Shown: positions 1 to 64,000 of the stretch, one piece after another
Layout: the number at the start of each line of letters is the position of its first letter
Numbering within the stretch: the first letter of the stretch is position 1
Source of the DNA: a virus
Taxonomy: Duplodnaviria > Heunggongvirae > Uroviricota > Caudoviricetes
Length of the DNA: 64,000 nt
IMG/VR virus record: IMGVR_UViG_3300013426_000013
Location: 61,580-125,579 of that record
Reading direction: 5' to 3' (one strand)
Program-made: the position numbers and the translations under genes
The notes under the pieces: model-generated
Told to the model about the DNA's origin: nothing
What the model saw: only the letters and a program-made list of their open reading frames with translations
Databases searched by the model: none

Positions 1-104
1 ATGACAGGCGTCGGTGTAATAAAATTAGAAAAGCGTTTGTAGGAAGAAAAACTGAAGCGTACAATGTAGGTAATGAACAATATGAAAATTTAACAATTGA
101 CGAT

Positions 105-329
105 GTGTATTTGCTTTACTATAACAGAAACCTTAATCAATACAGTTTTGTTTTTACATTCTCAAACGGTCACAGCACAACAGTCTTTTTGGATGGAACA
201 TTATATGATAACTTGAAACATGTTGATAGCAAACAGTTAGGAACGGTGGTTGTTCTTTTACATTCAGATCGTTTCGAACAGTACATTGTTTTAAATGATG
301 TCGGAAACACCTGTTTAAAAGAGATTTAA
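105..329 (+). CDS. small protein, C-terminal-motif (CTM) family member; ends VGNTCLKEI
   Basis: 74-aa ORF. C-terminal G at -8, L at -4 and hydrophobic at -1 match the family consensus shared with about 18 other ORFs in the window. Confidence 0.45.
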   Translation: MYLLYYNRNLNQYSFVFTFSNGHSTTVFLDGTLYDNLKHVDSKQLGTVVVLLHSDRFEQYIVLNDVGNTCLKEI

Positions 330-419
330 ATTTTGATATCTTTTAAAGTTAAATATTTTATACATAGGGTGTTGTAAGGTATGATATATTTTGCTTAACA
401 ATCAGAAAGATGTTTTGAG

Positions 420-773
420 ATGATTGAAGATGGTATTAATGGTATTATAAAGAAAGTGTCCGATTGGTTTGTAGGTCGAACGGTTAATATACCTGATTGC
501 AACAAAACTTTAACGATTCATGTGAATGAGTTTATTCCTTCAGATACATTCCTTCAGTTTGATGGTCTTTATTTACATTTTTATGGTAAAGATATAAACA
601 ATAATGAAGAGAAAATTCGTTTAATTTTGTTTGTTGATATAGATCTTTTTGATGCTGTAGGATCAACAAACAGTAAATTCTTTAGGTGTTCAAAGAGATT
701 TGTTGCTTTTTTAGGCTATAGACTTTTCTTTGAGCTCGCTGATTTAAATGAAGAGTGTCTTGAAAGTATTTGA
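420..773 (+). CDS. small protein, CTM-family-like; ends NEECLESI
   Basis: 117-aa ORF on the same strand. The C-terminal L-E-S-I tail resembles the family but the G is absent. Confidence 0.4.
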   Translation: MIEDGINGIIKKVSDWFVGRTVNIPDCNKTLTIHVNEFIPSDTFLQFDGLYLHFYGKDINNNEEKIRLILFVDIDLFDAVGSTNSKFFRCSKRFVAFLGYRLFFELADLNEECLESI

Positions 774-785
774 AAAGGTTATTCT

Positions 786-1151
786 ATGCAGTTTAAACAT
801 ACTAATAAGGACATTATTGATAAATGTGAAGCTATCCTTTTAAAGGTTGTAAACATTAATGATATTCATTATAGTAATGACATGTTTTCAGCCGGGAGAA
901 TTTCAACGATATCTGATCCACCGTATAGAAAAAAAGAAAAAGGTATATATTTGTTTGTAAATGCAACAAGACATTCAACAAATAAAAAAGATTCAGTGTT
1001 GTGTATTTACGTTTGTAACGAGTTATTAGAACTAGACAAACAAGAAATAATCAATAAACAATTTAAAATTGAGAATATAAAGAGTAACTTGTTAAATTAT
1101 TTGAATGTTTTCGAAATTGATATTGGTGAATCTGTTTTGGAATCTTTTTAA
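786..1151 (+). CDS. small protein, CTM family; ends DIGESVLESF
   Basis: 121-aa ORF with the canonical DIGE-x-VLE-x-hydrophobic C-terminus. Confidence 0.55.
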   Translation: MQFKHTNKDIIDKCEAILLKVVNINDIHYSNDMFSAGRISTISDPPYRKKEKGIYLFVNATRHSTNKKDSVLCIYVCNELLELDKQEIINKQFKIENIKSNLLNYLNVFEIDIGESVLESF

Positions 1152-1522
1152 TGTGTGGAAGTGTAATGAAAGAAGTAGCAGACCCTTTTATATCACATAA
1201 TTTTAAACCTTTTTACTTACCATGGGATATTAGAATAGCTTTAGAAGACAATTTAGAAGGTTTAATTGTGCCATGTGAAAAGAATGAAGCAACAATATTT
1301 ATTCATTTTTATTTTCATATGCAGACTTTCGAAGGTTTAGATAACGATATCATTGTACGTGCTTTTGTAAATGCTGATGGTCATTATCAAGAAAAAACAT
1401 TTTATTTAGAAAAGACTTTGTTTGATTTCATAAAAGATAAAGTCAATATGGGTTTATACATCACAAAAGATTGTCAAATAAAATCATCTTTAATAGGTGA
1501 GTTTTTAACCTATGATATTTAG
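1151..1522 (+). CDS. small hypothetical protein, weak CTM-like end IGEFLTYDI
   Basis: 123-aa ORF whose start overlaps the previous stop (TAATG). The IGE tail is present but the spacing is shifted. Confidence 0.4.
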   Translation: MCGSVMKEVADPFISHNFKPFYLPWDIRIALEDNLEGLIVPCEKNEATIFIHFYFHMQTFEGLDNDIIVRAFVNADGHYQEKTFYLEKTLFDFIKDKVNMGLYITKDCQIKSSLIGEFLTYDI

Positions 1523-1525
1523 TTG

Positions 1526-1554
1526 TTGACATTTTCTTTTTAACGTTATACAAT
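1526..1554 (+). promoter_or_regulatory. sigma70-like promoter TTGACA-N17-TACAAT
   Basis: TTGACA at 1526-1531, a 17-nt spacer and TACAAT at 1549-1554, about 27 nt upstream of the RBS/ATG of the 1581 gene. Confidence 0.5.
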
Positions 1555-1580
1555 GTTTATATAATTCTTAAAGGTGAACT

Positions 1581-1907
1581 ATGTCGCAAATAATAAACCT
1601 ACCTAATGAGAAGTTTAATCAGTTAACAGATCAGTTGTATAATCTTAAATTTGAAACTGAACGTGGTATCTTTGCAATAGATAGTTATTTTGGGTTTACT
1701 CTATATGAAACATTTGATGAAAACTTTTATTTATTGAAGGTTATAGCAGCAAAAGAAAGTGTAACGAATGAACCTGTTTCAATGTATAACCACACTTTTA
1801 AACTTTTAAAATCTATTGTTGATAGCGACAAGGTACAAAAGTTATTCATAAAGGACATGACAATATACCCTGAAAACTTTGGCGAAACTATATTGCAGAC
1901 ACTTTAG
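1581..1907 (+). CDS. small protein, CTM family; ends FGETILQTL
   Basis: 108-aa ORF with a good RBS (AAGGTGAA). The C-terminus has G at -8, L at -4 and L at -1. Confidence 0.5.
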   Translation: MSQIINLPNEKFNQLTDQLYNLKFETERGIFAIDSYFGFTLYETFDENFYLLKVIAAKESVTNEPVSMYNHTFKLLKSIVDSDKVQKLFIKDMTIYPENFGETILQTL

Positions 1908-1972
1908 TTTGATTGACTGAATTATTCTTTCATATTGTTATAAAAATTATATTTTGAAAAGGAACGAATTAC

Positions 1973-2281
1973 ATGACTAATTTTGTAGCTTTTAATGGTA
2001 AAACTCTTAAGACAATCTGTAAAGAATTAGGGTTGAACTATACAACTGTTACTCAACGAAGAATGAAGAATCCAGGAAAACCCTTGGAAGCATATCTTTA
2101 TCCTGTTAGAAAGAATCGTGGTGGCAATTGTCGTGCTGATTACTTGACTAATGATGGTAAACCTATGTATCAACTATTTAAAAATAGTAAATCACAATAT
2201 TCAAAAATGCTCTACTTAATGGGGAAGAAGAAATTAAGCTTTGATGAAGCTTATTCTATCGTGATGAAAGAAAACAAGTAA
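1973..2281 (+). CDS. hypothetical basic protein
   Basis: 102-aa ORF with an AAGGAA RBS. No recognisable motif. Confidence 0.4.
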   Translation: MTNFVAFNGKTLKTICKELGLNYTTVTQRRMKNPGKPLEAYLYPVRKNRGGNCRADYLTNDGKPMYQLFKNSKSQYSKMLYLMGKKKLSFDEAYSIVMKENK

Positions 2282-2619
2282 TGCCATATACTTCGTACAT
2301 TTTTGAAGAATTGTCTGTAACTAAAGCTGTTGAGTTTAAGAATGCGTTAATAGGTACGAAGTTTTATTATCGTAATACGTTATATGAAATTATTGGTTTA
2401 GAAAATTGTCTTTATTCATTGCACGGGACTGAACCATGGTCTATAAAAGTTAAAGCAATTGCTAAAGTTGATGGCATTTCATTAACTAAAGAATTTAGAT
2501 TTGATATATCTGAACATTTAATCAACAATGAACTTGACTATAAAAGTATGCAGTTTGCAATTGTAAATGGTGAAATTGTTCAAACTGATGTAGGTCAAGA
2601 AGTTTTAAATAACATATAA
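2281..2619 (+). CDS. small protein, CTM family; ends VGQEVLNNI
   Basis: 112-aa ORF with the C-terminal motif at the canonical spacing. Confidence 0.5.
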   Translation: MPYTSYIFEELSVTKAVEFKNALIGTKFYYRNTLYEIIGLENCLYSLHGTEPWSIKVKAIAKVDGISLTKEFRFDISEHLINNELDYKSMQFAIVNGEIVQTDVGQEVLNNI

Positions 2620-2623
2620 TGAA

Positions 2624-2656
2624 AAAGCGGTAGACATAACAACCTACCGCTTTACA
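2624..2656. terminator. bidirectional rho-independent terminator
   Basis: AAGCGGTAG ... CTACCGCTT hairpin followed by a T-run, lying between convergent genes (+ gene ending 2619, - gene ending 2682). Confidence 0.55.
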
Positions 2657-2681
2657 AATTTATATGTGAATATATTTATAC

Positions 2682-3572
2682 TTATTCTTTTTCAACAGCA
2701 CCATGTTGAATCAGATAATCCTTAATTTCATCATTATGTGTGAGTGATAGAATAGATGCGCCATCATTTGTAACAGCATTGACATCAGCACCATGTTCAA
2801 CTAAAATTTTGATAACATTTAAATTTGATGAAATGCAAGCACAGGCTAAAGGTGTGAATCCAGCAATTGAAGTAGCATTAACATCAGCACCTTTATCAAG
2901 CAACATATCAATAATATCAAGGTGACCTTCACGACTAGCAAAAATTAAAGGTGTGTCACCTTCCCATTCAGTATTATTAATATCAGCACCTAATTCAAGC
3001 GCTTTAACAGCTAGATCTAATTTATCAGAAATACAACTTCCTGTTAATAGACGATTAGCGTCATGTACAATAGCACCATGAAAAACTAAAGATTCAATAA
3101 TGTCATATACATGTTCAAAAGCACCTTCGTCTAAAAGAATATCAAGCGCAGTTTTTCCATCTTTATCTGTAATGTTTGGATCGGCACCATGTTCAAGTAA
3201 CCAATCGATTGTACTTAAATTAGCGTAATTTAAGCAAGACAAATACAGAATTGTTTCGCCATTGTTTGATTTGATATTGACATCGGCACCGTGTTCAACA
3301 AGTAATTGAGCAAGTTCAAGGTTATCTTGATAGATAGCACGAAACAATGGTGTTTCGCCATAGTAATCCGTAACGTTGACATCAATAGAAGGATCAGCTA
3401 AAACTTCTTTAACTAAATTAATATCACCGGAAAACAGTTTTACTTTTGTATTTTCCGATTCACCTTCTTCTATTAACTTTACAACGCTTTCTTTTAGTTT
3501 TTGATTAACTGTACGTCTAAAAGATTTAATCAATACTTCATCATCAATCATGTGTTTAGATTCCTTTATCAA
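2682..3572 (-). CDS. ankyrin-repeat protein
   Basis: 296 aa with at least 6 tandem ~33-aa repeats carrying G-(A)-D-V-N and T-P-L-x-x-A signatures (for example GADVNIKSNNGETILYLS, GADVNATSIAGFTPLACA). Confidence 0.8.
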   Translation of the reverse strand: MIKESKHMIDDEVLIKSFRRTVNQKLKESVVKLIEEGESENTKVKLFSGDINLVKEVLADPSIDVNVTDYYGETPLFRAIYQDNLELAQLLVEHGADVNIKSNNGETILYLSCLNYANLSTIDWLLEHGADPNITDKDGKTALDILLDEGAFEHVYDIIESLVFHGAIVHDANRLLTGSCISDKLDLAVKALELGADINNTEWEGDTPLIFASREGHLDIIDMLLDKGADVNATSIAGFTPLACACISSNLNVIKILVEHGADVNAVTNDGASILSLTHNDEIKDYLIQHGAVEKE

Positions 3573-4072
3573 TAAAATGATGCAATTTTTGGTGATAATG
3601 TTTTTAAATATTTAGGATCAACAATGTCAATCATGTTAACTTTTTTGAGCAGACTGTAAGGTGATGACCAAACGTTTTCTTGACTATATAAATCAGCACC
3701 ATGACTTAAAAGATAATTGATTTTATCTTTAGCATCATCAATATCTTCTTGCGTTGTGTGTTTATCTAAACTATCAACAAAGTTTTTTGTTATCATTTGT
3801 AAAACTTTATTCATACGTTCATTGTCAAAATAAGCAGGATAATGTTTAAGAAGCAGATCAGCAACATCAAAAGCTTTACTTTCAAAACATATAGCAAAAG
3901 CAATGCGACTATCTATTCCGAAATCTTTTGGATGCTGTTCCTCAAAGTTTTTAATGTCATCAACAGACATTGTTTCTACTGTAACAAATTCACGTTCAAC
4001 AAGTTTAGATAGTTTGTTCTGAATAACTTGCTTAAAGTCTTCAAACAGTGTTTCTTTACTAGACATTGACAA
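3569..4072 (-). CDS. hypothetical protein with ankyrin-like C-terminal segment
   Basis: 167 aa, overlapping the downstream ankyrin gene by 4 nt (operon-like). The C-terminal LLSHGADLY resembles one ankyrin repeat. Confidence 0.5.
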   Translation of the reverse strand: MSMSSKETLFEDFKQVIQNKLSKLVEREFVTVETMSVDDIKNFEEQHPKDFGIDSRIAFAICFESKAFDVADLLLKHYPAYFDNERMNKVLQMITKNFVDSLDKHTTQEDIDDAKDKINYLLSHGADLYSQENVWSSPYSLLKKVNMIDIVDPKYLKTLSPKIASFY

Positions 4073-4096
4073 CCTAATATTTATATGTTATGTTAC
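4068..4096 (+). promoter_or_regulatory. sigma70-like promoter TTGACA-N17-TATGTT
   Basis: TTGACA at 4068-4073 and TATGTT at 4091-4096, upstream of the 4133 gene. Confidence 0.4.
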
Positions 4097-4132
4097 ATGT
4101 CTTAAAGAACGATTATGTGGAAGGTAGTTTAG

Positions 4133-4492
4133 ATGCCTAATTTAGAAGAAAAATGTCTAAAGATAATGTTGAATAATTTTGTGAAAAATGATTGGTTTGT
4201 AAACTTAACATCTGAACAACAAACTAAAATGACATGTCTGTTAAATAAAGTTGTTAACAAAGATTATGGTTTAGATGTGGAAATCAAGAAGGTCATTTCA
4301 CAACCAACCTTTACCTTTATCAATTTAATTTGTTTTACAATAACATTAAAAAATAATGAACAGTTAACAATTTATGTTTCAGATGATATTAAAAAATATA
4401 AAGATAGATTAGATTGTATATGTTTAAAAAGAGTTAAAGACAATGAGTTTAATGTTGCGGATATCGGCGAGTCAGTTTTAAAAGAGTTATAA
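4133..4492 (+). CDS. small protein, CTM family; ends DIGESVLKEL
   Basis: 119 aa with a canonical C-terminus and an RBS GGAAGG. Confidence 0.6.
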   Translation: MPNLEEKCLKIMLNNFVKNDWFVNLTSEQQTKMTCLLNKVVNKDYGLDVEIKKVISQPTFTFINLICFTITLKNNEQLTIYVSDDIKKYKDRLDCICLKRVKDNEFNVADIGESVLKEL

Positions 4493-4493
4493 C

Positions 4494-4829
4494 ATGAGTT
4501 GTTTTGATAAATTATCAAAAGAGCAATTATATGATTTCATTGATGTTTTCGATGAGTTGATTTTAAAAGAATTCAAATGGTGTCGAGCATATGATAAAGA
4601 GTCATTTATTAATGACTTTCTAGCAACTGTTCAAGAACTGGATGACGTTTATTGTTTTTATATTGATGTAAAAAGAAAAGGTGGTAAGAAAAGAAATTCG
4701 CAATTTTTCTATTTTGATAAATTATTTTTCAATAATTTAAATAATTTCCATAAACTTAAACTTAAGCGTGTTGATGAAACAACTTTTATGGTAGAAGATA
4801 TTGGTAATGAAACTTTAGAAGGAATTTAA
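4494..4829 (+). CDS. small protein, CTM family; ends DIGNETLEGI
   Basis: 111 aa with a canonical C-terminus, tightly packed with its neighbours. Confidence 0.6.
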   Translation: MSCFDKLSKEQLYDFIDVFDELILKEFKWCRAYDKESFINDFLATVQELDDVYCFYIDVKRKGGKKRNSQFFYFDKLFFNNLNNFHKLKLKRVDETTFMVEDIGNETLEGI

Positions 4830-4830
4830 A

Positions 4831-5199
4831 ATGCAATTACAAGTCGGGATTGGTTTAGATAGTGTTGTTAAAAAAGCACAAGATTTAGTTGAACAATCAT
4901 CACCTTTATATATTATGGACAATGGTGTTAAAAGGGTAGTATTAGGTGTTCATACAAAAATTAATTCCGGTTTGATTTTTGATGACGATTACTATTATAT
5001 TGATGTTGCAACGAAAATAGTAGGCGAAGATTATTTTCAAACAAAAGCAACAATTCGTATTGCTGTTGATAAAAAATTGATTGATGCTATTCATGACACT
5101 AAAAAATACAAAGCTAAATTTGTTTATAGGTTAAGCGCAATTTGTAGCCAAGAATTAGAAATTGTTGATATAGGTGAACGTGTTTTATCAAAAATCTAG
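4831..5199 (+). CDS. small protein, CTM family; ends DIGERVLSKI
   Basis: 122 aa with a canonical C-terminus. Confidence 0.6.
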   Translation: MQLQVGIGLDSVVKKAQDLVEQSSPLYIMDNGVKRVVLGVHTKINSGLIFDDDYYYIDVATKIVGEDYFQTKATIRIAVDKKLIDAIHDTKKYKAKFVYRLSAICSQELEIVDIGERVLSKI

Positions 5200-5228
5200 T
5201 TGACATATATTAGTCATTGTTGTAACAT
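5200..5228 (+). promoter_or_regulatory. sigma70-like promoter TTGACA-N17-TAACAT
   Basis: TTGACA at 5200-5205, upstream of the 5327 gene. Confidence 0.4.
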
Positions 5229-5326
5229 ATCTTTAGAGAATAAACAATGAGTACAAATGATGAACATTAAATTAAAGATTGAAGATTTACATTGTAGACT
5301 TTATGATATTGGAGAAGAGTGTTTAG

Positions 5327-5716
5327 ATGCAGTTTGATTTATATAAAAACTCGAAACTTTTTAAAAATGTTCAACAGTTGTTTACAGTGGCTAAAGGTTT
5401 GGCTGTCAGGTGTGAAGATAATACTTTTGTCATTTTAAAGTTTCGAGAAAAAGGATATGGTTTTCAGATAAATGTGAATGGTGTTTTATGGGTAGGATTT
5501 CCTGTCGAATGCTTGAATTTTAACCCTCTTCTTCTTAACGAAGAAAAACCAATTGTTAATAACAATATCTTTTGTTTAGCGAGTTGGATTGAAAAAACTT
5601 CTGAATTCAAAAAAGAAAATCTTGAATTCTTTCAAATGAACAGTACGGATGCTTTAGACAATAAATTAGTTATTCAAGATAAATCAATTGGTGCTGTTAC
5701 ATTAAACAATATTTAA
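5327..5716 (+). CDS. small protein, CTM family; ends IGAVTLNNI
   Basis: 129 aa with G at -8, L at -4 and I at -1. Confidence 0.5.
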   Translation: MQFDLYKNSKLFKNVQQLFTVAKGLAVRCEDNTFVILKFREKGYGFQINVNGVLWVGFPVECLNFNPLLLNEEKPIVNNNIFCLASWIEKTSEFKKENLEFFQMNSTDALDNKLVIQDKSIGAVTLNNI

Positions 5717-5719
5717 TGG

Positions 5720-5748
5720 TTGACATTTTTATAAATTTGTCATACAAT
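5720..5748 (+). promoter_or_regulatory. sigma70-like promoter TTGACA-N17-TACAAT
   Basis: TTGACA at 5720-5725 and TACAAT at 5743-5748, upstream of the 5788/6009 operon. Confidence 0.5.
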
Positions 5749-5787
5749 ATGTTGTAAGAAATAAAAACATATTGCTAAAGGTGCTTC

Positions 5788-6009
5788 ATGATTACAGCTG
5801 ATAAATCACATAAAGTTTTTGACAACAGCGGTTGGGTTCCTGTAAAAGATAGTGGTTGGATTATTTTACATAATGGATATGTTGTTTGCCAGAAATGTGG
5901 AAAAAAGACATCTCATAAATTATATTTAGGTGCCGAACATCACGATGATATTCATTGTCCAAATTGTGATAATGTAGTTATAGGATCAAATGGTTTGAAA
6001 GTACGCTAA
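5788..6009 (+). CDS. small zinc-ribbon protein
   Basis: 73 aa with CQKCGKK ... CPNCDN (two CxxC pairs). RBS AAAGGTG. Confidence 0.5.
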   Translation: MITADKSHKVFDNSGWVPVKDSGWIILHNGYVVCQKCGKKTSHKLYLGAEHHDDIHCPNCDNVVIGSNGLKVR

Positions 6010-8276
6010 TGAAATATTTAATCTTGCTTCGAGGACTTCCCGGGTCTGGCAAAAGTTATTGGGTAAAAGAAAACAAATTAGAAGATTATACTATTTCTTC
6101 TGATAATGTTCGTTTATTGTTTGCAACGCCATCTATCCCGTTTGCCGCATGTTATAAAGATAGAGGTATTTCACAAAAGAATGATAAAGACGTTTGGGAA
6201 CTCATTCATTCTTTAGTTGAACGTCGTTTAACGAACGGCATGACAACTATTGTTGATGCAACACATTTGACGGAAAAATCTATCAACTGCTATAAAAGCT
6301 TTTGTATGAATAATAATGTGCGTTGTATAGTGCTTGATTTTAATGTGAATGTTGAACAAGCTATAAACAATGATATGTTGCGTAAAGGTACATGTCGTTA
6401 TGTTGGCGAATATATCATCAAACGCATGAATGAAAATACCGAAAAGGTTTCTAAATGGGTTGATTATACAGATAAAGATCGTATTATAAAGATGTTTAAT
6501 GAATGTCTGGAACCTGTTGATTATAACGAAAAGTATGATAACATTGTAATCTTCGGTGATTTACACGGTTGTTATGAACCTTTAAAGCAGTGGTTTGATA
6601 AGCATCCTGTTAATGATAAAACTAAATATATCTTCTGTGGTGATTATGAAGATAGAGGTATTCAACATAAAGAGTTATTTGGTTTTCTTTTACAACATCG
6701 TAAAGATTTTAACTTTAAATTTTTAAAAGGAAATCATTCACGTCGTTTGTTGCAAATAGCTGAACGTGATAAAGATTCTATTCGATATCCGGAATACTAT
6801 AATACACTTGAACAGTTGAAAGATTTTGATCCTATTGAACTGAAAAAGTTTGTTCGGGATCAAGATGATATGATTTACTTCACATTTCGTAATAAAGTGT
6901 TTTGTGTATCACATGGTGGTATTAGTTGTTTACCGTCCTTGAAATTGAATAGTGATGAATACGTAAAAGGTCACGGTACATATCAAATGGCGCATCAAGT
7001 CGACGATGAGTTTTTGTTTAATGTCTCTATTGAGAATGACAACATTTATCAAGTACATGGCCATCGAAATGTAAATAACGAACCTGTTCAAGTAAATGAG
7101 CATTGCTTTAATCTAGAAGGTGGTATTGAATTTGGTGGTGAATTACGAATTCTTCAAATTAATAATAAAGGTGAATGTCATATACATACTATCAAGAATA
7201 CCGTGTTCAAACAATTGAATGATGATTCGAAGATTGTTAATGAGTTTAAGTATTCATCTTTAATTCGTAAATCTCAAAATCCTGACGGTATCAGTTCGTA
7301 TAATTTTAACCGTGATGCTTTTTATGACAAAAAGTGGAACAACTTGACATGTACAGCAAGAGGGTTGTTTGTATATGATGATACTGATAAAGTGGCATGT
7401 CGTTCGTTTAACAAATTTTTCAATCTCAATGAAGTAAAGACTTCTAGTCTAGATTGGGTTGTTAAGAATTGGCAAGGTATTACAAACGTTTATAAAAAGG
7501 AAAATGGTTATTTAGGAATCATTTCTGTTGATGTTCGTAATAACGAATTTATTTTTGCATCTAAAAGTCGTACTGATAAAGAGTATGCTTTAAATTTAAA
7601 ACGTATCTTTAATGATAAATTGTCGGATGAACAAAAAGATAATTTAAAAAAGTGGTTACTGAAAGATATAGATAAACATGGTGGTAATGCATATTCTTTA
7701 GTTGTTGAGGTTGTTGATCCTATAAACGATCCGCATATCATTAAATATGATAGTTGTGAATTGTTTATGCTTGAAGCTTTTGTTAATACGTTTAAAGAAG
7801 AAACAATTTCATATGACGCGTTAAAACAATTGCATGATTTAATTGGTTTAAAGATCAAGGGAAAGATTTGTGAAACATCAAATTTAAAATCAACAATTTA
7901 TGGTTTATGTAATTCAAAAGAACATGTTGAAGGTTTTGTTTTGGAAGGCTGTGACTTTAATGGAAAAGTGGTCAGGGTAAAAGTAAAAACAAAATATTAT
8001 TTGATGTGGAAGAAGTTTAGGTCGACAGGTTTGTTTGATAGAAGTTTTGATTGTGTAAACGGCTTAACAAATGAACAACAAGTGTTCGCTAAACAAATTT
8101 ATCTACGTGCAAAACAATTGATTGCTTTACAGGAAGGTCAAACTATTCAAACCAATGAGTTGATTAATGTAAATGCTGAAGTTGATAATTGCAATACATT
8201 AATCTATAAAGATTTGATTGGTGGGTGGCATATTAACATTCCTAAAGTAATTGAATTCGTAGAAAATATGAAATAG
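6009..8276 (+). CDS. pnkp: trifunctional polynucleotide kinase / 2',3'-phosphatase / RNA ligase (bacterial Pnkp-like RNA repair enzyme)
   Basis: 755 aa. N-terminal Walker A GLPGSGKS; central calcineurin-like metallophosphoesterase motifs GDLHG, GDYEDRG, GNHS; C-terminal nucleotidyltransferase motifs KENG (motif I lysine), EGFVLEG (IV), VKVKTK (V). The domain order matches Clostridium thermocellum Pnkp. Confidence 0.85.
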   Translation: MKYLILLRGLPGSGKSYWVKENKLEDYTISSDNVRLLFATPSIPFAACYKDRGISQKNDKDVWELIHSLVERRLTNGMTTIVDATHLTEKSINCYKSFCMNNNVRCIVLDFNVNVEQAINNDMLRKGTCRYVGEYIIKRMNENTEKVSKWVDYTDKDRIIKMFNECLEPVDYNEKYDNIVIFGDLHGCYEPLKQWFDKHPVNDKTKYIFCGDYEDRGIQHKELFGFLLQHRKDFNFKFLKGNHSRRLLQIAERDKDSIRYPEYYNTLEQLKDFDPIELKKFVRDQDDMIYFTFRNKVFCVSHGGISCLPSLKLNSDEYVKGHGTYQMAHQVDDEFLFNVSIENDNIYQVHGHRNVNNEPVQVNEHCFNLEGGIEFGGELRILQINNKGECHIHTIKNTVFKQLNDDSKIVNEFKYSSLIRKSQNPDGISSYNFNRDAFYDKKWNNLTCTARGLFVYDDTDKVACRSFNKFFNLNEVKTSSLDWVVKNWQGITNVYKKENGYLGIISVDVRNNEFIFASKSRTDKEYALNLKRIFNDKLSDEQKDNLKKWLLKDIDKHGGNAYSLVVEVVDPINDPHIIKYDSCELFMLEAFVNTFKEETISYDALKQLHDLIGLKIKGKICETSNLKSTIYGLCNSKEHVEGFVLEGCDFNGKVVRVKVKTKYYLMWKKFRSTGLFDRSFDCVNGLTNEQQVFAKQIYLRAKQLIALQEGQTIQTNELINVNAEVDNCNTLIYKDLIGGWHINIPKVIEFVENMK

Positions 8277-8281
8277 TTGAT

Positions 8282-8316
8282 AAAGGCAAGAGTTTAATTC
8301 CTTGCCTTTATTTTTA
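8282..8316 (+). terminator. rho-independent terminator
   Basis: AAAGGCAAG ... CTTGCCTTT hairpin plus a T-run immediately after the pnkp stop. Confidence 0.6.
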
Positions 8317-8327
8317 TAAAATATTTA

Positions 8328-8354
8328 TTGACATTGATTTGCGTTTAGTATAAA
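8328..8354 (+). promoter_or_regulatory. sigma70-like promoter TTGACA ... TATAAA
   Basis: TTGACA at 8328-8333, a 15-nt spacer and TATAAA, upstream of the 8384 operon. Confidence 0.4.
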
Positions 8355-8383
8355 GTTGTTGTAAATTAAATGAAAGGAAAAAT

Positions 8384-8581
8384 ATGATAACGATTTTTTG
8401 TGCATTTATAGGTTTTTTGTTTTCAGCTTTTGGCTACAACGTAATTGAGAATACAACAGCAATTCTTTTGTCTTTTCTGTTTGAAGTGGCTTTTGAGGTT
8501 GTAATTGGTGCAATTTATGTTATAGTAAAAGGTGAACGTGAATTGAAGAAACCTGATTGTTTCTTTTACAATAACAAATAA
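8384..8581 (+). CDS. small membrane protein
   Basis: 65 aa with two hydrophobic helices. RBS GAAAGGAAA. Confidence 0.4.
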   Translation: MITIFCAFIGFLFSAFGYNVIENTTAILLSFLFEVAFEVVIGAIYVIVKGERELKKPDCFFYNNK

Positions 8582-8595
8582 CTAATAGGTCTTAA

Positions 8596-8853
8596 ATGTT
8601 TACAGATAAAACAGAAACGCACGAATGTAATTGTTTCACTTGCAAAAATAAAGACAACGTTGATTCGTTGGTTGGATATTATACAGGATGTTTTGATGCA
8701 TTAAAAGAAGCAATTGAGTTGACAAAAGAATGTCAATGTGATAATAGGTTTGATAAAGATTTAGCATTTAAGTCTTTATTGGCAAAACTGAATTACGAAC
8801 TTGAATGTAATGGTGTTTTGTTGGAAGAAGTTGAGTTGAAAAAGAAAGGTTAA
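8596..8853 (+). CDS. small Cys-rich protein
   Basis: 85 aa with CNCFTCKNKDN ... CQCDN ... CNG cysteine spacing suggestive of metal binding. Confidence 0.4.
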   Translation: MFTDKTETHECNCFTCKNKDNVDSLVGYYTGCFDALKEAIELTKECQCDNRFDKDLAFKSLLAKLNYELECNGVLLEEVELKKKG

Positions 8854-8859
8854 GAAATT

Positions 8860-10155
8860 ATGGTTGATAAAGTTTGTAAACTGTCTAGCGGTGCAACGTT
8901 TTTGTATAATCAGCAAGAAGACGATCTTTCATCGTTTGCTGTTTTGTTTGATGTTGGTTCTATTGACGAATTGGCAAATGAAAAGAAAGGTATTGCACAT
9001 TGTCTTGAACATATGATGTTTAAAGGTACGAAAACAAAAACAGCCGCTGAATTTCTTAACTTAATGGATAAGTTGGGGGTTGAGTCTAATGCTTTTACTT
9101 GTTTTGATGCCACTTGTTATCATGGTACATTTCATAACGATGATACAAAAGAAGTTATCAATTTGTTTGGTGAAATGTTAACTGAACCACGTTTCGATGA
9201 AAAAGATTTGGCTTTAGAAAAAGGTGTAATTCATCAAGAAATCATTATGTTTGAAAATAGTCCACAGGAACGTGCGCAACAACATGGTGTAAGTGTACTG
9301 TTTAAAGATACGCCTTTTGCAAGGCCTGTTATTGGGTATTGGAAAGATGTTAATGCGATTACATCTGATGACTTGCGTTCATTTATGCATAATCATTATA
9401 CACCCGCTAATTGCATTATTGCATATTCAGGTAAAACACCTTTTAATGAAGTGCGCAATATTGTTGAAGAATTTACAAAGAAATTCTCAAATAATAATGT
9501 TGTATACGAACGTGCGTCTGTACAGTTAAATTTAGGTGCTGATACTGTTGTTATTGAAGATAAAGAAACCAAACAGAATACAATTATGATTGGTGGTTCT
9601 TCATATACTTCAAACTCTATTGGTGGCGTTGCAAGCATCCTTGCAAAAGCTGTTTTAGCTGGCGGGTTGGCAAGTCGTTTAGTTAAGCGTATTCGTGAAG
9701 AATTAGGGTTGTGTTACTATATTGGGATTGCAAATGTCCCATCTATTAAAGATATTGTCACGCCACTAGTTGTTTGTATCACGGATAAAGATACAAAGAT
9801 GGTAGAGGCTGAAATCAAAAAAGTCATTGCTGAAGCCATTAAAAACGGTTTCGAAGATGAAGAAATTAAAGCTGTTAAAAAACATGGTGAGTTATGTTGT
9901 ATTCAGTCGAACATCAACCGTGATGATTATGCAGTTCGTATGTGTACAAATTATCAAGGTACAGGGAAGCTACCTTCACAGTTGTTGAAAACTAAAGTGT
10001 CTCGTTTTAAGAAAGCTTCTAAAAAATCTATCGAAGAAGCTGTTGATAAAATGTTTTGTGAGACAACTTCTATTCATGTAATCAAACCTGTTGAAAAAGA
10101 GTGCGCTGTTAAACGGTTCTTTAAAACAATCTTTAACCGATTGAATGAAGAATAA
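8860..10155 (+). CDS. M16-family (insulinase/pitrilysin-like) zinc peptidase
   Basis: 431 aa with the inverted zinc motif HCLEHMMFKGT (HxxEH) near the N-terminus, as in M16 peptidases. RBS AAAGGT. Confidence 0.8.
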   Translation: MVDKVCKLSSGATFLYNQQEDDLSSFAVLFDVGSIDELANEKKGIAHCLEHMMFKGTKTKTAAEFLNLMDKLGVESNAFTCFDATCYHGTFHNDDTKEVINLFGEMLTEPRFDEKDLALEKGVIHQEIIMFENSPQERAQQHGVSVLFKDTPFARPVIGYWKDVNAITSDDLRSFMHNHYTPANCIIAYSGKTPFNEVRNIVEEFTKKFSNNNVVYERASVQLNLGADTVVIEDKETKQNTIMIGGSSYTSNSIGGVASILAKAVLAGGLASRLVKRIREELGLCYYIGIANVPSIKDIVTPLVVCITDKDTKMVEAEIKKVIAEAIKNGFEDEEIKAVKKHGELCCIQSNINRDDYAVRMCTNYQGTGKLPSQLLKTKVSRFKKASKKSIEEAVDKMFCETTSIHVIKPVEKECAVKRFFKTIFNRLNEE

Positions 10156-10339
10156 TATGACACACGAATTTCCTTGCGTACATGAGTCTGAACTAAAAAG
10201 TCTTGCATTGTTCATTGTTGCGACAATGTTATTGATTGCTTGTCTATTCGGTTTTTATAGTTTAGGTAAAAATGAAGCTATTGAAGCTTTATGCCAAAAG
10301 CAACATTATGACTTTTGTGTAAAGAATAATAATAAATAA
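10145..10339 (+). CDS. small membrane protein
   Basis: 64 aa with one TM helix. It overlaps the preceding stop. Confidence 0.35.
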   Translation: MKNNMTHEFPCVHESELKSLALFIVATMLLIACLFGFYSLGKNEAIEALCQKQHYDFCVKNNNK

Positions 10340-10344
10340 CAATC

Positions 10345-10390
10345 GAATCACACGGTGTGTTTATACATGTCGTGTGATTTACTTTTTTTC
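10345..10390 (+). terminator. rho-independent terminator
   Basis: AATCACACG ... CGTGTGATT hairpin followed by TTTTTTTC. Confidence 0.55.
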
Positions 10391-10403
10391 TAATAGGTGA
10401 TTT

Positions 10404-10808
10404 ATGGCTGATACTGATATCGAAGAAAAAGTTTTACGGTATGCTTTAGCACAGATTGACGACAGTTATAGTTATAAAGAAGCTTTCAGCTTAACTGAAG
10501 AACAAAAACAAGTTTTAATTGAAATGAAAACTTGCACGCAGTCAGAAAAAGAAAAGTTGTTAGAAAAATATTATGCGGCTATTGAGTTTGAAAATTTAAA
10601 AACAGCATATCTAGAAAATTTGACCAAACAATATGTAAAGCATTTGAGAGAATGCTTAGATTTTTCTGTTGAGTTAGATTCAAAAGATATGCTTGAATTT
10701 GTTAAAGCTGAACGTGATTTAAGGAAAGTTGATTCTGAAAAAAAGTTTAATAATGAATGGCTTTTAGAGCGTTATAAAAATTTCTTTAATAAAGATTTTA
10801 TGTCATAA
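10404..10808 (+). CDS. hypothetical protein
   Basis: 134 aa, acidic/helical, with a GGTGA RBS. Confidence 0.45.
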   Translation: MADTDIEEKVLRYALAQIDDSYSYKEAFSLTEEQKQVLIEMKTCTQSEKEKLLEKYYAAIEFENLKTAYLENLTKQYVKHLRECLDFSVELDSKDMLEFVKAERDLRKVDSEKKFNNEWLLERYKNFFNKDFMS

Positions 10809-10871
10809 AGAAATTATAAAAAGCAAAAGATAATTAATGATAGTTTAAACAAGTATAATATAGATTTTGAA

Positions 10872-11075
10872 TTGAAAGAATCTTTTGAAAAGAGTTGGCG
10901 AAATTGGAAAATAAATAAAGATTTGATAAACATAAATTTACAGCCTGAACCTTTATACTCAACTACTTTTGAGGAATTGGAACGTTTTACTCAAACACTA
11001 GAAAAGAATTTAGGAAAGACTAGAAAACAAATTGTTCAAGAAATTAAAGAAATGATAAAAAGTGAAAATTTCTGA
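10872..11075 (+). CDS. truncated copy of the C-terminal domain of the duplicated HExxH family
   Basis: 67 aa. Its last ~45 aa (PLYSTTFEELERFTQTLEKNLGKTRKQIVQEIKEMIKSENF) are near-identical to the C-termini of the two downstream paralogs. Confidence 0.4.
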   Translation: MKESFEKSWRNWKINKDLININLQPEPLYSTTFEELERFTQTLEKNLGKTRKQIVQEIKEMIKSENF

Positions 11076-11968
11076 TGAATGATACTTTAAACAAATTTAT
11101 CAAACGTTGGTCTACACCAAATTATAAAAGAATGATGTGTTTAGAAGAGTCTTTTTATAAAGATTATATTGCAGCTTTAACATATTATAAAACTGTAATT
11201 GGTTTGTTGGATGACTACACTTCATTTAAGAATGAAGAAGATAGTGTTATAAAGAACAATTTCTTTAAAGAATTGAATGCAATATATTTAAAAATAAATG
11301 ATAAGCAACCTTCTATATCGTTCAGTTTTAATAAAAACATAAAAGAAATTTCTGGAAACTTTATGCAATTTAAATTTCCTGGAATCATAACTATTGCTGT
11401 ATTTAGATTGTTTAATAAAATTCCTAATACAATAAGTGAAGGTGTTGCTTTTGTGAAAAAAGCAATTAATACTGATTTAACAGTTTTAATGTCAATTTTG
11501 CATGAATACTTTCATTTTTTGTTTGAGAACGGTTTGTCAACAGAGGAGTTTCAAATGCTTAACAACAATACTAAAGAATCTGAATTTAATTCATATACAA
11601 AAGAGTTAATGATTCAATTATTGGCATCAAATGACAATAAATTCTTTTCAAAAGAAGGTGATTTAAAGAAAGCCTATCACGAATTTGAAGATACTATTGA
11701 AACAAAGAAGAATTTGCTGCAAATTTGCAATGATGAGAAATTGATTCTAGATACATTGTTTCAATACAATAAAAGTTATGAGTTGAAAGAATCTTTTGAT
11801 ATAAGAGCCGAAATTGATATGTTAACGTTACGACGTACCAAACCTTTATATACAACAACACTTGACGATTTGGAAAAGTTTACTCAAACACTAGAAAAGA
11901 ATTTAGGAAAGACTAGAGAACAGATCTTTCAAGAAATTAAAGAAATGATAAAGAGTAAAAATTTCTGA
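11075..11968 (+). CDS. HExxH-motif protein, duplicated family copy 1
   Basis: 297 aa containing ILHEYFHFLFENG (HExxH). It is the tandem paralog of the 11968-12854 gene. Confidence 0.55.
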   Translation: MNDTLNKFIKRWSTPNYKRMMCLEESFYKDYIAALTYYKTVIGLLDDYTSFKNEEDSVIKNNFFKELNAIYLKINDKQPSISFSFNKNIKEISGNFMQFKFPGIITIAVFRLFNKIPNTISEGVAFVKKAINTDLTVLMSILHEYFHFLFENGLSTEEFQMLNNNTKESEFNSYTKELMIQLLASNDNKFFSKEGDLKKAYHEFEDTIETKKNLLQICNDEKLILDTLFQYNKSYELKESFDIRAEIDMLTLRRTKPLYTTTLDDLEKFTQTLEKNLGKTREQIFQEIKEMIKSKNF

Positions 11969-12854
11969 TGAGCGATACTTTAAATAGATTTAAAAGAAGA
12001 TGGTCTACGCCAAATTATAAAAGAATGATGTGTTTAGAAGAATCTTTCTATAAAGATTATGCAATAGCGTCTACTTTTTATGTTGCCAATCTAAAGCAAT
12101 TGGATAATGCCAACTATTTCAAATTTAATAGTCAAAATATCTTAAATAATTTTGTCTCTTTTCAATCGATTGTTGTACAAATAAATAACAAGCAGCCAAC
12201 GTTATCCTTTAATTTTAATAAAAATATAAACGGTATTTCTGGAAACTTTAACCAAATAATGTACCATGACCTTATAACAATACCTTTATTTCATTACTGT
12301 AACAAAGTACCGGAAACAATAGAAGAAGGCATTAACTTAATTAAGCAATTAATAAAAGAAAATGAATTGATATCAGTATCAATTTTGCACGAATACTTTC
12401 ATTTTTTGTTTGAAAATGGTTTATCAACAGAGGAATTTAAAATGTTTAATGATAAAACAATGCGTTCAGAATTTAATAATTTAATTCATTTACAAAAGAA
12501 TTGATGGTTCAGTTATTATCTTCTAACGAAGATAAACACTTTAACACTGAAGAAGATTTAAAAAGGGCATATGAGAATTTCAAAGATAAATTAGAAACAA
12601 AAAAGAATTTATTACAGTTTTGTAATGATGAAAAATTAATTTTAGATACGCTAATCAAATACAATAAAGATTTTGAATTGAAAGAAGCCTCGGAAACAAG
12701 ATGGCAAATAGATTTAATCAATTTACAATCCGAACCTTTATATTCGACTACTTTTGAAGAATTGGAACAGTTTACACAAATGCTAGAAAATAGTTTAGGA
12801 AATACCAGAAAACAAATTGTTCAAAGTATTTTAGACATGGCTAATAAGAATTAA
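11968..12854 (+). pseudogene. HExxH-motif protein, duplicated copy 2, disrupted by an 8-bp tandem duplication (frameshift)
   Basis: Two overlapping ORFs (11968-12504 and 12501-12854) together align end-to-end with copy 1. Around 12480-12495 copy 2 reads GAATTTAATAATTTAATTCAT where copy 1 has GAATTTAATTCAT, an AATTTAAT duplication giving a +2 frameshift. Confidence 0.5.
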
Positions 12855-12882
12855 TAAGAATTAGAAAGAAGTGAGTCAGCGC

Positions 12883-12898
12883 GATTGCAATTGCAATC
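12883..12898. promoter_or_regulatory. perfect 16-bp palindrome GATTGCAATTGCAATC (candidate operator)
   Basis: An exact reverse-complement palindrome at the start of a ~1.2-kb ORF-free region, followed by the GAAGTTCGAAGTTC direct repeat flanked by TTGAATT/AATTCAA. Confidence 0.35.
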
Positions 12899-13687
12899 AA
12901 TTCAATTCAAAAAAGTTGAATTACTGAAGTTCGAAGTTCAAATTCAAATTTCAAAAGCTTTCCTTTCTTTTTAAGAAAACATACCAAACCAAATAAATAT
13001 AATTAAAAAGGAGAAAATAGAAAAAAATTTATTTAAGATAGTGAACTGATAAAACCATCATGTTGTGTGTAGGTGTTTACTAGCATGAGGCTCAGTGCAG
13101 GTTTCTTTCCGCTGTTTTCCTGTTGACGATAAAAACAAGTAAAGTGTTGCTATTAAAAATTTATTTTATTATTGAATAATTTTGAAACAAGTGTGTTACG
13201 GTTTGAAGAATAAACGATAACTTCAAAATTAAGGTAGTAAATCGAAATCTCAATAACAAATTTAGCAATGCTGGGATCACCTAATGGCCTACTAAATTCG
13301 GTGTCTAAATAATTATATAGTGGGAGTTTCAGCCCTGTAATGCAATCGTTTTAGAGAACGGTGAAAGATTGGGGTTTGTAGAGGTTATAAAGGCCACTAC
13401 AGGAAACAGGTTCTTTTGTGGGTGAAGATTTAAGCAATTAAATCGCAGCGTGGATCTGATGTCTTACTGTTTGACTTTCCCCGGATCCAATGGTCGGTAC
13501 GTTAATCCGATACCTGATAACTGAAAGAAGAAACACTTTAAAGTCTTAATGCCTAATTGTTCCAATGTTTGGTGGTTTAGCAGTTTTCACCCCAAACAAT
13601 CTTTAGACTATTGCCTAATTAAATTTAGTGAAGAATATTGTGATAAAGCTGTAAAAATAAAATTTTCAACATCACTTAAAAAAGTTC

Positions 13688-13716
13688 TTGACATTCATAA
13701 CTGATTTTGATAATTT
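13688..13716 (+). promoter_or_regulatory. sigma70-like promoter (AAAGTTCTTGACATTCA box), copy 1
   Basis: AAAGTTCTTGACATTCA followed by GATAAT. The same 17-mer recurs at 15228-15244 ahead of the second tRNA group. Confidence 0.45.
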
Positions 13717-14031
13717 AGTTTTTGTCAGGTGATGAACTTGATATTGAGATTTTAAAAATAGTGAATATGATTTCCATACTTAAGGAAAACCTCATCGTGG
13801 TTGTATGGTCTAGTAACTGTTTAGCAATGTTATCTCATCTCCAAATTCATCCTCTCTAAACAGTGAAGCCAATTTCCTTTCTTCTTCATAAAACAGCCTT
13901 GACGTGGCGAAGAAGCTCTAGTAGTTTACATTTGTAAACGAAGCTAATGTTTGACATAATTTACTCTCTTAAAAGTAGTCGCGAAAGTGTGAGTGGTGTG
14001 ATTGTTAAAACAGTTACACCACTCATTTCTT

Positions 14032-14122
14032 GGATACATGGTTGAGTGGTCTAAAACAGCGGTTTGCTAAACCGTCGAACAATGAAAGTTGTTCCGCAAG
14101 TTCGAATCTTGCTGTATCCGCC
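14032..14122 (+). tRNA. tRNA-Ser (anticodon GCU), type II
   Basis: Hand-folded cloverleaf: acceptor GGATACA/TGTATCC, anticodon stem GCGGT/ACCGT with loop TTGCTAA, long variable arm, T-arm GCAAG-TTCGAAT-CTTGC, encoded CCA. Confidence 0.75.
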
Positions 14123-14149
14123 AAAAGTTTCTGTAGAAGATACAGATTA

Positions 14150-14244
14150 TGCCCCTGTCGTTCAACGGTTAGGACACTCGGCTTATACCCGGGCGAGCAG
14201 CTGATATCTGCGAAATCACAGTTCGAATCTGTGCGGGGGTACCA
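14150..14244 (+). tRNA. type-II tRNA with predicted anticodon UAU (isotype ambiguous)
   Basis: Acceptor GCCCCTG/CGGGGGT (two G-U pairs), D-stem GTTC/GGAC, anticodon stem CTCGG/CCGGG with loop CTTATAC, 23-nt variable arm with GCAG/CTGC stem, T-arm CACAG-TTCGAAT-CTGTG, encoded CCA. Confidence 0.55.
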
Positions 14245-14252
14245 ATTTTAAT

Positions 14253-15107
14253 TTGCATTTTGAAAGTTGGGTAGACATGCAATATTTAACGAAACCTTTT
14301 GTAAAATGGGTTGGTGGTAAAAAACAACTTCTTGAGAAATTAAGATCTTGTATGCCTAAAGACTATAATCGTTATTACGAACCTTTTATCGGTGGCGGGG
14401 CCTTGTTGTTTAATATTCAACCTAAAGATGCTGTTATTAACGATACAAATAGTCAGTTAATAAATGTTTATAATCAATTAAAAATAAACATTGAAGACGT
14501 TATAAAAACGGTGAATACTCTAGACGGTAAAATTTGTGATGAAGATTATTATCTAGAAATTCGTGACCGTTATAATTCAAAAATCAACTCAAAAGAGTTA
14601 GATGCTGAATGTGCATCTTTAATGATTTGGCTTAATAAACATTGTTTTAATGGGTTGTATAGGGTCAATTCAAAAGGGTTGTTTAACGTTCCGTATAACA
14701 ATAAAGTTGATGGCGTTTCAATTGATGAATGTAATTTGCGAAACATCAGTAATTATTTAAATTTGAATAATATTGATATTCGTGAAGGTGATTTTGAGGA
14801 TGCTTGCAATGATGTGAAAAAAGGTGATTTCGTTTATTTCGATTCTCCATATGTTCCTGAAAGCAAGACGGCAAACTTTACTGATTATACAAAAGATGGG
14901 TTTACTCTAAACGACCATAAACGTTTAGCAAGTCTGTTTTGTTCATTGGATAAAATCGGCGCTTTTGTTGTGTTGAGTAATAACGATGTGCAATTGGTCC
15001 ATGAAATGTACGAACAGTATAATATAATCCCTGTTGATGTGCGTCGTTCAGTAAACAGTGATGCATCAAAAAGAAAAGGTAAAGAAGTTATTATTAAGAA
15101 TTTTTGA
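14253..15107 (+). CDS. dam: DNA adenine (N6) methyltransferase, Dam-like
   Basis: Motifs KWVGGKK, EPFIGGGA (motif I, SAM binding) and FDSPYVPE (DPPY catalytic motif), in the Dam/DpnII/T4 Dam order. The true start is probably the internal ATG at 14277 (MQYLTKPF). Confidence 0.85.
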   Translation: MHFESWVDMQYLTKPFVKWVGGKKQLLEKLRSCMPKDYNRYYEPFIGGGALLFNIQPKDAVINDTNSQLINVYNQLKINIEDVIKTVNTLDGKICDEDYYLEIRDRYNSKINSKELDAECASLMIWLNKHCFNGLYRVNSKGLFNVPYNNKVDGVSIDECNLRNISNYLNLNNIDIREGDFEDACNDVKKGDFVYFDSPYVPESKTANFTDYTKDGFTLNDHKRLASLFCSLDKIGAFVVLSNNDVQLVHEMYEQYNIIPVDVRRSVNSDASKRKGKEVIIKNF

Positions 15108-15118
15108 TGATAACTTTT

Positions 15119-15204
15119 GGGTAGGTGGCCGAGTGGTTAATGGCAGCAGACTGTAAATCTGCCCGCGAAAGCGTACGGTTGTTCGAATCAACCCCTACCC
15201 ACCA
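15119..15204 (+). tRNA. tRNA-Tyr (anticodon GUA), type II
   Basis: Acceptor GGGTAGG/CCTACCC, anticodon stem GCAGA/TCTGC with loop CTGTAAA, variable arm, T-arm GGTTG-TTCGAAT-CAACC, encoded CCA. Confidence 0.8.
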
Positions 15205-15234
15205 AACTTTTTGGAAATTATGATAAAAAAGTTC

Positions 15235-15263
15235 TTGACATTCAGTTCTTAATTTGCTATAAA
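15235..15263 (+). promoter_or_regulatory. sigma70-like promoter (AAAGTTCTTGACATTCA box), copy 2
   Basis: TTGACA at 15235-15240, a 17-nt spacer and TATAAA at 15258-15263. The upstream 17-mer is identical to that at 13683. Confidence 0.5.
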
Positions 15264-15303
15264 GAATATAGCAAGACGAGATGTTAAACATTGTAAATAA
15301 GAA

Positions 15304-15340
15304 CCACCAAGTGAACAAATACCTCTACGTGGTTTGGTGG
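15304..15340 (+). ncRNA. conserved hairpin with ACGTGGTTT loop, copy 1
   Basis: CCACCAA ... TTGGTGG stem enclosing a loop that ends CTCTACGTGGTT. Copy 2 has a different stem but the same loop. Confidence 0.4.
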
Positions 15341-15479
15341 ACAAGTAACCAGAAGTAAACCGTGCTATTTAGCTATTTAGCATAAGCATAAATTCTGGCC
15401 GGAAACTAAAATTTGTTCTATCAATGAAAAGCGTGCTTTTAAAGGTTTGTGTATAAACAAAATTTTATATGCAAACCCT

Positions 15480-15516
15480 CCTTCATCAAGCTGAAAACCT
15501 TTACGTGGTTTGAAGG
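15480..15516 (+). ncRNA. conserved hairpin with ACGTGGTTT loop, copy 2
   Basis: CCTTCA ... TGAAGG stem with loop ... CTTTACGTGGTT. A third, degenerate copy lies at 16420-16440 (CCTTCACGTGGTTTTGAATG). Confidence 0.4.
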
Positions 15517-16232
15517 ATAAGTAGCAACCTTCTACTGTTTATTTTCAAGAGCGAAGCATTGATTGTAAACTGTTGCGAAACAAAAGTTCAGCTATGTAAC
15601 AATTGATGAAATTTCTGCATCTTTTGTTGCTTTTGATGTTAGTTTTAAACCGTTGTAATCCCAAATTTAGCGTACGATAATGCGGGAAAACATATTTGTT
15701 ATAGCAGTTTGAGACTATTGCAAGCTATTTGTTTAGCCGTTTTTAGGAAAGTTTTGGTGTTAAAAACTTCCTATTTCTCATAGCGGAAAGATTTATAGGT
15801 CTCTCTTTATTGAAAAGAGTCAGTTCAATTCTGAATTCCGCGTAGGTAACAATATTGTCGAAAGATGATATTGTTTCAGGTAATTCGCGATAGTCAGTAC
15901 CTGTCAAAAACCTGGCAATTAGATAAATTGAAATATATTTATCTATTAGGTTCCTAAAACCTGTCATCAAAATTTAGGCATCAAGATTGTTTCTTGCAGG
16001 TTTCTTGTTCACCTGACAAAAGCAATAAGCAGTACAAACGCTGTAGAATCGTTTGTGGGTTTGTCGTTGCCCATATACCGACCAGAAATGATACTTGCTG
16101 ATATGATAGAAGTTCCGCTAGACTGATGATCTTCATGTAAAGTGCGACAAGCTTTACTTTATGACATTCTTAATTGAATGCTGTCAAAGGTTTTGTGTGT
16201 TGTACCAGCGTAGCAAAACAATACACGGTTAA

Positions 16233-16307
16233 GCCGATGTAGCACAACGGTAGTGCAACTGATTTGTAATCAGTAGGTTCTTGGTTCGAATCCGAGCATC
16301 GGCACCA
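16233..16307 (+). tRNA. tRNA-Thr (anticodon UGU)
   Basis: Acceptor GCCGATG/CATCGGC, anticodon stem ACTGA/TCAGT with loop TTTGTAA, T-arm with TTCGAAT, encoded CCA. Confidence 0.75.
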
Positions 16308-16507
16308 GTTGTTTAGGTGTTTTGCAGGGTTTAATTTTACTCGCTCGTTAAACCTTCCTTTCAAAATTCTCATCATCTCTAATTTTGATAAATGCAAAAC
16401 AGTTCAATTCGTTTGTTTACCTTCACGTGGTTTTGAATGTGAGTAGCTTAAGTTTTTAACAATTGTCGTAGATCGTTTACTTAAGTGAAACTAAATGACA
16501 AACAAAT

Positions 16508-16595
16508 GCCCTCTTGATGGAATCGGTAGACATAAGAGACTTAAAATCTCTTGCAATTTATTTGCGTGCCAGTTCAAGTCTGGCAGAGGGCACCA
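16508..16595 (+). tRNA. tRNA-Leu (anticodon UAA), type II
   Basis: Acceptor GCCCTCT/AGAGGGC, anticodon stem AGAGA/TCTCT with loop CTTAAAA, long variable arm, T-arm CCAGT-TCAAGTC-TGG, encoded CCA. Confidence 0.75.
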
Positions 16596-16598
16596 TTC

Positions 16599-16690
16599 GG
16601 GTGGTTGGTAGAGTGGTTGAATACAACGGTCTTGAAAACCGTCGAACATAGGAATATGTTCCGTGCGTTCGAATCGCACACCACCCGCCA
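16599..16690 (+). tRNA. tRNA-Ser (anticodon UGA), type II
   Basis: Acceptor GGGTGGT/ACCACCC, anticodon stem ACGGT/ACCGT with loop CTTGAAA, long variable arm, T-arm GCGTTCGAATCGC, encoded CCA. Confidence 0.75.
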
Positions 16691-16697
16691 AATTTAA

Positions 16698-16774
16698 CGG
16701 GGTTTAGCGCAGTCTGGTAGCGCGTCTGCCTTGGGAGCAGAAGTTCGAGTGTTCAAGTCACTCAATCCCGACCA
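16698..16774 (+). tRNA. tRNA-Pro (anticodon UGG)
   Basis: Acceptor CGGGGTT/AATCCCG (one G-U pair), anticodon stem TCTGC/GCAGA with loop CTTGGGA, T-arm GAGTG-TTCAAGT-CACTC, encoded CCA. Confidence 0.7.
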
Positions 16775-16779
16775 ATTCT

Positions 16780-16854
16780 TCCGTGATAGCTCAATGGTAG
16801 AGCAATCGGCTGTTAACCGATTGGTTGTAGGTTCGAATCCTACTCGCGGAGCCA
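16780..16854 (+). tRNA. tRNA-Asn (anticodon GUU)
   Basis: Acceptor TCCGTGA/TCGCGGA, anticodon stem ATCGG/CCGAT with loop CTGTTAA, T-arm GTAGG-TTCGAAT-CCTAC, encoded CCA. Confidence 0.75.
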
Positions 16855-16946
16855 ATTATATCTTTTTACTGTTCGATGCAACTACGCTTTCCATATTGCG
16901 TTTGTAAAGCTCTTGTCAGTTCTGCTGTTGCTAAAACTGAAGACAT

Positions 16947-17033
<87 letters not shown>

Positions 17034-17098
17034 AATTGTGAATTTGCAACAACCTTTTCTTTCCTTTCGGGTTGTTGCCAGCCAATGAGTGAAGGCTG

Positions 17099-17132
17099 AA
17101 GTTACAACTTTCTCAAGAGTGAAAGTTGTAAC
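17099..17132 (+). ncRNA. perfect 12-bp hairpin inside a ~300-nt ORF-free structured spacer
   Basis: AGTTACAACTTT-ctcaagagtg-AAAGTTGTAACT. The surrounding 17034-17342 also has the CAACAACC ... GGTTGTTG hairpin and a long-range GAGCATTGAGAGAG / CTCTCAATGCTC pairing. Confidence 0.4.
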
Positions 17133-17342
17133 TCAACGACATATGGCAAACATCTTGTTTGACGTTTGTTCATTGTCCTCAACGGGTGAGTTCTCTACTC
17201 CTTATGAAAAATCGAGCATTGAGAGAGCTAGTAAAATGCTTGTTTATAATGCAAGTTAAATCTTCGTGAAGAGAGTTTTTGCATAGCACCCCTGTTGAAA
17301 CGGTGATAATTTTACTGTCCTCTCAATGCTCGTGACAATTAC

Positions 17343-17417
17343 TTTCGGGATCGACTAAAGGTAGGTCAGCACACTTTGACTGTGCTAAGGTTGGTTCAAG
17401 TCCAGCTCCCGAAACCA
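17343..17417 (+). tRNA. tRNA-Gln (anticodon UUG)
   Basis: Acceptor TTTCGGG/CCCGAAA, anticodon stem GCACA/TGTGC with loop CTTTGAC, T-arm GTTGG-TTCAAGT-CCAGC, encoded CCA. Confidence 0.7.
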
Positions 17418-17489
17418 TTTTAACTATTCCTCGATTTGTGGCTGTTTTGGTTATAGATCGAGGAATTTTTCATATGTGAGGAAAATAAA

Positions 17490-17696
17490 ATGAGTAAAAA
17501 GAAAAAGCAAAAAGTAATTCACAGAGATTTTATTGCTAAAGATCTAATGACAAACAAATATAGGCAGCGTGTAGTTCCAAATAAGAAAAAGAGATTAAAG
17601 AAGTTTGATTGGAAAAAACAAAAAGACGATGACAGAATCATTGATTGTTTGATGGTTGTGTCATCGTCTTTTTGTTTATTTGAACCCTCGTTTTAA
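17490..17696 (+). CDS. small highly basic protein (Lys/Arg-rich)
   Basis: 68 aa with a strong RBS GAGGAAAATAAAATG. The 3' end overlaps a 15-bp perfect inverted repeat (AAAAAGACGATGACA ... TGTCATCGTCTTTTT) that likely acts as a terminator. The real stop may be earlier. Confidence 0.35.
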   Translation: MSKKKKQKVIHRDFIAKDLMTNKYRQRVVPNKKKRLKKFDWKKQKDDDRIIDCLMVVSSSFCLFEPSF

Positions 17697-18713
17697 AAAT
17701 GTATTAAATGTTTTTTGTTTATCTTCTTTTGACATTGCTAAAATTTCTTTTGTTCTTTTTAAAACAATATTTTTGTTTTCGATATCAAGTTTATTTATTA
17801 TTTGTAAAAGATCATCGTCTAATTTGTTGTTGCATGACTCATTAAAATTAAACAATTTCTTTAAACATTTATCAAAAATCCAAAAATATTTTTCATCAAT
17901 ATAATCAGATTTCATTAATGCTTTGCAATTTTTACAAACTTCTTCATATGAGTTAAAATTTGTATCCATCTGCCGCATACCATAAATATAAGATATCAAG
18001 AATGCTTCTTTTTCAGTGACACAGTTGTAGTAATGTTCAGGATTTTCAGACGTTGATATGCTCGCATCACTATTCAGATCATATTTATCGTTACTGCATT
18101 TATTGTGCAAAATTTGCATAACATGTTGAAACTCATGAACATATTTATGATTATGAAACCCTTCGTATTGAATTCTTTTAATCATGGCTTCAATATAGTC
18201 AACTGGTTTCTTATCAATAATTTGTTGTTCAGTTAGTCCAGCTTGTTCACCCCAATCTTCGAAGCTCCAAGCTTCAACAAATTCATTAATTGATATAACT
18301 ATTTTATCTTTTAGATCGTAGGTAACCCCAAAGTAGTTGCTTTTTCCAGGTATTCTTTTGAAAACAATGTTGCATAGAATCGGTAGGACGTCATTGTTTT
18401 GCAGATGATTTTCATATTCTTTAGCATTTCTACAGAAGAAGTTATATTGTGGCACTTTGTTAACGAAAACATCAAAAGATTGAATGTTACATTTACGAAC
18501 TTTTTCTTGAAGCTTTCTTAATTCGTTGACACAGTCGTCAATAAAAGCATATGATAGTTTTAATCGTTGCGAAACAAAAGGTCTGTCAGCAATATATTCT
18601 TCCACGTTTTCATTAACTAATTGATAAAATCGAGGAAAACGTGCTAAACGTTGTTGCTTAACCTTTTCAAAAAGTTCCCAATCAAGTTCAACTTCAGAGA
18701 ATTCATCTAGCAT
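17676..18713 (-). CDS. HExxH-motif protein (putative zinc metallopeptidase)
   Basis: 345 aa containing KYVHEFQHVMQILHN (HExxH followed by H). Confidence 0.55.
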   Translation of the reverse strand: MLDEFSEVELDWELFEKVKQQRLARFPRFYQLVNENVEEYIADRPFVSQRLKLSYAFIDDCVNELRKLQEKVRKCNIQSFDVFVNKVPQYNFFCRNAKEYENHLQNNDVLPILCNIVFKRIPGKSNYFGVTYDLKDKIVISINEFVEAWSFEDWGEQAGLTEQQIIDKKPVDYIEAMIKRIQYEGFHNHKYVHEFQHVMQILHNKCSNDKYDLNSDASISTSENPEHYYNCVTEKEAFLISYIYGMRQMDTNFNSYEEVCKNCKALMKSDYIDEKYFWIFDKCLKKLFNFNESCNNKLDDDLLQIINKLDIENKNIVLKRTKEILAMSKEDKQKTFNTFLKRGFK

Positions 18714-18773
18714 TTGTTTAGTGTCTTTATTTTTTTATAAAACAAAGAACTAAAATCAGTGTGCTGAATAAAC

Positions 18774-20096
18774 TTAATCTTCACCGTTTGCGTAAATAAA
18801 ATAAAAACCTTGTCTTGTTGTATCAGTAGTAAAAGTTGCTGAAGAATCTATTCCCAAAATTATAGAATCACCTTCTAAAACAGGCAGCATTGCACAAACT
18901 TCAGTATTGTTTCCTTTAGCACAACTAAAAGATTTTGTATGCTTCGCCCTCATTTCCAGTACAAACCATGAACCTTCTTTTGAACATATAAAATTACCAA
19001 TGAACCACCCGTTTGCAGGTGCTAAATAAGTCGTCCCATTTGAACCTAAAGTTAAGTGAATAGATTTTCCTGATGGCATTGTCATGCCAGATATATCTGA
19101 ACGTGCATAGATATTTATAGATGAAGCAATTTCTGGTTCAAAGGATGTTATTTTAAAATTTGCATTTGTTGCAATGTTTGTTGCAATTATAATCTCTTTT
19201 GAATTTGACCAAACACCTGAACCATTGCTTCTAAATGTTTCGTTTGTTTCTGGTTTGTACCATACAGAATCAGTATAGACAGGTTGACTGTTTTGAATAA
19301 AATATCTAGCTGTTCGGATTAATGCACCGGATTCATGAATGGATAAAGGTTGCCTATCTGGATCTTTAACGTTGTAACCGTATTGTGTGGTTGCAACTTT
19401 ATCGAATGTTTTTGTTATTGATTTAAATGTACCATCTGAATTTCTACCATCAGCAAATTGGTATTTTACACCTGGTAAAGCAAATGCTGTCGAACCAATA
19501 TATCCAAATCCATTAAACACTTGGTCGATTGATTTAAGACCGCCATCGGTTAAGCCCGAAGCTGAAGGAGAATCCTCTGTCGCTATACAAAATGGAAAAG
19601 TTACATTTGTGTCATAACCATCAATGCCATTATGTAATTTAATGCGATTTTCTGTTGTATCATACCATATATACCAGTTATCTGTTGGTTGTGTAGTCCC
19701 TGAAAAAAAGTTCGCGGCTACACTCCATTCAATATGATCTTTTTCATTAAAAGAATACACAACTATAACTCCAGAGCGGCCAACACCATATCTTAAATCT
19801 GTAATTGTATCTTGTGTGATGATAGAAGAAAATTTTGGTGTAACACCATCAGCTTCAAACCCATCAGGGTACCAGATTTTTGAACCTGCCTTTAGAACTA
19901 ACTGTTTATTATCATCCAGCTCGACTTTAATATTTTGCGGAATTTCAAGAATTCGGTTCGTCGTATAGTTCAACAAATTGAGTTGTAATTTATCATCAAC
20001 GCTATCATTAGTAGCATAATCACCAATGTCTTGTTTATTTAGTAAAGTTTGTGGTAATTGGTTTACTGTTGTTTGTTTAATTGTAAAACTCGACAT
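18774..20096 (-). CDS. tail-fibre-like structural protein, paralog A
   Basis: 440 aa. The N-terminal ~100 aa (LNYTTNRILEIPQNIK ... LKAGSKIWYPDGFEADGVTPKF) are paralogous to 61272-62525 and 62611-63909. RBS AAGAGGTG. A GTCGTACGA element lies ~45 nt upstream. Confidence 0.6.
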   Translation of the reverse strand: MSSFTIKQTTVNQLPQTLLNKQDIGDYATNDSVDDKLQLNLLNYTTNRILEIPQNIKVELDDNKQLVLKAGSKIWYPDGFEADGVTPKFSSIITQDTITDLRYGVGRSGVIVVYSFNEKDHIEWSVAANFFSGTTQPTDNWYIWYDTTENRIKLHNGIDGYDTNVTFPFCIATEDSPSASGLTDGGLKSIDQVFNGFGYIGSTAFALPGVKYQFADGRNSDGTFKSITKTFDKVATTQYGYNVKDPDRQPLSIHESGALIRTARYFIQNSQPVYTDSVWYKPETNETFRSNGSGVWSNSKEIIIATNIATNANFKITSFEPEIASSINIYARSDISGMTMPSGKSIHLTLGSNGTTYLAPANGWFIGNFICSKEGSWFVLEMRAKHTKSFSCAKGNNTEVCAMLPVLEGDSIILGIDSSATFTTDTTRQGFYFIYANGED

Positions 20097-20137
20097 TTTG
20101 CACCTCTTATGACTAATGATAGTTAAAGAACTTTAAG

Positions 20138-20147
20138 TCGTACGAAC
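20138..20147. promoter_or_regulatory. GTCGTACGA(A/C) palindromic late-promoter-like element, copy 1
   Basis: TTTAAGTCGTACGAACAA, ~45 nt upstream of the minus-strand fibre gene start. The same core occurs 9 times in total, always in front of structural genes. Confidence 0.5.
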
Positions 20148-20177
20148 AATTTGACTTGTAAATTTTATAAAACTACT

Positions 20178-20186
20178 CGTACGACT
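20178..20186. promoter_or_regulatory. TCGTACGAC element, copy 2
   Basis: CTCGTACGACTCG, ~45 nt upstream of the plus-strand glycine-rich pseudogene at 20231. Confidence 0.45.
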
Positions 20187-20230
20187 CGATGTTCTTGAGT
20201 GTAAGAGTTTTAATTAGAAGGAAATTTTAC

Positions 20231-20548
20231 ATGCCAATTTTTAAAGGAAGTACTCGACTCTCCGGTAAAGAGATAAATCTCAACATGTTTATGCCGGATT
20301 ATTCAAAAGGTTTTGCAATTACAGCGCCATACACGTGTACACAACGTGGTTTAGTTTGGTGCTGACAAGTCTCCTCAAATAGAGACACTTGGCTTTTAGT
20401 AAACAATATAGAAGTAGCAAGAATGTACGATTTAGGGGATTCAGGCTCATGTGGTGGTAACGGTTATGCATGGGTTTCTGTTGGCGATGTAATATCGATT
20501 CGTGGAACCGCACCCACTATTTTAAGGTTTTACCCAATGAAGGCATAA
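20231..20548 (+). pseudogene. degenerate, frameshifted remnant of a glycine-rich structural paralog
   Basis: The first frame gives MPIFKGSTRLSGKEINL... (compare MPIYKGNKSIS at 61108), stopping after 44 aa. A second frame continues GDSGSCGGNGYAWVSVGDVISIRG, resembling the Gly-rich family core. Confidence 0.4.
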
Positions 20549-20621
20549 ACAAATTTCTTGAAAAAGTTTGTGTTTTATGATAACTTAAGTTCAATGATTT
20601 CGAAATGAAAGGTTGAACTGA

Positions 20622-20942
20622 ATGGATTATGATATTTTAGCATTGTCACCTGATTATGCTCGAATTTGGAATGTGCCTAATTTTTTGTTAGCGGCCTGTT
20701 TATTGTCTTGTATTTATTTAACTGTTTATCTAATAAAATTTCAAGAGAGATTGGTTGAGACAAATAAATATAAATTTTTATTTTATATTTTAATAGTCAC
20801 TGTAATTGATGCTACTTTTTTATTTATGTGCTACAAAAGGTTGTCATTTGATGACATTTTTGCGATGATTGTCCTTGCGCCTTTAGTTTATTTCTTTAAA
20901 GAAATGTTTTTTGAAATTTTTGAATATAAGAGAAACAAATGA
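20622..20942 (+). CDS. small membrane protein
   Basis: 106 aa with three predicted TM helices. RBS GAAAGG. Confidence 0.45.
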   Translation: MDYDILALSPDYARIWNVPNFLLAACLLSCIYLTVYLIKFQERLVETNKYKFLFYILIVTVIDATFLFMCYKRLSFDDIFAMIVLAPLVYFFKEMFFEIFEYKRNK

Positions 20943-21280
20943 GACATTTTTATTGGTTTGGTGGGTATATTAAAAAACGCAATAGTTGTCAACGTGTTGA
21001 ATTTATTGTATCCAAAGAAGAAGCGAAACTTTACAAATTTGTCGACTATAAGCTTGTTGAAGAAAAGAATTCGTCGTCAAAAGATTTATGGAGTGATGCA
21101 TCAAGTATGATTCAAAAAGCTGGTCATTGGAGTGACGAAGCGGATGCAGCTTTAGCTTTTAACGGTTATTTGTGGTCTGAAATTACAAGACAAGAATTTA
21201 ATGAAATTTATAAAGCTGGAACTGTAGAAGAAAAAGACTTGCGAATGATTTACTTGCAGTATTTGAAAGAAAAAGACTAA
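20939..21280 (+). CDS. hypothetical protein
   Basis: 113 aa, start overlapping the previous stop (ATGA). Confidence 0.45.
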   Translation: MRHFYWFGGYIKKRNSCQRVEFIVSKEEAKLYKFVDYKLVEEKNSSSKDLWSDASSMIQKAGHWSDEADAALAFNGYLWSEITRQEFNEIYKAGTVEEKDLRMIYLQYLKEKD

Positions 21281-22245
21281 TGTCAAATAATAAACTAATT
21301 GATTGGTGGTTTCGGCAGTTTGATATCTCTAATGAAGAGATGAAGCTATTAAAATCATATGAAACAGATTTTGAAACAAAAGATGTTGAGTACTTTTATG
21401 ATTATGTAAAAGAAAAAGCATTGTCTATGCTTCCTGTACGTACATTTAATTATAATGTTCATTTTGACACGTGTGCGACAAATATTATTGATTGGTTATT
21501 TCAACAATTTGTAGATGATGATACATTAGTCATTACTACAATGAGCGAGCATCCGTCAGTTAAAAAGAATCTTGAGAAATGCAAGAATGTATTGTACATA
21601 TGTTGCAACGGTAAAGTTATTGAAGACTTTTACAAGAAATCAGAACAAATTCGTAATTTTAAAAGGGTTTTTGTTTATAGCATAGCATTGTCTGTAGGTG
21701 ATTGTCAAATTACGTTTAATGATATTATGAAAGATTTAAAACGTGATTTAGATTTGAGGCATATTCAATCTGTGTTTGTATTGGATGCAGTGCAAGAGTT
21801 GTTTATGCTACCGCGTGATTATGCGCTGTATGATTATGTTATAGGTACAGCACACGCGTTTGTAACACAATATGATACTGGTATTTTGTTTAGTAGAGAA
21901 TATGTTGAATCAACGAAAGAGTGCTTATCACGTGGAAATCAGTATTTAGATTTGTTATCTATTTTGATTAGAAATAAAGAGAAATTATATCAATTTAAGT
22001 ATGTGATGACACAAGTGTTTGGAAGTTATTTAGCAACAGACAACGCCTTAAGTGTTACGGAAAATGGTCCTTATGTATTTAATTTGGTTGATAAAAAGAA
22101 TAGATTGATTGGCATTACAGAAGCTGATCCTATTGCACAGCCTGAAAATACAAACGCAACTTTACGAGCATGTGAATCTTTACTAGATAAAGAAAAATTC
22201 ATCAATAAAGTTGAAACTATCAAATATTTATTATCGGAGAATTAA
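21280..22245 (+). CDS. cysteine-desulfurase-like (class V aminotransferase fold) protein lacking the PLP lysine, paralog 1
   Basis: Motifs TTMSEHPSV (compare IscS ITSxxEHxAV), LDAVQELF (compare VDAAQSVG) and DYVIGTAHAFVTQYDTGILF, which aligns with SufS/IscS [20 protein letters not shown] except that the Schiff-base Lys is Ala. About 320 aa, shorter than IscS. Confidence 0.55.
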   Translation: MSNNKLIDWWFRQFDISNEEMKLLKSYETDFETKDVEYFYDYVKEKALSMLPVRTFNYNVHFDTCATNIIDWLFQQFVDDDTLVITTMSEHPSVKKNLEKCKNVLYICCNGKVIEDFYKKSEQIRNFKRVFVYSIALSVGDCQITFNDIMKDLKRDLDLRHIQSVFVLDAVQELFMLPRDYALYDYVIGTAHAFVTQYDTGILFSREYVESTKECLSRGNQYLDLLSILIRNKEKLYQFKYVMTQVFGSYLATDNALSVTENGPYVFNLVDKKNRLIGITEADPIAQPENTNATLRACESLLDKEKFINKVETIKYLLSEN

Positions 22246-22247
22246 TA

Positions 22248-23108
22248 ATGTCTGATGAATTAGAAACTATTAACATTTTTGATTATGATAAATTTGATTG
22301 GAGTAGACTTGAAACACATTCAATATCAGGAATTAAAACTACGTCTAAAGAAGATGAAGATAGTTTTGTTAAGAGGTATTGTTTAAAAGAAGCTAAAGTT
22401 GTTATTGAACCTGATACTTTTCCTTATGATATAAAACAAGATTCAATTGGAATAGTTTATAGCGGCGGTTATGATTCAACTGTTTTAATGCTTAAAGCGT
22501 TGTTGAATGGTGAAACAGTGAAACCAATCATCTTTAATTTTGCACAAGATGATATAATTAAAGCAATTAATTTATCTGTTTTGAAGAAAAGGTTTGGCAA
22601 TAAATTATTAAAGCCTATTTGGTTTGGGTTGTTTGGCCTACAAGAAGGAATGTGTGGAAAGCAGTGTACACAACAGTTGATGATTCATAATAATTTGACA
22701 TATCTATCTGATGGCGTCTTGAAAAACTTAAAAGAAATTCAGATTGGGTATGTAATGAATGATGATGCTGTTTCTTTTCAAGAAGAATTTAAAAGTGTAG
22801 TATCAACAAGCTTTAAGATTCAAAATAAAAAGAACGTTCCTGTTACCTATCCTTTAATTCAAAAGCACAAATACTGTATTGATGATTTTATTGCACAGCA
22901 TTTAGGAAAGAATCATTTATGTTTGTCATGCGAATCACCAAACTTTAACTATTACAAAGATTCAGAAGCATTATATGTTGTTACAAAAGTTTGTCATTGT
23001 TGTCATTCTTGTTTCCAATCTAAATATTTAAAACTAAATTTTTATAATGATAGTGACAATTTAGTTTTAGCAACACGTATTCCTTTTGTAAAAAATTTTT
23101 GTTTTTGA
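22248..23108 (+). CDS. PP-loop ATP pyrophosphatase (QueC/TtcA/ThiI-like)
   Basis: 286 aa with the N-terminal PP-loop IVYSGGYDSTVLM (SGGxDS) and a C-terminal Cys cluster CLSCES ... VCHCCHSC resembling a QueC Zn site or TtcA Fe-S site. Confidence 0.65.
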   Translation: MSDELETINIFDYDKFDWSRLETHSISGIKTTSKEDEDSFVKRYCLKEAKVVIEPDTFPYDIKQDSIGIVYSGGYDSTVLMLKALLNGETVKPIIFNFAQDDIIKAINLSVLKKRFGNKLLKPIWFGLFGLQEGMCGKQCTQQLMIHNNLTYLSDGVLKNLKEIQIGYVMNDDAVSFQEEFKSVVSTSFKIQNKKNVPVTYPLIQKHKYCIDDFIAQHLGKNHLCLSCESPNFNYYKDSEALYVVTKVCHCCHSCFQSKYLKLNFYNDSDNLVLATRIPFVKNFCF

Positions 23109-23148
23109 TACTATAAACAATAATAAACTAATTGATGCTAGGTGCTTA

Positions 23149-23913
23149 ATGATTTTTGCAGATACAGAAACAACAGATTTAACAGATCCTAAAATTTGTT
23201 CAATTGCAATGATTAAGGTTGATTGTAAAGGTAATGTAATAGAAACATTGTCGGAATTAATTAACCCTGAAAAAGAAGTATCACCTGAAGCTAGTAATGT
23301 TAACGGATTTACTTTAGAAACATTGTCAAAGTATAAAACATTTAAAGAATTAGCAGATGAGATTATTCAATTCGTTGGTGACGATATTGTTGTATTTCAT
23401 AATGCTAATTATGACATGAGTGTATTGAACAAAGAATTTGCATGTTGTGATAAAACAGTTAATTGGAAAATTTTAGACACTTTGCGTTTGTCATACGATG
23501 TTTTGAATAGTCAACATAAACATGTAAAACATAACTTGAATGCATTAGTGAATTATTATGGTTTGACGAATTTACGTGATAATAAACATGATTCATTAAT
23601 TGATACGCTAATGTTAAAAGATGTTTATTACAAATTAATTGATGATTACAAACGAATTAAAAACACAAAAGATTTCTGGACACGTAATGGTTTAATCGAG
23701 CTAGCATCATATAAGCGCTCTAAAGTGTGTATTGCAGGTATTGGCTATAAACTTGATGATGTCACAAAAACAAAAAAATATTGGCGAGGTTATGTTTGGC
23801 TAAAAGATTCTGATGTGATCGAACCTATTTATACAAACAGAATAACTTTTAATACACGTGATGGTAAATTAACATTTTATTTAGATTCAGTTTCTATTTT
23901 AAAAATAAAATAG
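23149..23913 (+). CDS. DnaQ-like 3'-5' exonuclease (DEDDh)
   Basis: Exo I IFADTETTDL, Exo II VVFHNANYDMSVL, Exo III KHDSLIDTLM. Confidence 0.75.
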   Translation: MIFADTETTDLTDPKICSIAMIKVDCKGNVIETLSELINPEKEVSPEASNVNGFTLETLSKYKTFKELADEIIQFVGDDIVVFHNANYDMSVLNKEFACCDKTVNWKILDTLRLSYDVLNSQHKHVKHNLNALVNYYGLTNLRDNKHDSLIDTLMLKDVYYKLIDDYKRIKNTKDFWTRNGLIELASYKRSKVCIAGIGYKLDDVTKTKKYWRGYVWLKDSDVIEPIYTNRITFNTRDGKLTFYLDSVSILKIK

Positions 23914-23916
23914 TTG

Positions 23917-23945
23917 TTGACAATGTTTTATTTTCGATATAGTAT
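23917..23945 (+). promoter_or_regulatory. sigma70-like promoter TTGACA-N17-TAGTAT
   Basis: TTGACA at 23917-23922, upstream of the 23975 gene. Confidence 0.45.
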
Positions 23946-23974
23946 ATAACTATATTTGATAGGTAAGGTGTGAT

Positions 23975-24394
23975 GTGATGCAATTGGTTTTGGCAAAAGA
24001 AGAAATGAAGCAAGTGACAAAGTTGCGTAATTTGTTTAAAGGACTGTACGTTAGATGTTTCATGTCTATCGCAGTTGAAAACACTGATGTTGTTCGTGTG
24101 TTAAGTAAACAAAATCGAGCTACACAAGGAAATTGGTGGCGGGATCATCACAAAGCAAGTCAAGAACGTGAAATGTTAAATGTCTTTTATTTTAGTGACA
24201 GTGACAACGTAAGCATTGAATTAAAGGCAACTTTTGATAATAAAGAGTTTAATTTTTCGATTGTTGTCCCTATTAATGAATTAAGGCAAATTACAAAACA
24301 AACAAATTTAAGCGATTTAATTATTAAACCTGATTTTCATTGTGTTTTTGTTACTTTAAAAAATATTGGTGAAGTAGCTTTAGAAACTATTTAG
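23975..24394 (+). CDS. small protein, CTM family; ends IGEVALETI
   Basis: 139 aa with a canonical C-terminal motif. Confidence 0.55.
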   Translation: MMQLVLAKEEMKQVTKLRNLFKGLYVRCFMSIAVENTDVVRVLSKQNRATQGNWWRDHHKASQEREMLNVFYFSDSDNVSIELKATFDNKEFNFSIVVPINELRQITKQTNLSDLIIKPDFHCVFVTLKNIGEVALETI

Positions 24395-24403
24395 GTATGT
24401 GTC

Positions 24404-24709
24404 ATGATTGAACCTATTACAGAAAATTTGAGATTATTAATGAATTTGGTCAGTCAAAAGTTTTCGAACTTCGTTGATTGGAATGAGAAAGACGCTGCGA
24501 TTGATTCAAAATATTTGACCGTTAAAAATGTTTCTATAACAAATGGTTTTACAGGATTTGAACTAGATATACAAATCACATTGGCAGAGTTAATGCTAAT
24601 CACTGAAGATACAAAAGAAAATCAAATATTATTTGACTATAATAAAGAGTCTCATTTTCTTGAAGTGTCATTTAAAGATATAGGTGCGCAAACATTGGAG
24701 TGCGTGTAA
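24404..24709 (+). CDS. small protein, CTM family; ends IGAQTLECV
   Basis: 101 aa with a C-terminal motif. Confidence 0.5.
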   Translation: MIEPITENLRLLMNLVSQKFSNFVDWNEKDAAIDSKYLTVKNVSITNGFTGFELDIQITLAELMLITEDTKENQILFDYNKESHFLEVSFKDIGAQTLECV

Positions 24710-25059
24710 TGACTGTGTATGAGAAGTTTGAAACGCAAACAATGCAAATTGTTAAATCTTTAGATGGTAAAATTTTTAAAGATGAAAACGAATGTGAGTA
24801 CAAACTCGAAACTAAAGATGTTAAATATTCAATTGATTTAGTTGATACTTGGGCGGATTCTGATTTTTACTATATAAAGTTGTTTGCTGAAAGACAATAT
24901 TCTCTTTTGAAACAAAAGGAGATGTTTTATTTCAAAGTTTTGATTGATGGTTTTAACAATTGGCAAAAAGGAGATGTTTTAACTTTCAAATCTTGCAAGC
25001 GTCATTTCATTGATATGTCTATAGAAACTGTTGGGTGTGCATGCTTAAGTGAAATTTAA
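24700..25059 (+). CDS. small protein, CTM family; ends VGCACLSEI
   Basis: 119 aa with a C-terminal motif. Confidence 0.5.
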   Translation: MRVMTVYEKFETQTMQIVKSLDGKIFKDENECEYKLETKDVKYSIDLVDTWADSDFYYIKLFAERQYSLLKQKEMFYFKVLIDGFNNWQKGDVLTFKSCKRHFIDMSIETVGCACLSEI

Positions 25060-25119
25060 ACATATTGATAAGCGTTTGATTTTAATGTAGCATATATTGA
25101 CGAAAGAAGTGAGGAAAAA

Positions 25120-25563
25120 ATGAGAATTTTCGTAGTGCCGAGAAAATATATTAAGATGTATTCTTTTAAAGATATGTTTTTTAAATATAATAATTTCATT
25201 TCTATTGGTGAACAGGAGGGTTATGAAGGTGTACCTGTAAACACAAAAAATGTTTTAAAGCTTGTTTTTGATGATATGTCAGATAAAGAAACTGACGGCA
25301 TTTTGTTTAATGAAAAGCACGCAAAACAAATTAAAGAGTTTGTTGACAAAATTGATCACAGCAAAACGTTGTATGTTAATTGTTTTGCAGGAATTTCTCG
25401 AAGTGGTGCTGTAGGAACTGTCATTAATGATTATGTAAATTGTTATCTGAATGATTGTAAAAAGAATGAAGATTGGTTTGCTTTTTTTGATGATAACAAA
25501 CAGATTAAACCTAATGCATATGTTATGCGTGTTTTGAATAAAGAGTTCGGTTTATCATATTGA
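25120..25563 (+). CDS. Cys-based (CX5R) dual-specificity-type phosphatase
   Basis: 147 aa with VNCFAGISRSGAVGTVINDYV, matching the HCxAGxxRS(G) P-loop signature of DSP/PTP phosphatases. RBS GAGGAAAAAATG. Confidence 0.7.
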   Translation: MRIFVVPRKYIKMYSFKDMFFKYNNFISIGEQEGYEGVPVNTKNVLKLVFDDMSDKETDGILFNEKHAKQIKEFVDKIDHSKTLYVNCFAGISRSGAVGTVINDYVNCYLNDCKKNEDWFAFFDDNKQIKPNAYVMRVLNKEFGLSY

Positions 25564-25862
25564 TGATGAAGGTAAATAGCATGAAATTGTGTAAAAGTAA
25601 ATTTAAAGAAAAGGCCAATTATTTTTATCTTGATGCTGTTGATTACGTTAATGCTATTGATTTGAACAATTTTGTGATCCCTGAAAAGGTAGAGTTTACA
25701 TCAATCAAACAAATGGTTGAATATGCAATGGAATTAGTACCTGCTACTGCATTAGAGTCTTTTGCCAGTTTTCATTATATCAAAAATGATGTAATGAAAG
25801 AAGAAATTGCAATGTTGTTCAAATACGACAATAGTGGAAATTTACAAACATTTAAATGCTAA
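25560..25862 (+). CDS. hypothetical protein
   Basis: 100 aa, start overlapping the previous stop. Confidence 0.4.
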   Translation: MMMKVNSMKLCKSKFKEKANYFYLDAVDYVNAIDLNNFVIPEKVEFTSIKQMVEYAMELVPATALESFASFHYIKNDVMKEEIAMLFKYDNSGNLQTFKC

Positions 25863-26215
25863 ACCATTGAAATTGTTATATATCCATCACCAGATTTAAA
25901 TCTTTGAGTGTGTTTTACGTTCGTACATAAATCTGGGTTTGTGTATGAAGAACCACCTCCGCCGCCAGCACTACAAGTACCAACTTTTTTAACTAACCCA
26001 CTATCGCCGCCACCGCCGCCACCAACAACAGTAATTGTTAATGATAATAATTCTTTAGGTAAAGTGAAGCTATATGTTCCTGCTGCATTAAAAATTTTGT
26101 TTTCTGTCGTCTGAACTTTAGTGACATAAACAAGTGTCGATCCTTTATATATGCGTCTTGCTTTTTTGCTATTTGCGTTAATGATGCTGATGTTTGTAGT
26201 TTTGAAAAGTGACAT
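25859..26215 (-). CDS. glycine-rich structural protein family, member
   Basis: 118 aa with a TYSFTLPKELLSLTITVVGGGGGGDSG core shared with 49592, 49981, 60455 and 48962. A GTCGTACGA element lies ~50 nt upstream, at 26265. Confidence 0.55.
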   Translation of the reverse strand: MSLFKTTNISIINANSKKARRIYKGSTLVYVTKVQTTENKIFNAAGTYSFTLPKELLSLTITVVGGGGGGDSGLVKKVGTCSAGGGGGSSYTNPDLCTNVKHTQRFKSGDGYITISMV

Positions 26216-26264
26216 TTTAATAACTTTATGTAATTTATAAATAATCTATTTTAAGAACATAAAG

Positions 26265-26273
26265 TCGTACGAT
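26265..26273. promoter_or_regulatory. GTCGTACGA element, copy 3
   Basis: CATAAAGTCGTACGATAAATTTG, upstream of the minus-strand gene 25859-26215. Confidence 0.45.
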
Positions 26274-26282
26274 AAATTTGTA

Positions 26283-26335
26283 TGCGGGCAAAAATAAAGC
26301 CGCACATATTGTACGGCTTTATCATTTTATTGAAG
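26283..26335. terminator. bidirectional rho-independent terminator
   Basis: AAAGCCG ... CGGCTTT hairpin with flanking T/A runs, downstream of the minus gene ending at 26343. Confidence 0.5.
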
Positions 26336-26342
26336 TAATCAA

Positions 26343-26702
26343 TCACACTTCAAAAACGTAAGGAACTTCATCCTCGCGAATTTCAAAGATTTTATCATAT
26401 GTTTTGACATAACCTTGTTCAACCAGGTATTCAACAAAACCATAGAAGGGTGATTTAGCATCTTTTAACAATGCGTCTTTATACATTTTTCTTAAGTTGA
26501 AATCTTTAACAACAAGAAAAGTTGTGTGTTTTGCATCAGCATCATTATCAGCGAATTCGTTTAGTTCGATTAACTCACCAGCATGACAATCGAAACCTTC
26601 AGGTTCATAAGTATCCCAATCACGTTCAATAGCGTCTTCATTTAAGAATGAACGAACGAATTTACGATATGATTCTTCGAGATTAATTTTGGAATCAGAC
26701 AT
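26343..26702 (-). CDS. hypothetical acidic protein
   Basis: 119 aa with no motif. The terminator follows directly. Confidence 0.5.
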   Translation of the reverse strand: MSDSKINLEESYRKFVRSFLNEDAIERDWDTYEPEGFDCHAGELIELNEFADNDADAKHTTFLVVKDFNLRKMYKDALLKDAKSPFYGFVEYLVEQGYVKTYDKIFEIREDEVPYVFEV

Positions 26703-26815
26703 TGTTTTAGCCTATATTAAGTTGCAACTAAATAAAGAACAATATTTAAGATAATCAGCTTGACTTTACATTTTAATTTTGCTAATATTTCTTTACAAAC
26801 TAATGGAGAACTAAT

Positions 26816-27733
26816 ATGAATTTCAATGCTTTTTTGAAGATTGACGAAATTAAAAACCTGTTTAAATGCCCTGAAAATGTAAAATATCATCCTGAAGGAA
26901 ATACAGGTGGCCATGTTGTGAAAGCATTGGAATGGCTTAATGTTAATTGTCCTTCTGAATTTAAGCACGATTGCTATATTGCAACATTACTGCATGATAT
27001 TGGTAAACCTTTAACAGAAAAATCTTTATTTCCTAAACATCCTAAACATGATGAATTAGGGGCTGATTTTATTAGTGAAAATGGTGGCTTCCGTAAAGAA
27101 GTAAAGGCTATTTACGGAGATGTTGATTGGTCTTTTGTTGAAAACGTTTGTCGTTATCATATGACTTTTTGGCATTTCAAAGATCGTAACAAACGCACAT
27201 CTAGCTTTTTAAAATTGTTGGAAGGTGTTGGTTATGAAAATATTGATAAATTTTTATGGTGTGTGTTTGCAGATGAGTGTTGTAATGATAATGTAAACGA
27301 TAAAAGATATGCGACATTGTTTCAATTGTGTAAAGACTTGTTTAAAGACTTGAAAAACATGTGCGACAAAGTCATAGAACCTAATCATAAATATAAACAA
27401 TGGAGAAATATGTATTGGGAAGCTAAAGTACGTGTATGTTCTGACATTGTCAATACGTTTAATAAAGAAGCCAAATTTGTTGTGTTTGATGATTTGGTTC
27501 AATCTTTTATGAATATGCTAAAGAAAAAAGAAGGCAGTCAAATTAGCAACGATTCAGTTTCAATAAACAAAGAAAACTCGACATTGTGGTTTAATGTTAA
27601 CAATGTCAATTATGTAATTGGAGTAGATGATTTAAAGAAATGCAATTGCCGTGTAATGACTGAACATTTGTTTGAATTTAAATTCAGCACTGATTTTAAT
27701 ATTTGGTTTGTAAAGCCTTTAGTAGAGTTATAA
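26816..27733 (+). CDS. HD-domain phosphohydrolase
   Basis: 305 aa with HPEGNTGGH ... IATLLHDIGKP (H ... HD ... signature of the HD superfamily). RBS GGAGAA. Confidence 0.65.
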   Translation: MNFNAFLKIDEIKNLFKCPENVKYHPEGNTGGHVVKALEWLNVNCPSEFKHDCYIATLLHDIGKPLTEKSLFPKHPKHDELGADFISENGGFRKEVKAIYGDVDWSFVENVCRYHMTFWHFKDRNKRTSSFLKLLEGVGYENIDKFLWCVFADECCNDNVNDKRYATLFQLCKDLFKDLKNMCDKVIEPNHKYKQWRNMYWEAKVRVCSDIVNTFNKEAKFVVFDDLVQSFMNMLKKKEGSQISNDSVSINKENSTLWFNVNNVNYVIGVDDLKKCNCRVMTEHLFEFKFSTDFNIWFVKPLVEL

Positions 27734-28116
27734 CCGTTATGTTTACATATAGTTTACTCTTCTACCATAGTGACGGCACAATAACAGGGCCCCACATTGA
27801 TGCTTTTTGTGAAACTATAAAGGGTTTGAAATGCAAATCTCATATTAAATTTGACGGGTGTAATTTAGCGACAATATTTGATACAGAAAAATTTTTTATG
27901 GATTCTGGTGAATATTATACTTTAAAAGCAAAGGTTGAAAACACAGAGAAACATATGTTTACGGTTGAAACTTTTTGTGTTGATAAAGATTGGTTTAAAA
28001 GTATTAATTGTTTTGACAATATGAAATTTAAAGTCATTTTGAAAACAACAACTAAAGGCAATTTACAATTTATAAATGAACAACCTATAGGTGAAATTAT
28101 TTTGGAAGATTTGTGA
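27703..28116 (+). CDS. small protein, CTM family; ends IGEIILEDL
   Basis: 137 aa with a C-terminal motif. Confidence 0.5.
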   Translation: MVCKAFSRVITVMFTYSLLFYHSDGTITGPHIDAFCETIKGLKCKSHIKFDGCNLATIFDTEKFFMDSGEYYTLKAKVENTEKHMFTVETFCVDKDWFKSINCFDNMKFKVILKTTTKGNLQFINEQPIGEIILEDL

Positions 28117-28501
28117 AATGAATATTGAAACAGCTAGAATAAATTTTAATAAAATCATGAATAAATTTTTAGGAACTGCAATAAAGTATACCGATCCTTT
28201 TTCACACAAGGAAAAGGCGATAAATTTTTTAAAACTAAAAGATGATTTTAATTTTGATGAGTGGATAAAGCATCAAATGGAACAGTTTCAATCACTTCCA
28301 CAGTTTAAAGATTGTTATGAGATTACATTGTATGGAAAAGACAAACATAACATTGAAAAAGCTTTTTCAATGTTTATAAAAAAAGATGCGTTGTTTAATA
28401 ATGCATCAAAATTAAAGTACAATTATGAATTTGTATTTGATTGTTTGTGCTGTTTTGTTTCAGATGATGGTATCGGCGCTAAAGTGTTAGAAGAAATTTG
28501 A
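28091..28501 (+). CDS. small protein, CTM family; ends IGAKVLEEI
   Basis: 136 aa with a C-terminal motif. Confidence 0.5.
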   Translation: MKLFWKICEMNIETARINFNKIMNKFLGTAIKYTDPFSHKEKAINFLKLKDDFNFDEWIKHQMEQFQSLPQFKDCYEITLYGKDKHNIEKAFSMFIKKDALFNNASKLKYNYEFVFDCLCCFVSDDGIGAKVLEEI

Positions 28502-28959
28502 TGATTTTAAAAGTTGTATATACAGTAATTTATATTTTACCTTCTATCGCAATGTTGTTTTACAGAGATGGATGGCAACCTTTTGCATTACTGCTACCTA
28601 TATTACCTATTTGTGTAATTGATTTTAGTTGGAAACATTGTACAAATTATGTCATTGTAAATAAAGTGCAAATTAGTTGTTCAAATCTATCAAGAGAAAA
28701 TGTTTTATATTCATCAATAAGCGATTTTTATAATAGGTTGTCAAATGTTTTACAAATAAACAAATATACATTGTTGACAACTAATTTAAGTTCATTCGAC
28801 AGATTTATGTTTAAATTGTTGTTCAAGCATGTAATTGTGAGTTGGTGTCAGAAACAATTCAAGGGTGAAATCAAAATCAGTTTTAGCGCACTTTATAATC
28901 AGCTTGTTTATAAAGTTGAAAAAGTTGAAATTGGAGAAGTTTGTTTAAATAGTTTTTAA
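28498..28959 (+). CDS. small protein with N-terminal TM helices, CTM family; ends IGEVCLNSF
   Basis: 153 aa with a hydrophobic N-terminus and the family C-terminal motif. Confidence 0.5.
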   Translation: MMILKVVYTVIYILPSIAMLFYRDGWQPFALLLPILPICVIDFSWKHCTNYVIVNKVQISCSNLSRENVLYSSISDFYNRLSNVLQINKYTLLTTNLSSFDRFMFKLLFKHVIVSWCQKQFKGEIKISFSALYNQLVYKVEKVEIGEVCLNSF

Positions 28960-28969
28960 AGGAATTAAA

Positions 28970-29596
28970 ATGTCTACAGAATATTTTTATGTTAAAGAGT
29001 CAACAAAAGAATTGTTTGATTTAGGTAATGGTGGTCACTATTATGATTTATATGAAACAGTTTTAAAAAAGATTAAATCATTTCAAAAATCAGGAACAAC
29101 TATTAATATAGTTAAAGAAAAACTTAAGCCAATCTTTCTAGAAGAGTTTAGTTATTTTGATCCTGATATAACAGATGATGATTCATATCTAAATTTTATA
29201 ATAAATAAGATTGTTCCGGCTCTTTTAAATTGGGTTGATGAAACAACAACTATTGTTGATGATTATAGTTTGATTACATCTGTTGAAAAGAAATACGGTA
29301 AAGACTTGTGTGAAAAGTTTTATGAAGAAAACCATTCAAGTTACGTAGATCATATTTATAAAACAGTTGGCTCAATTTATGAAGATGAAACTTTTGAAGA
29401 TGGAATAGTAGATCGTTCAGTTACTTTTGATCGAGTGTTAATAGAATTGAAAGCAGGAAAATCAGCATATCGAAAAAGTAAACCGAATATTATGTTCGGT
29501 TTGTTGCCAAATGGCTTGTTGTTAGTGAATAATCATGGAATGAGTTTAGCTAAAGTTGAAGATATCCTCGCGGATGATTGGATTGTTGTTGACTAA
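28970..29596 (+). CDS. hypothetical protein
   Basis: 208 aa with an RBS AAAGGAA. Confidence 0.5.
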   Translation: MSTEYFYVKESTKELFDLGNGGHYYDLYETVLKKIKSFQKSGTTINIVKEKLKPIFLEEFSYFDPDITDDDSYLNFIINKIVPALLNWVDETTTIVDDYSLITSVEKKYGKDLCEKFYEENHSSYVDHIYKTVGSIYEDETFEDGIVDRSVTFDRVLIELKAGKSAYRKSKPNIMFGLLPNGLLLVNNHGMSLAKVEDILADDWIVVD

Positions 29597-29642
29597 TTAC
29601 TTGTTTTTATATATAATGCTCATATAAAAAGGTTTAGTTGAA

Positions 29643-29951
29643 ATGAAAAACAATGATACTGAATTGACGCAATCTGTAAAAGACTTTATATTGGCAACAC
29701 CTTTATATGGTTATGAAGTTATGTCTGTTGATGCTGCAAATGCATCAACGAAAAAAGGTTATACTTGTATTGAAGTTACATTAAAATACAGTACGTCATT
29801 TAATGTTGTCGAAGCGATTGTTTGGATTAACAACAAATATCTTGATGAACGTTTATATAAATATTTTAGGTATCAGAAAATGGATACTAATAAGTTTCAT
29901 GATGAAATAGTTCCTATTGAAATTGGTGAAAATGCTTTAAACGAAATTTAA
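29643..29951 (+). CDS. small protein, CTM family; ends IGENALNEI
   Basis: 102 aa with a C-terminal motif. Confidence 0.5.
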   Translation: MKNNDTELTQSVKDFILATPLYGYEVMSVDAANASTKKGYTCIEVTLKYSTSFNVVEAIVWINNKYLDERLYKYFRYQKMDTNKFHDEIVPIEIGENALNEI

Positions 29952-29960
29952 AGGTGCTAC

Positions 29961-30143
29961 ATGATAGTTGAATTATCAGAAAAACAAATAATTAGTAAAT
30001 CGGAAAAAGAACATTTAAAACGTGTTGAGCAATTGAATAGCCTAGAGCATTTAAACAATATTGCACGTGAAGAGTTGAAAGAGTGTTTGAGAATCCATTT
30101 TGAATTGTTTGGCTTTAAAAGGTTAAAAAATGAGAAATTATAA
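29961..30143 (+). CDS. small coiled-coil protein
   Basis: 60 aa with an RBS AAAGGTG. Weak. Confidence 0.3.
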   Translation: MIVELSEKQIISKSEKEHLKRVEQLNSLEHLNNIAREELKECLRIHFELFGFKRLKNEKL

Positions 30144-30897
30144 TGATATTTATTTATCTATTTTAATGAATGAGATGCTTGCACCACGACCTTTAAAGTT
30201 TGTGTCTTTTAATAATTGCTTTAAGTTATTAAATATGTTCGTTTATGCAATAAAACATATTATAAATAATTGTTCAGATAAAATTATTGAAGGAAAGCAG
30301 AACCAAAAAAATCAACAATTGACAGGGACAATTAAAGGGTTAAAAATCAATATCATTTTTGAATTTGATACTGATGAAGATGATACTTTAGCAAGTTTTA
30401 ATCCTTTAGTGTATCCGTATGAATTGTGCATTAATTTAAAACATTTAAATCTTAATAATAAAGAAGATTTAATAGAATACATTAATTCAATAAAATTTCA
30501 AACAATTCTAGCACACGAAGTTTGTCATTTTCAGCAAACAATTGAATATGGTGTATCAGAAATGAAACGATTTATAAATATGGAAAAAAATATTAAAAAC
30601 TATCAAACATCACCAATTGAATTGGAAGCTTGTGTCTTTATGGTTTTAGAAAACGCTAAAAGAAACAATGTTACAATAAAAGATTTAAATGAGTTTAATG
30701 ACTTCGTTTCATCTTTAAGTGAAGATTATCTTAATTTGGCAAAGACATTTATTAGCAACAATCAAGTTGCTGTCAAAGCAATTTTTGAAAACAACGAATT
30801 ATTAGAAACGTTTAATGAAAATATTGATGAAACAGATGTGGTGATTCTCGGCCCTTGCGTCACCGTAGGCAAAAGAAAGCATGTAAAATGGTGGTAA
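30130..30897 (+). CDS. HExxH-motif protein (putative metallopeptidase)
   Basis: 255 aa containing TILAHEVCHFQQTIEYG. Confidence 0.5.
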   Translation: MRNYNDIYLSILMNEMLAPRPLKFVSFNNCFKLLNMFVYAIKHIINNCSDKIIEGKQNQKNQQLTGTIKGLKINIIFEFDTDEDDTLASFNPLVYPYELCINLKHLNLNNKEDLIEYINSIKFQTILAHEVCHFQQTIEYGVSEMKRFINMEKNIKNYQTSPIELEACVFMVLENAKRNNVTIKDLNEFNDFVSSLSEDYLNLAKTFISNNQVAVKAIFENNELLETFNENIDETDVVILGPCVTVGKRKHVKWW

Positions 30898-31229
30898 ATA
30901 CCAAGAATAAAAAGCTTGAACTGATTTATCAAATTTTAAATGAAAAAGAGTCAACATTTAATCTATATGATAACGAATATTACGTCAAAACATGTCATAC
31001 ATTTTCACTTGATAAAGAAAATAATGAGTATGTTGTCGCAGGTGCTATTTATTTAGATAAAGAAAGAGCTACGAATGCATCTGGCTACATTATAGTTCGA
31101 GTGACAAGAGAAGATTTAAAACAATTTTCTAAAACATTTGAAAAAGATGATTTGTTTTTAGAAACACATGGGTTGTCCATATTAATAAAAAGAAAGGATG
31201 TTGGAAAAGTTGTGCTAGATGTTATTTAA
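30855..31229 (+). CDS. small protein, CTM family; ends VGKVVLDVI
   Basis: 124 aa with a C-terminal motif. It overlaps the upstream gene in another frame. Confidence 0.45.
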   Translation: MRHRRQKKACKMVVNTKNKKLELIYQILNEKESTFNLYDNEYYVKTCHTFSLDKENNEYVVAGAIYLDKERATNASGYIIVRVTREDLKQFSKTFEKDDLFLETHGLSILIKRKDVGKVVLDVI

Positions 31230-31233
31230 TCTA

Positions 31234-31262
31234 TTGACATACAACATTGTATGTGATACATT
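31234..31262 (+). promoter_or_regulatory. sigma70-like promoter TTGACA-N17-TACATT
   Basis: TTGACA at 31234-31239, upstream of the small membrane gene and the SPFH operon. Confidence 0.45.
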
Positions 31263-31297
31263 TTGCATACTACTAAGTCAGTTCAAGGAGAAATTTT

Positions 31298-31414
31298 TTG
31301 TTAAGTTTAGGTGTTGTATTTACTGTTGTTGCAGTTTTAGGTTTTGTTTGGGCAATCAAATTGTCCAAAGTTGTTGAAAAGGCTGATAAAGCTGATCGTG
31401 AAAATAAAAACTAA
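31298..31414 (+). CDS. small single-TM membrane protein (TTG start), partner of SPFH gene
   Basis: 38 aa (LLSLGVVFTVVAVLGFVWAIKLSKVVEKADKADRENKN) preceded by a strong RBS AAGGAGAAA. Not in the supplied ORF track because it is under 60 aa and starts with TTG. Confidence 0.4.
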   Translation: MLSLGVVFTVVAVLGFVWAIKLSKVVEKADKADRENKN

Positions 31415-31427
31415 TTGAGGTGTTTGA

Positions 31428-32576
31428 ATGTCGTTTAAAAGTTTGACAATCGTGACGATTGCAATTTGTTTGGTGCTTTTTGTTTGTTTGGCTGGTGGTC
31501 TGTTTGAAACAAACAGTTTCGGAAACTACCAAATTAAACAGGCGGCCGTTACTGGTAATGTTACTGTTCGTACAGCGCCAGGTTTGTATTGGCAAGGGTT
31601 CGGGCAAATCACTACATACCCTGTTTCTGAAGACCTTGATTTTGAGGATTCAGGAATGACTGTGCGTTTTAATGATGGATCTGTTGCTAGTGTGAAAGGT
31701 ACCGTCAAATACAAATTGCCAATGTTAGAAAAATTGCAGATGGAATTACATCGTGACTACGGTTCATTCAAGAATGTTGAAGAAGATTTGATTCGCAAGA
31801 ATGTAGCTGAAGCTTTATCACAGGCCGCTACGTTGATGGTTGCTGAAGATTCATATTCTGCAAGACGTGCTGAATTTTCAGATGCGGCGAAGAAACAGTT
31901 GGAAAACGGTATTTTCAAAACGTCTACAAAAGTTGTCGATTCGACTGATGAAAATGGAACAAAATTCAAACAGCGCATCATTAACATTGTTTATGATAAT
32001 GAAGGAAACCCTATCGTTCAGAAACAGTCATTGCTGAAGCATTATGGGATTGAAATTCTTCAGTTTGTTGTAAACGATTTTGGCTACGATTCGAAAATTA
32101 ATGATTTGATTTCGAAAAAGAAAGAAGCAGAACAATTGAAAGTTGTCAGTACTGCTAATGCTGAACGTGCTAAACAGGATGCTTTGACAGCTGAAGCTCA
32201 AGGTAAAGCAAGAATTGCTGAAGCACGTGCTAATGCAGAAGTACAGAAAATGACTGAAGTTGTTGAAGCACAGAAACGTGCTGAAGTTGCTAAACTTGCC
32301 GCTGAACAGGCTAAATACGAAGCAATGAAAGTTAAACAAGAAGGTGAAGCTGAAGCATATGCAAACAAATTGAAAGTGCAAGCAGGGTTGACACCTTTAG
32401 AAAAGGCTACAATTGAAAAAGAAACACGCATTGGGATTGCTAAAGCATTGGCTAGTGTGAAGTTCCCAGAACATATGATCATTTCAGGTGGTAGTTCAGG
32501 AACAGGTTCAACAAACCCTTTTGATGCTGTAGGTTTGAAAGCATTGTACGAACTGTCAAATAGTTTGAATAAATAA
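31428..32576 (+). CDS. SPFH/band-7 (stomatin/prohibitin/HflK-like) membrane protein
   Basis: 382 aa with an N-terminal TM helix, then a long Ala/Glu/Lys/Gln-rich coiled coil (AEAQGKARIAEARANAEVQKMTEVVEAQKRAEVAKLAAEQAKYEA) typical of band-7 proteins. GC content is higher than in surrounding genes. Confidence 0.7.
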   Translation: MSFKSLTIVTIAICLVLFVCLAGGLFETNSFGNYQIKQAAVTGNVTVRTAPGLYWQGFGQITTYPVSEDLDFEDSGMTVRFNDGSVASVKGTVKYKLPMLEKLQMELHRDYGSFKNVEEDLIRKNVAEALSQAATLMVAEDSYSARRAEFSDAAKKQLENGIFKTSTKVVDSTDENGTKFKQRIINIVYDNEGNPIVQKQSLLKHYGIEILQFVVNDFGYDSKINDLISKKKEAEQLKVVSTANAERAKQDALTAEAQGKARIAEARANAEVQKMTEVVEAQKRAEVAKLAAEQAKYEAMKVKQEGEAEAYANKLKVQAGLTPLEKATIEKETRIGIAKALASVKFPEHMIISGGSSGTGSTNPFDAVGLKALYELSNSLNK

Positions 32577-32585
32577 AGAAATAAT

Positions 32586-32618
32586 AGAGGCAATGCTAAA
32601 ACATTGCCTCTTTTTAAT
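32586..32618 (+). terminator. rho-independent terminator
   Basis: AGAGGCAATG ... CATTGCCTCT hairpin plus TTTTTAATT. Confidence 0.65.
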
Positions 32619-32646
32619 TGACAACTCTTTGCATCTAGTGTATATT
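32618..32646 (+). promoter_or_regulatory. sigma70-like promoter TTGACA-N17-TATATT
   Basis: TTGACA at 32618-32623 and TATATT at 32641-32646. Confidence 0.45.
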
Positions 32647-32673
32647 TATTTTAAATAAATAGGTAGGTGACAA

Positions 32674-33015
32674 ATGACTAATTGTTTAATGAATGCTACA
32701 TACACAAAAATGCAAGAAAGATTATTGTCAGATGATAATCTGAAAGTATTTACAGTGTGTTGTGATATTGATAAAAATGAATTCTTTTTTATCGAGCGTG
32801 TTGATTCTGATGCTGTAATTACAAACAACAACCGTTATAAAGATTATATCAGTTTGTGGGATTACCAGTTTGACAGATTGTCAGAAGAAGGTGTTAAGTG
32901 GATTAAACGGTTGTTAGATCGTGAAGGCATTATGATAGTAACAAAATGTAGCAATAAAGATGATTGCGTTAAATTGGTTAAGGAGTTGGAAAAGATGAAA
33001 TTTGCCGTCCACTAA
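32674..33015 (+). CDS. hypothetical protein
   Basis: 113 aa with an RBS GGTAGGTGA. Confidence 0.45.
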   Translation: MTNCLMNATYTKMQERLLSDDNLKVFTVCCDIDKNEFFFIERVDSDAVITNNNRYKDYISLWDYQFDRLSEEGVKWIKRLLDREGIMIVTKCSNKDDCVKLVKELEKMKFAVH

Positions 33016-33263
33016 ACATCATAATCGCTTGAAGTCTGTTTGTTTAAAACTTCTTCTTCATGAGCCTTTTGACAATGATTACGATAACCTGTAAAGATGG
33101 CAAAAGAGATATCAATAATAAAACATGTCACTATAAAAAATAGTTTGCCTTCATATGCTTTTCTGTAGCTACGGGCAGCAAATGTTTCATCAGGGTAACC
33201 AAACAGAATGCTGTTTAGTAATTGACTAATTGATATCAAAATGTTTTTTATGTATTGTTTCAT
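33012..33263 (-). CDS. small membrane protein
   Basis: 83 aa with two TM helices. It is the only minus-strand gene in this block. Confidence 0.4.
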   Translation of the reverse strand: MKQYIKNILISISQLLNSILFGYPDETFAARSYRKAYEGKLFFIVTCFIIDISFAIFTGYRNHCQKAHEEEVLNKQTSSDYDV

Positions 33264-33304
33264 ATGTCACCTTGAAACTTTATAGATATAAGAACTAATT
33301 TAAA

Positions 33305-33333
33305 CTTGACAATTCAACCGTTTTGCTTTATTG
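33305..33333 (+). promoter_or_regulatory. sigma70-like promoter TTGACA-N17-TATTGT
   Basis: TTGACA at 33305-33310. Confidence 0.4.
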
Positions 33334-33823
33334 TTTATTTAATGAAAGGAAACTTATGAGTAAAATTAATAAAAAATATAAAGCAAAAATTTATCGAGAT
33401 TCATGGTCAATTGATACTGCGTTTTATGCCTGGTTGTTGCCAAGGTTAAAATGTTATCGTGATTATACAAATGGTTGGCCGGATCAAGAATATAAAACAT
33501 TTGATGATTTCATTTCAGATATTAATGAAAAAATTAAATGGCTTGAATTCTTGTATAAAGCAACATCAACAAGAAAAGATTTGGCAATCACAAAAGAAGA
33601 AATTGATTCATTGTTTAATGAAGAAATGATTGACAAATATTATCAAGGTGACTGGCGTTATTGGCTAAATAAAGCACCACTTCATATAAAATGTGGTGAA
33701 TATGAAAAGATTTATGACGAAGGTGAAAGTAATTATATTTGGAAACAAGAAATTCTTCAAAATGCTTTAAGTAAAGCTTTTGGAGAGTGGTTTGGAAGTC
33801 ATTATTTCATGTTATGGTGGTAG
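33323..33823 (+). CDS. hypothetical protein
   Basis: 166 aa. The true start is probably the internal MSKINKKY downstream of the GGAAAC RBS. Confidence 0.45.
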   Translation: MLYCLFNERKLMSKINKKYKAKIYRDSWSIDTAFYAWLLPRLKCYRDYTNGWPDQEYKTFDDFISDINEKIKWLEFLYKATSTRKDLAITKEEIDSLFNEEMIDKYYQGDWRYWLNKAPLHIKCGEYEKIYDEGESNYIWKQEILQNALSKAFGEWFGSHYFMLWW

Positions 33824-33832
33824 CAAATAATC

Positions 33833-34039
33833 ATGAAGATGTTTATTTTAAATTTATCAAAATTTCAATTGATGTTTACAGTAGTAACTTCATTGGTTGT
33901 GTTGTCACAGGTTTTTGATGAATCAGAAGAAAGCATTTTCATTTTTCAAATTTATATGTTGTTTAACACTTTATCTGTGATTTTATATTTGTTTGGTGAT
34001 ATTGTTGCTGAAGAATATGAAATTGTTGATAAGCAATAA
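33833..34039 (+). CDS. small membrane protein
   Basis: 68 aa with two TM helices. Confidence 0.4.
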   Translation: MKMFILNLSKFQLMFTVVTSLVVLSQVFDESEESIFIFQIYMLFNTLSVILYLFGDIVAEEYEIVDKQ

Positions 34040-34059
34040 AGTTTAGAAGGAATGTACTA

Positions 34060-34407
34060 ATGGGAAGAAAAGCTAAATATACACCTGAAGAAAGAAAAGA
34101 ACGTGCTAAAGAGTATCGTAAAAACTATTATAAGAATATGCCTGAAGAAAAGAAAGCAGAATATAGAAAACGTTTTTACGAATATTTGAAAAAGCGTCGG
34201 CAGAACCGTACTGAAGAACAGATCGCTAAAGACAAAGAAAAAAGTCATCAGAGTTATAAAAAGTATATTTCTGTTCCAGAAAATCGTGCAAAATCAAATC
34301 AGCGAGCAAAAGAGTATTATCAAAGTCATAAAAAAGAAATTTTAGAGAAACAGCGGCAACGTTATGTAAATATGACTTCTAAAGATAAAGATAAAGATAA
34401 AGATTAA
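34060..34407 (+). CDS. highly charged basic protein (Lys/Arg/Glu-rich)
   Basis: 115 aa, about 45% K/R/E, ending with a KDKDKD repeat. RBS GAAGGAA. Confidence 0.45.
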   Translation: MGRKAKYTPEERKERAKEYRKNYYKNMPEEKKAEYRKRFYEYLKKRRQNRTEEQIAKDKEKSHQSYKKYISVPENRAKSNQRAKEYYQSHKKEILEKQRQRYVNMTSKDKDKDKD

Positions 34408-34850
34408 TGCGATTGTTAATGCCGAACGAGTGGACAGCATCATTGTGTTCAAACAAAGTTGTAGTCAACCGTTTAATACAATATCAAAGTTCATCTGAAC
34501 AATACTTTTTAGATAGTACTAATGAACACTTTAAGAAGATTCTTAAGGTGATTCAAAGTCATTGCTATACATATATTGTTGAATGTTTAAAACAAAATTC
34601 TGGTGGTCGTTGTTGCAACGGCAAAAATACGTTTGTTCAAATTTGGGATATGCCAAAATGTCAAACAAGTATTAATTCTATTTGGGTACAAGTTTATACT
34701 AAAGGAAGACGTGCATATTATGCCCATGAAGATTGTTTTAAGAGGTCACATATTGCATTCGAAGAGTTGCGTTTCATTACTGATGAATACACAAAAACAC
34801 GATATATTGTTTTAAAAGAATGTGGTGAAGTTGTTTTGGAGTCTATTTGA
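34407..34850 (+). CDS. small protein, CTM family; ends CGEVVLESI
   Basis: 147 aa with a C-terminal motif (G at -8, L at -4, I at -1). Confidence 0.5.
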   Translation: MRLLMPNEWTASLCSNKVVVNRLIQYQSSSEQYFLDSTNEHFKKILKVIQSHCYTYIVECLKQNSGGRCCNGKNTFVQIWDMPKCQTSINSIWVQVYTKGRRAYYAHEDCFKRSHIAFEELRFITDEYTKTRYIVLKECGEVVLESI

Positions 34851-35212
34851 TTATGGAAAATTATAATTTAAAAGCCGGAGAGCTTCTTGAGCTGGCAGAA
34901 GGTGAATATGAGGATTATTTTGTATTCATTAAGCGTGTAGTTTTGAAAGATTTTAATATTCAAGATGAAGCTAAAAGTTATATTGAAGAATGTGGTGATA
35001 CAATTAATCTTTATGGATTCATAGAGCAGCTTGATGATAAAGGTTTTACAAAAGAAATTGAAGTACATAATTTTTATGTTAGTAACGGTTATGTTGATAA
35101 TCATCAAGATTTTGATTGGTTCGGTAACTTTAGCGAAGAAGAAGTAAAAGAGCACGTTGATGCGTACTATAATGATGAAGGTGAAATAGTAGAAGATGAA
35201 GAAGAGAATTAA
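34847..35212 (+). CDS. hypothetical acidic protein
   Basis: 121 aa with a Glu/Asp-rich C-terminus. Confidence 0.45.
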   Translation: MIMENYNLKAGELLELAEGEYEDYFVFIKRVVLKDFNIQDEAKSYIEECGDTINLYGFIEQLDDKGFTKEIEVHNFYVSNGYVDNHQDFDWFGNFSEEEVKEHVDAYYNDEGEIVEDEEEN

Positions 35213-35753
35213 GTTTCGAGTTTGGGATAAACGCAATCGAGAATATTGGTCTTTTGATAAAATTGAAGATAAATATGATTGGTTGACGGATGATACTGAT
35301 TCAACAGAAAAAAACTTTATCATCATTGAGAAAAATACTGGAATGTGTGATTCCTACGGCCATGACATTTATGAGAATGGTTGCGTTGATATTGAAAAGA
35401 TCGGAATGTGTGTTGTTCGTATGAACAATAAAACAAGCACATGGTCTTTTGTTTTATCAAAAAGAAATAAACCTGATCGTTGGTTCAGTGTTGAAGATGT
35501 GAAAGATATGACTAAACGAACTGTAGGGAATATTCATGTTTACGAAAAGAATGTAATCAAACCAGTTGCACGTTGTATTGGTGGTTATGCTTTACGAAAA
35601 GATTATATTGAGTATGAACTTGATAGTTTGTTGTCAGACTTAATGGATCATGAAAACGTTGCTGTCAGTCGTAAATTTTTAAAGAAGATCAAAACAAAAT
35701 TAATGCGTTTAAACGAAAAGAAACATAAATCAAATCGCATGACACGACTTTAA
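35196..35753 (+). CDS. hypothetical protein
   Basis: 185 aa. Confidence 0.45.
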   Translation: MKKRIKFRVWDKRNREYWSFDKIEDKYDWLTDDTDSTEKNFIIIEKNTGMCDSYGHDIYENGCVDIEKIGMCVVRMNNKTSTWSFVLSKRNKPDRWFSVEDVKDMTKRTVGNIHVYEKNVIKPVARCIGGYALRKDYIEYELDSLLSDLMDHENVAVSRKFLKKIKTKLMRLNEKKHKSNRMTRL

Positions 35754-35804
35754 CAAGTGTTAAAAATGTTCTTTAATTTGCTATTTTAACTAAAGGTTTT
35801 TAAG

Positions 35805-36470
35805 ATGTTTGACCAAAATACAGTTGTTCATTTTGAGAATGAAAATAAAGAAGATATCAAAAAAGTATTAGATGAATTGTTTGCATATGAAGAAACTCTA
35901 GAAGACAATTCGAATGTTAAGCTTGATTTGAAAGGAAAAAGTCTTGACACAATTGCTTTTGTTTTGAAAGAAGCACTGAATAATCCTGAATTAAAAAACA
36001 TTCAGTTGTTAACAAACGTATTGTGTCTGTTGAAGTCATATTTTACATTTGATTCCAGCTTTTTTGAATCTGAAGATATTTATGTTAATAAATCAGTTGA
36101 ATTGGTTGATTTGAAACGCCGTCTGAAAGATGACATCAATAAAGTTTCACGGCAAGTAGCTATTTATTTTCTGTCAATTTGTAGATCGTTGAACAAGGTT
36201 GAATATACTATGCTTGATTCATACAGGCCGTTGCCGAACCTTTACCATACACTCTTCTTGACAACAGATATGGTTACCATTAGCAGCATTTTATGTGATG
36301 TTAAAGATGGTTCTTTTTCTGAATGTTCATTGGTTCGAGATGCTAATTTATACTTTAATTCTATTATGAGTAAGTATCGTATTGGCAATGAAATGATGAA
36401 TGAATTCTTAAGACCAATCTTAAAACAGTTTCAGAAAGAAGACGGTGTAGAAAATGAAAAAGCTGATTAA
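35805..36470 (+). CDS. hypothetical protein
   Basis: 221 aa. Confidence 0.45.
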   Translation: MFDQNTVVHFENENKEDIKKVLDELFAYEETLEDNSNVKLDLKGKSLDTIAFVLKEALNNPELKNIQLLTNVLCLLKSYFTFDSSFFESEDIYVNKSVELVDLKRRLKDDINKVSRQVAIYFLSICRSLNKVEYTMLDSYRPLPNLYHTLFLTTDMVTISSILCDVKDGSFSECSLVRDANLYFNSIMSKYRIGNEMMNEFLRPILKQFQKEDGVENEKAD

Positions 36471-37110
36471 GTATAATGATCTAATTGAGTATGCTTTAAC
36501 ATATATTTCATCAGTTTGTGAAAACATTGATGGCATGAAGTCATCTGTTCCTGATGATGTTAAAAATGGTTATACACGCGTTCTTGCTAACAACGGTAAA
36601 CATTCTTTCACAATGGTAGTTTCTGATGGTACTGTTGCACAAGTTGCTTCTTCTACTGTTCGTTCTGAATTGACTAGCTTTTTGTCAACATATGGTGTAT
36701 ATTCAAAAGCAGGTACTTTGATTAATGCTAAAGGTGTTTTGAATTTCTTTAACTATTTAGCGTCCTTCATTAGTGGACATGTGTTTACTGTTGTAAATAA
36801 TGTATCGGGAAACAAGTGTTGTATTTATAAATCAGGTGCAGTTACTGTTTCAGGTGTTGCTAAATTGTCAGAAGAAATCAATTCTGATCCTGAACGCCAT
36901 GAAGTAATTTTTACGACAACACATAACGAATATAATCTGGCATCTTTAGCTGAAGCTTTGAAGAATGTGACAAGTGTTAAAAGTGTAAATACATTGATTA
37001 ATTATGCATGTTCATCTTCATCATCTTCATCAAGTTCATCTTGCAGTTGTTCGAGCAGTTCAAGTTGTTGTAGTTCATCTTCTTCATACATTGTCTATAT
37101 GATGATTTAA
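36454..37110 (+). CDS. hypothetical protein with C-terminal poly-Ser/Cys tract
   Basis: 218 aa. The C-terminus reads CSSSSSSSSSSCSCSSSSSCCSSSSSYIVYMMI, encoded by an imperfect (TCN)n microsatellite. Confidence 0.45.
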   Translation: MKKLIKYNDLIEYALTYISSVCENIDGMKSSVPDDVKNGYTRVLANNGKHSFTMVVSDGTVAQVASSTVRSELTSFLSTYGVYSKAGTLINAKGVLNFFNYLASFISGHVFTVVNNVSGNKCCIYKSGAVTVSGVAKLSEEINSDPERHEVIFTTTHNEYNLASLAEALKNVTSVKSVNTLINYACSSSSSSSSSSCSCSSSSSCCSSSSSYIVYMMI

Positions 37111-37120
37111 TAGGTGCAAT

Positions 37121-37681
37121 ATGAATATTACATATAGCAACATCACAACAACAATGCTAAATAAGTTGATAGCAATGTGTGCTAATATCAATAATTATGG
37201 CAACATTGACGCTTGTTTTAAAGCAGGTTTTTCTGTCAATGTAAAGGTACCTCATACATATACTGCTCCAGGCTCTGGCGGTAGGGTAGAATACGTACCT
37301 ATTTCAAATTATTCATTGACAGGCAATGCGGTTCCGCAACAAACCGCTGCAAATTTAACAAATGATTATAATGCATTTATTGCAAAATTAGGTTTAAATT
37401 TGAATGCAAAATGTACTGTTAACGGTATATTTTATTTGTTAGAAAATATTGTAGAATTTGCTAAAAGCAATATTTTTTTCGCAACTAGCATATATACAGG
37501 CAATAAATGGGTTGTTTATATACCTTCTAACGAATCTGTGCGTGTACACAATGCATCTGAACTGTCTGATGATATCGTAAGAGAAAACCCTGTCACTAAA
37601 ATTATTGAAGAGTATGTAACCGCAATTCGTAATCGTATTCGTGCATACCCAGCTATATATACATTTAAGATTGTAAAGTAG
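37121..37681 (+). CDS. hypothetical protein
   Basis: 186 aa. Confidence 0.45.
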   Translation: MNITYSNITTTMLNKLIAMCANINNYGNIDACFKAGFSVNVKVPHTYTAPGSGGRVEYVPISNYSLTGNAVPQQTAANLTNDYNAFIAKLGLNLNAKCTVNGIFYLLENIVEFAKSNIFFATSIYTGNKWVVYIPSNESVRVHNASELSDDIVRENPVTKIIEEYVTAIRNRIRAYPAIYTFKIVK

Positions 37682-37692
37682 AGGTAGTTTTT

Positions 37693-38331
37693 ATGAAAAA
37701 GTTTAATCTGAAATTGGGAAATAACTTTTGTCCTTTTTGTGGAAGTGAATTAACATATAACGATGAATATAAAGTAGTTTATTGCAAAACATGTAAAGAA
37801 AATGGACATACTGTTCAGTTTAAATATAAAGATGATCCGCAAGAAGCTTTTGATTATGCCAATACACGTAATGGTGAAAATGAGCTTTTAGAAAAGTTGC
37901 AAGACCTTTATGCATACTTAAAACAGTTAGGTATTGAAGGCCAGAATCTTGAAGATATTTCTGTGGCATCTGAAGGTGAATTGCCAAACAATGGTTGGAT
38001 TATCACTGAAGAAGCTGTTGCATTGCCTTGCGAAGAACCTCATGATGAAATGTATTCGCATTTAGTTACAGACAAAACCATTAATTTATCTGATCGTCAA
38101 GAAGTCTGCAATGTCATTCATTGTATTAATGTTACATATGTAATGAAAGTCCTTGACATATACATTCCAAAAAGATATAATGCAAAACAGAAAGAAGTTT
38201 TAACAAAGGTTTGCTCAAAGTATCCGAAAGATACTAAAATTGAAGTCGAATATTTGACAGAAGCTAAAGGCAAACAGTTTGAAACTTTTGATGGGTTAAG
38301 TGACTTTTTACTATTTTTGGATACAATCTAA
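37693..38331 (+). CDS. zinc-ribbon protein
   Basis: 212 aa with an N-terminal CPFCGSEL ... YCKTCKEN CxxC-CxxC ribbon. It directly precedes the radical-SAM array. Confidence 0.5.
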   Translation: MKKFNLKLGNNFCPFCGSELTYNDEYKVVYCKTCKENGHTVQFKYKDDPQEAFDYANTRNGENELLEKLQDLYAYLKQLGIEGQNLEDISVASEGELPNNGWIITEEAVALPCEEPHDEMYSHLVTDKTINLSDRQEVCNVIHCINVTYVMKVLDIYIPKRYNAKQKEVLTKVCSKYPKDTKIEVEYLTEAKGKQFETFDGLSDFLLFLDTI

Positions 38332-39194
38332 TGGATATCAAACCAATCACGGAATTTCTTCTTTGGGATAATTGCAATAACAATTGTAAGTTTTGTTTTC
38401 AACGGAAGAATCCAAGATTGTTTTCATTAGAGGAACAAGAACAAATTCTTGACAATGTGTTAAGGTTTCTTAATTCAGATGAATATATAAAAGGAAGTCA
38501 TGTACTCGTTGTTGGCGGTGAACTATTTGATCGTGATCGCGGGTTCATGCTTCCTTTTTTTGAACAGATTATTGAAAAAATGTTGTCTGACGACATTGAT
38601 ATTCTGTATTTGAATACGAATTTGATTTACGATCAAACATATTCAACAATGTTGAAACCTGTTTTAAAAATGTTCGATGCAAATAGTCTGTTTGACAGAT
38701 TAAAGTTCACAACATCTTTTGATATTGCCGGAAGGTTTAAAACGAAACAGGCACGTTCATTAGTATTGTCAAACCTATTGTTGTTAAAAGATGATTTTCC
38801 TAATCTTCGAACTGTTGTTAACATCATCTTAACAAAACAGTTTTGTGAAAGTGTTATCAATGAAAAGTTTGACATCTTTCATTTCATGGAATCGTTTAAT
38901 GTTAATACAAATCTAATTCCATACATTGTGTTGAATAAAGAGTTGTGTGCTGATAGAGAAACGATATTTGAAGCTTTAAGGAAGATTAATGAACAGCACC
39001 CTGAATATATCAGACAATACGTAGATAATATGGATTTGAGACATAAAAGGTATCTGTATGCTTGCTATCCAGATAATTTAAAATTGTGCAGTTGTGATGA
39101 TTCAGAATGTGGCCATTCTGTAAACTTTAAGAAATATAGCGATGACCATGAAGCATGTTTTGTTTGTGATTTAAAGAGAGTTTTTGATCTATGA
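38331..39194 (+). CDS. radical SAM enzyme, tandem paralog 1
   Basis: 287 aa with N-terminal NCNNNCKFCF (CX3CX2C [4Fe-4S]/SAM motif) and VVGGELFD (GGE SAM-binding motif). C-terminal cysteine cluster CSCDDSECGHSV ... CFVCD. Confidence 0.7.
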   Translation: MDIKPITEFLLWDNCNNNCKFCFQRKNPRLFSLEEQEQILDNVLRFLNSDEYIKGSHVLVVGGELFDRDRGFMLPFFEQIIEKMLSDDIDILYLNTNLIYDQTYSTMLKPVLKMFDANSLFDRLKFTTSFDIAGRFKTKQARSLVLSNLLLLKDDFPNLRTVVNIILTKQFCESVINEKFDIFHFMESFNVNTNLIPYIVLNKELCADRETIFEALRKINEQHPEYIRQYVDNMDLRHKRYLYACYPDNLKLCSCDDSECGHSVNFKKYSDDHEACFVCDLKRVFDL

Positions 39195-40147
39195 CTAAAG
39201 TAAACACAAATGTAGTAGATTGTGGTGAACATCGTTTTCTACAATTTAATTTATGGAAAGATTGCAATAATAATTGTGAATTTTGTTTTTATCGTGGTCA
39301 CAAATTGTTATCAAATGAAAAGAAAATTTCATCAATCAATTTTGTTAAAGAAAGATTGTTGGATTTGGAAGAATCTGATTTCTATAATGAAATTGGTTTC
39401 ATTGGTGGTGAGTTTTTTGATAATCAGATTGAAGATGAATCTGTGAAAAAGGCTTTTTACAAATTATTTGATATTTTAAAAGACAAACGAGAGCGCGGAA
39501 AGCTTGACCGTATTTATATTACAACTAATCTGATTTTTGATTCGAACAGATTGTTGAGACCGTTTCTTGACTACTTAAAAGAATTAAATTTATTAGATAT
39601 CACATTGTTGTGTACTTCATATGATTTGAAGTATCGGTTTCATAATGAAAAAGCATTACAGTTGTGGCAAACCAATATGGTTGAATTGTCAAAAGATTAT
39701 AACACAATGATTCATACAGAGATTATTGTGACGCAAGCATTTATTGACGCTGTAATGAAGGGAACATTTAATATTGAAGAGTTCTGTGAAAAATACAACA
39801 CACGTATTGATTATATTGAACCATCTTCAGGGTTTTATTTTTATGATAAAAAAGAGTGTGAGAAGGAAGTTAAAGACTTCTTCCCAAAACGTGAAGATTT
39901 CTTAAACTTTATTCAATATACAGCAATTGATAACCATTGGATTGATTTAACAAAATTCTTATCAATGCGCATTCGTTCTGATACGTTATATTGTCATTTA
40001 AAAGGACAGTGGCGAAAATTAGAAGGTCGTCGATCTCAATACATTTGTCCAACTTTAGGTTTGTATAATGTGACATATGAGAATGGTTATTGTGATTCAA
40101 AAGAGTCAATGGTTGAAGATGTTAATGCATTTTTAGGTAGTGTTTAA
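39191..40147 (+). CDS. radical SAM enzyme, tandem paralog 2
   Basis: 318 aa with DCNNNCEFCF and FIGGEFFD. The C-terminus differs (YCHLKG ... YICPTLG ... YCDS). Confidence 0.7.
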   Translation: MTKVNTNVVDCGEHRFLQFNLWKDCNNNCEFCFYRGHKLLSNEKKISSINFVKERLLDLEESDFYNEIGFIGGEFFDNQIEDESVKKAFYKLFDILKDKRERGKLDRIYITTNLIFDSNRLLRPFLDYLKELNLLDITLLCTSYDLKYRFHNEKALQLWQTNMVELSKDYNTMIHTEIIVTQAFIDAVMKGTFNIEEFCEKYNTRIDYIEPSSGFYFYDKKECEKEVKDFFPKREDFLNFIQYTAIDNHWIDLTKFLSMRIRSDTLYCHLKGQWRKLEGRRSQYICPTLGLYNVTYENGYCDSKESMVEDVNAFLGSV

Positions 40148-41079
40148 TGGGAAAAATGGTGCAATATTCGATGTGGTCTAATTGCAGCAATCATTGTGAT
40201 TTCTGTTTAATTCGTGACCATCATCACTATACGAAAAAAGAGCAGGTTGCTAATATTCGTAGGATTCGCGAAAACATCAAGCATGTTGATTGGCAAAATG
40301 AATTTTCATACGGAATTTCTTTATTAGGTGGTGAATTGTATTTCATTACAGATAAAGAAGTGCAAGATGAATTCATGCTGTTAATTAATGATATCATTGA
40401 TAATATTCTGTTAAAAGTTGATAATGAATTCTGTCGATATTCATCCGTTACAAATGGCTTGTATGATCCAACGTTTCTTTTTCGTGTAATTGATGAAATT
40501 AAAAACCGTGCAGGTATTGAAAAGGTTGATATTAACTTTTCATACGATTTGAAATACAGATATCATTCTGAAGAAAGAAGAAAACTTGCTTTAGAAAATA
40601 TTAACAAATTTCATGACCGATACAACTATCGTGTTGGTGTTCAGATGATTGTTACACAACATTTGATTAATTTATGTAAATCAGGTGAATTTAATGTAGC
40701 CGAATTTGTTGAAAAAGAAATTCCTGGTTGTGTGTTGTCATTGTTGTACCCGCACCCTGTTCAGACAGGAAATAAACTCCCAGATTTTTTCTTTAAACGT
40801 GAAGATCTGTTTTGGTTTGTCGATTACTTAAGAGAAAATTGTCTTGATACGTATTATAATTTTTTGTATAGTACAAAAAATTCCGGAACTTTTAAATATA
40901 CAGGGTTCCTTGACAGAACATCTAAAGGATTAAAACACCTTGATCAACAACCAACTTTATCTGATGGTAAAGAAGAGTTAAGTGAATGCGGACATTCTGT
41001 TTTGTATAAATGCTATTCTGATAGTAATGACTGTATGTTGTGTGATTTGGAATTACTAGAAGCGGATATTAATTCATGA
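40147..41079 (+). CDS. radical SAM enzyme, tandem paralog 3
   Basis: 310 aa with NCSNHCDFCL and LLGGELYF. C-terminal ECGHSVLYKCYSDSNDCMLCD. Confidence 0.7.
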   Translation: MGKMVQYSMWSNCSNHCDFCLIRDHHHYTKKEQVANIRRIRENIKHVDWQNEFSYGISLLGGELYFITDKEVQDEFMLLINDIIDNILLKVDNEFCRYSSVTNGLYDPTFLFRVIDEIKNRAGIEKVDINFSYDLKYRYHSEERRKLALENINKFHDRYNYRVGVQMIVTQHLINLCKSGEFNVAEFVEKEIPGCVLSLLYPHPVQTGNKLPDFFFKREDLFWFVDYLRENCLDTYYNFLYSTKNSGTFKYTGFLDRTSKGLKHLDQQPTLSDGKEELSECGHSVLYKCYSDSNDCMLCDLELLEADINS

Positions 41080-42056
41080 ATACTGAAATGAACAATAGAC
41101 AGGAATGCCAATTTGAAGTTTGGACTGAATGCAATTCTAAATGTGTCTTTTGTTATTTAAGTACAAATAACATCAAAACTTTAGATGAAATTAAAATCAG
41201 GCAAATGAATAAAATCATTGACAGCATGAATGAACCTGATTTTTGCAAAAAGTTTAATAAAGTAGCATTTATTGGTGGTGAATTTTATCAAGGACAATTG
41301 GCTAATCCTGAAGTCAAATCCAAATTTATGGAAATGATGGATGTTGCTGCTAAATTGTTGAATGACGGTAAAATTAATGAAGTCTGGACATGTGCAACTT
41401 TAACCATTGGCGACCAAAAAGATATGTATGAAGTGTTGAAGAAATTCAATGATATATCAAAAGTTTGGGTGTTGACATCCTATGATACAATTGGAAGATT
41501 CCATACACCTAAAATGAAACAAACATGGCTCGACAATATGCAAAAGCTGCGTGATACATATAAAGATATTAAAATCAATATCACATCTATTCTAACAGGT
41601 GATTTTATTGATAAATATCTTGAAGGTACTTTAGATTTATGGGAGATTGCTAACAAATATCAGGCTGCTGTTTTCTTGAAACCTGCTTGCCCTATTGACC
41701 GTAATGAAAAGTCACAATATACAAAAGAAGAAACGAATCAAATTATTCCAAACTTCTTTCCAACACGTGACAAATTTATTGAATTTCTATATAAATTTAG
41801 AATGAATGAACCTGAATTTATGTATGATAAATTGTTCAATATGAAATATCGCAGCGATTATTTGTATAGATTTGAAGAAGGTGAAATGCACTGTTCCCAT
41901 CGTGTAAAGGAAACACAGCAAGAATTTTATGATAAACAAATTGCCGACAATGTTGTTAATAAATGTGGTCATAGTTCACAATATCAAATCTATTTAGATA
42001 GCGAAGAGTGTGCAGTTTGTGATAAAGAAATGATTAAGGAAATGCTAAATGATTGA
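41076..42056 (+). CDS. radical SAM enzyme, tandem paralog 4
   Basis: 326 aa with ECNSKCVFCY and FIGGEFYQ. C-terminal CSHR ... NKCGHSSQY ... EECAVCD. Confidence 0.7.
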   Translation: MNTEMNNRQECQFEVWTECNSKCVFCYLSTNNIKTLDEIKIRQMNKIIDSMNEPDFCKKFNKVAFIGGEFYQGQLANPEVKSKFMEMMDVAAKLLNDGKINEVWTCATLTIGDQKDMYEVLKKFNDISKVWVLTSYDTIGRFHTPKMKQTWLDNMQKLRDTYKDIKINITSILTGDFIDKYLEGTLDLWEIANKYQAAVFLKPACPIDRNEKSQYTKEETNQIIPNFFPTRDKFIEFLYKFRMNEPEFMYDKLFNMKYRSDYLYRFEEGEMHCSHRVKETQQEFYDKQIADNVVNKCGHSSQYQIYLDSEECAVCDKEMIKEMLND

Positions 42057-42987
42057 ATCTATTCTAGAAAAAGTAGCGTTTAACAGTGCTGAATTTGCAT
42101 ATTATAAAGAAGCATTAAAGAGTTATAATGCAAAAGAACTGATGTCTGAACGTGATTATGTATCTGTAGACGAAACTTTAAAAAAGTTTTTACCTTGTCA
42201 AATTAATGATGATTATCATTTCACATTTTCTACTACAGCAACAGATTTAATTAAACAGTTGTTTGCAAAATATGTTGATGATGAAACTTTAGTTTTGACA
42301 ACAAATAGCGAACATCCAAAAGTTCAAGAAATTCTAAAGAAATGTAAAAATGTTGTTAAGGCTTTTGATAAAGAAACATTGCAGCAGTTTACAGTAGACA
42401 AGAAATATAAACGTGTTTTTATTTATATGATTGGTACAATGTGTGCAACAGGTCATATTGTATATGATCAAGAATTTGAATCAATCATTGAACGTGCGAA
42501 AGCGTCAGGAAAAGAAGTAATTACAGTTATTGATGCCGTTCAGGAATTGTTTTTGTTATATCGTGATTATAATAAATTCGATTATGTTATTGGAACAGCT
42601 CATGCCTTAATCCCAGAATACAACGTTGGATTGTTACTATCAAAAGATAATTCAATTGGGAAACCTTTAGCAATTGCTCAACCTTTTGTTACAATGCTGA
42701 ATTGGTTGTTGAAACGAAAAGAGTATCTTTATCAATTTAATACCTATATGAGTATGGAATTTGGAAATACTCGCAACACTCAATTTCATTTTGATTTTGG
42801 TATTAGTCACCTGTTTTTTATTAAAACTAGAAATGGTGAATTTAATCAAATGCAGGAAGAAGACACTGTAAGAGATAATATTGATAATGTTGGCGTACTG
42901 TTTAGAGGTTGTTGGTCTGTTGTAGATAAAAACAATTTTAACAATCTTTTTCAAACAACAAAATTTATTGTTGATGGGAATTTATAA
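42049..42987 (+). CDS. cysteine-desulfurase-like protein lacking PLP lysine, paralog 2
   Basis: 312 aa with TTNSEHPKV, IDAVQELF and DYVIGTAHALIPEYNVGLLLS, the same K-to-A substitution as paralog 1. Confidence 0.55.
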   Translation: MIESILEKVAFNSAEFAYYKEALKSYNAKELMSERDYVSVDETLKKFLPCQINDDYHFTFSTTATDLIKQLFAKYVDDETLVLTTNSEHPKVQEILKKCKNVVKAFDKETLQQFTVDKKYKRVFIYMIGTMCATGHIVYDQEFESIIERAKASGKEVITVIDAVQELFLLYRDYNKFDYVIGTAHALIPEYNVGLLLSKDNSIGKPLAIAQPFVTMLNWLLKRKEYLYQFNTYMSMEFGNTRNTQFHFDFGISHLFFIKTRNGEFNQMQEEDTVRDNIDNVGVLFRGCWSVVDKNNFNNLFQTTKFIVDGNL

Positions 42988-43076
42988 TCAAATTTTTATA
43001 TAAAATCATATAAATATCACTTGTATTTTCCTTAAAAAGATGATATTATAAAATAAGTAAGTTAAGGATTATCTGA

Positions 43077-44423
43077 ATGATAACATTGAAAATTAAATAT
43101 ATTGCAGAAAGGGCATCTGATAATCAGGTGATAGCTGATTATCAGATGCAGTATAATAATCTTCTGCATTTATTCTATAATAGATTAAAGGATGGTACAT
43201 CTGAAACAAAATGTAAACATTTACAATTCAATAACCTTGATTTAATGAAATCTTGGTTTAGACAATCTTGTGTGAAAGATGCTTCATTCTTGTTAAAGAA
43301 GAATGAGGAAACAATCTTATTTGGTGGAAAGTATCTTTTTGAACAAAGATTTAGACATAACATTTCAAAGGAAGAATTTAAAGAAAGAAGATTAGTTCCA
43401 TTGTGTTCAATTGGTGAAGGCAGATGTAATGGAAATAGATTCTTCAGATTGTCTGAAGATTGTTATTCAGTCATATTTAGTCCTATGTTAAAACAAAAGA
43501 CGAAGTTAAAACTCATTGGTGTTGGTAATAGGATTAAAGTATTAAAGAAATTATATATTCACCAACAATTAAAAGATACACCAATTACTTATAAATTGGA
43601 TAAGAAATTTGTATATATCTCATTTGATGAATCTATCTTACGAGATAAGATTGTTAAACCAATATCCAACAGAATATTTTCCATAGATATGAATCCCAAT
43701 TACATCGGATGGTCAGTCGTAGACTTGAAAGAATCTGATGAATTCAAGGTTGTGAATTCAGGTGTAATATCACTGAAAAATATCAACGATGTTGAGTTCA
43801 AATTTAAGAAATTAAAATTACCTTCAACATCCACAGAAAGAAAACATCTGAACAATAAACGCAACTATGAAACATTGGAAGTATCAAAGTTTCTTGTCGA
43901 TATATCTAAACATTATCATTGTGAGTGTTTTGCTATTGAAGATTTGGTTATCAAATCCAAGGATAATTATCAAGGAAAGAATTTCAATAGACTTATAAAC
44001 AATAATTGGAATAGAAATAAACTAGTCAATAACTTAAGAAAAAGATGTAATATATTCGGTATTAAATTTGTAGAAATATCTCCACAATATTCATCTGTTA
44101 TAGGCAATTTAGTTTACAGGGAATTAAGATTACCTGATATGGTTTTATCTTCTATTGAGATCAGTAGAAGATGCTATGAATTTAATCTTCAATACATAAA
44201 GAAGATTAAAGCTAAAACGAAGAATGTGATCTTTCCAGATTTAACAGAATTACTATTAGACAAAGTAAAACACTCGTTGGAAGAAGTAAAGTGCTTTGTG
44301 GATTTTGTGAGTTGGAAACAGATTCATTCAGAGTTAAAGAAATCTAAACTTAGATATAGATTTCCTCTTGACGAAAGAGTCTTTAAGACTAAAACCTTAA
44401 GGTTTATTAATGTTTTTATATGA
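43077..44423 (+). CDS. TnpB/OrfB (IS200/IS605)-like protein, truncated, lacking zinc finger and RuvC-III (TldR-like, probably nuclease-dead)
   Basis: 448 aa. The N-terminus MITLKIKYIAE ... NNLLHLFYNRL resembles the TnpB N-terminus. RuvC-I is FSIDMNPNYIGWSV and RuvC-II is CFAIEDLVIKSKDNYQGKNFNRLINNNW ... GIKFVEISPQYSSVIGN (compare TnpB IAIEDLNVKG ... W ... PxYTSQxC). There is no CxxC ... CxxC finger and no D-x-D-x-NAA motif downstream. Confidence 0.55.
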   Translation: MITLKIKYIAERASDNQVIADYQMQYNNLLHLFYNRLKDGTSETKCKHLQFNNLDLMKSWFRQSCVKDASFLLKKNEETILFGGKYLFEQRFRHNISKEEFKERRLVPLCSIGEGRCNGNRFFRLSEDCYSVIFSPMLKQKTKLKLIGVGNRIKVLKKLYIHQQLKDTPITYKLDKKFVYISFDESILRDKIVKPISNRIFSIDMNPNYIGWSVVDLKESDEFKVVNSGVISLKNINDVEFKFKKLKLPSTSTERKHLNNKRNYETLEVSKFLVDISKHYHCECFAIEDLVIKSKDNYQGKNFNRLINNNWNRNKLVNNLRKRCNIFGIKFVEISPQYSSVIGNLVYRELRLPDMVLSSIEISRRCYEFNLQYIKKIKAKTKNVIFPDLTELLLDKVKHSLEEVKCFVDFVSWKQIHSELKKSKLRYRFPLDERVFKTKTLRFINVFI

Positions 44424-44454
44424 TTTTAATGAATTTTAATATTTTAGGTGTTTA

Positions 44455-45420
44455 ATGAAATTAATTGCTAATTGGTTGAACAGTTTCAACTACTCAAAAG
44501 AAGAGCTTGCTAAATTGACTAGCATACGTGATTCTGAACAAATTGTTGAAGATAATTTTGAAGAAGAAAAAAATAGAACTTTTTCTATGCTTCCATTCAA
44601 TAGCTTTACGCATAAAGAATTATCAGTGGATACGTGTGCTACAAACATTATAAATAAATTGTTTGATAAATATGTTGACGATGATACTTTAGTTATTACT
44701 ACAGGTAGTGAACATCATTCTGTTAAAAATAATTTTAAGAAATGCAAGAATTTAATTCATTTTGTTTGTCGAGGTGAGATTCGTAAAGATATAGACATTA
44801 TAAAAGAAATCAAACCTTTTAAAAAGGTATTCATTTATATGATTGCTTTAAGCGTTGGTGATACACATTATTTAAACAATTGTATTATTGAATGGTTGCA
44901 ACAAATTTTAAAAGAAAACAATAAACAGTTTGTTACTGTATTGGATGCTGTTCAAGAACTATTTCTATTGCCACGTGACTACTCTATTTATGATTATGTA
45001 GTAGGTACTTCACATGCTTTGATTCCAAATTATGATATGGGTATGTTATTTGGTAAATCAGACTTTTCTTATAAAGCAGGAAATTGGTTGAAAGATTTTA
45101 ACGATTGCATGTCAATTTTATTAAGAAATAGAGACAAACTCTATCAATTAAATGTAATTATGAGGCAGCATTTTGCTAAATTTACAACATTTGATAAAGA
45201 CTTAATTGATTCAAGTCGAGCGCCATACGTTTATAATTTATGTGACTATAAAAAACGTTTAGAAGGGTTAAATGATGTAGATTATGAGCACGGGGCAATT
45301 GTCCCGGGTGATTATACACCTGTAACTTTTCGAGCCTGTCCTTTCCTTGCACATCAAGAAAAGTTTATAGATAGGATACAACAAATAGACAATATTCTTG
45401 AAATAGATATTGGCAATTAA
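44455..45420 (+). CDS. cysteine-desulfurase-like protein lacking PLP lysine, paralog 3
   Basis: 321 aa with TTGSEHHSV, LDAVQELF and DYVVGTSHALIPNYDMGMLFG (Ser at the Lys position). Confidence 0.55.
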   Translation: MKLIANWLNSFNYSKEELAKLTSIRDSEQIVEDNFEEEKNRTFSMLPFNSFTHKELSVDTCATNIINKLFDKYVDDDTLVITTGSEHHSVKNNFKKCKNLIHFVCRGEIRKDIDIIKEIKPFKKVFIYMIALSVGDTHYLNNCIIEWLQQILKENNKQFVTVLDAVQELFLLPRDYSIYDYVVGTSHALIPNYDMGMLFGKSDFSYKAGNWLKDFNDCMSILLRNRDKLYQLNVIMRQHFAKFTTFDKDLIDSSRAPYVYNLCDYKKRLEGLNDVDYEHGAIVPGDYTPVTFRACPFLAHQEKFIDRIQQIDNILEIDIGN

Positions 45421-45424
45421 AAAC

Positions 45425-45453
45425 AAAGGCTGGAATTAAAATTTCCAGCCTTT
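45425..45453. terminator. bidirectional rho-independent terminator
   Basis: AAAGGCTGGAA ... TTCCAGCCTTT hairpin between convergent genes. Confidence 0.6.
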
Positions 45454-45457
45454 ACTA

Positions 45458-46069
45458 CTAAACAGTTGCTTTATTGATGTTGACCATTCTTTGTTGTTGG
45501 TCTGTTGTTCGATATAGTTGTTTATCAAACCAATCAAGACCTTCAATATTGTTTGGAACGATTGCAAATTTTAAATCATCTTTAAATTTAATTGAGTTAT
45601 CTTCAATAAAAGGTTTGAACATGTCTTTTACACAAACAAATGAACAATTCTTTAAAAGATAGTTTCTCAATTCAGAATATATTCCAAAAGCATCGAGATG
45701 ATCTAAACGAAGTAAAGTTTCATTGATTTTATTGTAGTCTTCTTCGTTTATTGTTGACATTGCACAACCACAAACGATCCTCGATTGTTGTGTTGAATCA
45801 TAACTTAATTGATTGACTGTAAGTATAACTAAATGTGTTTTATCAAAAAACACTCGCATCCTGACAAAACTAAACACGCCTTTATTTTCGACATCGTTTT
45901 CAGCATGGAATGAGAATTCCTTCAAATCATCTTTATTCCATTCATCACCTTTAACATATTGAGAAATATAGCTAAAATCTTCTTTAGCATATTTCATGTG
46001 CTTTTCTTCTAAAGGATGCCCATAGCTTTCTTTCATTAATTGCAAAAACAATTCAGTAAACGTTTTCAT
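45458..46069 (-). CDS. hypothetical protein
   Basis: 203 aa. Confidence 0.5.
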   Translation of the reverse strand: MKTFTELFLQLMKESYGHPLEEKHMKYAKEDFSYISQYVKGDEWNKDDLKEFSFHAENDVENKGVFSFVRMRVFFDKTHLVILTVNQLSYDSTQQSRIVCGCAMSTINEEDYNKINETLLRLDHLDAFGIYSELRNYLLKNCSFVCVKDMFKPFIEDNSIKFKDDLKFAIVPNNIEGLDWFDKQLYRTTDQQQRMVNINKATV

Positions 46070-46223
46070 TAAGTTGTACCTGTTTTTTATTTGTTTAAAT
46101 TAAGAACGTTAAATTTTGTGCTATAATTAGATTCGTAAACAGATAGTCATTGTTGGATTTACTTCTTAAAAGTTGCAAAACAAAAATATATTTGTTTTGC
46201 AACTTTGATTTGTTCTAAAATAA

Positions 46224-46237
46224 GCTGTACGAAACTT
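46224..46237. promoter_or_regulatory. GTACGAAACTT element (variant of the GTCGTACGA box)
   Basis: AAGCTGTACGAAACTTGTT closely matches copy 5 (AAGTCGTACGAAACTTTGTT), upstream of the 46282/46770 structural genes. Confidence 0.4.
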
Positions 46238-46281
46238 GTTTATCTAATCTGTTTGTTAAATAAAAATTAAGGAAACAAACA

Positions 46282-46752
46282 ATGGGTGTCCATTACTATC
46301 TTGATGAAATTCAAGAAATCAAAAAACTAATTTATAATGAAATAAAAAAGAAAGGTGTTGAAATCGATAAAGATCTCTACTTCAATGAATATCCTTTGAA
46401 GATTAGAGAAATCGAAACAGCATCAAAAGAGGAAAAACCATACTTTAACTTTTTTAAAGTGCCTATTGAACCCAAAAACTTTGTGTTCGGAGGTGGCGTT
46501 TCTTCTGTAATGGGTGAAATTTATTTTTCTTTCAACATAAAAGATATTCTAACAATTGAAAAACCTTTACTTAAAATAGGTGATCAAGTTTGGGGTTATC
46601 GTGGTTTAGAAACTGTCGATAAATCGTATGTGGTTGAAAAACAAGTTTCTTCCATAGATTATAGTTTTATTAAGGCTCAACCAACATGTACAGAGCAAGT
46701 TTGGGGGCCAAATAAAACTTTAGATGACTTTCAATTCTCAACTGACGTTTAA
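46282..46752 (+). CDS. hypothetical structural-module protein
   Basis: 156 aa with an RBS AAGGAAACAAACAATG. Confidence 0.5.
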   Translation: MGVHYYLDEIQEIKKLIYNEIKKKGVEIDKDLYFNEYPLKIREIETASKEEKPYFNFFKVPIEPKNFVFGGGVSSVMGEIYFSFNIKDILTIEKPLLKIGDQVWGYRGLETVDKSYVVEKQVSSIDYSFIKAQPTCTEQVWGPNKTLDDFQFSTDV

Positions 46753-46769
46753 TTTTAAGGAATTTACAA

Positions 46770-48929
46770 ATGTCTACAATTATTTATAACAACGTAGAAT
46801 ATAATCAAATCTTTATCGACCCATCTAAAACTGTTGCCGGTGACGGGTCAACACCAGAAAATGCATTGTTTGATTTTCCAACAACATTGGCTGACAATAC
46901 TTGTTATGTCATTAGACGTACAAATGAAAGTCCTAATACTTTACCACAAATTCCTAACGGAACTTACGATTTTAAAAATTTGATGATTTGTGGTATGCCT
47001 AAAGAAACAGATTTATTGTACAAGTATATGAATCAGTTGGAAAAAGATGCTTGGGGTAAAGACAATTTTGACTATGCAATGTGTCGTGTCAACAACACAA
47101 CGGCCAACCAACCAGCTGTTACTCTAACAGCCGTCAATGATTTTATTGTCAATCGTTGTTATTTGTTCAGAGATGAAAGCGATTTGTCTAACGACAATGT
47201 TAAAGAATTTGCCTTTGACGTGACAAACGCTGATGCTTGCACCAAATTTGACAATTGCAAATTTGGGTTTTTAGGCGATAATTTTGATGATGACGCATGG
47301 TTAAGTAGTCATTCTGCACCAAACAATAAAAATCGTGCCTATTTTCTACATGCAAGCGATACACAGGCAGTTTCCATCTCAAATTGTGTTTTTAACGCTG
47401 CTTCAGATTATAACAGTTTAAACGGCACTTATCGTTCCTGTTTGTTGACTGTGGAAGGAACACAAAATATAAACATTTGCAATAATATATTTAATATTTG
47501 CAGTAAATCTAATGCTGCTTCAAGTGCATCACATGATTGTTGTTCATATTTATATGGAAACGTTTGTCGTAATGTAAATATGTCTAACAATGTTTTCAAT
47601 ATGATTGATTATGGCAACATTTACTGTCCACACTTTTCAATATGTTTTTTCATGCCTGAAAATGATTATACAACTAATTTTATAGTTGATAATACAAAAG
47701 TGAATTATAAACAAATGAAAGACAATGTTGCTTCGTGTGTCCAAGGTTCAATTTTATTTGATTTTGAAAACTTAACTCACTATTCAATTACAAACTTTGA
47801 TTTAGATTTTTCTAATTCACCATACTTTGGTTTATATAAAGACTTATTAATTAGTTGTAAGTATTCAAGAAGCCCAAATAATAAGATTGACAATATTTCT
47901 ATAAAATATAATACATCTTCAAAAGTAGGTTATAATGATAATAATAACAACGATTTTGGAAGTTTAGCAATTTTATGTGATTCTGTAATGGGCAGCACGG
48001 GTTCAGAGCAATCTACACCTATTTATACACCAACCATTTGTAAAGCTACAAACATTTCTGTTTTAAGAGGTTATGGCGCCGCATTGTATTCAACAGGTGC
48101 TTGTATTGAAGCGAATATAATTCGTGGATTGATTTATCTTTATAGTCGAAATTACTTTAAAGCTAACAAAGTAATCAACCCAAAGGGTAACTATAGGGTT
48201 ATTGATATGTCTAGCGCTGCATGCTGCAGTACTGTATCAATTGATACACTTGAAGTTGTTAAAGATGATGCAACATATCCGTATGACTCTTCAATAGAAC
48301 AGATCGTATTTTACAATCTTGAATATGGTGCAACAAACAATGTTTTCATTAATCATTGTAATGCATTACCGTTCAATCTATCAATGTCAACGAACAAAAA
48401 TAGTAATGCTCGTGAAACTTCATGGGTTGCTAATGATTACAATGGTTTGTTTATTGCCCGTAACCTTTCAGCTTCAGCTAAATCATGGGGTGTTACAAGA
48501 GCTGGTACTACTGCTAAAGCATCTTTTAAGATGGAAACAACCGTCAATGATACAAACAACGAATTGACATTAGGTTGCAATCCTTGCACTGGCTTTATTT
48601 TGACCCCGTCTGAAACAGGTGCAAAAACAATTACAGCGTATTTTGGTTCATCTAATTCTTATACTTCTTTTGCAGGTATTGGTTCCAAAATTTGGCTGGA
48701 AGCTTTTGTTCCTCAAACAGATGGTTCAGTTAAAGTGTATAACTCAATTGTTCAAGGTTCAGTTGAACAGGATACTTCAGTTTGGGAAGGCGATTCTGGC
48801 GTGAAACCTCTAAAAGCTGTATTGCCTGTCGATGTCCAAACAACTGACGATATTGAAGTTAAGGTTCATTTCCATTGGTATGATAGCATTGGCTATACAT
48901 ATTTAGATCCGGAATTACATCTCGACTAA
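46770..48929 (+). CDS. large Asn/Ser/Cys-rich structural protein, probable beta-helix tailspike/depolymerase-like
   Basis: 719 aa with repetitive N-x-x-F-N/NIC/NNVFN segments typical of parallel beta-helix proteins. RBS AAGGAATT. Terminator immediately after. Confidence 0.5.
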   Translation: MSTIIYNNVEYNQIFIDPSKTVAGDGSTPENALFDFPTTLADNTCYVIRRTNESPNTLPQIPNGTYDFKNLMICGMPKETDLLYKYMNQLEKDAWGKDNFDYAMCRVNNTTANQPAVTLTAVNDFIVNRCYLFRDESDLSNDNVKEFAFDVTNADACTKFDNCKFGFLGDNFDDDAWLSSHSAPNNKNRAYFLHASDTQAVSISNCVFNAASDYNSLNGTYRSCLLTVEGTQNINICNNIFNICSKSNAASSASHDCCSYLYGNVCRNVNMSNNVFNMIDYGNIYCPHFSICFFMPENDYTTNFIVDNTKVNYKQMKDNVASCVQGSILFDFENLTHYSITNFDLDFSNSPYFGLYKDLLISCKYSRSPNNKIDNISIKYNTSSKVGYNDNNNNDFGSLAILCDSVMGSTGSEQSTPIYTPTICKATNISVLRGYGAALYSTGACIEANIIRGLIYLYSRNYFKANKVINPKGNYRVIDMSSAACCSTVSIDTLEVVKDDATYPYDSSIEQIVFYNLEYGATNNVFINHCNALPFNLSMSTNKNSNARETSWVANDYNGLFIARNLSASAKSWGVTRAGTTAKASFKMETTVNDTNNELTLGCNPCTGFILTPSETGAKTITAYFGSSNSYTSFAGIGSKIWLEAFVPQTDGSVKVYNSIVQGSVEQDTSVWEGDSGVKPLKAVLPVDVQTTDDIEVKVHFHWYDSIGYTYLDPELHLD

Positions 48930-48936
48930 AACAGCA

Positions 48937-48966
48937 AAAGCGGGGTTTAAAACCCCGCTTTTTATA
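48937..48966. terminator. bidirectional rho-independent terminator
   Basis: AAAGCGGGGTT-TAA-AACCCCGCTTT plus T-run between convergent genes. Confidence 0.7.
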
Positions 48967-49579
48967 TTGCTGTAACTTTTACGTATCCACCTAGTGCTGG
49001 ATATGATGCACTGTTTTGACCAGCATTATTATATCCTGAAGCACCCGGACCTGTTTGAGTATTGTCGAATGTCGAAACTGTTCTGGTTGAGCCTGGTGCA
49101 ACCCATGAATCATAAATAGCAAACCAATGGCCATTCGCCGGTGTGTTGTTACTAATTATTTGAAAATCTGTCCATAAAGACGTATCGAAACCACCTGTTG
49201 AATAACCAACAGCTTTTGTTCCATCCCCAACTTTACCGGAATTAAAAGCAGAACCAACTTGTTGTAGATTTCCTTGAGGTGCTATAAATATATTTGAAGA
49301 ATAGTCTGGTAGAGTTCCTACTCCTGAAGCAGCGCCTTCATGTGTCGGCGCTGGTAAAGATCCATTACCGAAATTTGTATTATCACCGCCGTTACCAACA
49401 AAAATATATAATTTCTGCCCAACAGTTTTTGGTTTAATCCTGATAACTCCACAACCTGAACCACTTGCTGTCGAACGTGACCAATAAACCTTATAACGTT
49501 TATCACTATGTTTGTTTAAACGGTTGTTTCTATTATGTTTTTTGATGTTGTTATTTAAAAAGTTTCCAACGTTAATCAT
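48962..49579 (-). CDS. glycine-rich structural protein family, member
   Basis: 205 aa with YIFVGNGGDNTNFGNGS and many G-x-G repeats. Confidence 0.5.
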   Translation of the reverse strand: MINVGNFLNNNIKKHNRNNRLNKHSDKRYKVYWSRSTASGSGCGVIRIKPKTVGQKLYIFVGNGGDNTNFGNGSLPAPTHEGAASGVGTLPDYSSNIFIAPQGNLQQVGSAFNSGKVGDGTKAVGYSTGGFDTSLWTDFQIISNNTPANGHWFAIYDSWVAPGSTRTVSTFDNTQTGPGASGYNNAGQNSASYPALGGYVKVTAI

Positions 49580-49591
49580 TCAATAATTCCT

Positions 49592-49852
49592 TTATAAATC
49601 GATTGCAGCACCTACAACTGGTGAACCCCCACCAACAATTACAATCTCTATCATTTGAGCTGTTGGCAGAATTAATTCATATTTTGTGCCGCCACCACCG
49701 CCGTTTGTTCCATATTTTTCAAACAGAATTGTACCTGTTGGTAATGCTTTTTGATAAAGTAACGTTGAACCTTGATAAATTTGAGAAATAGTTTTATCGC
49801 CTAATGTAATCAATGGCATTTCTTTTCCGTCATAAACAATCATATGAAACAC
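49592..49852 (-). CDS. glycine-rich structural protein family, short member
   Basis: 86 aa with GSTLLYQKALPTGTILFEKYGTNGGGGGTKYELILPTAQMIEIVIVGGGSP. Confidence 0.5.
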   Translation of the reverse strand: MFHMIVYDGKEMPLITLGDKTISQIYQGSTLLYQKALPTGTILFEKYGTNGGGGGTKYELILPTAQMIEIVIVGGGSPVVGAAIDL

Positions 49853-49910
49853 TTTCTAGTAACTAAATATTTAGTTGCATAAAATTACAACTAAAAGGAA
49901 GAACATGTAG

Positions 49911-49918
49911 TCGTACGA
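49911..49918. promoter_or_regulatory. TCGTACGAC element, copy 4
   Basis: ATGTAGTCGTACGACTCAAATC in a divergent intergenic region. Confidence 0.45.
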
Positions 49919-49946
49919 CTCAAATCTTATTTTTACAAATATTAAG

Positions 49947-49955
49947 TCGTACGAA
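49947..49955. promoter_or_regulatory. GTCGTACGA element, copy 5
   Basis: ATTAAGTCGTACGAAACTTTG followed by TATAAT, ahead of the 49981 gene. Confidence 0.5.
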
Positions 49956-49980
49956 ACTTTGTTCTATAATTATAGTTTAA

Positions 49981-50664
49981 TTGTTATTTGTGTTTAGTGT
50001 TATGTCAATTTATAAAGGTAAAATCAAGCAAAATATAATATGTGAAGGTTTGAAAACAATTGAAAAGATCTGCAAAGGTTCAACAATTATATATGAAAAT
50101 AAGTTACCTGCTGGCCAAATTTTAGTTGAAACATCAACGCCAGGAACATATACATTAACAATTCCTAAAACACAAAACTATTATTTTATTGCAGTCGGCG
50201 CTTGTGGCGGTAGTGCATTGGGCGGTTCTGGGCACTATACAAATTGTAATGCTGCTGGTGGTTCTGGCGCATGTGCAGCTGGAACAATTAAATTAGCAAA
50301 AGGCACTATTGTCACTTATGTTGTAGGTGCATTAGGTGCAAATAACTCTGGGTACTCTGTCGGAAACTATCCGGCAAAAGCAGGTGGTGCATCGTCAGTT
50401 TCAATTCCTGGAAATTCTATAGCAACAGCGAACGGTGGTGGCGGTGCAATTGCACATATTCATACTTCACCAACAAGAACGCCATGTGCAGGTGGAACAT
50501 ATGCATTTGGGTCTGGTGTAACCGTAGACACATCTATAACTAAAAATGGCAACTCTGGTGTAAATGACTCCCCTGGCGCATCTGTTTACGGTGGTCATGG
50601 TAAAGGTAACCAAACAGGTACAACAAACGGTACACTTGGGTATTTTATTTTTAAAACAGCATGA
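49981..50664 (+). CDS. glycine-rich structural protein family, member
   Basis: 227 aa with MSIYKGK ... TYTLTIPKTQNYYFIAVGACGGSALGGSG. Confidence 0.55.
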   Translation: MLFVFSVMSIYKGKIKQNIICEGLKTIEKICKGSTIIYENKLPAGQILVETSTPGTYTLTIPKTQNYYFIAVGACGGSALGGSGHYTNCNAAGGSGACAAGTIKLAKGTIVTYVVGALGANNSGYSVGNYPAKAGGASSVSIPGNSIATANGGGGAIAHIHTSPTRTPCAGGTYAFGSGVTVDTSITKNGNSGVNDSPGASVYGGHGKGNQTGTTNGTLGYFIFKTA

Positions 50665-50666
50665 CA

Positions 50667-50690
50667 ACTTGTACGGATTAGCAATTTAAA
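50667..50690 (+). promoter_or_regulatory. AACTTGTACGGRTTRGCWATTTAAA element, copy 1
   Basis: AACTTGTACGGATTAGCAATTTAAA. A near-identical copy lies at 52845-52869, each ~70-130 nt upstream of a plus-strand gene. Confidence 0.4.
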
Positions 50691-50822
50691 ACACAAACGG
50701 CTTTTGCTTTTAAGACTTGGTAAATAAAAAATTTTACCATTGGTTTGTAAATTTTACCTTGCCAATTTCTTTTAAATTTGCTAAACTTAATATACAAAAA
50801 TAACAAACTAATAGGTTTCTAA

Positions 50823-51755
50823 ATGGTAACAAAAAAAGATTTGGAATTACTTCCTTCTAACATTAAACATCAAGTTGAAAAATGTTTGCAGTTTGAAGAA
50901 GATTGTAAAAAGCAAGATGAAATTGAATTTCGTGAATTCGCACGATCACACAATAATCTTTCTGCAAGTGATTTTGTTTTACAATACTATAATACAACAA
51001 AAAAAGTATTGTCTGATGAACGTTTGTTTTGGTACTTGCAAGTTTATGGAACAAACACATATGGTGCTAGTGTAGCTAAATTTGTATTAGACAATACAGA
51101 TTTAAATGATATTCATGTTCCTGTAAATGAAAACAAACCAAAAGAATGTTTGAAAGAATTTAAGGATCCTGTTATAGCACCTTATGAAATTACATGCACA
51201 TGTGAACAGCCTTCTATTACTGTTCATAATGAAACATGTAAATGTTGTGAGGTGTTTCCTGAATTACTTGAAGACAGCAACACCTTTCAACAGTTTAGTA
51301 ATAAAGAAAATTCTAAAGATGATAATGAATTGTTTCAATTGTCAAAAGCTGTTTATCAAGCTTGCAAGATGTATGAAAACAAATCAATTACATCTTTAAT
51401 TTTGTTTGATATACTTTATGAAAAAGATGAATCTAAAAGCATTGATGATAGTGATAACTACAAATTCATTGTAGAATTAATTAAAACAATGTCATCATAC
51501 GGCATCATTAAAAGGAAAAGTTTGACATTTAAGATTGTTGATAATTTATTCACTTTTGATCGTGTAAAGAATTGTATTGTTAAGACATGTTGCTATTCCA
51601 ATTTGTTTACAAATGAAGAAAAGATTAACTATTTGCAAGCAATGAAAACGTTGAATGTAATGGAATTGAGTCGATTGTTTAAGCAAGCTCATGAAAAAAC
51701 TTCTGAACTTTTGGAAAGTCTAGGACTTAAGAAAAAGCGAACTAAAAAGAATTAA
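50823..51755 (+). CDS. hypothetical protein with basic C-terminus
   Basis: 310 aa ending LKKKRTKKN. Confidence 0.5.
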   Translation: MVTKKDLELLPSNIKHQVEKCLQFEEDCKKQDEIEFREFARSHNNLSASDFVLQYYNTTKKVLSDERLFWYLQVYGTNTYGASVAKFVLDNTDLNDIHVPVNENKPKECLKEFKDPVIAPYEITCTCEQPSITVHNETCKCCEVFPELLEDSNTFQQFSNKENSKDDNELFQLSKAVYQACKMYENKSITSLILFDILYEKDESKSIDDSDNYKFIVELIKTMSSYGIIKRKSLTFKIVDNLFTFDRVKNCIVKTCCYSNLFTNEEKINYLQAMKTLNVMELSRLFKQAHEKTSELLESLGLKKKRTKKN

Positions 51756-51767
51756 TTGGAAAAATTT

Positions 51768-51802
51768 CAGCGGGTAGTTTTGTTACTACCCGCTTTTCTT
51801 TT
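51768..51802. terminator. rho-independent terminator
   Basis: CAGCGGGTAG-tttgtta-CTACCCGCTTTTCTTTT. Confidence 0.65.
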
Positions 51803-52019
51803 ATATTGCTAATTTAAACTCTGGTGACTTTATCGCTGAAATAAAATCTGGAAATTGTTTTACAACCGGCTCTATCATTTCGTTTTTTCTACACATGCAA
51901 GTTAACCCATTGCTATATAGGTAAAAACAAAACTCTTCTGAAACTTTAGTTATCAAGAATCTTTCACCACAAAAGGTTTCTCGTAACTGGAATGCTTTAG
52001 GGAGTGCTGATTTAGACAT
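51801..52019 (-). CDS. small hypothetical protein
   Basis: 72 aa with an RBS GGTGAA on the minus strand. Confidence 0.35.
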   Translation of the reverse strand: MSKSALPKAFQLRETFCGERFLITKVSEEFCFYLYSNGLTCMCRKNEMIEPVVKQFPDFISAIKSPEFKLAI

Positions 52020-52185
52020 GGGATTTCACCTTGTTCATAGTTGCACGGACTTTTTCAAGAACATTAATTAGACATTGCTGCTTTTACAGACTTAATGTAT
52101 GGCTAAAGAATTCAATGCAACTGTTGACAACAAACTACAATTAAACGTAATTATTTAATTTGACAAAATTTAAACAAAATTTTCA

Positions 52186-52758
52186 TTAACTTGTCGACAA
52201 TTTATTGTATAGCATAAACAATAAACGTACTTGCTTAAAGCAAGAATTATCTAAAGGTGTAGGAAGTTCAAATGCTGTACAAATTGTATTAAATTTGAAA
52301 TCAGGAATGGTTGGGCGAATGTCTAGCAATAAAATGTTTGCCATTTGCATTACATCTAACGCAGGTGAATAGAAGTAATCAAAAAATCGATTATGTTTGT
52401 TTCCTGATTCATCAACAACTGTTCCATGTTTTTTAAACATATTCAATAAAAAGTCATAAACAAATGATGCATTATACGCAACAATCATAAACTTTTCATC
52501 AGGTACAGTGTGTTTATTCAAAAACTTTTCAATATGGTTAAATGCAAATTCTTGCGGAATATATTGTTGAATTGTTTCTTGCTTTTCATTGTTAATTTCT
52601 AGCGCTTTTGAATCGAACTCAACTTCACCAGGATTCATTTTAGTAAACATTTGATCTATTGCACGACCATCTTTTACTGCAAGCATTGCTATTTCAGTTA
52701 TCCCATGTTTCCATGGAATAGTGCCGGTTGTCTTTATTGAGATAAAAATTTTAATCAT
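52186..52758 (-). CDS. DnaQ-fold exonuclease homolog with degenerate Exo I motif (probably inactive)
   Basis: 190 aa. The N-terminus FISIKTTGT ... ITEIAML parallels FDTETTG ... IIEIA but has D-to-S and E-to-K changes. Exo II is VAYNASFVYDFL. Exo III is YSPALDV (Y-type). Confidence 0.45.
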   Translation of the reverse strand: MIKIFISIKTTGTIPWKHGITEIAMLAVKDGRAIDQMFTKMNPGEVEFDSKALEINNEKQETIQQYIPQEFAFNHIEKFLNKHTVPDEKFMIVAYNASFVYDFLLNMFKKHGTVVDESGNKHNRFFDYFYSPALDVMQMANILLLDIRPTIPDFKFNTICTAFELPTPLDNSCFKQVRLLFMLYNKLSTS

Positions 52759-52844
52759 TTAGTTTTCTAACTGTTAATTGTTTGAACGCGAAATAAACTA
52801 TAACATAAAGCTTGTTTTATTGCAACATATTTGTTCAAACTTAA

Positions 52845-52869
52845 ACTTGTACGGGTTGCTATTTAAATT
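52845..52869 (+). promoter_or_regulatory. AACTTGTACGGRTTRGCWATTTAAA element, copy 2
   Basis: AACTTGTACGGGTTGCTATTTAAAT upstream of the 52919 gene. Confidence 0.4.
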
Positions 52870-52918
52870 GGTTCTAAAAAATTAATAGTGTTACTAAATT
52901 AGTTAAAAAGGTGCATAA

Positions 52919-54379
52919 ATGATTGATTTAAGCATTAAGAAACTTCTAGATGTTAAAAAAGATATTCGTGATGCAATTGAAGAAAAAGGTGTTACAATTG
53001 CTGACGATAGCAATTTTGAAGAATATTCAAAACATATTCAAAAAATCTCTGGAAGTGGCGGAAGTGACCTTGAAACTTCAACATTCAATAATGTTTTGAA
53101 CAATTCATCTAATAAAGTAAATGTTGAAGATAAAGTCTTTTTGAATCATGTTAATGCTTTAAGTGGTGAAGGGTCCTGTATCTCTGATAAAGATGATTTT
53201 AAAACATCATATCCTAGAATTTTATCCGCAGATGGAAATTTTGTTTATGCACCAAATGCTATGCAACAGTTATCATACGTTAAGTTAGACGGTTTAAAAG
53301 CTAAAGATTTTTCTACTGTTACACGTACTTTGGGTTTGCGTGATTTGGCATTTGGACCAAATGGTGAATTGTTGACATGCAATTTAAGATATACTTCTGG
53401 ATCCAATACTTCGGAAGAATACCGTTGCGATTCAAGGTATTGGAAAGAATATATTTCTTATCATGCTGGAGGTGGATATATAGGTGAAGACATTTACGTC
53501 TTGCAATCAGACAATAAAAATTATGTCATTAAAAAAGACCTTGAAACAGGAAAGAATCTAAAACAGTGGTTAATTGAAGACGTTGATTGGTCTTACGCTA
53601 ACTATAAAGCTCAATGTATTGCATTGTATGAAAATGATAAATTATATGTTTATGATTTTAAAGCAAATATTGTCGCTATAATTGATGAAAATACTGATAC
53701 AGTTACAAAAGAAAACATTAATGTATCCAAGCTGCAAGAAATTAATATTCGACCTGTTGCTATAACAAACGATCACAAATTTATTATTTGTAAAAGTACA
53801 AACTCTTCTTCTGAAAGATTACGTTGCATTAGACGTGATTCTATTAACTCTTTTACGGAACTATCAGATTTAGAATCAGGCAAATTACAAATGCAAAACA
53901 AATTTGCTAATCTAAATTATTTGTTCTTTTTTAATCGTTTCAATCAAATTTTATCAATAAAATATCAGCAAAAAGACAAATACCTAATTTTGCAATATAC
54001 TGGTTGTGACGAAAACAATTTACCAATTTTTAATGAAATCAAATTGTCAAAACCTGATGCATTTAACAGCGATGAATACTCTTTCACATCAGATGATATT
54101 CCATTCACTTTTGATGCTACTGGAACAAAAGTTGTGTATGCGTTGCAAAAAAACGATGGCGATTTTAATTATGTTATTGTACAGTCTTTAGAAGATCGTT
54201 CACAGTTTGAGATTGTTGACTCTGATTTATGCAACTCAACAAGTATTCAAGGAATTGTTCAAAAAGCTGCTGAAACAGGTGCAATGACAAAAGTTAAAGC
54301 TTATAAAATGAAAGAAGCTACTGCAACAGTGACAACAAATATCAATGCTGAAATCGAAATCGTTGGGGGAATTCAATAA
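52919..54379 (+). CDS. structural protein (tail/baseplate-like)
   Basis: 486 aa, Asn/Ser/Thr-rich, translationally coupled (ATAATG) to the next gene. Confidence 0.5.
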   Translation: MIDLSIKKLLDVKKDIRDAIEEKGVTIADDSNFEEYSKHIQKISGSGGSDLETSTFNNVLNNSSNKVNVEDKVFLNHVNALSGEGSCISDKDDFKTSYPRILSADGNFVYAPNAMQQLSYVKLDGLKAKDFSTVTRTLGLRDLAFGPNGELLTCNLRYTSGSNTSEEYRCDSRYWKEYISYHAGGGYIGEDIYVLQSDNKNYVIKKDLETGKNLKQWLIEDVDWSYANYKAQCIALYENDKLYVYDFKANIVAIIDENTDTVTKENINVSKLQEINIRPVAITNDHKFIICKSTNSSSERLRCIRRDSINSFTELSDLESGKLQMQNKFANLNYLFFFNRFNQILSIKYQQKDKYLILQYTGCDENNLPIFNEIKLSKPDAFNSDEYSFTSDDIPFTFDATGTKVVYALQKNDGDFNYVIVQSLEDRSQFEIVDSDLCNSTSIQGIVQKAAETGAMTKVKAYKMKEATATVTTNINAEIEIVGGIQ

Positions 54380-56001
54380 TGTCAGAATTAGTTAAAAACG
54401 TTTATAGTAATTATCCGTTTATTGTGAAAGCTAAATCACGTGGTTATTATGATTACAGATCAACTCAAACTATTGTCGATTCAAGCAATATTGTTTTAGA
54501 CATGAAGAAATTTGAAGGACTTGAAACATCCTTAACTGAAACAGACAATTACCCATTAATTGTTTCTACAAAAGAACATACATTGCCGAATTGGCATTTT
54601 ATTGATGACACAAAAAATGTGTTTATGAATGTTGGTAAAAACTATAAAAGCATCGGTGAATATAAAAACAATTACTATTTAATTAATAATGGTTGTACTG
54701 AATCTGAAGGTGTTTATTCCGGATTTAATAGTAGTGAAAACAAATTAACATTGAACAAAAAGTTTCCTTCAGATATGACATCAATGGAAATTGTGACAAA
54801 AGCAATGTTTACAGAAAATGGGTCTCACTCAACATTGTTTGGAAGAAATTCTGGCAATGATGGAACTATTATCATTCGTAATAATAGCGGATTTAAATTT
54901 GGGTATTATCACGGGAGCTGGACTTGGGAGTCTTCCGCGCCAGAAGTCGAATTGAATAAATGGCACTGGTTTAAAGTGATATGGGACGGAACAAATTTAA
55001 CTGGATATATGCTTGAAGATAATTCTTATACTTTAGACGCTTTGCCAGAAATATCTTCATGGTCTCAATGTTGGCAATCAACTGATAATATATTTACAGG
55101 AAATTCTTTTGATATAGGATATAATAAGAATTTAACTGGCGAATATTGTAAAGGAAGCATTGATTTAGCAAATACTAAAATCGTTGTTAATGATGATTTA
55201 TTTTTTGCATATAATCAACAAACATTGGTTAAATATAACTTAAACGGTTGTTTGTACAATTATACTGATACAGGTGTTGCTGATACATTAAATATGTTTA
55301 GCGTTGAAAAAGACAATCAAGACACTGCTATTATTTTAACGAAAGAAGAATCACCGACAATTGAAAACAGTGTCGTAACATATTTAGGTCAAACCAATGT
55401 TCCTGAACATAAAGTGTATAGTTATTCAGAAGTCGATGGTTATGAACCTTTTGATGTAACTTTGGTAGGAACAGATGCAACCTACGATATATCAACATAC
55501 CAGTTCAATGGATCAAAAGCGTCTGAAAGCTATCTTAAACTTAATTATGATTTGAAAGAATCTGATAATTTAGAGATCATAACAAAAGTTAAATTTAATG
55601 ACGTCAGTTCGTCAGCAGCTGTTTTTTGTTCAAGTACAAATGTTTGGTGGATTGGAGAAACTCGTGGAAAGTTTGGTGGATATTTAAATGGCTCTAAAAC
55701 AAGCAATTTTACATTGGAAGCCAATAAAACATATTGGTTAAAAATTGTCGAGGATGGATTAAACTTGAAACTGTACGCTGTAGAAGATGATAATTATTCA
55801 ATTAACAACGTTCCATTTGGAGATGCTGTCTATACAAGTAGCCGTTATGGGTTGACTAAAAATGGATTTGTCTTCGGTGCAAATATTGGCTATAATAGTG
55901 AAAACCTTGACGGCACAATTTACTTAAAAGATTCTAAATTCGTAGTTAACGATGAAGCAATATTTGGTAATGTTGTCGTTGGTAACTGGGTTAAAAAGTA
56001 A
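54379..56001 (+). CDS. structural protein with two internally repeated lectin-like (LamG/ConA-like) modules
   Basis: 540 aa. An internal repeat is visible (GTNLTGYMLEDNSYTLDALP ... FDIGYNKNL versus LNLKLYAVEDDNYSINNVPFG ... ANIGYNSENL). Confidence 0.5.
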   Translation: MSELVKNVYSNYPFIVKAKSRGYYDYRSTQTIVDSSNIVLDMKKFEGLETSLTETDNYPLIVSTKEHTLPNWHFIDDTKNVFMNVGKNYKSIGEYKNNYYLINNGCTESEGVYSGFNSSENKLTLNKKFPSDMTSMEIVTKAMFTENGSHSTLFGRNSGNDGTIIIRNNSGFKFGYYHGSWTWESSAPEVELNKWHWFKVIWDGTNLTGYMLEDNSYTLDALPEISSWSQCWQSTDNIFTGNSFDIGYNKNLTGEYCKGSIDLANTKIVVNDDLFFAYNQQTLVKYNLNGCLYNYTDTGVADTLNMFSVEKDNQDTAIILTKEESPTIENSVVTYLGQTNVPEHKVYSYSEVDGYEPFDVTLVGTDATYDISTYQFNGSKASESYLKLNYDLKESDNLEIITKVKFNDVSSSAAVFCSSTNVWWIGETRGKFGGYLNGSKTSNFTLEANKTYWLKIVEDGLNLKLYAVEDDNYSINNVPFGDAVYTSSRYGLTKNGFVFGANIGYNSENLDGTIYLKDSKFVVNDEAIFGNVVVGNWVKK

Positions 56002-56060
56002 AACTCTAAACAATTCTAAACTATCATAAATTTTATGATAGTTTAGAATATTGGGTTATT

Positions 56061-56762
56061 TTAATCTAAATCATTTATCATATTCATGATCTTTTTATTC
56101 AAACCATGGTCTCTAACAACTAAAAACTCATTATTATTTCTTTTAACAACACCCAAGTTAGAAATCGCAGAATTATCAATTAAATCAGCAATAAACATAG
56201 CATCAGGTTTTTCAGTATATAAATAGTTAGAAAATTCTTGAATAAATTTATTTTTCTTGATAACATCATCATAATTATTGTGTAATTTAGCTAACTCATC
56301 TTTATTCAAATTAGCCGAAATAAATTCTTTATCATATTTTCTTGTAAAATAAATGTCTCCAAGAAGATAAAGAATTTTTCCGAAATCACTATGGGATATT
56401 CCTGTTAATTCTTTAAATTTTGATCTTGAAACATCTTTAGCGTATTCGCATTCTATCCAACTAAAATCATCAGCATGCCTATAAATTTTTGTAAAAATTT
56501 TATAATTAGCTTTCTTTTTATCGCATTCAAATTCATTTTGTTTGATACCAATTTCATTAAAAGCTAATTTTAAAACATGATTCATTTTTGGTAAATAAAA
56601 ACTTATACGAGTTGTACCTTTTCCAACAATTTTCAAAAATTTTTTACAATATTTTATTTTATCAGATAATTCTTTTTTAGAATTTAGCTCTGCAATGGAA
56701 AACATTGACTCTAAAAGTGTTTGAAATATTTCTTGTCTAAAGATTTCAATTAAATCACACAT
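56061..56762 (-). CDS. hypothetical protein
   Basis: 233 aa. Confidence 0.45.
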   Translation of the reverse strand: MCDLIEIFRQEIFQTLLESMFSIAELNSKKELSDKIKYCKKFLKIVGKGTTRISFYLPKMNHVLKLAFNEIGIKQNEFECDKKKANYKIFTKIYRHADDFSWIECEYAKDVSRSKFKELTGISHSDFGKILYLLGDIYFTRKYDKEFISANLNKDELAKLHNNYDDVIKKNKFIQEFSNYLYTEKPDAMFIADLIDNSAISNLGVVKRNNNEFLVVRDHGLNKKIMNMINDLD

Positions 56763-56878
56763 TCTAAACCTATTAAAATAAATTTAATTGTTCAATATAG
56801 AACTTTTTATTTAATTGAAAATTTATCTTTAATGAAGTTTAATTGTCTTTCAAATGACTATATAGTAAGCTAAATAAA

Positions 56879-56907
56879 AAAGGGCAGGTAATTTACCCGC
56901 CCTTTTC
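56879..56907. terminator. bidirectional rho-independent terminator
   Basis: AGGGCAGGTAA-ttt-ACCCGCCCTTTT downstream of the minus gene 56914-57222. Confidence 0.6.
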
Positions 56908-56913
56908 TCTATG

Positions 56914-57222
56914 TTACGTCAATTTCACAAATTTGCCATTACGAACAATATATGCAACAGGTTTTTTCTTTTTTGCCTTAACAATAAAGATAAACCCATC
57001 TTTATTCATATCAACAAACTCTTTAGCCTGTTTCAATGAACCGTAAACAGGAAATGTATCGTCATCGTCAATCTCGATTACATCCCCCAAAATATGGTCA
57101 ATATCCTGAAAAGCAAACTGATAAAAGTCAGATGCAAATTCATCAACATCAGTTGCTTTCAAAAACATTTCTTTCAAATATTCGATCAGATCACGCGGTG
57201 TATTAAATGTAGGTTTTGTCAT
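56914..57222 (-). CDS. hypothetical protein
   Basis: 102 aa. Confidence 0.45.
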   Translation of the reverse strand: MTKPTFNTPRDLIEYLKEMFLKATDVDEFASDFYQFAFQDIDHILGDVIEIDDDDTFPVYGSLKQAKEFVDMNKDGFIFIVKAKKKKPVAYIVRNGKFVKLT

Positions 57223-57352
57223 TCTGAGTTCCTTTTGTTAAACCAATGAACATAAATTAAAATAAATGCGCATATTTGTCAAGCTTTATTTACATCACTT
57301 TCTAAAAAACTTTCATCACGTTCTTTTATAAAGATTTTGAAAACAAACAGGT

Positions 57353-59314
57353 GTGAATATGAGCATTCGTGTTAATGGTAAAATTATTGCAAGTAACGGT
57401 GATATTAAAACAGAAGTATCAACAGATAATCTTGTTACTCTTGATACGAATCAAACTATTACTTCCTCAAAAACTTTTACAATCGAACCTTTAAAGAAAT
57501 CAACAACTGTTGATATTACCGTCGAAAACCCTGAAACTTATCAACAAAATGATGCTTTTCGTGTTCAAGATAAAAACGGAAAAGATATGGGGTGGTTTGG
57601 TTGTGGACAATTAACATCTGGCGAAATTCATACAACTATTCATTCGAAAAACAAGGATGGCTATAGTTCAATTGTAGCCGCTTGCGTTCCTCAATCCGGT
57701 ACGACAGGTGCTTATGCCTATGCTCCAAACACACCAGAAAATGCCCCTGATAATGCAATTGTTACCGTGGATTATGTGAAAGACAAGTCTGGGTCTTTGT
57801 CTATTATGGATGTCGTCTTCGCTCCTTTGGGTATTGATGAATCCAAGAACAAACGTCGGTATCTGAATGGTCAGGTAATTATTCAATCACAGTTCCCTGC
57901 ATTTACGTCAGCAGTCAAGGCTCGCATGACCACTATGGCTAATGCGTTCACGACTGAAACAAACTGGCAAGCTGAGAAGACTAACAGCAAACTGGGTCAA
58001 TGCGGCAAGTTCGTTGTTGATGACACTGCTGGTACAATCAGATTACCGTGTGTGGTTAATGCACAAGGGTTGACTGACTTGGCTCAGATTGGCGGGATTA
58101 AGAGTGAGAGCTTGCCGAATATAACGGGTGAAGTCGGTTACGCGGGCGATTTAGGTTTTCTTGACGCAGATGTTACAAGAATTAGCGGAGCGTTCAAGAA
58201 AGGACAGACGACGATTGCCGCGCCTGTTGGGCAGAACAAGAGCAGTTACGCTTTGGGTTTCGACGCATCTCTCTCCTCTTCCACCTATCAAGACAACGCC
58301 CCTGTTCAGCAAGAAGCAATCCAGTATCCGTATGTGATTGTCGTTAATACAGGTGTTGAGGAAGCTGAACGTCCTATCAATAACTATCAGGTCAACAATG
58401 TCTATTCCTATGGTATGTCGCAATACTATAATGGTGATATGAACAACCTGTCTTGGCTCAAATCTGCGGGTCAATGGAATAGCAGCACTGTCTATGCTGG
58501 TATGTATAACTGGCTGGTTGAACAAGTAAATGCTGGCAAGTCTGGGTTTGTCGCTTCGACTGCTACATACACGGATTACGACTTTGTTATCAATACAACA
58601 GACCAGACTTTCAGATTACCGCTGCTGAATGGGCAGGAAGGTATTTTTGCTGATGGGGTTAAAGGGAATGGATTGACACTTGGGTTGACAGACGGAACTA
58701 ATAATGGTGGTTTGCAATCTATGGTGTACCACTCTAGCGTTACTGATGGTGGTTCACTTCTTGTAAATGAAGCAAACTACACTAAAGCGACAGGGACTGA
58801 AGGTTATAATAGTGGTCCCGGGAATTTATTTGATTCTTTTAAAACATTAGGAATAGCAACAGATTCCTCAAAATCAGGTATGGTTGTTGATAAGACCGTC
58901 CCCTCCGGTTATAACCTCTATTACTACGTTGGTGATACATTACAGAATGCGTCCTTGATTAACGTTGCAAGGATTGAGGAAAAGCTGACTGATGTGAATG
59001 CCGCTTCCCGTGGTTATTTGGTTGAGTCGTATCACAACGGTACTGAATGGTATCGTGTGTATTCAGATGGTTGGATTGAACAAGGGGGACGAGTAGTTTC
59101 AGATGGTACATTAGATTGGAAAATCGCAAGTCTTGTAAGGCCATTTAGTGACAAGAACTACAATATATTGATATCTGGTGACCAGCTTACTGGTGATTCA
59201 GCGGGAACATTCTCAGGACTGGTGCAATACGCCAAGAGTACCAACTCTCAGTTTACATGGTTTTGGAATGCGAATTCAAGCTACGCTATTAACTGGTACG
59301 CTTGCGGATATTAA
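57353..59314 (+). CDS. tail fibre protein (distal/receptor-binding type); higher GC in distal two thirds
   Basis: 653 aa, Gly/Thr/Asn-rich. From about 57700 onward GC content and codon usage shift upward relative to the genome background. Confidence 0.55.
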   Translation: MNMSIRVNGKIIASNGDIKTEVSTDNLVTLDTNQTITSSKTFTIEPLKKSTTVDITVENPETYQQNDAFRVQDKNGKDMGWFGCGQLTSGEIHTTIHSKNKDGYSSIVAACVPQSGTTGAYAYAPNTPENAPDNAIVTVDYVKDKSGSLSIMDVVFAPLGIDESKNKRRYLNGQVIIQSQFPAFTSAVKARMTTMANAFTTETNWQAEKTNSKLGQCGKFVVDDTAGTIRLPCVVNAQGLTDLAQIGGIKSESLPNITGEVGYAGDLGFLDADVTRISGAFKKGQTTIAAPVGQNKSSYALGFDASLSSSTYQDNAPVQQEAIQYPYVIVVNTGVEEAERPINNYQVNNVYSYGMSQYYNGDMNNLSWLKSAGQWNSSTVYAGMYNWLVEQVNAGKSGFVASTATYTDYDFVINTTDQTFRLPLLNGQEGIFADGVKGNGLTLGLTDGTNNGGLQSMVYHSSVTDGGSLLVNEANYTKATGTEGYNSGPGNLFDSFKTLGIATDSSKSGMVVDKTVPSGYNLYYYVGDTLQNASLINVARIEEKLTDVNAASRGYLVESYHNGTEWYRVYSDGWIEQGGRVVSDGTLDWKIASLVRPFSDKNYNILISGDQLTGDSAGTFSGLVQYAKSTNSQFTWFWNANSSYAINWYACGY

Positions 59315-59326
59315 GGAGATACGACA

Positions 59327-59668
59327 ATGAAACTGAACAAACCTTACACAAACACTCAGTATGCTGACCTTGCTGTTTATTGCAACAAGAACGGCTTAGT
59401 CATTGAAGATAAAGGTGATTATCTGGAAGCTGTCAATCCACCCGAACCGACTGATGAAGAAAAGCAGACTCGTGTAAGACAGGTCAGAAACCAGTATTTA
59501 CAAGATACGGATAAATATATCGCCCTGTCCGATTTCCCTATCACCGATGAGGAACGTGAGCTGTATAAAGCGTATAGAGTTTATTTGCGTGATTATCCTG
59601 AAACAGAAAATTGGTTCAAAACCGATCCGATGACGTTTGAGGAATGGCAGAAAGAAACCACGAATTGA
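59327..59668 (+). CDS. small tail-fibre-associated protein (assembly/chaperone-like), paralog 1
   Basis: 113 aa directly downstream of the fibre gene with the same elevated GC. Ends ... YLRDYPETENWFKTDPMTFEEWQ. Confidence 0.45.
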   Translation: MKLNKPYTNTQYADLAVYCNKNGLVIEDKGDYLEAVNPPEPTDEEKQTRVRQVRNQYLQDTDKYIALSDFPITDEERELYKAYRVYLRDYPETENWFKTDPMTFEEWQKETTN

Positions 59669-59686
59669 ATTAAAGGAACTATATAA

Positions 59687-60064
59687 ATGTTTAAAGCACT
59701 TAAAGACAATAAAATTATTGCAGTCAACGAAACTGGTGAATTTCCATGCATGGTTCTTGATACAGTTGAGGAAGATACCGAACACCAGGTTTCGGATTAT
59801 GTCCACTGCAATGGCGAGTTTGTTCTGACAACATCCGACCCTGCGATTGAGCAGTATAAAGAGAACAAACGTTATGAACGGGATGTGATGATTGAAAAAT
59901 ATGAATGGCGTCTATCACGTTATGAACGGCAAAAAGCTATTGGTATAGAAACCACTGATTCTGAAGAAACTTACATTAAGTTATGTCAATATATTCAAGA
60001 GCTGCGTGATCTACCTGAAAAAGATAAATGGTGGGAACTTGAATTAAAAGAGTTTGAATTTTAA
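59687..60064 (+). CDS. small tail-fibre-associated protein, paralog 2
   Basis: 125 aa of similar architecture ( ... LRDLPEKDKWWELELKEF). Confidence 0.45.
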   Translation: MFKALKDNKIIAVNETGEFPCMVLDTVEEDTEHQVSDYVHCNGEFVLTTSDPAIEQYKENKRYERDVMIEKYEWRLSRYERQKAIGIETTDSEETYIKLCQYIQELRDLPEKDKWWELELKEFEF

Positions 60065-60084
60065 CTCAAACAATTAAAAAGATT

Positions 60085-60124
60085 AAGGCAGATAGTGAAT
60101 TAAAATTCTATCTGCCTTTTTGTT
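60085..60124. terminator. bidirectional rho-independent terminator
   Basis: AAGGCAGATAG-tgaattaaaatt-CTATCTGCCTTTTTGTTG between convergent genes. Confidence 0.65.
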
Positions 60125-60142
60125 GAAATGTTTATTTGTTGC

Positions 60143-60385
60143 TTACTCTTTACAGTCCTCTACTCTGAAGCCACAACCATTTTTCCATAAAACTTTTTTT
60201 GGATATAGTTTTAAAGCGTTTTCAATAGCTATTGGTGAAATATCAAACTTAGCACAATTTCTAGAAGCACTTTCCACTCGACGTGTGTAGCTGATAAATT
60301 CTTTCATAGAAACAAATTTATTCGAATTCAATAGCGGAAATAGTACACGTTCAGCATCAAAGAATTTTGTCATAAAAACTTTCAA
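60143..60385 (-). CDS. small hypothetical protein
   Basis: 80 aa with an RBS GAGGTTGA on the minus strand. Confidence 0.4.
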   Translation of the reverse strand: MKVFMTKFFDAERVLFPLLNSNKFVSMKEFISYTRRVESASRNCAKFDISPIAIENALKLYPKKVLWKNGCGFRVEDCKE

Positions 60386-60454
60386 CCTCGTTTTTCTTAA
60401 ATGTAATCTTATTTTAAGATTACATAATTCATCCTTAAAATCAAGGATAAAATT

Positions 60455-61108
60455 TTATATTGTCCTGATCTCAACCCAACCAGATTGTCCAGTAGCACCA
60501 CCCGCTTTTGTTGATGCATTTGTTCCACTTCCGCCAGCGCCTGGACCTGTTAAAGTCCCATCAACGATCGAATACCCGCCGTGACCACCAGCAACCCAAC
60601 CGTCACCAACATTTCCGGCTATGTTTTTAATCACTATAAATCCAGAATTATAACCTGAACAAGCTTCACCAGCCTTTTGAGCTTCAGCAGAGATGTGTCG
60701 TTGTGCCCCACCACCATAACCTCCTCCGATTGAACACAAACCTTCTATTGTGGTTGTTCCCCCACGACAAGCAATACCAGAATTTGAGGTGTTTCGGTTA
60801 CCGTTTGAACCGCCAGCCCCCACGGTAATATTAAGAACTGTTCCTTTAGATAATTTAATTTGCCCGATAAACACACCACTCGAGCCACCAGAAGCAGTAC
60901 AACCGCCGCCACCTCCACCGACAACCGTGATACGATAGTTTTGTGATGTAGGAATTGTGTAACTATAAGTCCCTGCTGTACGTGTAGAAAATAAGACAGT
61001 GTTCACAGGTAGAATCTTAAACATTAATGTAGAAGCATGATAAACTTTTCCAATATTTCGACTACATTTAATGGTACTAATCGATTTGTTTCCTTTATAT
61101 ATTGGCAT
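60455..61108 (-). CDS. glycine-rich structural protein family, member
   Basis: 217 aa with MPIYKGNKS ... TYSYTIPTSQNYRITVVGGGGGGCTASGGSSG. Confidence 0.55.
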   Translation of the reverse strand: MPIYKGNKSISTIKCSRNIGKVYHASTLMFKILPVNTVLFSTRTAGTYSYTIPTSQNYRITVVGGGGGGCTASGGSSGVFIGQIKLSKGTVLNITVGAGGSNGNRNTSNSGIACRGGTTTIEGLCSIGGGYGGGAQRHISAEAQKAGEACSGYNSGFIVIKNIAGNVGDGWVAGGHGGYSIVDGTLTGPGAGGSGTNASTKAGGATGQSGWVEIRTI

Positions 61109-61177
61109 AGTTTAATTAATCTTTCAGAGTGTTAATGATAGCTAAAGTTTTAAAAATACATAATTTAAGAACATTGA

Positions 61178-61187
61178 ATCGTACGAC
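61178..61187. promoter_or_regulatory. ATCGTACGAC element, copy 6
   Basis: TTGAATCGTACGACTGTTTTTATAAAA in a divergent intergenic region. Confidence 0.45.
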
Positions 61188-61217
61188 TGTTTTTATAAAA
61201 ATTGAAATTTAATATGT

Positions 61218-61227
61218 ATCGTACGAA
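61218..61227. promoter_or_regulatory. ATCGTACGAA element, copy 7
   Basis: TATGTATCGTACGAATCGAAGGTCTATAGTT, ~45 nt upstream of the 61272 start. Confidence 0.45.
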
Positions 61228-61271
61228 TCGAAGGTCTATAGTTAAATGGCTCAAGAACGCAGGGAATAGCA

Positions 61272-62525
61272 ATGTCTAACTATCAAATAAATCAATCAGT
61301 TGTTCAAGATTTGCAGACAGACAAAAACACAATAATTGATAAATTTAATTCGAATAGAATTGTGTCAATTCCACAGGATATTGTTATTACATTTGATAGC
61401 GGCGTGTTGACATTGATATCAGGTAGTAAATTGTATGTCCCGAATGGTTTTGAATCAGATGGCACAACACCAAAATTTGATATATTTATTTTGCAAAAAG
61501 ATGTTATATCGACAAGAAATTCATCAGTAAAAGAGTTTTATATGTATGAAACAAAGAATGATGTAATATCTCAATGGGGTAATTCAAGTTTTTGCATAAT
61601 TAGTTCAGGAACGACAGCGCCAACAGGAAAAACTTTTATGTGCTGGTATGACTTGAATGATAATAAAATTAAAGTAACAAAAGATTCGGGAGCAACATGG
61701 GAAGATCGCGGAATGAGTTTTCCTTTCTGTTTGGCTACATCTAGTGATACAGCAATAAAACAAGTTGATCAATTGTTTAATGGTTTTGGATATATTGGTT
61801 CAACTTGTTATATTCTTCCAGGTGTTACTGGATATATTCCAAAAGGGTTAAATTCAGACGGAACATTAATTAATGAAATAATTACACAAACAAAAGTGTC
61901 TATAACAACTGTTACTTCATCATGGGGTACTGGTTCAGAAACCTTTTTCTTTAATGGTGTTGATAGTTATATTCATCGTGCATCAAAAAATTGTTTTTAT
62001 CAAGCAACGCAACCTATAGTTAAAGATGTTGAAAATTATTGGTTTAACACAGCATCTGGAAAATATTATGAAACAAAAGATTCTGGATTAACATGGACAG
62101 AATTTAAAGCAATTCCAGCATTCACAATTACTTTTGATAATAGTTTAATTACTTCTTTAAAATCTTGTGGTGTACATGAACTAGTTAATTCAAATGCAAC
62201 GAATTTATCTGACTATGGAAGAGAAATTATTTCTGGTTTAGGAAAACCTTCAGACAAATATATTGATCTGACTGTCGGGGCTTCTGGAACGACTTATATT
62301 GCTCCAATGAATGGCTATATTTATTGTAGTGGTCATGCCAATGCTTCACCTGCATATATATCAATTGATATTCCAAACTTACAATATTGTGGAATAAATG
62401 GTAATGAAGGACATGATTTAACAACAAATCAAATAGCATTAAAAATTGGTGATAAATTTACTCTACGCTATAGTAACACAACAATTAATGCTTTTAGGTT
62501 TGTTTATGATGAAGGGTGCTCTTAA
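61272..62525 (+). CDS. tail-fibre-like structural protein, paralog B
   Basis: 417 aa with an N-terminus paralogous to 18774-20096(-) and 62611-63909 (IPQDIVITFDSGVLTLISGSKLYVPNGFESDGTTPKFDIFILQKD). Confidence 0.6.
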   Translation: MSNYQINQSVVQDLQTDKNTIIDKFNSNRIVSIPQDIVITFDSGVLTLISGSKLYVPNGFESDGTTPKFDIFILQKDVISTRNSSVKEFYMYETKNDVISQWGNSSFCIISSGTTAPTGKTFMCWYDLNDNKIKVTKDSGATWEDRGMSFPFCLATSSDTAIKQVDQLFNGFGYIGSTCYILPGVTGYIPKGLNSDGTLINEIITQTKVSITTVTSSWGTGSETFFFNGVDSYIHRASKNCFYQATQPIVKDVENYWFNTASGKYYETKDSGLTWTEFKAIPAFTITFDNSLITSLKSCGVHELVNSNATNLSDYGREIISGLGKPSDKYIDLTVGASGTTYIAPMNGYIYCSGHANASPAYISIDIPNLQYCGINGNEGHDLTTNQIALKIGDKFTLRYSNTTINAFRFVYDEGCS

Positions 62526-62537
62526 ATAGTCTGCTAA

Positions 62538-62547
62538 ATCGTACGAC
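62538..62547. promoter_or_regulatory. ATCGTACGAC element, copy 8
   Basis: CTAAATCGTACGACAGATTTAATAATAAAT, ~65 nt upstream of the 62611 start. Confidence 0.45.
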
Positions 62548-62610
62548 AGATTTAATAATAAATATTTAAATCAATGTTCTTTTTATTAGTTAAAATAAAG
62601 GAGCATTGAC

Positions 62611-63909
62611 ATGGTGTCATATACAGTTAAACAAACAGTTGTTGAAAATTTAAATGCAGATCTTGATGGAAAACAACCAGCGGGCGATTATCCTACAAAT
62701 GCTTCTTTAACAGAATCTCTACAATCAAATCTGTTGAATTACACAACGAACCGAATTCTTGAAATTCCACAGGATATAAAGCTTGAGTTAAATAACGGCA
62801 CATTGACATTAAAAGCTGGCAGCAAGGTTTATATTCCAAACGGATTTGAATCTGATGGAACAACACCCAAATTTGATGTGTTTATTGTTAGCAAAGACGT
62901 ATTGCTATCAGCTTCACTGGTAAGCAACTATTATACTTCCGGCTATGGTTGGTGTTTCAATAAAAATTTGAACAAAATACAAGGTGGAAATTTTATAGGA
63001 AATCAATTTCAAAGTGGCACTTTTGTGCAAACGGTATGCTGTATGTTTTACGACACCGCTGCAAATATTATAAGATATACCGCTGATACAGGTGCCACTT
63101 GGGAAGAAGGTTATTCTTTACCATTTGCTGTTACTCAACTGGTACACGGAACCGGTATAACATCCATTGACCAAGTCTTTAATGGTTTTGGGTATATCGG
63201 TTCAACAGAATTTGCATTACCAGGTGTTAAATATCAGTTTGCTGTTGGTACAGACAATAACGGTTTATTTAGTTCTGTTGTAAAAACTTCAAACACAGTA
63301 ACAATCAGAAATAACTTAACAACGGAAACAGGTGAAGCTGTTTGTTTTTTGACCGAAGATTTTCAACCATATGCGGTTTGGCAAAATAACTATCACACTT
63401 CAGCAACACAACCAGATGACCAAACTGGAGCTGTTTGGTTTAACGGCAACGTTTTTTATCAAAATATTGGTACAAATGATTCGCCTAATTGGAAACAAAA
63501 GAATTTAATTCCTTGTTTTAACTATTCTGTGAATCAAGGAACAGTAACACAATTTAAAGGCTATGAAGTTAGCAAATTTAACTCATATCAAGACTTTGAG
63601 CTTGCTGAAAAACCATTACCTTCAAACAACTTTATTAATTTGACATTAGGTGCATCTGGAACAATCTATACAGCGCCAGCAAACGGTTGGATAAATATGA
63701 GCGTTAATTTAGCTGTTAATAATTATATGGCGTTTTTTAATAAAAACTCTGCCAACGTATCAGAGCTAATTAATATGCAATCAGCTGGCATTAATCAAAA
63801 TTATACAATTGGTTTTCCAATTAGAGCTGGCCAAAAGTTTCGTGTCCAGTACGATGCTTACAACAATTTAAATAGCTTTAGATTTTATTTTGCTCAAGGA
63901 GAATTGTAA
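62611..63909 (+). CDS. tail-fibre-like structural protein, paralog C
   Basis: 432 aa with LNYTTNRILEIPQDIKLELNNGTLTLKAGSKVYIPNGFESDGTTPKFDVFIVSKD, nearly identical to the N-terminal block of paralog A. Confidence 0.6.
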   Translation: MVSYTVKQTVVENLNADLDGKQPAGDYPTNASLTESLQSNLLNYTTNRILEIPQDIKLELNNGTLTLKAGSKVYIPNGFESDGTTPKFDVFIVSKDVLLSASLVSNYYTSGYGWCFNKNLNKIQGGNFIGNQFQSGTFVQTVCCMFYDTAANIIRYTADTGATWEEGYSLPFAVTQLVHGTGITSIDQVFNGFGYIGSTEFALPGVKYQFAVGTDNNGLFSSVVKTSNTVTIRNNLTTETGEAVCFLTEDFQPYAVWQNNYHTSATQPDDQTGAVWFNGNVFYQNIGTNDSPNWKQKNLIPCFNYSVNQGTVTQFKGYEVSKFNSYQDFELAEKPLPSNNFINLTLGASGTIYTAPANGWINMSVNLAVNNYMAFFNKNSANVSELINMQSAGINQNYTIGFPIRAGQKFRVQYDAYNNLNSFRFYFAQGEL

Positions 63910-63980
63910 AATTTCTATTAAATGTCTAAAAATTTTACAGTTTATCTACTGTGTCTGCAGTTTTAATATTCACCATTAAA

Positions 63981-63990
63981 GTCGTACGAC
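63981..63990. promoter_or_regulatory. GTCGTACGAC element, copy 9
   Basis: CATTAAAGTCGTACGACAAATTTTTAA at the window edge, presumably ahead of the next structural gene. Confidence 0.4.
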
Positions 63991-64000
63991 AAATTTTTAA

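Follow-up and report, generated by a model that had tools for sequence, protein, structure and literature searches.

Cysteine desulfurases of the NifS/IscS/NFS1 type (PF00266) join a seven-stranded PLP domain to a small domain and carry a Schiff-base Lys, a conserved catalytic Cys on a mobile loop, a GGGxE..RSGT loop and a C-terminal tail. Fold-type-I B6 enzymes that work without the lysine have been reviewed (PMC8987622). Among them, the PMP-dependent 3-dehydratases ColD, E1 and SpnQ are naturally Lys-less, bind their cofactor non-covalently and use the substrate itself as the Schiff-base partner, and E1 pairs this chemistry with Fe–S one-electron chemistry (PMC8987622). In phages, thymidine hypermodification places a PLP enzyme next to a radical-SAM enzyme (M6 gp52/gp53, ViI gp226; PMC8989533). 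For the M6 and ViI PLP enzymes, structure prediction returned matches among PLP-dependent enzymes (tryptophan synthase beta in the case of ViI gp226); a lysine for the internal aldimine is predicted in them (K36, K92), and they act on DNA-linked amino acids (PMC8989533).

Radical-SAM RiPP and protein-maturation systems (polytheonamide/proteusin, anSME, sactipeptide/ranthipeptide) encode a low-complexity C-terminal "core" directly upstream of several radical-SAM genes. Known radical-SAM enzymes such as anSME accept both Ser and Cys. In enzymes of the lysine 2,3-aminomutase type, a 5'-deoxyadenosyl radical acts together with a substrate–PLP aldimine, the PLP being a radical-stabilizing sink for which the lysine is not needed as a base.

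The family described here, which we name NifSL, resembles NifS/IscS/NFS1 in overall fold, in the seven-stranded PLP domain, in small-domain topology and in its cofactor contacts (GAT-Thr, stacking His, Asp to the pyridine N, Gln to O3' and Ser/Thr-x-His to the phosphate), but differs in lacking the Schiff-base Lys and the conserved Cys and in being ~80 aa shorter, the Cys loop, GGGxE..RSGT loop and C-terminal tail all missing by secondary-structure matching. With ColD, E1 and SpnQ it shares the fold-type-I architecture and the natural absence of the lysine; unlike NifSL, those enzymes put a catalytic His where the lysine would be (PMC8987622), belong to a DegT/AAT-like branch and act on NDP-4-keto-6-deoxy-hexoses from within sugar gene clusters. 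The [2Fe-2S] Cys motif of E1 and SpnQ finds no conserved Cys column among 189 NifSL sequences. Aminomutases carry their PLP in the radical-SAM polypeptide itself as an internal aldimine with lysine, whereas NifSL is a separate protein without it. The neighborhood recalls thymidine hypermodification, although the 5-hmdU kinase and aGPT-Pplase genes of that pathway are absent from the window.

A lysine-less relative of cysteine desulfurases

The window, a 64,000-nucleotide stretch of a caudoviricete record (IMGVR_UViG_3300013426_000013, positions 61,580 to 125,579), carries three NifSL genes:

21280..22245, + strand: NifSL-A, 321 aa, of Lys-less, Cys-loop-less cysteine-desulfurase fold (translation, AF2 model, Foldseek)
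42049..42987, + strand: NifSL-B, 312 aa; its first 8 nt overlap the 3' end of rSAM-A
44455..45420, + strand: NifSL-C, 321 aa, 43–44% identical to NifSL-A

The original prediction, read from the letters of the window, had placed three paralogous IscS/SufS-like proteins at exactly these coordinates. The copies are indeed paralogous (BLASTP E = 1.9e-79 for A–C, 4.9e-43 for A–B and 3.5e-41 for B–C; 32–44% identity), and IscS (404 aa) exceeds them by 83–92 aa, close to the ~80 aa claimed. The predicted sequence blocks TT-x-SEH-(P/H)-x-V, (L/I)DAVQELF and DYV(I/V)GT(A/S)HA(F/L)...Y(D/N)xG(I/L/M)L(F/L) are present once the first is widened from EHPxV, as NifSL-C reads EHHSV. The proposed triplication holds for the window and is lineage-specific, most cassettes having one copy. 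PF00266 gave zero matches to NifSL-A, -B or -C in Pfam even at E <= 1, PHROG matched none of the three, and NCBIfam gave no match for NifSL-A, the one paralog scanned. No homologs were found among 50,697 GenBank phage records, in keeping with the earlier remark that such proteins are unusual for a phage, and our literature search found no description of the family or its cassette. The NifSL family is confined to phages and is found in huge phages only.

The AF2 model of NifSL-A (pLDDT 92.5) has seven strands in the large domain. With this model, Foldseek gave 1276 PDB matches at E <= 1e-3, the best being NifS/IscS/SufS (E = 2e-11 to 3e-9, TM 0.6–0.66), which bears out the predicted class-V, fold-type-I assignment. 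At the sequence level, a HMMER profile of NifSL matched the NifS-like protein of T. maritima (1ecx) with E = 2.4e-4, and both this alignment and one made by hhalign with E. coli IscS (sequence checked to be identical to 1p3w) set "GT(A/S)H-A" opposite "FSxH-K". As these two independent alignments agree, NifSL A193 corresponds to IscS K206. The further equivalences from profile and hhalign are T67=T76, H91=H104, D169=D180, Q172=Q183, T190=S203 and H192=H205. Identity to NifS/IscS is 13–16%, and the C-terminal domain, searched as a sub-profile, matched nothing. R296 of NifSL lies in the strand equivalent to that of IscS R354, in a register set by secondary structure and not by residue-level alignment, and is the putative counterpart of this carboxylate-binding Arg. 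NifSL derives from group-I cysteine desulfurases (NifS/IscS).

A conserved cofactor pocket without the catalytic residues

Across an alignment of 189 NifSL relatives (median pairwise identity 27%), the Schiff-base lysine column holds Ala in 125 sequences, Ser in 43, Val in 15, Asn in 3 and Gly, Cys and Thr in 1 each. Lys occurs in 0 of the 189 and His never; nor does any other column exceed 74% Lys or 50% Cys. The Lys-to-Ala replacement predicted for the window is therefore a family-wide change to a small residue, and alignment with IscS/NifS confirmed the column. The catalytic Cys loop, a check proposed with the prediction, gave the same picture: there is no conserved Cys, and the segment that bears Cys328 in IscS is absent by secondary-structure matching. 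Only 5–19 aa separate the last two small-domain strands of NifSL, against ~45 aa in IscS in the secondary-structure register. From this matching of secondary structure we infer that NifSL has lost both the mobile catalytic-Cys loop and the GGGxE..RSGT loop; the IscS loop carrying Thr243, which binds the phosphate of the partner subunit, appears to be deleted as well. As neither a Lys nor a conserved Cys column remains and the catalytic-Cys loop too appears to be gone, desulfurase activity is effectively refuted by sequence.

The cofactor pocket has fared differently. D169, H192 and G201 are invariant (100%), followed by T190 (99.5%), H91 (98%), Q/H172 (98%), T/S67 (93%) and R296 (93%), and the cofactor contacts D169, H192, T190 and H91 account for four of the six top-ranking columns. 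A pocket so nearly invariant favors ligand binding, and NifSL very probably still binds PLP or PMP.

A radical-SAM cassette of huge phages

The original prediction had noted radical-SAM enzymes and a PP-loop ATPase nearby. Mapping the neighborhood, as it had proposed, upheld the radical-SAM association across independent loci and brought out partners that it had not seen: u221, a Ser/Cys-tailed u218a and four radical-SAM orthogroups. The relevant genes of the window are as follows:

22248..23108, + strand: QueC-like PP-loop ATPase (SGGYDST), adjoining NifSL-A (phrog_1550, 4.9e-11; TIGR00364, 2.3e-6)
35805..36470, + strand: u221, conserved first cassette gene; no family or PDB match
36454..37110, + strand: u218a, 185-aa alpha/beta domain matching no known fold, with a C-terminal Ser/Cys tail; candidate substrate
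37009..37107, + strand: tail of u218a, CSSSSSSSSSSCSCSSSSSCCSSSSS-YIVYMMI-COOH
37121..37681, + strand: u218b, paralog of u218a without the tail
37693..38331, + strand: u212, N-terminal zinc ribbon; optional cassette member (4/17 loci)
38331..39194, + strand: rSAM-D, CNNNCKFC, GGE and C-terminal CGHS..CxxC (Pfam Radical_SAM, 1.5e-5)
39191..40147, + strand: rSAM-B, radical-SAM orthogroup B (Pfam Radical_SAM, 1.8e-7)
40147..41079, + strand: rSAM-C, radical-SAM orthogroup C (Pfam search, family alignment, orthogroup analysis)
41076..42056, + strand: rSAM-A, radical-SAM orthogroup A (Pfam search, family alignment, orthogroup analysis)
43077..44423, + strand: TnpB-related gene between NifSL-B and NifSL-C (TIGR01766, 4.8e-7)

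The cassette recurs in over 20 independent loci of huge phages and comprises u221 (helical), u218a with its Ser/Cys tail, four radical-SAM orthogroups and one NifSL, packed as an operon in the order u221, u218a, u218b, rSAM-D, rSAM-B, rSAM-C, rSAM-A, NifSL; in the window, adjacent genes overlap by 1–17 nt or are 10–11 nt apart. Just four families occur in 15 or more of the 17 independent loci: radical-SAM (88 genes), NifSL (19), u218 (31) and u221 (16). Searches seeded with u218a homologs or with distant NifSL members find the same cassette. While the window has three NifSL copies, most cassettes have one, beside 4–7 radical-SAM genes. One locus (L021) has NifSL with neither u218 nor u221 nearby. 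No protease or exporter is conserved in the cassette.

Each radical-SAM orthogroup is present in 11–12 of 12 nonredundant loci, usually in the order D-B-C-A-NifSL, rSAM-A being the commonest radical-SAM gene immediately upstream of NifSL. The CxxxCxxC (C15, C19, C22) and GGE motifs are invariant in 46 radical-SAM sequences, and three of the four orthogroups end in a CGHS..CxxCD motif. Radical_SAM and Fer4_12 are the only Pfam domains in these enzymes, with no SPASM or RRE detected. Against the PDB, their profile matched viperin and viperin-like proteins best (E = 3e-6 to 3e-4, in two stretches), and the NCBIfam viperin match was about 1e-4; this similarity is weak and comes mostly from the shared radical-SAM core.

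The Ser/Cys tail is kept in 107 of 120 u218 homolog clusters, with medians of 22 Ser/Cys residues and 4 Cys, the latter scattered, and closes on a conserved F-I-A-Y-M-x-I type of end (x-[FY]-I-[AVG]-Y-[MF]-x-[IL]). In u218a of the window it is predicted to be disordered, and its Ser residues are encoded by mixed codons, a sign that selection acts on the protein. A few tails lack Cys, and the Cys count does not follow the number of radical-SAM genes. In 16 of 17 loci the tailed u218a adjoins the radical-SAM array, as it does in loci found from u218a.

The PP-loop ATPase does adjoin NifSL-A, as predicted, but it is a lineage-specific neighbor outside the cassette core: it occurs in the window and one other locus (L024) and is absent from a third (L022), where the radical-SAM cassette ends with the NifSL-A ortholog and the same RNase_T gene comes next. 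Comparison with L022 indicates that NifSL-A was split off from its cassette in the window by rearrangement.

Possible function of NifSL and its cassette

Gene context shows NifSL to be the single B6-fold component of a conserved operon; what the operon does, including cofactor binding, catalysis and tail modification, we infer. NifSL may well be the non-covalent PLP/PMP subunit of a maturation pathway with multiple radical-SAM enzymes, acting probably on the Ser/Cys tail of u218a, although we hold this reading with only evenly balanced confidence. NifSL would hold PLP or PMP non-covalently, make no persulfide and, like ColD, E1 and SpnQ, have a substrate amine or carbonyl as direct partner in the Schiff base. 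The four nonredundant radical-SAM enzymes would provide hydrogen-atom abstraction, and NifSL would contribute Schiff-base (electron-sink) chemistry to the same substrate. The best candidate for that substrate is the poly-Ser/Cys tail of u218a; alternatively, free Ser or Cys might be processed and then attached to the tail. Because no protease or exporter is conserved, the product probably remains attached to the protein. The layout recalls the RiPP systems, with the large N-terminal domain of u218a as a possible leader, but differs in the undetected SPASM and RRE domains, in the absent protease and exporter and in combining four distinct conserved radical-SAM enzymes and a B6-fold protein with a folded ~200-aa precursor. 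Against this reading, the Ala, Ser or Val that replaces the lysine provides no general base, where ColD and E1 have His. PLP chemistry, moreover, requires a free amine or carbonyl, and Ser and Cys within a peptide have neither; the tail would therefore have to be altered first by the radical-SAM enzymes, or a free amino acid would have to serve as cosubstrate. The apparent loss of the Thr243 loop, Cys counts that fail to follow radical-SAM gene numbers and the locus without u218 and u221 also sit poorly with it.

The lack of a general base is equally what one would expect if NifSL were a noncatalytic pseudo-enzyme, a scaffold or adaptor for the four radical-SAM enzymes or a holder of the u218a tail, with a structural or ligand-sensing pocket. 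The loss of both ancestral catalytic residues and the typical ratio of one NifSL to 4–7 radical-SAM genes agree with such a role, which we consider possible if doubtful: pseudo-enzymes usually lose their cofactor contacts, whereas D169, H192, T190 and H91 rank among the six top columns at 27% median identity, and a scaffold needs none of them. The viperin matches raise instead the prospect of a small molecule or modified nucleotide, made by viperin-like radical-SAM enzymes and a NifSL working as a ColD/E1-like PMP dehydratase or aminotransferase, with u218 and u221 as carriers or merely syntenic structural genes. Lys-less PMP enzymes act on keto-sugar nucleotides (PMC8987622), and the near-invariant R296 suggests a ligand with a free carboxylate. 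We find this unlikely, since the viperin similarity is largely that of the common core, no sugar-nucleotide, kinase, transferase, FolE/QueD/QueE/TGT or hmdU-pathway genes occur in the window or among the conserved neighbors, the strict co-conservation of the tailed u218a is left unexplained, and by Foldseek NifSL is nearest to NifS/IscS and not to DegT-type sugar enzymes.

An IscS-like fold without catalytic residues could also be a decoy of host IscS/NifS that sequesters IscU, TusA, ThiI or DndC, so as to block tRNA thiolation or phosphorothioate defense or to divert Fe–S clusters to the phage radical-SAM enzymes. A phage with 4–7 such enzymes requires Fe–S clusters, and in the lineage of the window one copy adjoins a PP-loop ATPase. 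Both the decoy and the effects proposed for it nevertheless seem very improbable: mimicry needs no strictly conserved cofactor pocket, the C-terminal tail and Cys loop with which IscS contacts its partners are deleted, the PP-loop neighbor is lineage-specific, and NifSL is translationally coupled within the radical-SAM operon. Fold and gene context alike would suit a working desulfurase serving the radical-SAM enzymes or the PP-loop ATPase with its Lys and Cys elsewhere, an idea made hardly credible by the missing Lys and Cys columns and the deleted Cys328 segment.

If NifSL is the PLP/PMP subunit of a maturation pathway, a bolder version of that reading can be entertained tentatively: an unrecognized post-translational maturation machine of huge phages, in which four radical-SAM enzymes and a Lys-less PLP/PMP protein would turn the poly-Ser/Cys tail into a polymer-like modification. 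This would mean a new enzyme logic, in which B6 works in trans with radical-SAM enzymes and has no internal aldimine, as well as a new class of ribosomally encoded product.

The TnpB-related gene between NifSL-B and NifSL-C is a mobile element outside the NifSL system; in another locus (L004), an IS607-like resolvase and TnpB occupy the equivalent position.

Fold and Cofactor Pocket of the NifSL Proteins

The original prediction placed three cysteine-desulfurase-like paralogs with a replaced Schiff-base lysine in the window, and we found open reading frames at exactly the same coordinates. The proteins and their relatives form the family that we call NifSL.

NifSL proteins of the window
21280-22245, NifSL-A, 321 aa
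42049-42987, NifSL-B, 312 aa
44455-45420, NifSL-C, 321 aa

The three are clearly paralogous (identity 32-44%, BLASTP E values from 3.5e-41 to 1.9e-79) and contain the sequence motifs reported for them, except that NifSL-C reads EHHSV in the place of EHPxV. Pfam and PHROGs scans of all three gave no meaningful match, no NCBIfam model matched NifSL-A, the only paralog scanned, and none of the source annotations provides a functional name for these proteins.

Profile comparison and structure prediction agree on the class-V desulfurase fold that had been proposed. A profile built from the three proteins matched the NifS-like protein 1ecx of Thermotoga maritima at E = 2.4e-4 and placed "GtaHAl" of NifSL on "FSAHKF" of 1ecx. 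The same register was obtained against Escherichia coli IscS (a sequence 100% identical to PDB 1p3w) using hhalign and a 49-member family alignment.

NifSL-A residues, their IscS counterparts in the profile/hhalign register, and the role of the latter
T67, IscS T76, phosphate contact
H91, IscS H104, stacking on the pyridine ring
D169, IscS D180, binding of pyridine N1
Q172, IscS Q183, binding of O3'
T190, IscS S203, phosphate contact
H192, IscS H205, phosphate contact
A193, IscS K206, Schiff-base lysine

The AlphaFold2 model of NifSL-A, computed with the family alignment as input (pLDDT 92.5, pTM 0.91), has the seven strands of the fold-type-I large domain. A Foldseek search of the model against PDB gave 1276 matches at E<=1e-3, the best being NifS, IscS, NFS1, and SufS (E = 2e-11 to 3e-9, TM 0.56-0.67, identity 12-16%).

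A word-indexed search identified 59 NifSL relatives, and an HMM search run exhaustively over 1.84 billion representatives extended the family to 235 clusters at E<=1e-3, 205 of them at E<=1e-10. In the best 150 of the 235 clusters, full-length members nearly all have 300-390 aa; no Pfam domain or functional name was found among the relatives. We computed residue conservation from 189 members of at least 250 aa, with a median pairwise identity of 27%. The column of the claimed lysine-to-alanine replacement contains Ala in 125 members, Ser in 43, Val in 15, Asn in 3, and Gly, Cys, and Thr in 1 each, and Lys in none of the 189. No other column is above 74% Lys, and the check for a catalytic cysteine, proposed along with the original prediction, revealed no column above 50% Cys. 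D169, H192, and G201 are 100% conserved, followed by T190 with 99.5%, H91 and Q/H172 with 98% each, and R296 with 93%. Among the six most conserved columns, four correspond to cofactor contacts of IscS; on the evidence of this alignment, strong purifying selection acts on the NifSL cofactor pocket.

The reported shortening by ~80 residues relative to IscS was also seen, and we infer its distribution over four segments from the secondary structure of the AlphaFold2 model, IscS numbering, and a small-domain alignment (A8). The N-terminus appears to be ~9 residues shorter; after G201, ~20 residues seem to be gone and the IscS loop with Thr243 would be removed with them. Between the last two small-domain strands, NifSL is apparently short of ~26 residues or more, a loss that would remove the Cys328 loop and the next helix, and the C-terminal tail of IscS (~25 residues) is predicted to be absent. 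When the C-terminal small domain was used as a sub-profile on its own, no usable alignment to IscS or PDB resulted. As the small-domain register is not confirmed by sub-profiles, the equivalences of the Cys loop and of R296 with IscS R354, the latter probable but not proven, stay inferential.

A Four-Family Cassette in Huge Phages

A match to the window is GCA_902725505.1, a metagenomic phage genome of 313 kb. We compared 17 independent loci, consisting of the window, L004, L006, and L008-L021, the last being IMG/VR contigs of 65-287 kb. Only four protein families are common to at least 15 of the 17.

Protein families shared by at least 15 of the 17 loci
Radical-SAM, 88 genes, ~5 per locus
u218, 31 genes
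NifSL, 19 genes, usually one per locus
u221, 16 genes

The noted proximity of NifSL to radical-SAM genes is conserved across loci. Seven more loci holding these families were found via distant NifSL members, u218a homologs, and a GTDB scan, and the cassette itself is present in five of them (L022, L025, L027, L028, and L029). The NifSL gene is an obligatory member of this four-family cassette. A conserved protease, exporter, glycosyltransferase, or ATP-grasp/YcaO gene was not found in it.

The radical-SAM genes form four orthogroups (rSAM-A to D), which we call ancient, each found in 11-12 of 12 non-redundant loci. They mostly come in the order D-B-C-A-NifSL, the adjacency of rSAM-A and NifSL being the most conserved.

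Cassette features of the window
35805-42987, operon; adjacent genes overlap by 1-17 nt or stand 10-11 nt apart
36454-37110, u218a; Ser/Cys tail at 37009-37107
38331-42056, four tandem radical-SAM genes, orthogroups D, B, C, A, kept across huge-phage loci

The CxxxCxxC and GGE motifs are invariant in the cassette radical-SAM proteins, and all orthogroups but one carry a CGHS..CxxCD motif at the C-terminus. At 10668-12533 of L028, a gene of ~600 aa matches the radical-SAM profile and may consist of two fused radical-SAM modules. Two relatives, L006 and L007, have long open reading frames only under code 15, where TAG is sense (coverage ~1.0, versus 0.11-0.15 with code 11), and the cassette hence also occurs in stop-codon-recoded phages.

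The C-terminus of u218a reads ...ACSSSSSSSSSSCSCSSSSSCCSSSSSYIVYMMI, and the same kind of tail is found in 107 of 120 u218 homolog clusters. The median tail has 22 Ser/Cys residues and 4 Cys (range 1-8), Cys being enriched at position -6, and the extreme C-terminus after the Ser/Cys tract follows the pattern x-[FY]-I-[AVG]-Y-[MF]-x-[IL]. The tail of L028 u218a has a different end motif, ...CCSCLTIVHQDLSML. The serine codons of u218a are mixed (TCA, TCT, AGT, AGC, and TCG), indicating that the tract is selected as protein and not as a DNA repeat. A cluster of 10 tRNA genes in the window (14032-17417) includes tRNA-Ser(GCU) and tRNA-Ser(UGA), and their codons, AGY and UCA, dominate the poly-Ser tail. 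The N-terminal domain of u218a has no known fold, its paralog u218b is without the tail, and no relatives of known function were detectable for u221. We considered one radical-SAM enzyme per tail cysteine but found no correlation and rejected the idea.

Possible Function and Novelty

In our main reading, NifSL would bind PLP or PMP noncovalently and form a Schiff base directly with its substrate. The precedent is ColD, E1, and SpnQ, in which the lysine is replaced and the substrate Schiff base is made by PMP (PMC8987622). NifSL and the four non-redundant radical-SAM enzymes would act on a common substrate, the best candidate being the u218a tail itself or else free Ser/Cys that is joined to it. 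The weak point of the cofactor part is that no general base takes the place of the lysine, and that of the tail as substrate is that internal peptide residues have no free amine.

A rival reading is a role for NifSL as a noncatalytic adaptor, which we consider unlikely but worth keeping in mind. A small-molecule or nucleotide pathway of viperin type with a ColD-like PMP step is less probable still; the best PDB sequence matches of the radical-SAM proteins are viperin and viperin-like enzymes, and these matches are weak (E = 3e-6 to 3e-4). That NifSL serves as a decoy of host IscS, with which it shares the fold, seems very improbable. The reading as a true desulfurase ranks last and is effectively refuted: NifSL has the fold of a desulfurase but neither its lysine nor any conserved cysteine, and canonical desulfurase chemistry is excluded.

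If NifSL does bind PLP or PMP, it would be a large natural class-V-fold family (at least 235 clusters at 50% identity) operating without the Schiff-base lysine, and would broaden a rare feature so far seen mostly in sugar dehydratases of the ColD/E1 type. Together with the four radical-SAM orthogroups and the poly-Ser/Cys-tailed protein, it makes a compact, complete, and testable set of 7-8 genes, a candidate route to new chemistry in uncultivated gut-type huge phages. The cassette also gives context to four protein families lacking annotation in Pfam, PHROG, or the literature.

Neither megablast with the region nor tblastn with NifSL-B found a match in GenBank phages (50,697 records). Among the 185,579 species genomes of GTDB there was one match, a 249-kb contig that is binned as Bacilli but has the cassette in full and probably represents a phage. 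In the literature searched, including a comparative overview of jumbo phages, we found no description of lysine-less NifS-like proteins or of a polyserine/radical-SAM phage system. The fold of NifSL is already known; the cassette as a system is without a described counterpart.

Lineage-Specific Features and Other Genes

In the relative L022, two NifSL genes close the cassette. The second is 53% identical to NifSL-A, and after it come the same RNase_T gene and small genes as after NifSL-A in the window. This arrangement indicates that the NifSL-A block was split from the cassette by rearrangement. NifSL-B and NifSL-C are separated by an inserted TnpB-related gene (43077-44423). L004, a different phage, has an IS607-like resolvase and TnpB (11205-12939) directly after NifSL, at the equivalent position, which suggests a recurrent insertion site.

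The co-location with a PP-loop ATPase holds in part: a QueC-like gene (22248-23108, SGGYDST motif) adjoins NifSL-A in the window and in L024, of the same lineage, but it is absent from L022 and confined to the window lineage. No other queuosine/7-deazaguanine genes or thiolation partners were found in the window; with FolE, QueD, QueE, and TGT absent and the PP-loop gene lineage specific, a 7-deazaguanine pathway was rejected. Thymidine hypermodification was likewise rejected, as its PLP enzymes retain a lysine predicted to form the aldimine and have not been assigned to the NifS/IscS fold, and hmdU-pathway genes are absent.

The rest of the window contains, besides the 10 tRNAs (the only hits of an Rfam search), Dam, a Pnkp/RNA-ligase gene, tail-related genes, and similar phage genes.

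Further genes of the window
11075-11968, 297-aa open reading frame
11968-12504 and 12501-12854, its tandem copy, split in two (55-59% identity)
18774-20096 (-), 61272-62525 (+), and 62611-63909 (+), three paralogs of 417-440 aa (35-39% identity)
6009-8276, 755-aa polynucleotide kinase/phosphatase/RNA ligase fusion (phrog_8238, E = 3e-154)

The split copy may have arisen by duplication and frameshift, or the split may be programmed. Two of the three 417-440-aa paralogs were scanned against PHROGs and gave no match. The 755-aa fusion lies upstream of the tRNA cluster and is likely to function in tRNA repair.

Follow-up and report, generated by a model that had tools for sequence, protein, structure and literature searches.

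What would four radical-SAM enzymes, encoded one after another in a gut phage of ~314 kb, act upon? The window, that is the whole stretch of 64,000 nucleotides analysed here, carries their genes on the plus strand: rS1 (38331..39194, 287 aa), rS2 (39191..40147, 318 aa), rS3 (40147..41079, 310 aa) and rS4 (41076..42056, 326 aa). As a preliminary description had stated, the genes are tandem and overlapping and their products are true paralogs, with 23-31% mutual identity in pairwise blastp (E 3e-13 to 2e-32). All four proteins contain W-x-x-C-(N/S)-x-x-C-x-F-C-(F/L/Y) and, ~40 residues further on, GGE(L/F)(F/Y). The C-terminal group E-C-G-H-S...C-x-x-C-D reported for three of them is found in rS1 (CSC...CGHS...CxxCD), rS3 (SDGKE...CGHSxLYxCYxDxDxCxLCD) and rS4 (CGHS...CAVCD) and is lost in rS2, except that the leading E is K in rS4.

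The radical-SAM family is absent from 50,697 GenBank phage records and occurs, unnamed, in about 38 huge-phage contigs from gut or rumen; it is carried by huge phages that live in anaerobic communities of gut and rumen. There are 4-8 copies per locus, and these fall into four orthologous classes, consistent with the earlier suggestion of either four sequential steps or four specificities. The cysteine triad CX3CX2C is kept in 125/126 homologous copies from other phage contigs, as is GGE (125/126). In L004 an intein with LAGLIDADG motifs interrupts rS4 exactly within CX3CX2C, a position which suggests that the motif matters to the phage. The C-terminal Cys/His group is likewise kept in the classes of rS1 (36-52% identity in other phages), rS3 (the best conserved of the four) and rS4 (frequently duplicated). 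CGH/CxxCD was found in 0/27 rS2 orthologs, which retain Y-x-D-S-D...M..DV.

rS1-rS4 stand for the four core classes of a radical-SAM branch that is confined to phages and has not been described. That no known subfamily fits was borne out, since profile and structure searches gave no close match: no paralog matches any solved radical-SAM enzyme at sequence level, and rS2 is the only one to exceed the Pfam PF04055 gathering score (31.9 vs 29.5). The top NCBIfam match of all four is the viperin model, scoring 14-22 bits where the cut-off is 180 and confined to the 60-residue cluster-binding N-terminus; matches to the HxsC and HxsB models are also weak and far below cut-off. The rS3 model is a predicted radical-SAM barrel (pLDDT 91.9), and its nearest solved folds in a Foldseek search of the PDB are anSME, the cyclophane synthase ChlB, viperin, SkfB, SuiB, CteB and EpeE, all of them remote (TM about 0.45-0.58). 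EpeE has the lowest E-value and viperins the highest TM-scores (0.54/0.58). Within the module itself, six loci (L008, L013, L017, L031, L032 and L033) contain a BLAST-detectable relative of the family. A SPASM domain is present in 3/3 scanned copies of this relative (TIGR04085 at 29.4 in two, cut-off 27), and the copy in L017 has anSME, HxsB, PapB and DarE models as its top full-length matches. The CGHS...CxxC group of the paralogs aligns to the SPASM cysteines.

To find genes that travel with the array, every ORF up to 10 kb from it in 30 sources was clustered without supervision. Only three families co-occur with the radical-SAM genes, namely A (28/30), B/C (27/30) and the NifS-like N (19/30); every other family is found in at most 12 of the 30 sources. 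The linkage survives gene-order shuffling and module duplication (L008, L013, L010/11, L025/26, L029). In the window, Protein A (35805..36470, plus strand, 221 aa, mostly helical, with no match in Pfam, NCBIfam or PDB), Protein B (36454..37110, plus strand, 218 aa) and Protein C (37121..37681, plus strand, 186 aa) lie just upstream of the genes first described. A Zn-ribbon protein follows (37693..38331, plus strand, 212 aa); it has weak Lar/Zn-ribbon matches, with a Lar-like N-terminus, and homologs in only 4/30 sources, as a lineage-specific accessory. Start/stop overlaps of 1-8 nt join the genes from the Zn-ribbon protein through rS1-rS4 to N2, and A, B, C, (Zn-ribbon), rS1, rS2, rS3, rS4 and N form a conserved operon with the four radical-SAM genes as its enzymatic core. 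A terminator-like hairpin with a 14 bp stem (45422..45456), between N3 and a convergent gene, is the probable end of the transcription unit. The ~19 small proteins tagged IGExxLxxI, put forward in the preliminary description as substrates, show no linkage with it in other phages, where A and B/C co-travel with the radical-SAM array instead.

Protein B consists of an N-domain and a C-terminal tail (residues 186-218, 37009..37107, plus strand) of sequence CSSSSSSSSSSCSCSSSSSCCSSSSSYIVYMMI-COOH, with the pattern Cys-(Ser/Cys)15-35-x-F-I-A-Y-M-x-I. C, a paralog without the tail, aligns with the whole N-domain of B, ends where the B tail begins and adjoins B in most loci; the same C protein occurs in 84 blocks of a public assembly collection, on contigs of up to 314 kb. 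The B/C family comprises 344 clusters at 50% identity. No known homolog of B was found, and its AF2 model is poor (pLDDT 49.7), leaving the fold of B not predicted. Tail-bearing B is present in all loci with enough upstream sequence except L036, and the consensus across phages is (S/C)15-35-x-[FYI][IV][AGV][YFW][MFILQ]x[ILMV]. Between phages B is 25-35% identical, the terminal heptad being better conserved than the rest, and in 13 full-length cluster members the tail, including its Ser/Cys pattern, is identical despite differing N-domains. Both TCN and AGY codons are used for its serines, so the tail is not a microsatellite. The association also holds in reverse. FIAYMxI-stop, searched for as a DNA pattern in IMG/VR, has 22 matches, 12 of them with a Ser/Cys tract; radical-SAM genes are adjacent to 10/10 of these true tails with enough flank, and the remaining two are on contigs already known to carry such genes. 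Beside ten chance FIAYMxI-stop matches there are none (0/10).

Three lysine-less NifS-like paralogs had been placed beside the array. The missing lysine was confirmed, the Schiff-base Lys position of NifS being an invariant Ala in an alignment with the motifs VIDAVQ...DYVIGTAHAL; the placement holds for two of the three. N2 (42049..42987, plus strand, 312 aa) and N3 (44455..45420, plus strand, 321 aa; 41% identical to N2, 43% to N1) lie downstream, whereas N1 (21280..22245, plus strand, 321 aa) lies 16 kb upstream, away from the module and directly before a QueC-like PP-loop gene (22248-23108; SGGYDS; TIGR00364 E 2e-6, N-terminus only). The invariant Asp, His and Arg of the PLP fold are kept, and no conserved Cys was found in the alignment; without the Schiff-base Lys and a conserved Cys, N is not a cysteine desulfurase. 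The top PDB profile match of N2 is the NifS-like 1ecx (E 0.053), and Pfam Aminotran_5 matches 2/17 N members (best E 1.2e-5). Between N2 and N3 is a TnpB-like gene (43077..44423, plus strand, 448 aa; TIGR01766 30.2 bits), and DNA similarity to Lak megaphages is confined to it. IS605-type genes stand at varying places in other loci, and the TnpB-like gene is a mobile insertion, with no functional part in the module.

The linkage of the radical-SAM battery with a tailed B points to an undescribed protein-modification system. The reading that best joins these data is that the phage branch descended from SPASM/twitch-type peptide maturases and that its enzymes modify the tail of B in a RiPP-like manner; the whole is given about an even chance. 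The RiPP-like role raised in the preliminary description is retained, with the B tail (one Cys, 15-35 Ser/Cys, then x-F-I-A-Y-M-x-I) in place of the small proteins as the most likely substrate. Each enzyme would hold a [4Fe-4S] cluster on CX3CX2C and cleave SAM to a 5'-deoxyadenosyl radical, which would take a hydrogen from tail residues. The reactions of the nearest folds supply the candidates for the outcome: formylglycine by oxidation of Ser/Cys, thioether links from Cys to carbon, epimerisation, or a cyclophane on F-I-A / Y-M-x triplets. The C-terminal site of three Cys plus His in rS1, rS3 and rS4, lost in rS2, may be an auxiliary metal or Fe-S site. The invariant terminal heptad of B could serve for docking, A and the tail-less C as chaperone or adaptor, and N as a non-canonical PLP-fold accessory.

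Several observations count against modification of the B tail. The folds are distant, with viperins giving the best TM-scores. Domain searches found no RRE/PqqD-like domain, leader protease or exporter. L036, with eight radical-SAM copies, has neither A nor B within 10 kb. Genes with tail or tail-fibre PHROG matches abut the module in 12/30 loci, and B may be a structural protein merely neighbouring the enzymes. MiaB-type genes and the QueC-like gene beside N1 likewise belong here. MiaB/MtaB/RimO-type methylthiotransferase genes are embedded in 8 related loci and absent from the module of the window; those of L027 contain UPF0004 and Radical_SAM domains and match TIGR00089 and TIGR01579 at 183-184 bits, below the equivalog cut-offs, and the L004/L005 copies are truncated.

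An alternative, rather unlikely, is that the battery modifies nucleic acid or nucleotides, by hypermodifying phage DNA, by modifying the tRNAs that the phage encodes or by making a nucleotide product as viperin does, with A, B and C unrelated, e.g. tail-fibre-associated. DNA or tRNA hypermodification had been suggested from the outset, and as the weaker rival it has only indirect support. Viperin, a nucleotide-modifying enzyme, leads the TM-scores and the NCBIfam matches, the MiaB/MtaB/RimO family acts mostly on tRNA, and to these may be added the QueC-like protein after N1, an HD phosphohydrolase in the L001 module and 10 tRNA genes in the window. However, the viperin matches are far below threshold and limited to the N-terminus, and the methylthiotransferase family includes RimO, which can act on proteins. 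Only A, B/C and N are conserved in the module, with no conserved DpdA/TGT transglycosylase, kinase, glycosyl-/aminoacyl-DNA transferase or other nucleic-acid-handling gene; the SPASM-bearing relatives match peptide maturase models, and the two-way linkage of B tail and radical-SAM genes would be left unexplained.

Improbable, too, is synthesis of a small molecule or metallocofactor. Here B would not be the final modified product but would serve as scaffold or carrier (pearlin-like, or in NifB/HydG-like cluster chemistry), and the NifS-like proteins would act on an amino-acid or sulfur precursor. Cofactor pathways typically combine several radical-SAM enzymes with PLP-fold proteins, and the retained Asp, His and Arg of N and the Cys scattered through the B tail would agree with this. 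Yet N is no cysteine desulfurase and is missing within 10 kb in 11/30 sources; there is no conserved release enzyme, be it a tRNA-dependent ligase, a protease or any other, and among sequence relatives that match known families the closest are peptide maturases. Still less probable is modification of other proteins (the ~19 small proteins, tail fibres or host proteins), the B tail being no more than a flexible linker that bears a docking strand. Linkers of poly-serine are known from bacterial proteins, about 18-19 small paralogs are encoded in the window, and the tail-fibre neighbours would fit. However, only one of the ~19 lies within 1.5 kb of the module and most are 5-35 kb away, across the remaining 29 sources no family of small proteins is conserved beside the module, an exact match of the Ser/Cys pattern among members of one lineage is unexpected of a simple linker, and the finding of tail-bearing B only beside these enzymes is not explained. 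That the paralogs are housekeeping activases (NrdG or PFL-AE), each serving its own glycyl-radical protein from another part of the genome, is effectively refuted by family scores. In its favour are weak NrdG matches (TIGR02491 at 14-18 bits; phrog_626 for rS3) and, in L001, an NrdD gene that lies 5 kb upstream. These scores are far under the 126-bit cut-off, however; the paralogs have 290-330 aa and an extra C-terminal domain against about 150-250 aa in activases, four to eight copies per genome form four conserved classes, and NrdD is not conserved near the module.

The phage module may be set beside the closest known systems. N shares with NifS/IscS/SufS the motif order ...T..EH..V...D-A-V-Q...D-x-x-x-x-T-x-H-... 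and an invariant C-terminal Arg, but is ~80 residues shorter, has Ala for Lys and no conserved catalytic Cys, and scores below all family cut-offs. The accessory proteins of L027 resemble MiaB/MtaB/RimO, short of the equivalog cut-offs. Viperin (RSAD2) and prokaryotic viperins are similar in size and in the N-terminal CN..C.FCF; viperin, however, is a single-copy host antiviral enzyme without the C-terminal Cys/His group of rS1, rS3 and rS4. The multi-radical-SAM RiPP systems (HxsB/HxsC; proteusin/polytheonamide) have, as here, paralogous enzymes beside a repetitive or low-complexity precursor. They are bacterial, whereas the putative phage target is poly-Ser/Cys and not HxS repeats or a long mixed core, and the phage system has no B12 domains, leader protease or transporter. 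Compared with the SPASM/twitch maturases (anSME, PapB, CteB, SkfB, SuiB, ChlB, EpeE/YydG), the system is phage-encoded, with four to eight paralogs together, no sequence-level match to a solved enzyme, no RRE domain, C-G-H...(C)...C-x-x-C (none in rS2) instead of the seven-cysteine SPASM motif, and a putative substrate that is a ~200-aa folded protein and not a short peptide. Common to both are the barrel with CX3CX2C and GGE, the extra cysteine-bearing C-terminal domain and a gene neighbour with a peculiar C-terminal low-complexity segment, and SPASM-bearing relatives of the phage family lie inside some of the modules.

Four consecutive genes encode divergent radical-SAM paralogs, as the preliminary description had proposed: rS1 (38331-39194, 287 aa), rS2 (39191-40147, 318 aa), rS3 (40147-41079, 310 aa) and rS4 (41076-42056, 326 aa). 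Pairwise blastp (23-31% identity, E 3e-13 to 2e-32) indicates that they are true paralogs. The ORFs are co-directional, with start/stop overlaps of 1-8 nt, from a Zn-ribbon gene (37693-38331, 212 aa) through N2 (42049-42987, 312 aa), a member of the lysine-less NifS-like family N. A TnpB-like (IS605 OrfB-type) gene at 43077-44423 is inserted between N2 and a second member, N3 (44455-45420). The third, N1 (21280-22245), is found 16 kb upstream of the array, so that, of the three NifS-like paralogs formerly placed downstream of the array, only N2 and N3 do lie downstream. A promoter scan of the region was uninformative, sites being rarer than in shuffles.

Unlabelled clustering of every ORF within 10 kb of the array, carried out in 30 sources, identifies the genes that accompany it. 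The radical-SAM family is present in 30/30 sources (153 copies), the A family (window 35805-36470) in 28, the B/C family (B, window 36454-37110; C, 37121-37681) in 27 and the N family in 19, while any other family is present in 12 at most. The Zn-ribbon gene, with which the preliminary description opened its interval, is present in 4 sources only. Gene order and orientation vary, yet the radical-SAM, A, B/C and N genes stay together, and entire modules are duplicated in L008, L010/11, L013, L025/26 and L029 (L numbers denote related loci on other phage or MAG contigs). The sole exception to the linkage is L036 (JAFZWP010000001.1), a 245 kb water-buffalo rumen MAG contig on which eight radical-SAM copies are spread across 16 kb, with A, B/C and N all missing from the 10 kb around them. 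Protein A is helical and has no database match; B and C are paralogs of each other, for which known relatives were not found. In 12/30 loci the genes directly adjoining the module match tail or tail-fibre PHROGs, a hint that B may be associated with the virion. A family of 417-603-aa proteins has three window paralogs (18774-20096 on the minus strand, 61272-62525 and 62611-63909) and a member in L025 (157-1968) that matches PHROG tail-protein families; the N-terminal segment of the L025 member, MATQLKLRRGT..., is presumably a motif of tail-fibre type.

Each locus carries 4-8 copies of the enzyme gene, sorting into four orthologous classes. A profile search gave 988 proteins without a name (enzyme clusters at 90% identity), and among the best 120 of these 118 are rS3 orthologs, 52-94% identical. 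Relatives of rS3 were located in IMG/VR (25 contigs, 16-287 kb) and among gut/rumen MAGs (8 contigs, 10-284 kb, four of which measure 245-284 kb); the MAG contigs are probably phage sequence that was binned along with bacterial genomes. The public assembly collection lists the window's own lineage in 84 blocks, in contigs of ~314 kb. The module families are thus common, even though they have no solved sequence-level relative and are unrepresented in the 50,697 GenBank phage records searched, where tblastn gave no rS2 or rS3 match. In a DNA search of the region against GenBank phages only the TnpB-like gene matched, in Lak phages; similarity at the DNA level to Lak Prevotella megaphages (about 66%) is confined to this gene. 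IS605/resolvase genes are seen at other positions in related loci. No description of the module was found in the literature, nor on targeted reading of the Jug-phage paper, and names for the four module families were found in none of the sources.

All four enzymes contain the cluster motif reported for them, W-x-x-C-(N/S)-x-x-C-x-F-C-(F/L/Y), with GGE(L/F)(F/Y) about 40 residues on. The [4Fe-4S]-binding CX3CX2C, on whose conservation the preliminary description had made the assignment depend, is kept in 125/126 homologous copies, as is the SAM-binding GGE after beta-strand 2. Pfam PF04055 Radical_SAM scores are 31.9 bits for rS2, 27.5 for rS4, 25.7 for rS1 and 22.2 for rS3, only rS2 exceeding the gathering score of 29.5. 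Searches of PDB sequences with profiles of the four paralogs, the rS3 orthologs, A and B/C gave nothing significant, and, with E up to 1-5 allowed, the family profiles retrieved no radical-SAM enzyme of solved structure. The AlphaFold2 model of rS3, built from 41 orthologs, is confident (pLDDT 91.9, pTM 0.89) and has the predicted partial (beta/alpha)6 TIM-barrel fold. Its fold comparison scores are 15.0 for anSME 4k36 (254 residues aligned), 14.3 for ChlB 9gm3, 13.9 for viperin, 13.7 for GDGT-MAS, 13.6 for HemN, 13.5 for SkfB, 13.2 for SuiB, 12.8 for both NifB and CteB, and 12.7 for MoaA. ChlB is described in PMC12912966 (references 51-52) as a synthase of multiple three-residue cyclophanes. 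With Foldseek against the PDB, the peptide epimerase EpeE leads by E-value and viperins lead by TM-score (0.54/0.58); the BFVD viral fold library gave distant radical-SAM matches only. The nearest folds of the rS3 model are mostly peptide or protein maturases, viperin being the nucleotide-acting exception.

Taken together, the confident barrel model, the motifs and the fold neighbours make assignment of the four predicted proteins to the radical-SAM superfamily sound. The preliminary description had been unable to place them in a subfamily, and scoring of each against the available models likewise fits no known one. The top NCBIfam matches are to the viperin model NF038283, at 14.5-21.6 bits and over residues 4-74 only (the N-terminal ~60 residues), against an equivalog cut-off of 180 bits with full length required; viperin membership is therefore rejected. 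Rejected also is anSME (TIGR03942 equivalog, 349 bits; sulfatase-type C/S-x-P-x-R target). Faint matches are seen to the NrdG, HxsC and PapB models.

The C-terminal C-G-H-S...C-x-x-C-D group, noted earlier in three of the four proteins, is indeed present in rS1, rS3 and rS4 and absent from rS2. Among the 126 copies, CGH...CxxC(D/E) is kept in rS1, rS3 and rS4 orthologs, with three to four Cys and one His conserved; rS2 orthologs are without it (27/27) and retain the surrounding Y-x-D-S-D...M..DV. A SPASM domain is defined by the seven-cysteine motif CX9-15GX4C ... CX2CX5CX3C ... C, two auxiliary clusters and a TIGR04085/PF13186 match. No SPASM model in Pfam or NCBIfam matches any of the four window proteins, whose remnant consists of C-G-H-x(4-8)-(C)-x(6-9)-C-x-x-C only. 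Relative to the twitch subfamily, a shortened SPASM with one auxiliary Fe-S cluster, rS1, rS3 and rS4 have candidate Cys/His residues, whereas rS2 does not. A further relative with the family's TSYD..RF core motif is located beside or inside the module in six loci (L008, L013, L017, L031, L032 and L033). It bears a true SPASM domain in all 3 scanned copies, with TIGR04085 above cut-off in 2, the extra paralogs in L008 and L017 (29.4 against a cut-off of 27); over its full length the L017 copy is matched best by the anSME, HxsB, PapB and DarE models. Because the CGHS and CxxC cysteines align to the SPASM cysteines of these relatives, the family seems to have branched off, in trimmed form, from SPASM-type peptide maturases.

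The SPASM maturase gene forms an adjacent pair with a MiaB/MtaB/RimO-family methylthiotransferase gene in L008, L031, L032 and L033; L013 and L017 have the SPASM gene without the methylthiotransferase, and L004/5, L026 and L027 the methylthiotransferase only. Both kinds of accessory gene are situated within the module or next to it. The pairing in some phages looks like tailoring. In L004 (10919-12940) an intein with LAGLIDADG motifs is situated between the second and third cysteine of an rS4-class CX3CX2C, with junctions CNSRCKY/C...VHN/CYLG (marked by slashes), the third cluster cysteine being the +1 extein residue. Long rS4-type ORFs are found at 9750-11972 and 14990-17074 of L037.

The 17 aligned N sequences share ...ATxxI..LF..YVDDDTLV.T...EH..V..., VLD-A/D-V-Q/H and DY-V-I-G-T-A-H-A-L, which we take, by comparison with the IscS/SufS motifs and from a partial 1ecx alignment, to be the class-V D-A-x-Q and S-x-H-K with Lys replaced by Ala. 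T-x-H-A, mapped onto NifS S-x-H-K, is invariant in 17/17, and the proteins are lysine-less in the sense first reported, with Ala at the mapped Lys position throughout. One Arg near the C-terminus occurs in every sequence, and no Cys does. Database support for a class-V fold is weak but consistent: the top PDB match is NifS-like 1ecx (E 0.053), Pfam PF00266 Aminotran_5 matches 2/17 members (best E 1.2e-5), and the cysteine-desulfurase models TIGR01977 and TIGR01979 give E 0.004-0.02. N is probably a PLP-fold derivative and, since both the PLP-binding Lys and a conserved catalytic Cys are absent, cannot be a canonical NifS/IscS desulfurase. N1 is immediately followed by a gene for a QueC-like PP-loop protein (22248-23108; SGGYDS, C-terminal Cys cluster) and then by an RNase T-type exonuclease gene (23149-23913), and these three genes (window 21280-23913) may form a module of their own, of sulfur or adenylation type.

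What sets B apart from C is a C-terminal tail, comprised usually of one Cys, 15-35 Ser with a few Cys, and then x-[FYI]-[IV]-[AGV]-[YFW]-[MFILQ]-x-[ILMV] at the extreme C-terminus. The window tail is CSSSSSSSSSSCSCSSSSSCCSSSSSYIVYMMI (37009-37107). Its serines are encoded by mixed TCN and AGY codons, and 13 full-length cluster members have the same tail despite differing N-domains; judged from these sequences, the tail is a selected protein feature and no slippery repeat. A microsatellite origin is ruled out by the mixed codons and by a pattern fixed within the lineage. The B/C family comprises 344 clusters at 50% identity (exhaustive HMMER search), and the tail is present in 47/153 B/C sequences in hand, its terminal heptad far better conserved than the remainder of B. 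Tail variant (AYM or AYFN) shows no clear link to the presence of methylthiotransferase/SPASM accessory genes. The AF2 model of B, with pLDDT 49.7, was excluded from the fold search; the B/C alignment was shallow because two word-seeded homolog searches gave 7 proteins each. Ten tRNA genes at window 14032-17417 include tRNA-Ser(GCT) and tRNA-Ser(TGA), which read the AGY and TCN boxes mixed in the tail, and this may be coincidence. An RNA ligase / polynucleotide kinase-phosphatase fusion (6009-8276; phrog_8238, E 3e-154) and an HD protein like the C-terminal half of CCA-adding/repair enzyme (26816-27733) suggest, along with the tRNA array, a tRNA repair toolkit.

The association was also examined in reverse, by searching IMG/VR for DNA encoding FIAYMxI-stop. 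Among 22 matches, 12 have a Ser/Cys tract. Radical-SAM family genes lie alongside all 10 tract-bearing matches with enough flank and beside 0/10 chance matches; the remaining two tract-bearing matches are on contigs already known to carry radical-SAM genes. One tract-bearing match is on a contig not reached via rS3. From its linkage in the sources and from this search, B is a candidate precursor beside its maturases, as in a RiPP-type cluster. A, B, C, the Zn-ribbon protein and the enzymes gave no match to an RRE/PqqD-like element, a leader protease or an exporter.

On the evidence of sequence, structure prediction and linkage, the best-supported reading, with about an even chance of being right, is that the enzymes act on the B tail. 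The terminal heptad, in light of its conservation, would be the docking element and the Ser/Cys tract the target, possibly along with the F-I-A / Y-M-x triplets. A and C would assist the enzymes, rS1, rS3 and rS4 working with an auxiliary Cys/His site and rS2 without one. The nearest folds offer Ser/Cys conversion to formylglycine, Cys thioether links, epimerisation or cyclophane formation as possible chemistries; in the case of formylglycine, the two residues, which replace each other freely in the tail, would both give one and the same product. That the poly-Ser/Cys tract becomes a new enzymatically made polymer segment, serving as a virion/tail-fibre component or infection factor, is distinctly unlikely; a formylglycine run, a thioether ladder or an amine-bearing tract after N action would then be possibilities. 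If true, viruses would have a post-translational modification of a new class, and the radical-SAM chemistry would be new as well.

Modification of nucleic acids or nucleotides is unlikely: the module is without a conserved nucleic-acid-handling gene and the linkage to B would be left without explanation, although the viperin resemblance, MiaB/MtaB-like accessory genes, an HD gene in L001, the QueC-like PP-loop gene adjoining N1 and the phage tRNA array all favour it. A cofactor or small-molecule pathway, in which B would serve as scaffold, is highly doubtful. There is little chance that other proteins are the substrates, among them the ~19 tagged small proteins suggested in the preliminary description. 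Only one of these IGE-tagged paralogs is within 1.5 kb of the module, most being 5-35 kb off, and they are rejected because no small-protein family is conserved beside the module in other phages. The small-protein family (window 420-5716, 23975-25059, 27703-31229 and 34407-34850; ~18-19 ORFs of 100-150 aa) ends in (D/E)-[IV]-G-[EA]-x-[VAT]-L-[ENK]-x-[ILF], e.g. ...EIDIGESVLESF. NrdG-type or other glycyl-radical activases, the housekeeping class raised earlier as an alternative, are effectively excluded by TIGR02491/TIGR02495 scores of 13-18 bits against a cut-off of 126-131 and by an architecture of 287-326 aa against the small size expected, and no NrdD or PFL gene is conserved within 10 kb of the array in the 30 sources.

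Huge phages of the anaerobic gut and rumen spend 8-15 kb on 4-10 radical-SAM enzymes. Proteins of only four kinds accompany these constantly: one ending in a 25-45-residue Ser/Cys tail, a paralog of it that has no tail, one that is helical and one with a lysine-less PLP fold. For a large block of the genes labelled 'hypothetical' in jumbo phages, the module offers a concrete starting point in the search for functions. If the tail is the substrate, the system would represent a new virus-made protein modification, directly testable, and would supply novel radical-SAM chemistry acting on poly-serine, as simple a substrate as possible. In kind, the module resembles radical-SAM-dependent peptide and protein maturation. 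What is new is that it is phage-encoded, with a battery of at least four paralogs, a trimmed auxiliary domain, a lysine-less PLP-fold partner and a putative substrate of ~200 aa bearing a poly-Ser/Cys tail.

Follow-up and report, generated by a model that had tools for sequence, protein, structure and literature searches.

The window analysed here, a stretch of 64,000 nt of viral DNA, carries a tnpB-like gene between two NifS-like genes, from which it is separated by intergenic gaps of 89 nt on the left and 31 nt on the right. These two neighbours are genuine paralogs of each other (41% identity over 187 aa, E 4e-43) and have a fold of the NifS/SufS/IscS type (AF2 pLDDT 92.4; Foldseek match to 1ecx, E 9e-11). 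The features of the locus are collected in Table 1.

Table 1. Features of the tnpB-like locus and its flanks, in window coordinates.
Feature	Position	Strand	Basis or remark
Upstream NifS-like paralog (flank, outside the element)	42049..42987	+	
TAA of the left junction, which terminates the upstream NifS-like gene; candidate for the target/TAM or crossover core	42985..42987	+	junction comparison
Mobile element in its full length of 1,468 bp, a solo-TnpB form derived from an IS607-type insertion sequence	42988..44455	+	
Left end: 89-nt non-coding leader, conserved between copies, with AAGGA before the ATG	42988..43076	+	copy alignments
tnpB-like gene, zinc-finger-less	43077..44423	+	ORF of 448 aa, stop codon TGA
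Codon of D204, RuvC-I catalytic aspartate (SIDMNPNY)	43686..43688	+	invariant in the family alignments
Codon of E288, RuvC-II catalytic glutamate (AIEDL)	43938..43940	+	invariant
14-residue linker SVIGNLVYRELRLP in place of the C4 zinc-finger/TNB domain	44094..44135	+	sequence
Codon of D354, proposed RuvC-III catalytic aspartate in LPDMVLSSIEISRR	44136..44138	+	invariant, together with R364 and R365
Last ~75 codons, suppressed synonymous variation	44202..44423	+	synonymous-codon identity 0.80-0.85
Hairpin 1 of the omegaRNA-like scaffold	44339..44364	+	8-bp stem 44339-44346/44357-44364, 10-nt loop, in the KKSKLRYRF codons
Hairpin 2, abutting hairpin 1; CUCUU/AAGAG here, longer in other subfamilies	44365..44379	+	predicted in nearly all subfamilies
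Long terminal stem-loop with the stop codon within it	44389..44447	+	MFE folds
Right end and 8-nt 3' tail of the scaffold, GTGTTTAA	44448..44455	+	
Downstream NifS-like paralog (flank), its ATG straddling the element boundary	44455..45420	+	
Putative guide segment TGAAATTAATTGCTAATTGG, 5' end of the downstream gene	44456..44475	+	by analogy with the working of TnpB systems (PMC13565253)

The original prediction had described the product of the gene as a relative of TnpB, and this was confirmed by a fold search, which returned the bilobed WED-REC-RuvC fold of Cas12f and TnpB, and by a match to TIGR01766 (E 4.8e-7) that covered all 82 positions of the model at 30.2 bits against a cut-off of 32. 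The motifs named at that time, AIEDL, W311 and FVEISPQYSS, are all present in the ORF. PHROG 12300 ('transposase') was matched at E 1.2e-3, and a profile of 66 relatives matched AsCas12f marginally among the PDB sequences, over a range limited to RuvC-II through strand beta-5; a 28-relative profile gave no match to the PDB sequences. The Pfam scan of the 448-aa protein, which included a test for OrfB_IS605 and OrfB_Zn_ribbon, returned no family at E≤1, and a text search gave no match for SSO2105, the name of PF27229. When the family profile was aligned by hhalign with one canonical TnpB and with a 12-sequence canonical profile, the probability was low and the alignments spanned RuvC-II to beta-5 only, so that RuvC-III was not placed by them; a search for homologs of the ISCaje3 TnpB gave only proteins at least 78% identical and so yielded a poor profile. 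One relative carries the annotation 'putative endonuclease'.

The protein had also been described as truncated, which does not agree with the composition of its family. More than 1,500 clusters at 50% identity were found, all of them with proteins of about 430–470 aa, and the C-terminal region is common to every member. Recoding of TAG as the cause of the apparent truncation was rejected, as the stop codon here is TGA and the long ORFs of the window mostly end in TAA. In-frame TAG codons are present in some Lak-type relatives.

The residues D204, E288 and D354 are among only 11 columns that are invariant in a 66-sequence alignment reaching down to 31% identity, and all 11 of these residues are present in the window copy. 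In alignments, E288 falls on the glutamate of the catalytic region both in AsCas12f (mEDL) and in the canonical ISCaje3 TnpB (LET). In the predicted structure, D354 forms the N-terminus of helix 354–374, straight after strand beta-5, and about 95 residues lie downstream of it. Judging from its invariance, from this position at the helix and from the resemblance of its motif to DRDLNASINIL of the canonical ISCaje3 TnpB, we propose D354 as the RuvC-III aspartate, an assignment by position and motif likeness rather than by residue-level superposition.

Two absences that had been claimed together must be separated. The zinc finger is indeed missing, whereas RuvC-III, which had been thought to be lost with it, appears to be represented by the invariant D354 at the place where its aspartate is expected. 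No CxxC occurs after residue 324, the only cysteines past C324 being C366 and C406, and the family alignments contain no invariant or nearly invariant cysteine in the zinc-finger region, where the window copy has the 14-residue linker. A close relative matches positions 3–28 only of the 60-position TNB model PF07282, and the HMM and hhalign alignments to canonical TnpB and Cas12f end at PQYSS, where the zinc finger is missing. The zinc-finger/TNB domain is part of the nuclease lobe in Cas12f and TnpB, and its loss could therefore change or abolish double-strand DNA cleavage. Zinc fingers are described in the literature as having been lost in some large TnpB branches.

The tnpB-like gene is the sole gene of a discrete insertion. 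A related phage (L086/L087/L088) has the empty site, the only one found, in which the two NifS-like genes overlap as TAATG; this directly confirms that the insertion splits two otherwise adjacent paralogs, as had been supposed. With a slash marking the junctions, the empty site reads ...ATCTAA/TGAAAC... and the occupied site of the window reads ...TTATAA/TCAAATTT...GGTGTTTAA/TGAAAT.... The TAA of the left junction recurs as the last 3 nt of the element (44453–44455), a repetition that leaves an uncertainty of up to 3 nt in the boundaries. In seven copies from unrelated contexts, the DNA similarity extends from about 89 nt before the ATG to ...AGGTRTTTAA, and in each subfamily examined the similarity between copies stops about 10–65 nt past the stop codon. 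The right end restores the start codon (ATG) of the downstream gene and supplies, 4 nt before it, the Shine–Dalgarno-like motif AGGTG (44446–44450), so that both NifS-like neighbours stay intact.

The leader at the left end presumably carries a promoter; a scan of the left end for the sigma-70 consensus gave no convincing promoter-like site. In most copies of the window and L022 subfamilies TAA abuts the conserved left end, a motif that is AT-rich, was partly read by eye and would be common by chance in a genome of 30% GC. A BLAST-based scan for the left boundary and the TAM was fuzzy in the AT-rich DNA and gave no logo. Inside the window, no usable empty sites of other copies were found, nor does the protein, the element or the RNA motif recur there. 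A megablast of the surrounding 10 kb gave no match in the phage collection.

Copies that are 78–88% identical occur in at least seven unrelated genomic contexts in other phages, with neighbours that vary by copy (terminase, DNA polymerase A, helicase, RNase T, PfkB), and up to seven copies are found on one viral contig. An IS607-type serine recombinase lies directly upstream of the gene in about a quarter of the family loci. In 16 fetched loci a gene with MerR-HTH and Resolvase domains was seen at this place on the same strand (Resolvase E 1e-15 to 1e-21), and in phage CP220 an 80-aa resolvase remnant precedes the TnpB gene. From the TnpA upstream in these related loci we conclude that the family is of the IS607 type and that the window copy is a solo derivative; the earlier attribution to IS605 must be replaced, as the relevant transposase family is IS607 (serine recombinase). 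The window contains neither a Y1 nor a serine-recombinase gene, in agreement with the earlier remark that no TnpA is nearby, and the current mobility of this copy would therefore depend on homing or on trans-mobilisation.

A second layer of information was found at the 3' end of the gene. Synonymous-codon identity, which is about 0.65 over most of the remaining gene, is raised in the last ~75 codons to the values given in Table 1, indicating an overlapping nucleic-acid constraint. A conserved folded scaffold occupies the last ~120 nt and ends at the element boundary, the terminal stem closing 8 nt before it. Hairpin 1 was the top helix in an unbiased scan of the codon alignment, and RNAalifold independently gave the same consensus. 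It is paired in 94.6% of cells and shows compensatory changes in seven of its eight pairs; the cells with double changes number 75, against at most 18 in slid controls, and none of 500 shuffles reached the observed value. The covariation can be read in the codons themselves, where Lys AAA goes with Phe TTT, Lys AAG with Leu CTT, Asn AAC with Val GTT, and Ser TCT with Arg AGA while Ser TCG goes with Arg CGA. Hairpin 1 also contains 26 G–U wobble cells; read from the opposite strand these would be A–C mismatches, which assigns the structure to the sense strand.

Hairpin 2 is about 70% paired with several covarying pairs, in an alignment that was fitted to the model and thereby favours structure. 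The linker between it and the terminal stem is UCUUUAA here and GUUUUCUA in most other subfamilies. The 5' arm of the terminal stem is at a homologous position in 11 subfamilies and, when the arms were picked from the predicted folds, it paired with its own tail at 8.5 of 9 positions versus 6.7 of 9 for the tails of other subfamilies, a result reached by none of 20,000 permutations. The per-sequence shuffle test of the terminal stem was not significant in this AT-rich sequence, and RNAalifold gave no consensus for 12 distal 3' regions because MAFFT had set the 3' arms in different columns.

A guide-RNA-like element at the 3' end of the gene had been anticipated by the original prediction, and the synonymous constraint and covariation point to a structured scaffold at this place. 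No omegaRNA or RAGATH family of Rfam matched the region 42000–46000 at E≤1, the only match being a sub-threshold HrrF-like one outside the element. L008 has a second TnpB copy, 33% identical, and a covariance model of the scaffold found a non-seed match at its 3' end. No terminator was found in a scan between the scaffold and the flank. Since the scaffold reaches the element boundary, the initial ~20 nt of the downstream gene would serve as the guide. The empty allele consists of TAA followed by TGAAACTAATTACTAATTGG, which matches the putative guide at 18 of 20 positions. From the junction sequences, the candidate TAM would be TAA and thus AT-rich.

Taken together, positions 42988–44455 of the window probably represent a solo-TnpB derivative of an IS607-type element that encodes a catalytically competent RNA-guided DNA endonuclease, belonging to a phage-enriched branch in which the 14-residue linker stands for the TNB domain. 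According to the mechanism that we propose, the tnpB mRNA would read on through the right end, and its 3' part would form the scaffold, composed of hairpin 1, hairpin 2, a short linker, the long terminal stem and a short tail. We infer that this RNA exists and is bound by the protein; it would be processed to an omegaRNA whose guide is the first ~16–20 nt of the flanking DNA (44456 onward). The ribonucleoprotein would then cut 'empty' alleles, that is, TAA followed by a guide-matching sequence, either in related phages infecting the same cell or in genomes that have lost the element by excision, and recombinational repair from occupied genomes would copy the element into the cut allele (homing). 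Moves to new sites would need the serine recombinase (TnpA) in trans from full-length relatives. In the present case, the insertion landed exactly in the TAATG stop/start overlap of the two NifS-like genes.

An alternative that we regard as unlikely also assumes an active selfish nuclease and differs in what it makes of the conserved 3' structure. This would be a DNA or mRNA element, for example one for recombinase binding, for recognition of the right end or for regulation of expression, and not a guide RNA; targeting would be protein-based, as in a homing endonuclease or a resolvase, or the protein would have another role. The placement between conserved phage genes, which resembles that of free-standing homing endonuclease genes, is in line with this, as are the annotation of one relative as an endonuclease, the missing zinc finger and the lack of a match to any known omegaRNA family; the RuvC fold alone also matches resolvases.

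The initial proposal for this locus was a TldR-like regulator; on this reading the protein would be a nuclease-dead, RNA-guided repressor of transcription that the phage has domesticated. In TldRs, either catalytic residues or the C-terminal part of RuvC has been lost; these proteins do not move and are linked to particular target genes, e.g., fliC. A phage-borne TnpB homolog that lacks the zinc finger, has no transposase nearby and is accompanied by a guide-RNA-like scaffold would suit such a role, and loss of the TNB could in principle impair cleavage while sparing binding. However, the D-E-D triad is invariant family-wide and the C-terminus is not truncated, the ends of the element are discrete and an empty site exists, and its close copies stand in many unrelated contexts, several per genome, with no recurrent association with one target gene. 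In addition, within the window the putative guide matches its own flank only, and the transposase is still carried by about a quarter of the relatives. As a discrete element present in many contexts and in multiple copies, it behaves as a mobile nuclease rather than as a domesticated one-target repressor, and we consider the repressor very improbable.

Hardly credible at all is a decaying, non-functional IS605/IS607 remnant, a reading that had been offered, for IS605, as the other possibility and that the missing transposase and the lack of a Pfam match might suggest, because the window copy is full length with 11 of 11 family-invariant residues, the identical protein occurs on at least 22 contigs, relatives 78–88% identical keep conserved ends, purifying selection is seen on both the protein and the RNA pairs, the more than 1,500 clusters have kept a uniform length, and neither frameshifts or stops in most close copies nor a dN/dS near 1 was seen.

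A wider reading of the RNA-guided nuclease can be put forward tentatively, as a serious possibility. Namely, the whole of this large, essentially uncharacterised lineage of zinc-finger-less TnpB proteins (at least 1,500 clusters at 50% identity) may serve for RNA-guided homing among jumbo phages and megaphages (e.g., Lak and Campylobacter Eucampyvirinae) that infect the same cell, in which a minimal, AT-rich TAM of the TAA type would steer insertions just past stop codons and hairpin 1 of the omegaRNA would lie within the C-terminal codons. If so, phages would offer a natural case of transposon homing of the 'non-restorative' kind, and the dispensability of the TNB zinc finger would be shown by a compact nuclease.

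For the locus itself, the analysis corrects an attractive first call, as the gene does not appear to be a dead regulator. The branch departs from the textbook IS607 TnpB in three ways: it has no zinc finger, its target is TAA and AT-rich instead of GG and G-rich, and its putative omegaRNA is an unrecognised one. If activity is confirmed, an RNA-guided RuvC nuclease would be able to do without the zinc-finger/TNB domain, a compact nuclease of ~450 aa with a short AT-rich TAM would be at hand, and RNA-guided homing would be seen to shape the genomes of jumbo phages, with up to seven copies in each, often beside terminase, polymerase and helicase genes. The codon-level covariation is in addition a clean case of a protein sequence shaped by an overlapping RNA structure.

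Among known systems, the IS607 elements with TnpB and omegaRNA, e.g., IS607 of H. pylori, share with this family the MerR-HTH and Resolvase gene upstream of tnpB (16 loci), the lack of obvious terminal inverted repeats, a structured RNA that overlaps the 3' end of tnpB and stops at the right end, and one short motif common to the target and the 3' terminus of the element. In canonical IS607 the terminus is GG, insertion takes place at or after GG, the TAMs are G-rich (AGGAG/GAGGG) and the omegaRNA is of the RAGATH-18 type (PMC13565253). In contrast, the window element ends in ...GGTGTTTAA and its target is TAA/TG, so that the shared motif is TAA or AA and the flanks are AT-rich; moreover, the window family has no Rfam match and its TnpB no zinc finger, and the window copy lacks TnpA.

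The closest annotated relative is ISCaje4 of the Campylobacter phage CP220 (NC_027997), whose protein, annotated 'ISCaje4 transposase TnpB', is 44% identical over the full length. It shares with the window copy the zinc-finger-less PDxVLxSIEIxRR motif as well as hairpin 1, and its host is likewise a large virulent phage, in which it adjoins replication genes. Unlike the window copy, ISCaje4 still has the 80-aa resolvase remnant in front of its gene. In 2010 it was assigned to IS200/IS605 'subgroup IS608', in a report without RNA, target or catalytic analysis (PMC2853527).

With the canonical TnpB (ISDra2) and Cas12f, the window protein shares the WED/REC/RuvC fold, the D...E...D order of motifs, the motifs xIEDL, W and PxY(T/S)S, and, putatively, the 3' guide-RNA arrangement. 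It differs from them in the absence of the C4 zinc finger/TNB, in its proposed RuvC-III motif (PDMVLSSIEISRR versus DRDxNAAxNI) and in ~85 extra C-terminal residues after that motif; the model gives low confidence to the last ~25 of these, and the RNA scaffold encodes them. According to its description by Altae-Tran et al. (2023), the RIIIr-4 clade of TnpB also lacks the C4 zinc finger, is over-represented in viruses and is probably still active; its RuvC-III aspartate is replaced by histidine, and some members are associated with MazE (PMC10691335). The absence of the zinc finger is thus common to both, whereas the window family, compared with RIIIr-4 by description only, has the invariant D354, no conserved histidine at this place and no recurrent MazE-like neighbour.

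The TldR proteins (10.1101/2023.11.30.569447) are similar in being phage-associated TnpB homologs with a 3' guide RNA, putative in our case, and no transposase nearby, but the triad of the window family is invariant and its element mobile and multicopy. Finally, the free-standing homing endonuclease genes of T4-like phages (Seg/Mob) resemble the element in their intergenic position between conserved genes and in their presence/absence polymorphism among related phages, and by analogy both would be expected to spread by cutting the empty allele during co-infection (for the concept, see PMC13565253). Unlike Seg/Mob, the window element has sharp ends and what appears to be its own guide scaffold, and its targeting would be directed by RNA instead of by the protein.

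The ends of the element carrying the tnpB-like gene were defined by comparison with the related phage contigs L086/L087/L088, which have an empty site (flanking gene 84% identical). In the empty site, the two NifS-like genes share one base (...ATCTAATGAAACTAATTACTAATTGG), while the window junctions read ...TTATAA/TCAAATTTTT on the left and ...GGTGTTTAA/TGAAATTAATTGCTAATTGG on the right, which delimits the element as listed in the table. The ORF lies 89 nt from the upstream gene and 31 nt from the downstream gene. The right end of the element restores the start codon (ATG) of the downstream gene and puts AGGTG four bases before it, which may compensate for the loss of translational coupling to the upstream gene.

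Position of the element and its parts in the window, and settings of its copies (L, loci of other phage contigs).
Feature	Position or locus	Strand	Remarks
Whole element	42988-44455	+	1,468 bp, inserted in TAATG; TAA (or AA) at each junction
tnpB-like ORF	43077-44423	+	448 aa; stop TGA
Hairpin 1	44339-44346 paired with 44357-44364	+	within the KKSKLRYRF codons
Terminal stem-loop	44389-44447	+	crosses the stop codon; then an 8-nt tail to the boundary
Upstream NifS-like paralog	42049-42987	+	adjoins the element
Downstream NifS-like paralog	44455-45420	+	adjoins the element
Copy	L009		before large terminase
Copy	L011, L080		after DNA polymerase A
Copy	L008		near intein-containing helicase; two divergent copies
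Copy	L085		beside RNase T
Copy	L083		beside PfkB
Copy	L079		one further context

Copies whose proteins are 78-88% identical to that of the window were found in unrelated contexts on other phage contigs. In the alignment of their flanks, DNA similarity begins ~89 nt before the ATG and ends at ...TTTTAGGTRTTTAA, the sequences being unrelated beyond; in other subfamilies, similarity among copies stops ~10-65 nt past the stop codon. A single viral contig may carry up to 7 copies, the ~314-kb contig from which the window comes bears the identical gene, and homologs occur in Prevotella Lak megaphages and Campylobacter Eucampyvirinae phages. The family comprises >2,500 proteins in a 90%-clustered set, and 1,546 representatives were obtained at 50% identity (E<=1e-3).

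Some of these loci show further arrangements. The two TnpB copies of L008 (4001-5362, 453 aa; 6564-7796, 410 aa and 33% identical to the window protein) are 1.2 kb apart on both sides of a 258-aa gene, and the pair adjoins an intein-bearing helicase gene. In L080 (1-2401), a ~1.2-kb segment, in whose region an additional 352-aa ORF is called, interrupts the DNA polymerase A gene that lies upstream of the element. The otherwise 97%-identical L011 (866-3901) lacks this segment, which resembles a further mobile insertion nearby. In the window, a 14-nt perfect inverted repeat joins the left end (43001-43014, TAAAATCATATAAA) and the terminal-hairpin loop at the right end (44415-44428, TTTATATGATTTTA); sister copies retain it only in part, and it may be due to chance in AT-rich DNA.

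The original prediction held the protein to be a truncated TnpB without zinc finger and RuvC-III. All the motifs quoted for it were found (SIDMNPNY with D204, AIEDL with E288, W311, and FVEISPQYSS), and the zinc finger is indeed absent: there is no CxxC pair, and after C324 the only cysteines are C366 and C406. Truncation did not hold, as nearly all of the full-length family members listed have 430-470 aa. Nor does RuvC-III seem to be missing, for its position is occupied by the invariant D354. This residue of LPDMVLSSIEISRR stands at the N-terminal end of helix 354-374, straight after strand beta-5 of the predicted structure. Since LPDMVLSSIEISRR also resembles the canonical DRDLNASINIL in a TnpB motif comparison, D354 is the proposed RuvC-III aspartate. 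Only 14 residues separate PQYSS from D354, in the place taken by the C4 zinc finger in canonical TnpBs. By sequence, D204 is the RuvC-I and E288 the RuvC-II residue; both are, like D354, among the 11 invariant columns (G113, N120, R199, D204, N206, P207, E288, G343, D354, R364, R365) of a 66-sequence alignment reaching 31% identity. The protein is thus predicted to be neither nuclease-dead nor truncated.

Its kinship with TnpB was confirmed: E288, W311, and PQYSS line up with matching residues in AsCas12f and a canonical TnpB, and TIGR01766 ('TnpB-related') matched over its whole 82 positions (E 4.8e-7; 30.2 bits, below the cut-off of 32). The Pfam search of the window protein matched no family, the PHROG 12300 'transposase' match was weak, and relatives have weak precomputed matches to PF27229 (SSO2105_N). 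As the ORF ends in TGA, TAG recoding is no issue here, and the window phage itself seems not to be recoded. Stop-codon recoding is reported for Lak megaphages, and the in-frame TAG codons seen within the TnpB genes of ten Lak-type loci (L026, L032, L034, L037-L041, L046, L054) fit this.

Synonymous-codon identity, compared across seven close copies, is ~0.65 for most of the gene and 0.80-0.85 over the last ~75 codons; it is raised over the first ~20 too. The latter rise coincides with a near-perfect hairpin at 43113-43147 in codons 13-24 (14-bp stem, 7-nt loop: CATCTGATAATCAG-GTGATAG-CTGATTATCAGATG), which is kept in the window subfamily, not clearly in others, and may serve in translation control or as a left-end element.

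At the 3' end, hairpin 1 was ranked first in an unbiased scan of the codon alignment, and RNAalifold independently predicts its helix. In a MAFFT alignment (anchored; 53 distinct sequences), pairing holds in 94.6% of its cells and compensatory changes occur in 7 of the 8 pairs. Both-sided change was found in 75 cells, against <=18 when the partner was slid by 1-3 columns, and the observed value was reached in 0/500 shuffles. Some changes are synonymous (Ser TCT + Arg AGA versus Ser TCG + Arg CGA), others alter the amino acids (Lys AAA/Phe TTT, Lys AAG/Leu CTT, Asn AAC/Val GTT), and the 26 G-U cells indicate a structure on the sense strand. Hairpin 2, which adjoins hairpin 1 in nearly all subfamilies, is ~70% paired with covariation in a model-fitted alignment. 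The covariance model of both hairpins gave only one match in the window, and one non-seed match in the 3'-terminal part of the second TnpB gene of L008. The hairpins are followed by a linker that is conserved (as AGUUUUCUA in most subfamilies) and by an arm of 9 nt, homologous in position, which pairs at 8.5/9 with the last 35 nt of its own element versus 6.7/9 with the tails of other subfamilies (0/20,000 permutations matching; arms chosen from predicted folds). Per-sequence shuffles of this terminal stem were not significant. No terminator separates the scaffold from the flank. This is the layout of a TnpB omegaRNA; the putative guide (44456-44475) matches the empty allele after TAA at 18/20 positions and nothing else in the window.

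Taken together, the element is a mobile, probably active OMEGA element, as judged from sequence, and we favour the reading that it would act as an active RNA-guided homing element. That the 3' structure is not a guide RNA, with targets chosen by the protein, appears unlikely given the scaffold's position and the protein's full-length similarity to proteins that hold guide RNAs. The TldR-like regulator originally suggested is very improbable: the triad (D204, E288, D354) is invariant, the ends are defined, an empty site exists, and copies occur in many contexts. Decay of an IS605 remnant is hardly credible, as the gene is full length, keeps the invariant residues, and occurs widely in identical form, with both the protein and the RNA pairs under purifying selection.

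The two genes that flank the element are true paralogs, with 41% identity over 187 aa (E 4e-43). The high-confidence model for the downstream gene (pLDDT 92.4) best matches NifS-like, SufS, and IscS structures (1ecx, E 9e-11), so the name 'NifS-like paralogs' is correct at the fold level; NCBIfam gave weak matches of both to cysteine-desulfurase models. Cysteine desulfurases carry S-x-H-K. Both paralogs have GT(A/S)HAL, with T185, H187, and A188 conserved in the family; the PLP-binding lysine seems to be replaced by alanine, and both could be PLP-fold proteins of a non-canonical or non-catalytic kind. Four consecutive genes before the pair (38331-42056) have weak radical-SAM matches, one faintly viperin-like; their conservation in L086 and L089, both from related phages, suggests that the phage encodes a cassette for modification or biosynthesis. 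The window is phage-like, carrying at 6009-8276 a 755-aa polynucleotide kinase/phosphatase and RNA ligase fusion (PHROG 8238, E 3e-154), a phage tRNA-repair-type enzyme. A sub-threshold Rfam match to HrrF sRNA at 45422-45536 (-) scored 29.1 bits (E 0.031; gathering score 77); it overlaps the 3' end of gene 45458-46069 on the minus strand and is probably due to chance.

For specialists the element is ordinary biology in kind; its value lies in being a clean, well-delimited case of a large uncharacterised zinc-finger-less branch, and in the strong in-frame RNA covariation. Sixteen fetched loci of the family have a gene of ~200 aa immediately upstream in the same orientation; all 5 of those scanned have a Resolvase domain (E 1e-15 to 1e-21) and 4 an N-terminal MerR-type HTH, which is the IS607 architecture. 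No such recombinase gene occurs anywhere in the window, so the window copy is a solo-TnpB derivative. The closest annotated relative, ISCaje4 of phage CP220 (2010; PMC2853527), has an 80-aa resolvase remnant upstream, and that paper reports no RNA, target, or catalytic analysis. Canonical IS607 elements end in GG, insert at GG, and have G-rich TAMs and a RAGATH-18-type omegaRNA (reviewed in PMC13565253), whereas here the junctions are TAA/AA in AT-rich flanks and the 3' region has no Rfam match. Zinc fingers are reported to be lost in some large TnpB branches; the virus-enriched clade RIIIr-4 is described as having none, and there histidine replaces the RuvC-III aspartate (Altae-Tran et al. 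2023; PMC10691335). The present family, compared by description, keeps this aspartate and is therefore not placed in RIIIr-4; its members are TnpB elements of the IS607 type that lack a zinc finger, have an AT-rich motif at the junctions, and carry an unrecognised putative omegaRNA.
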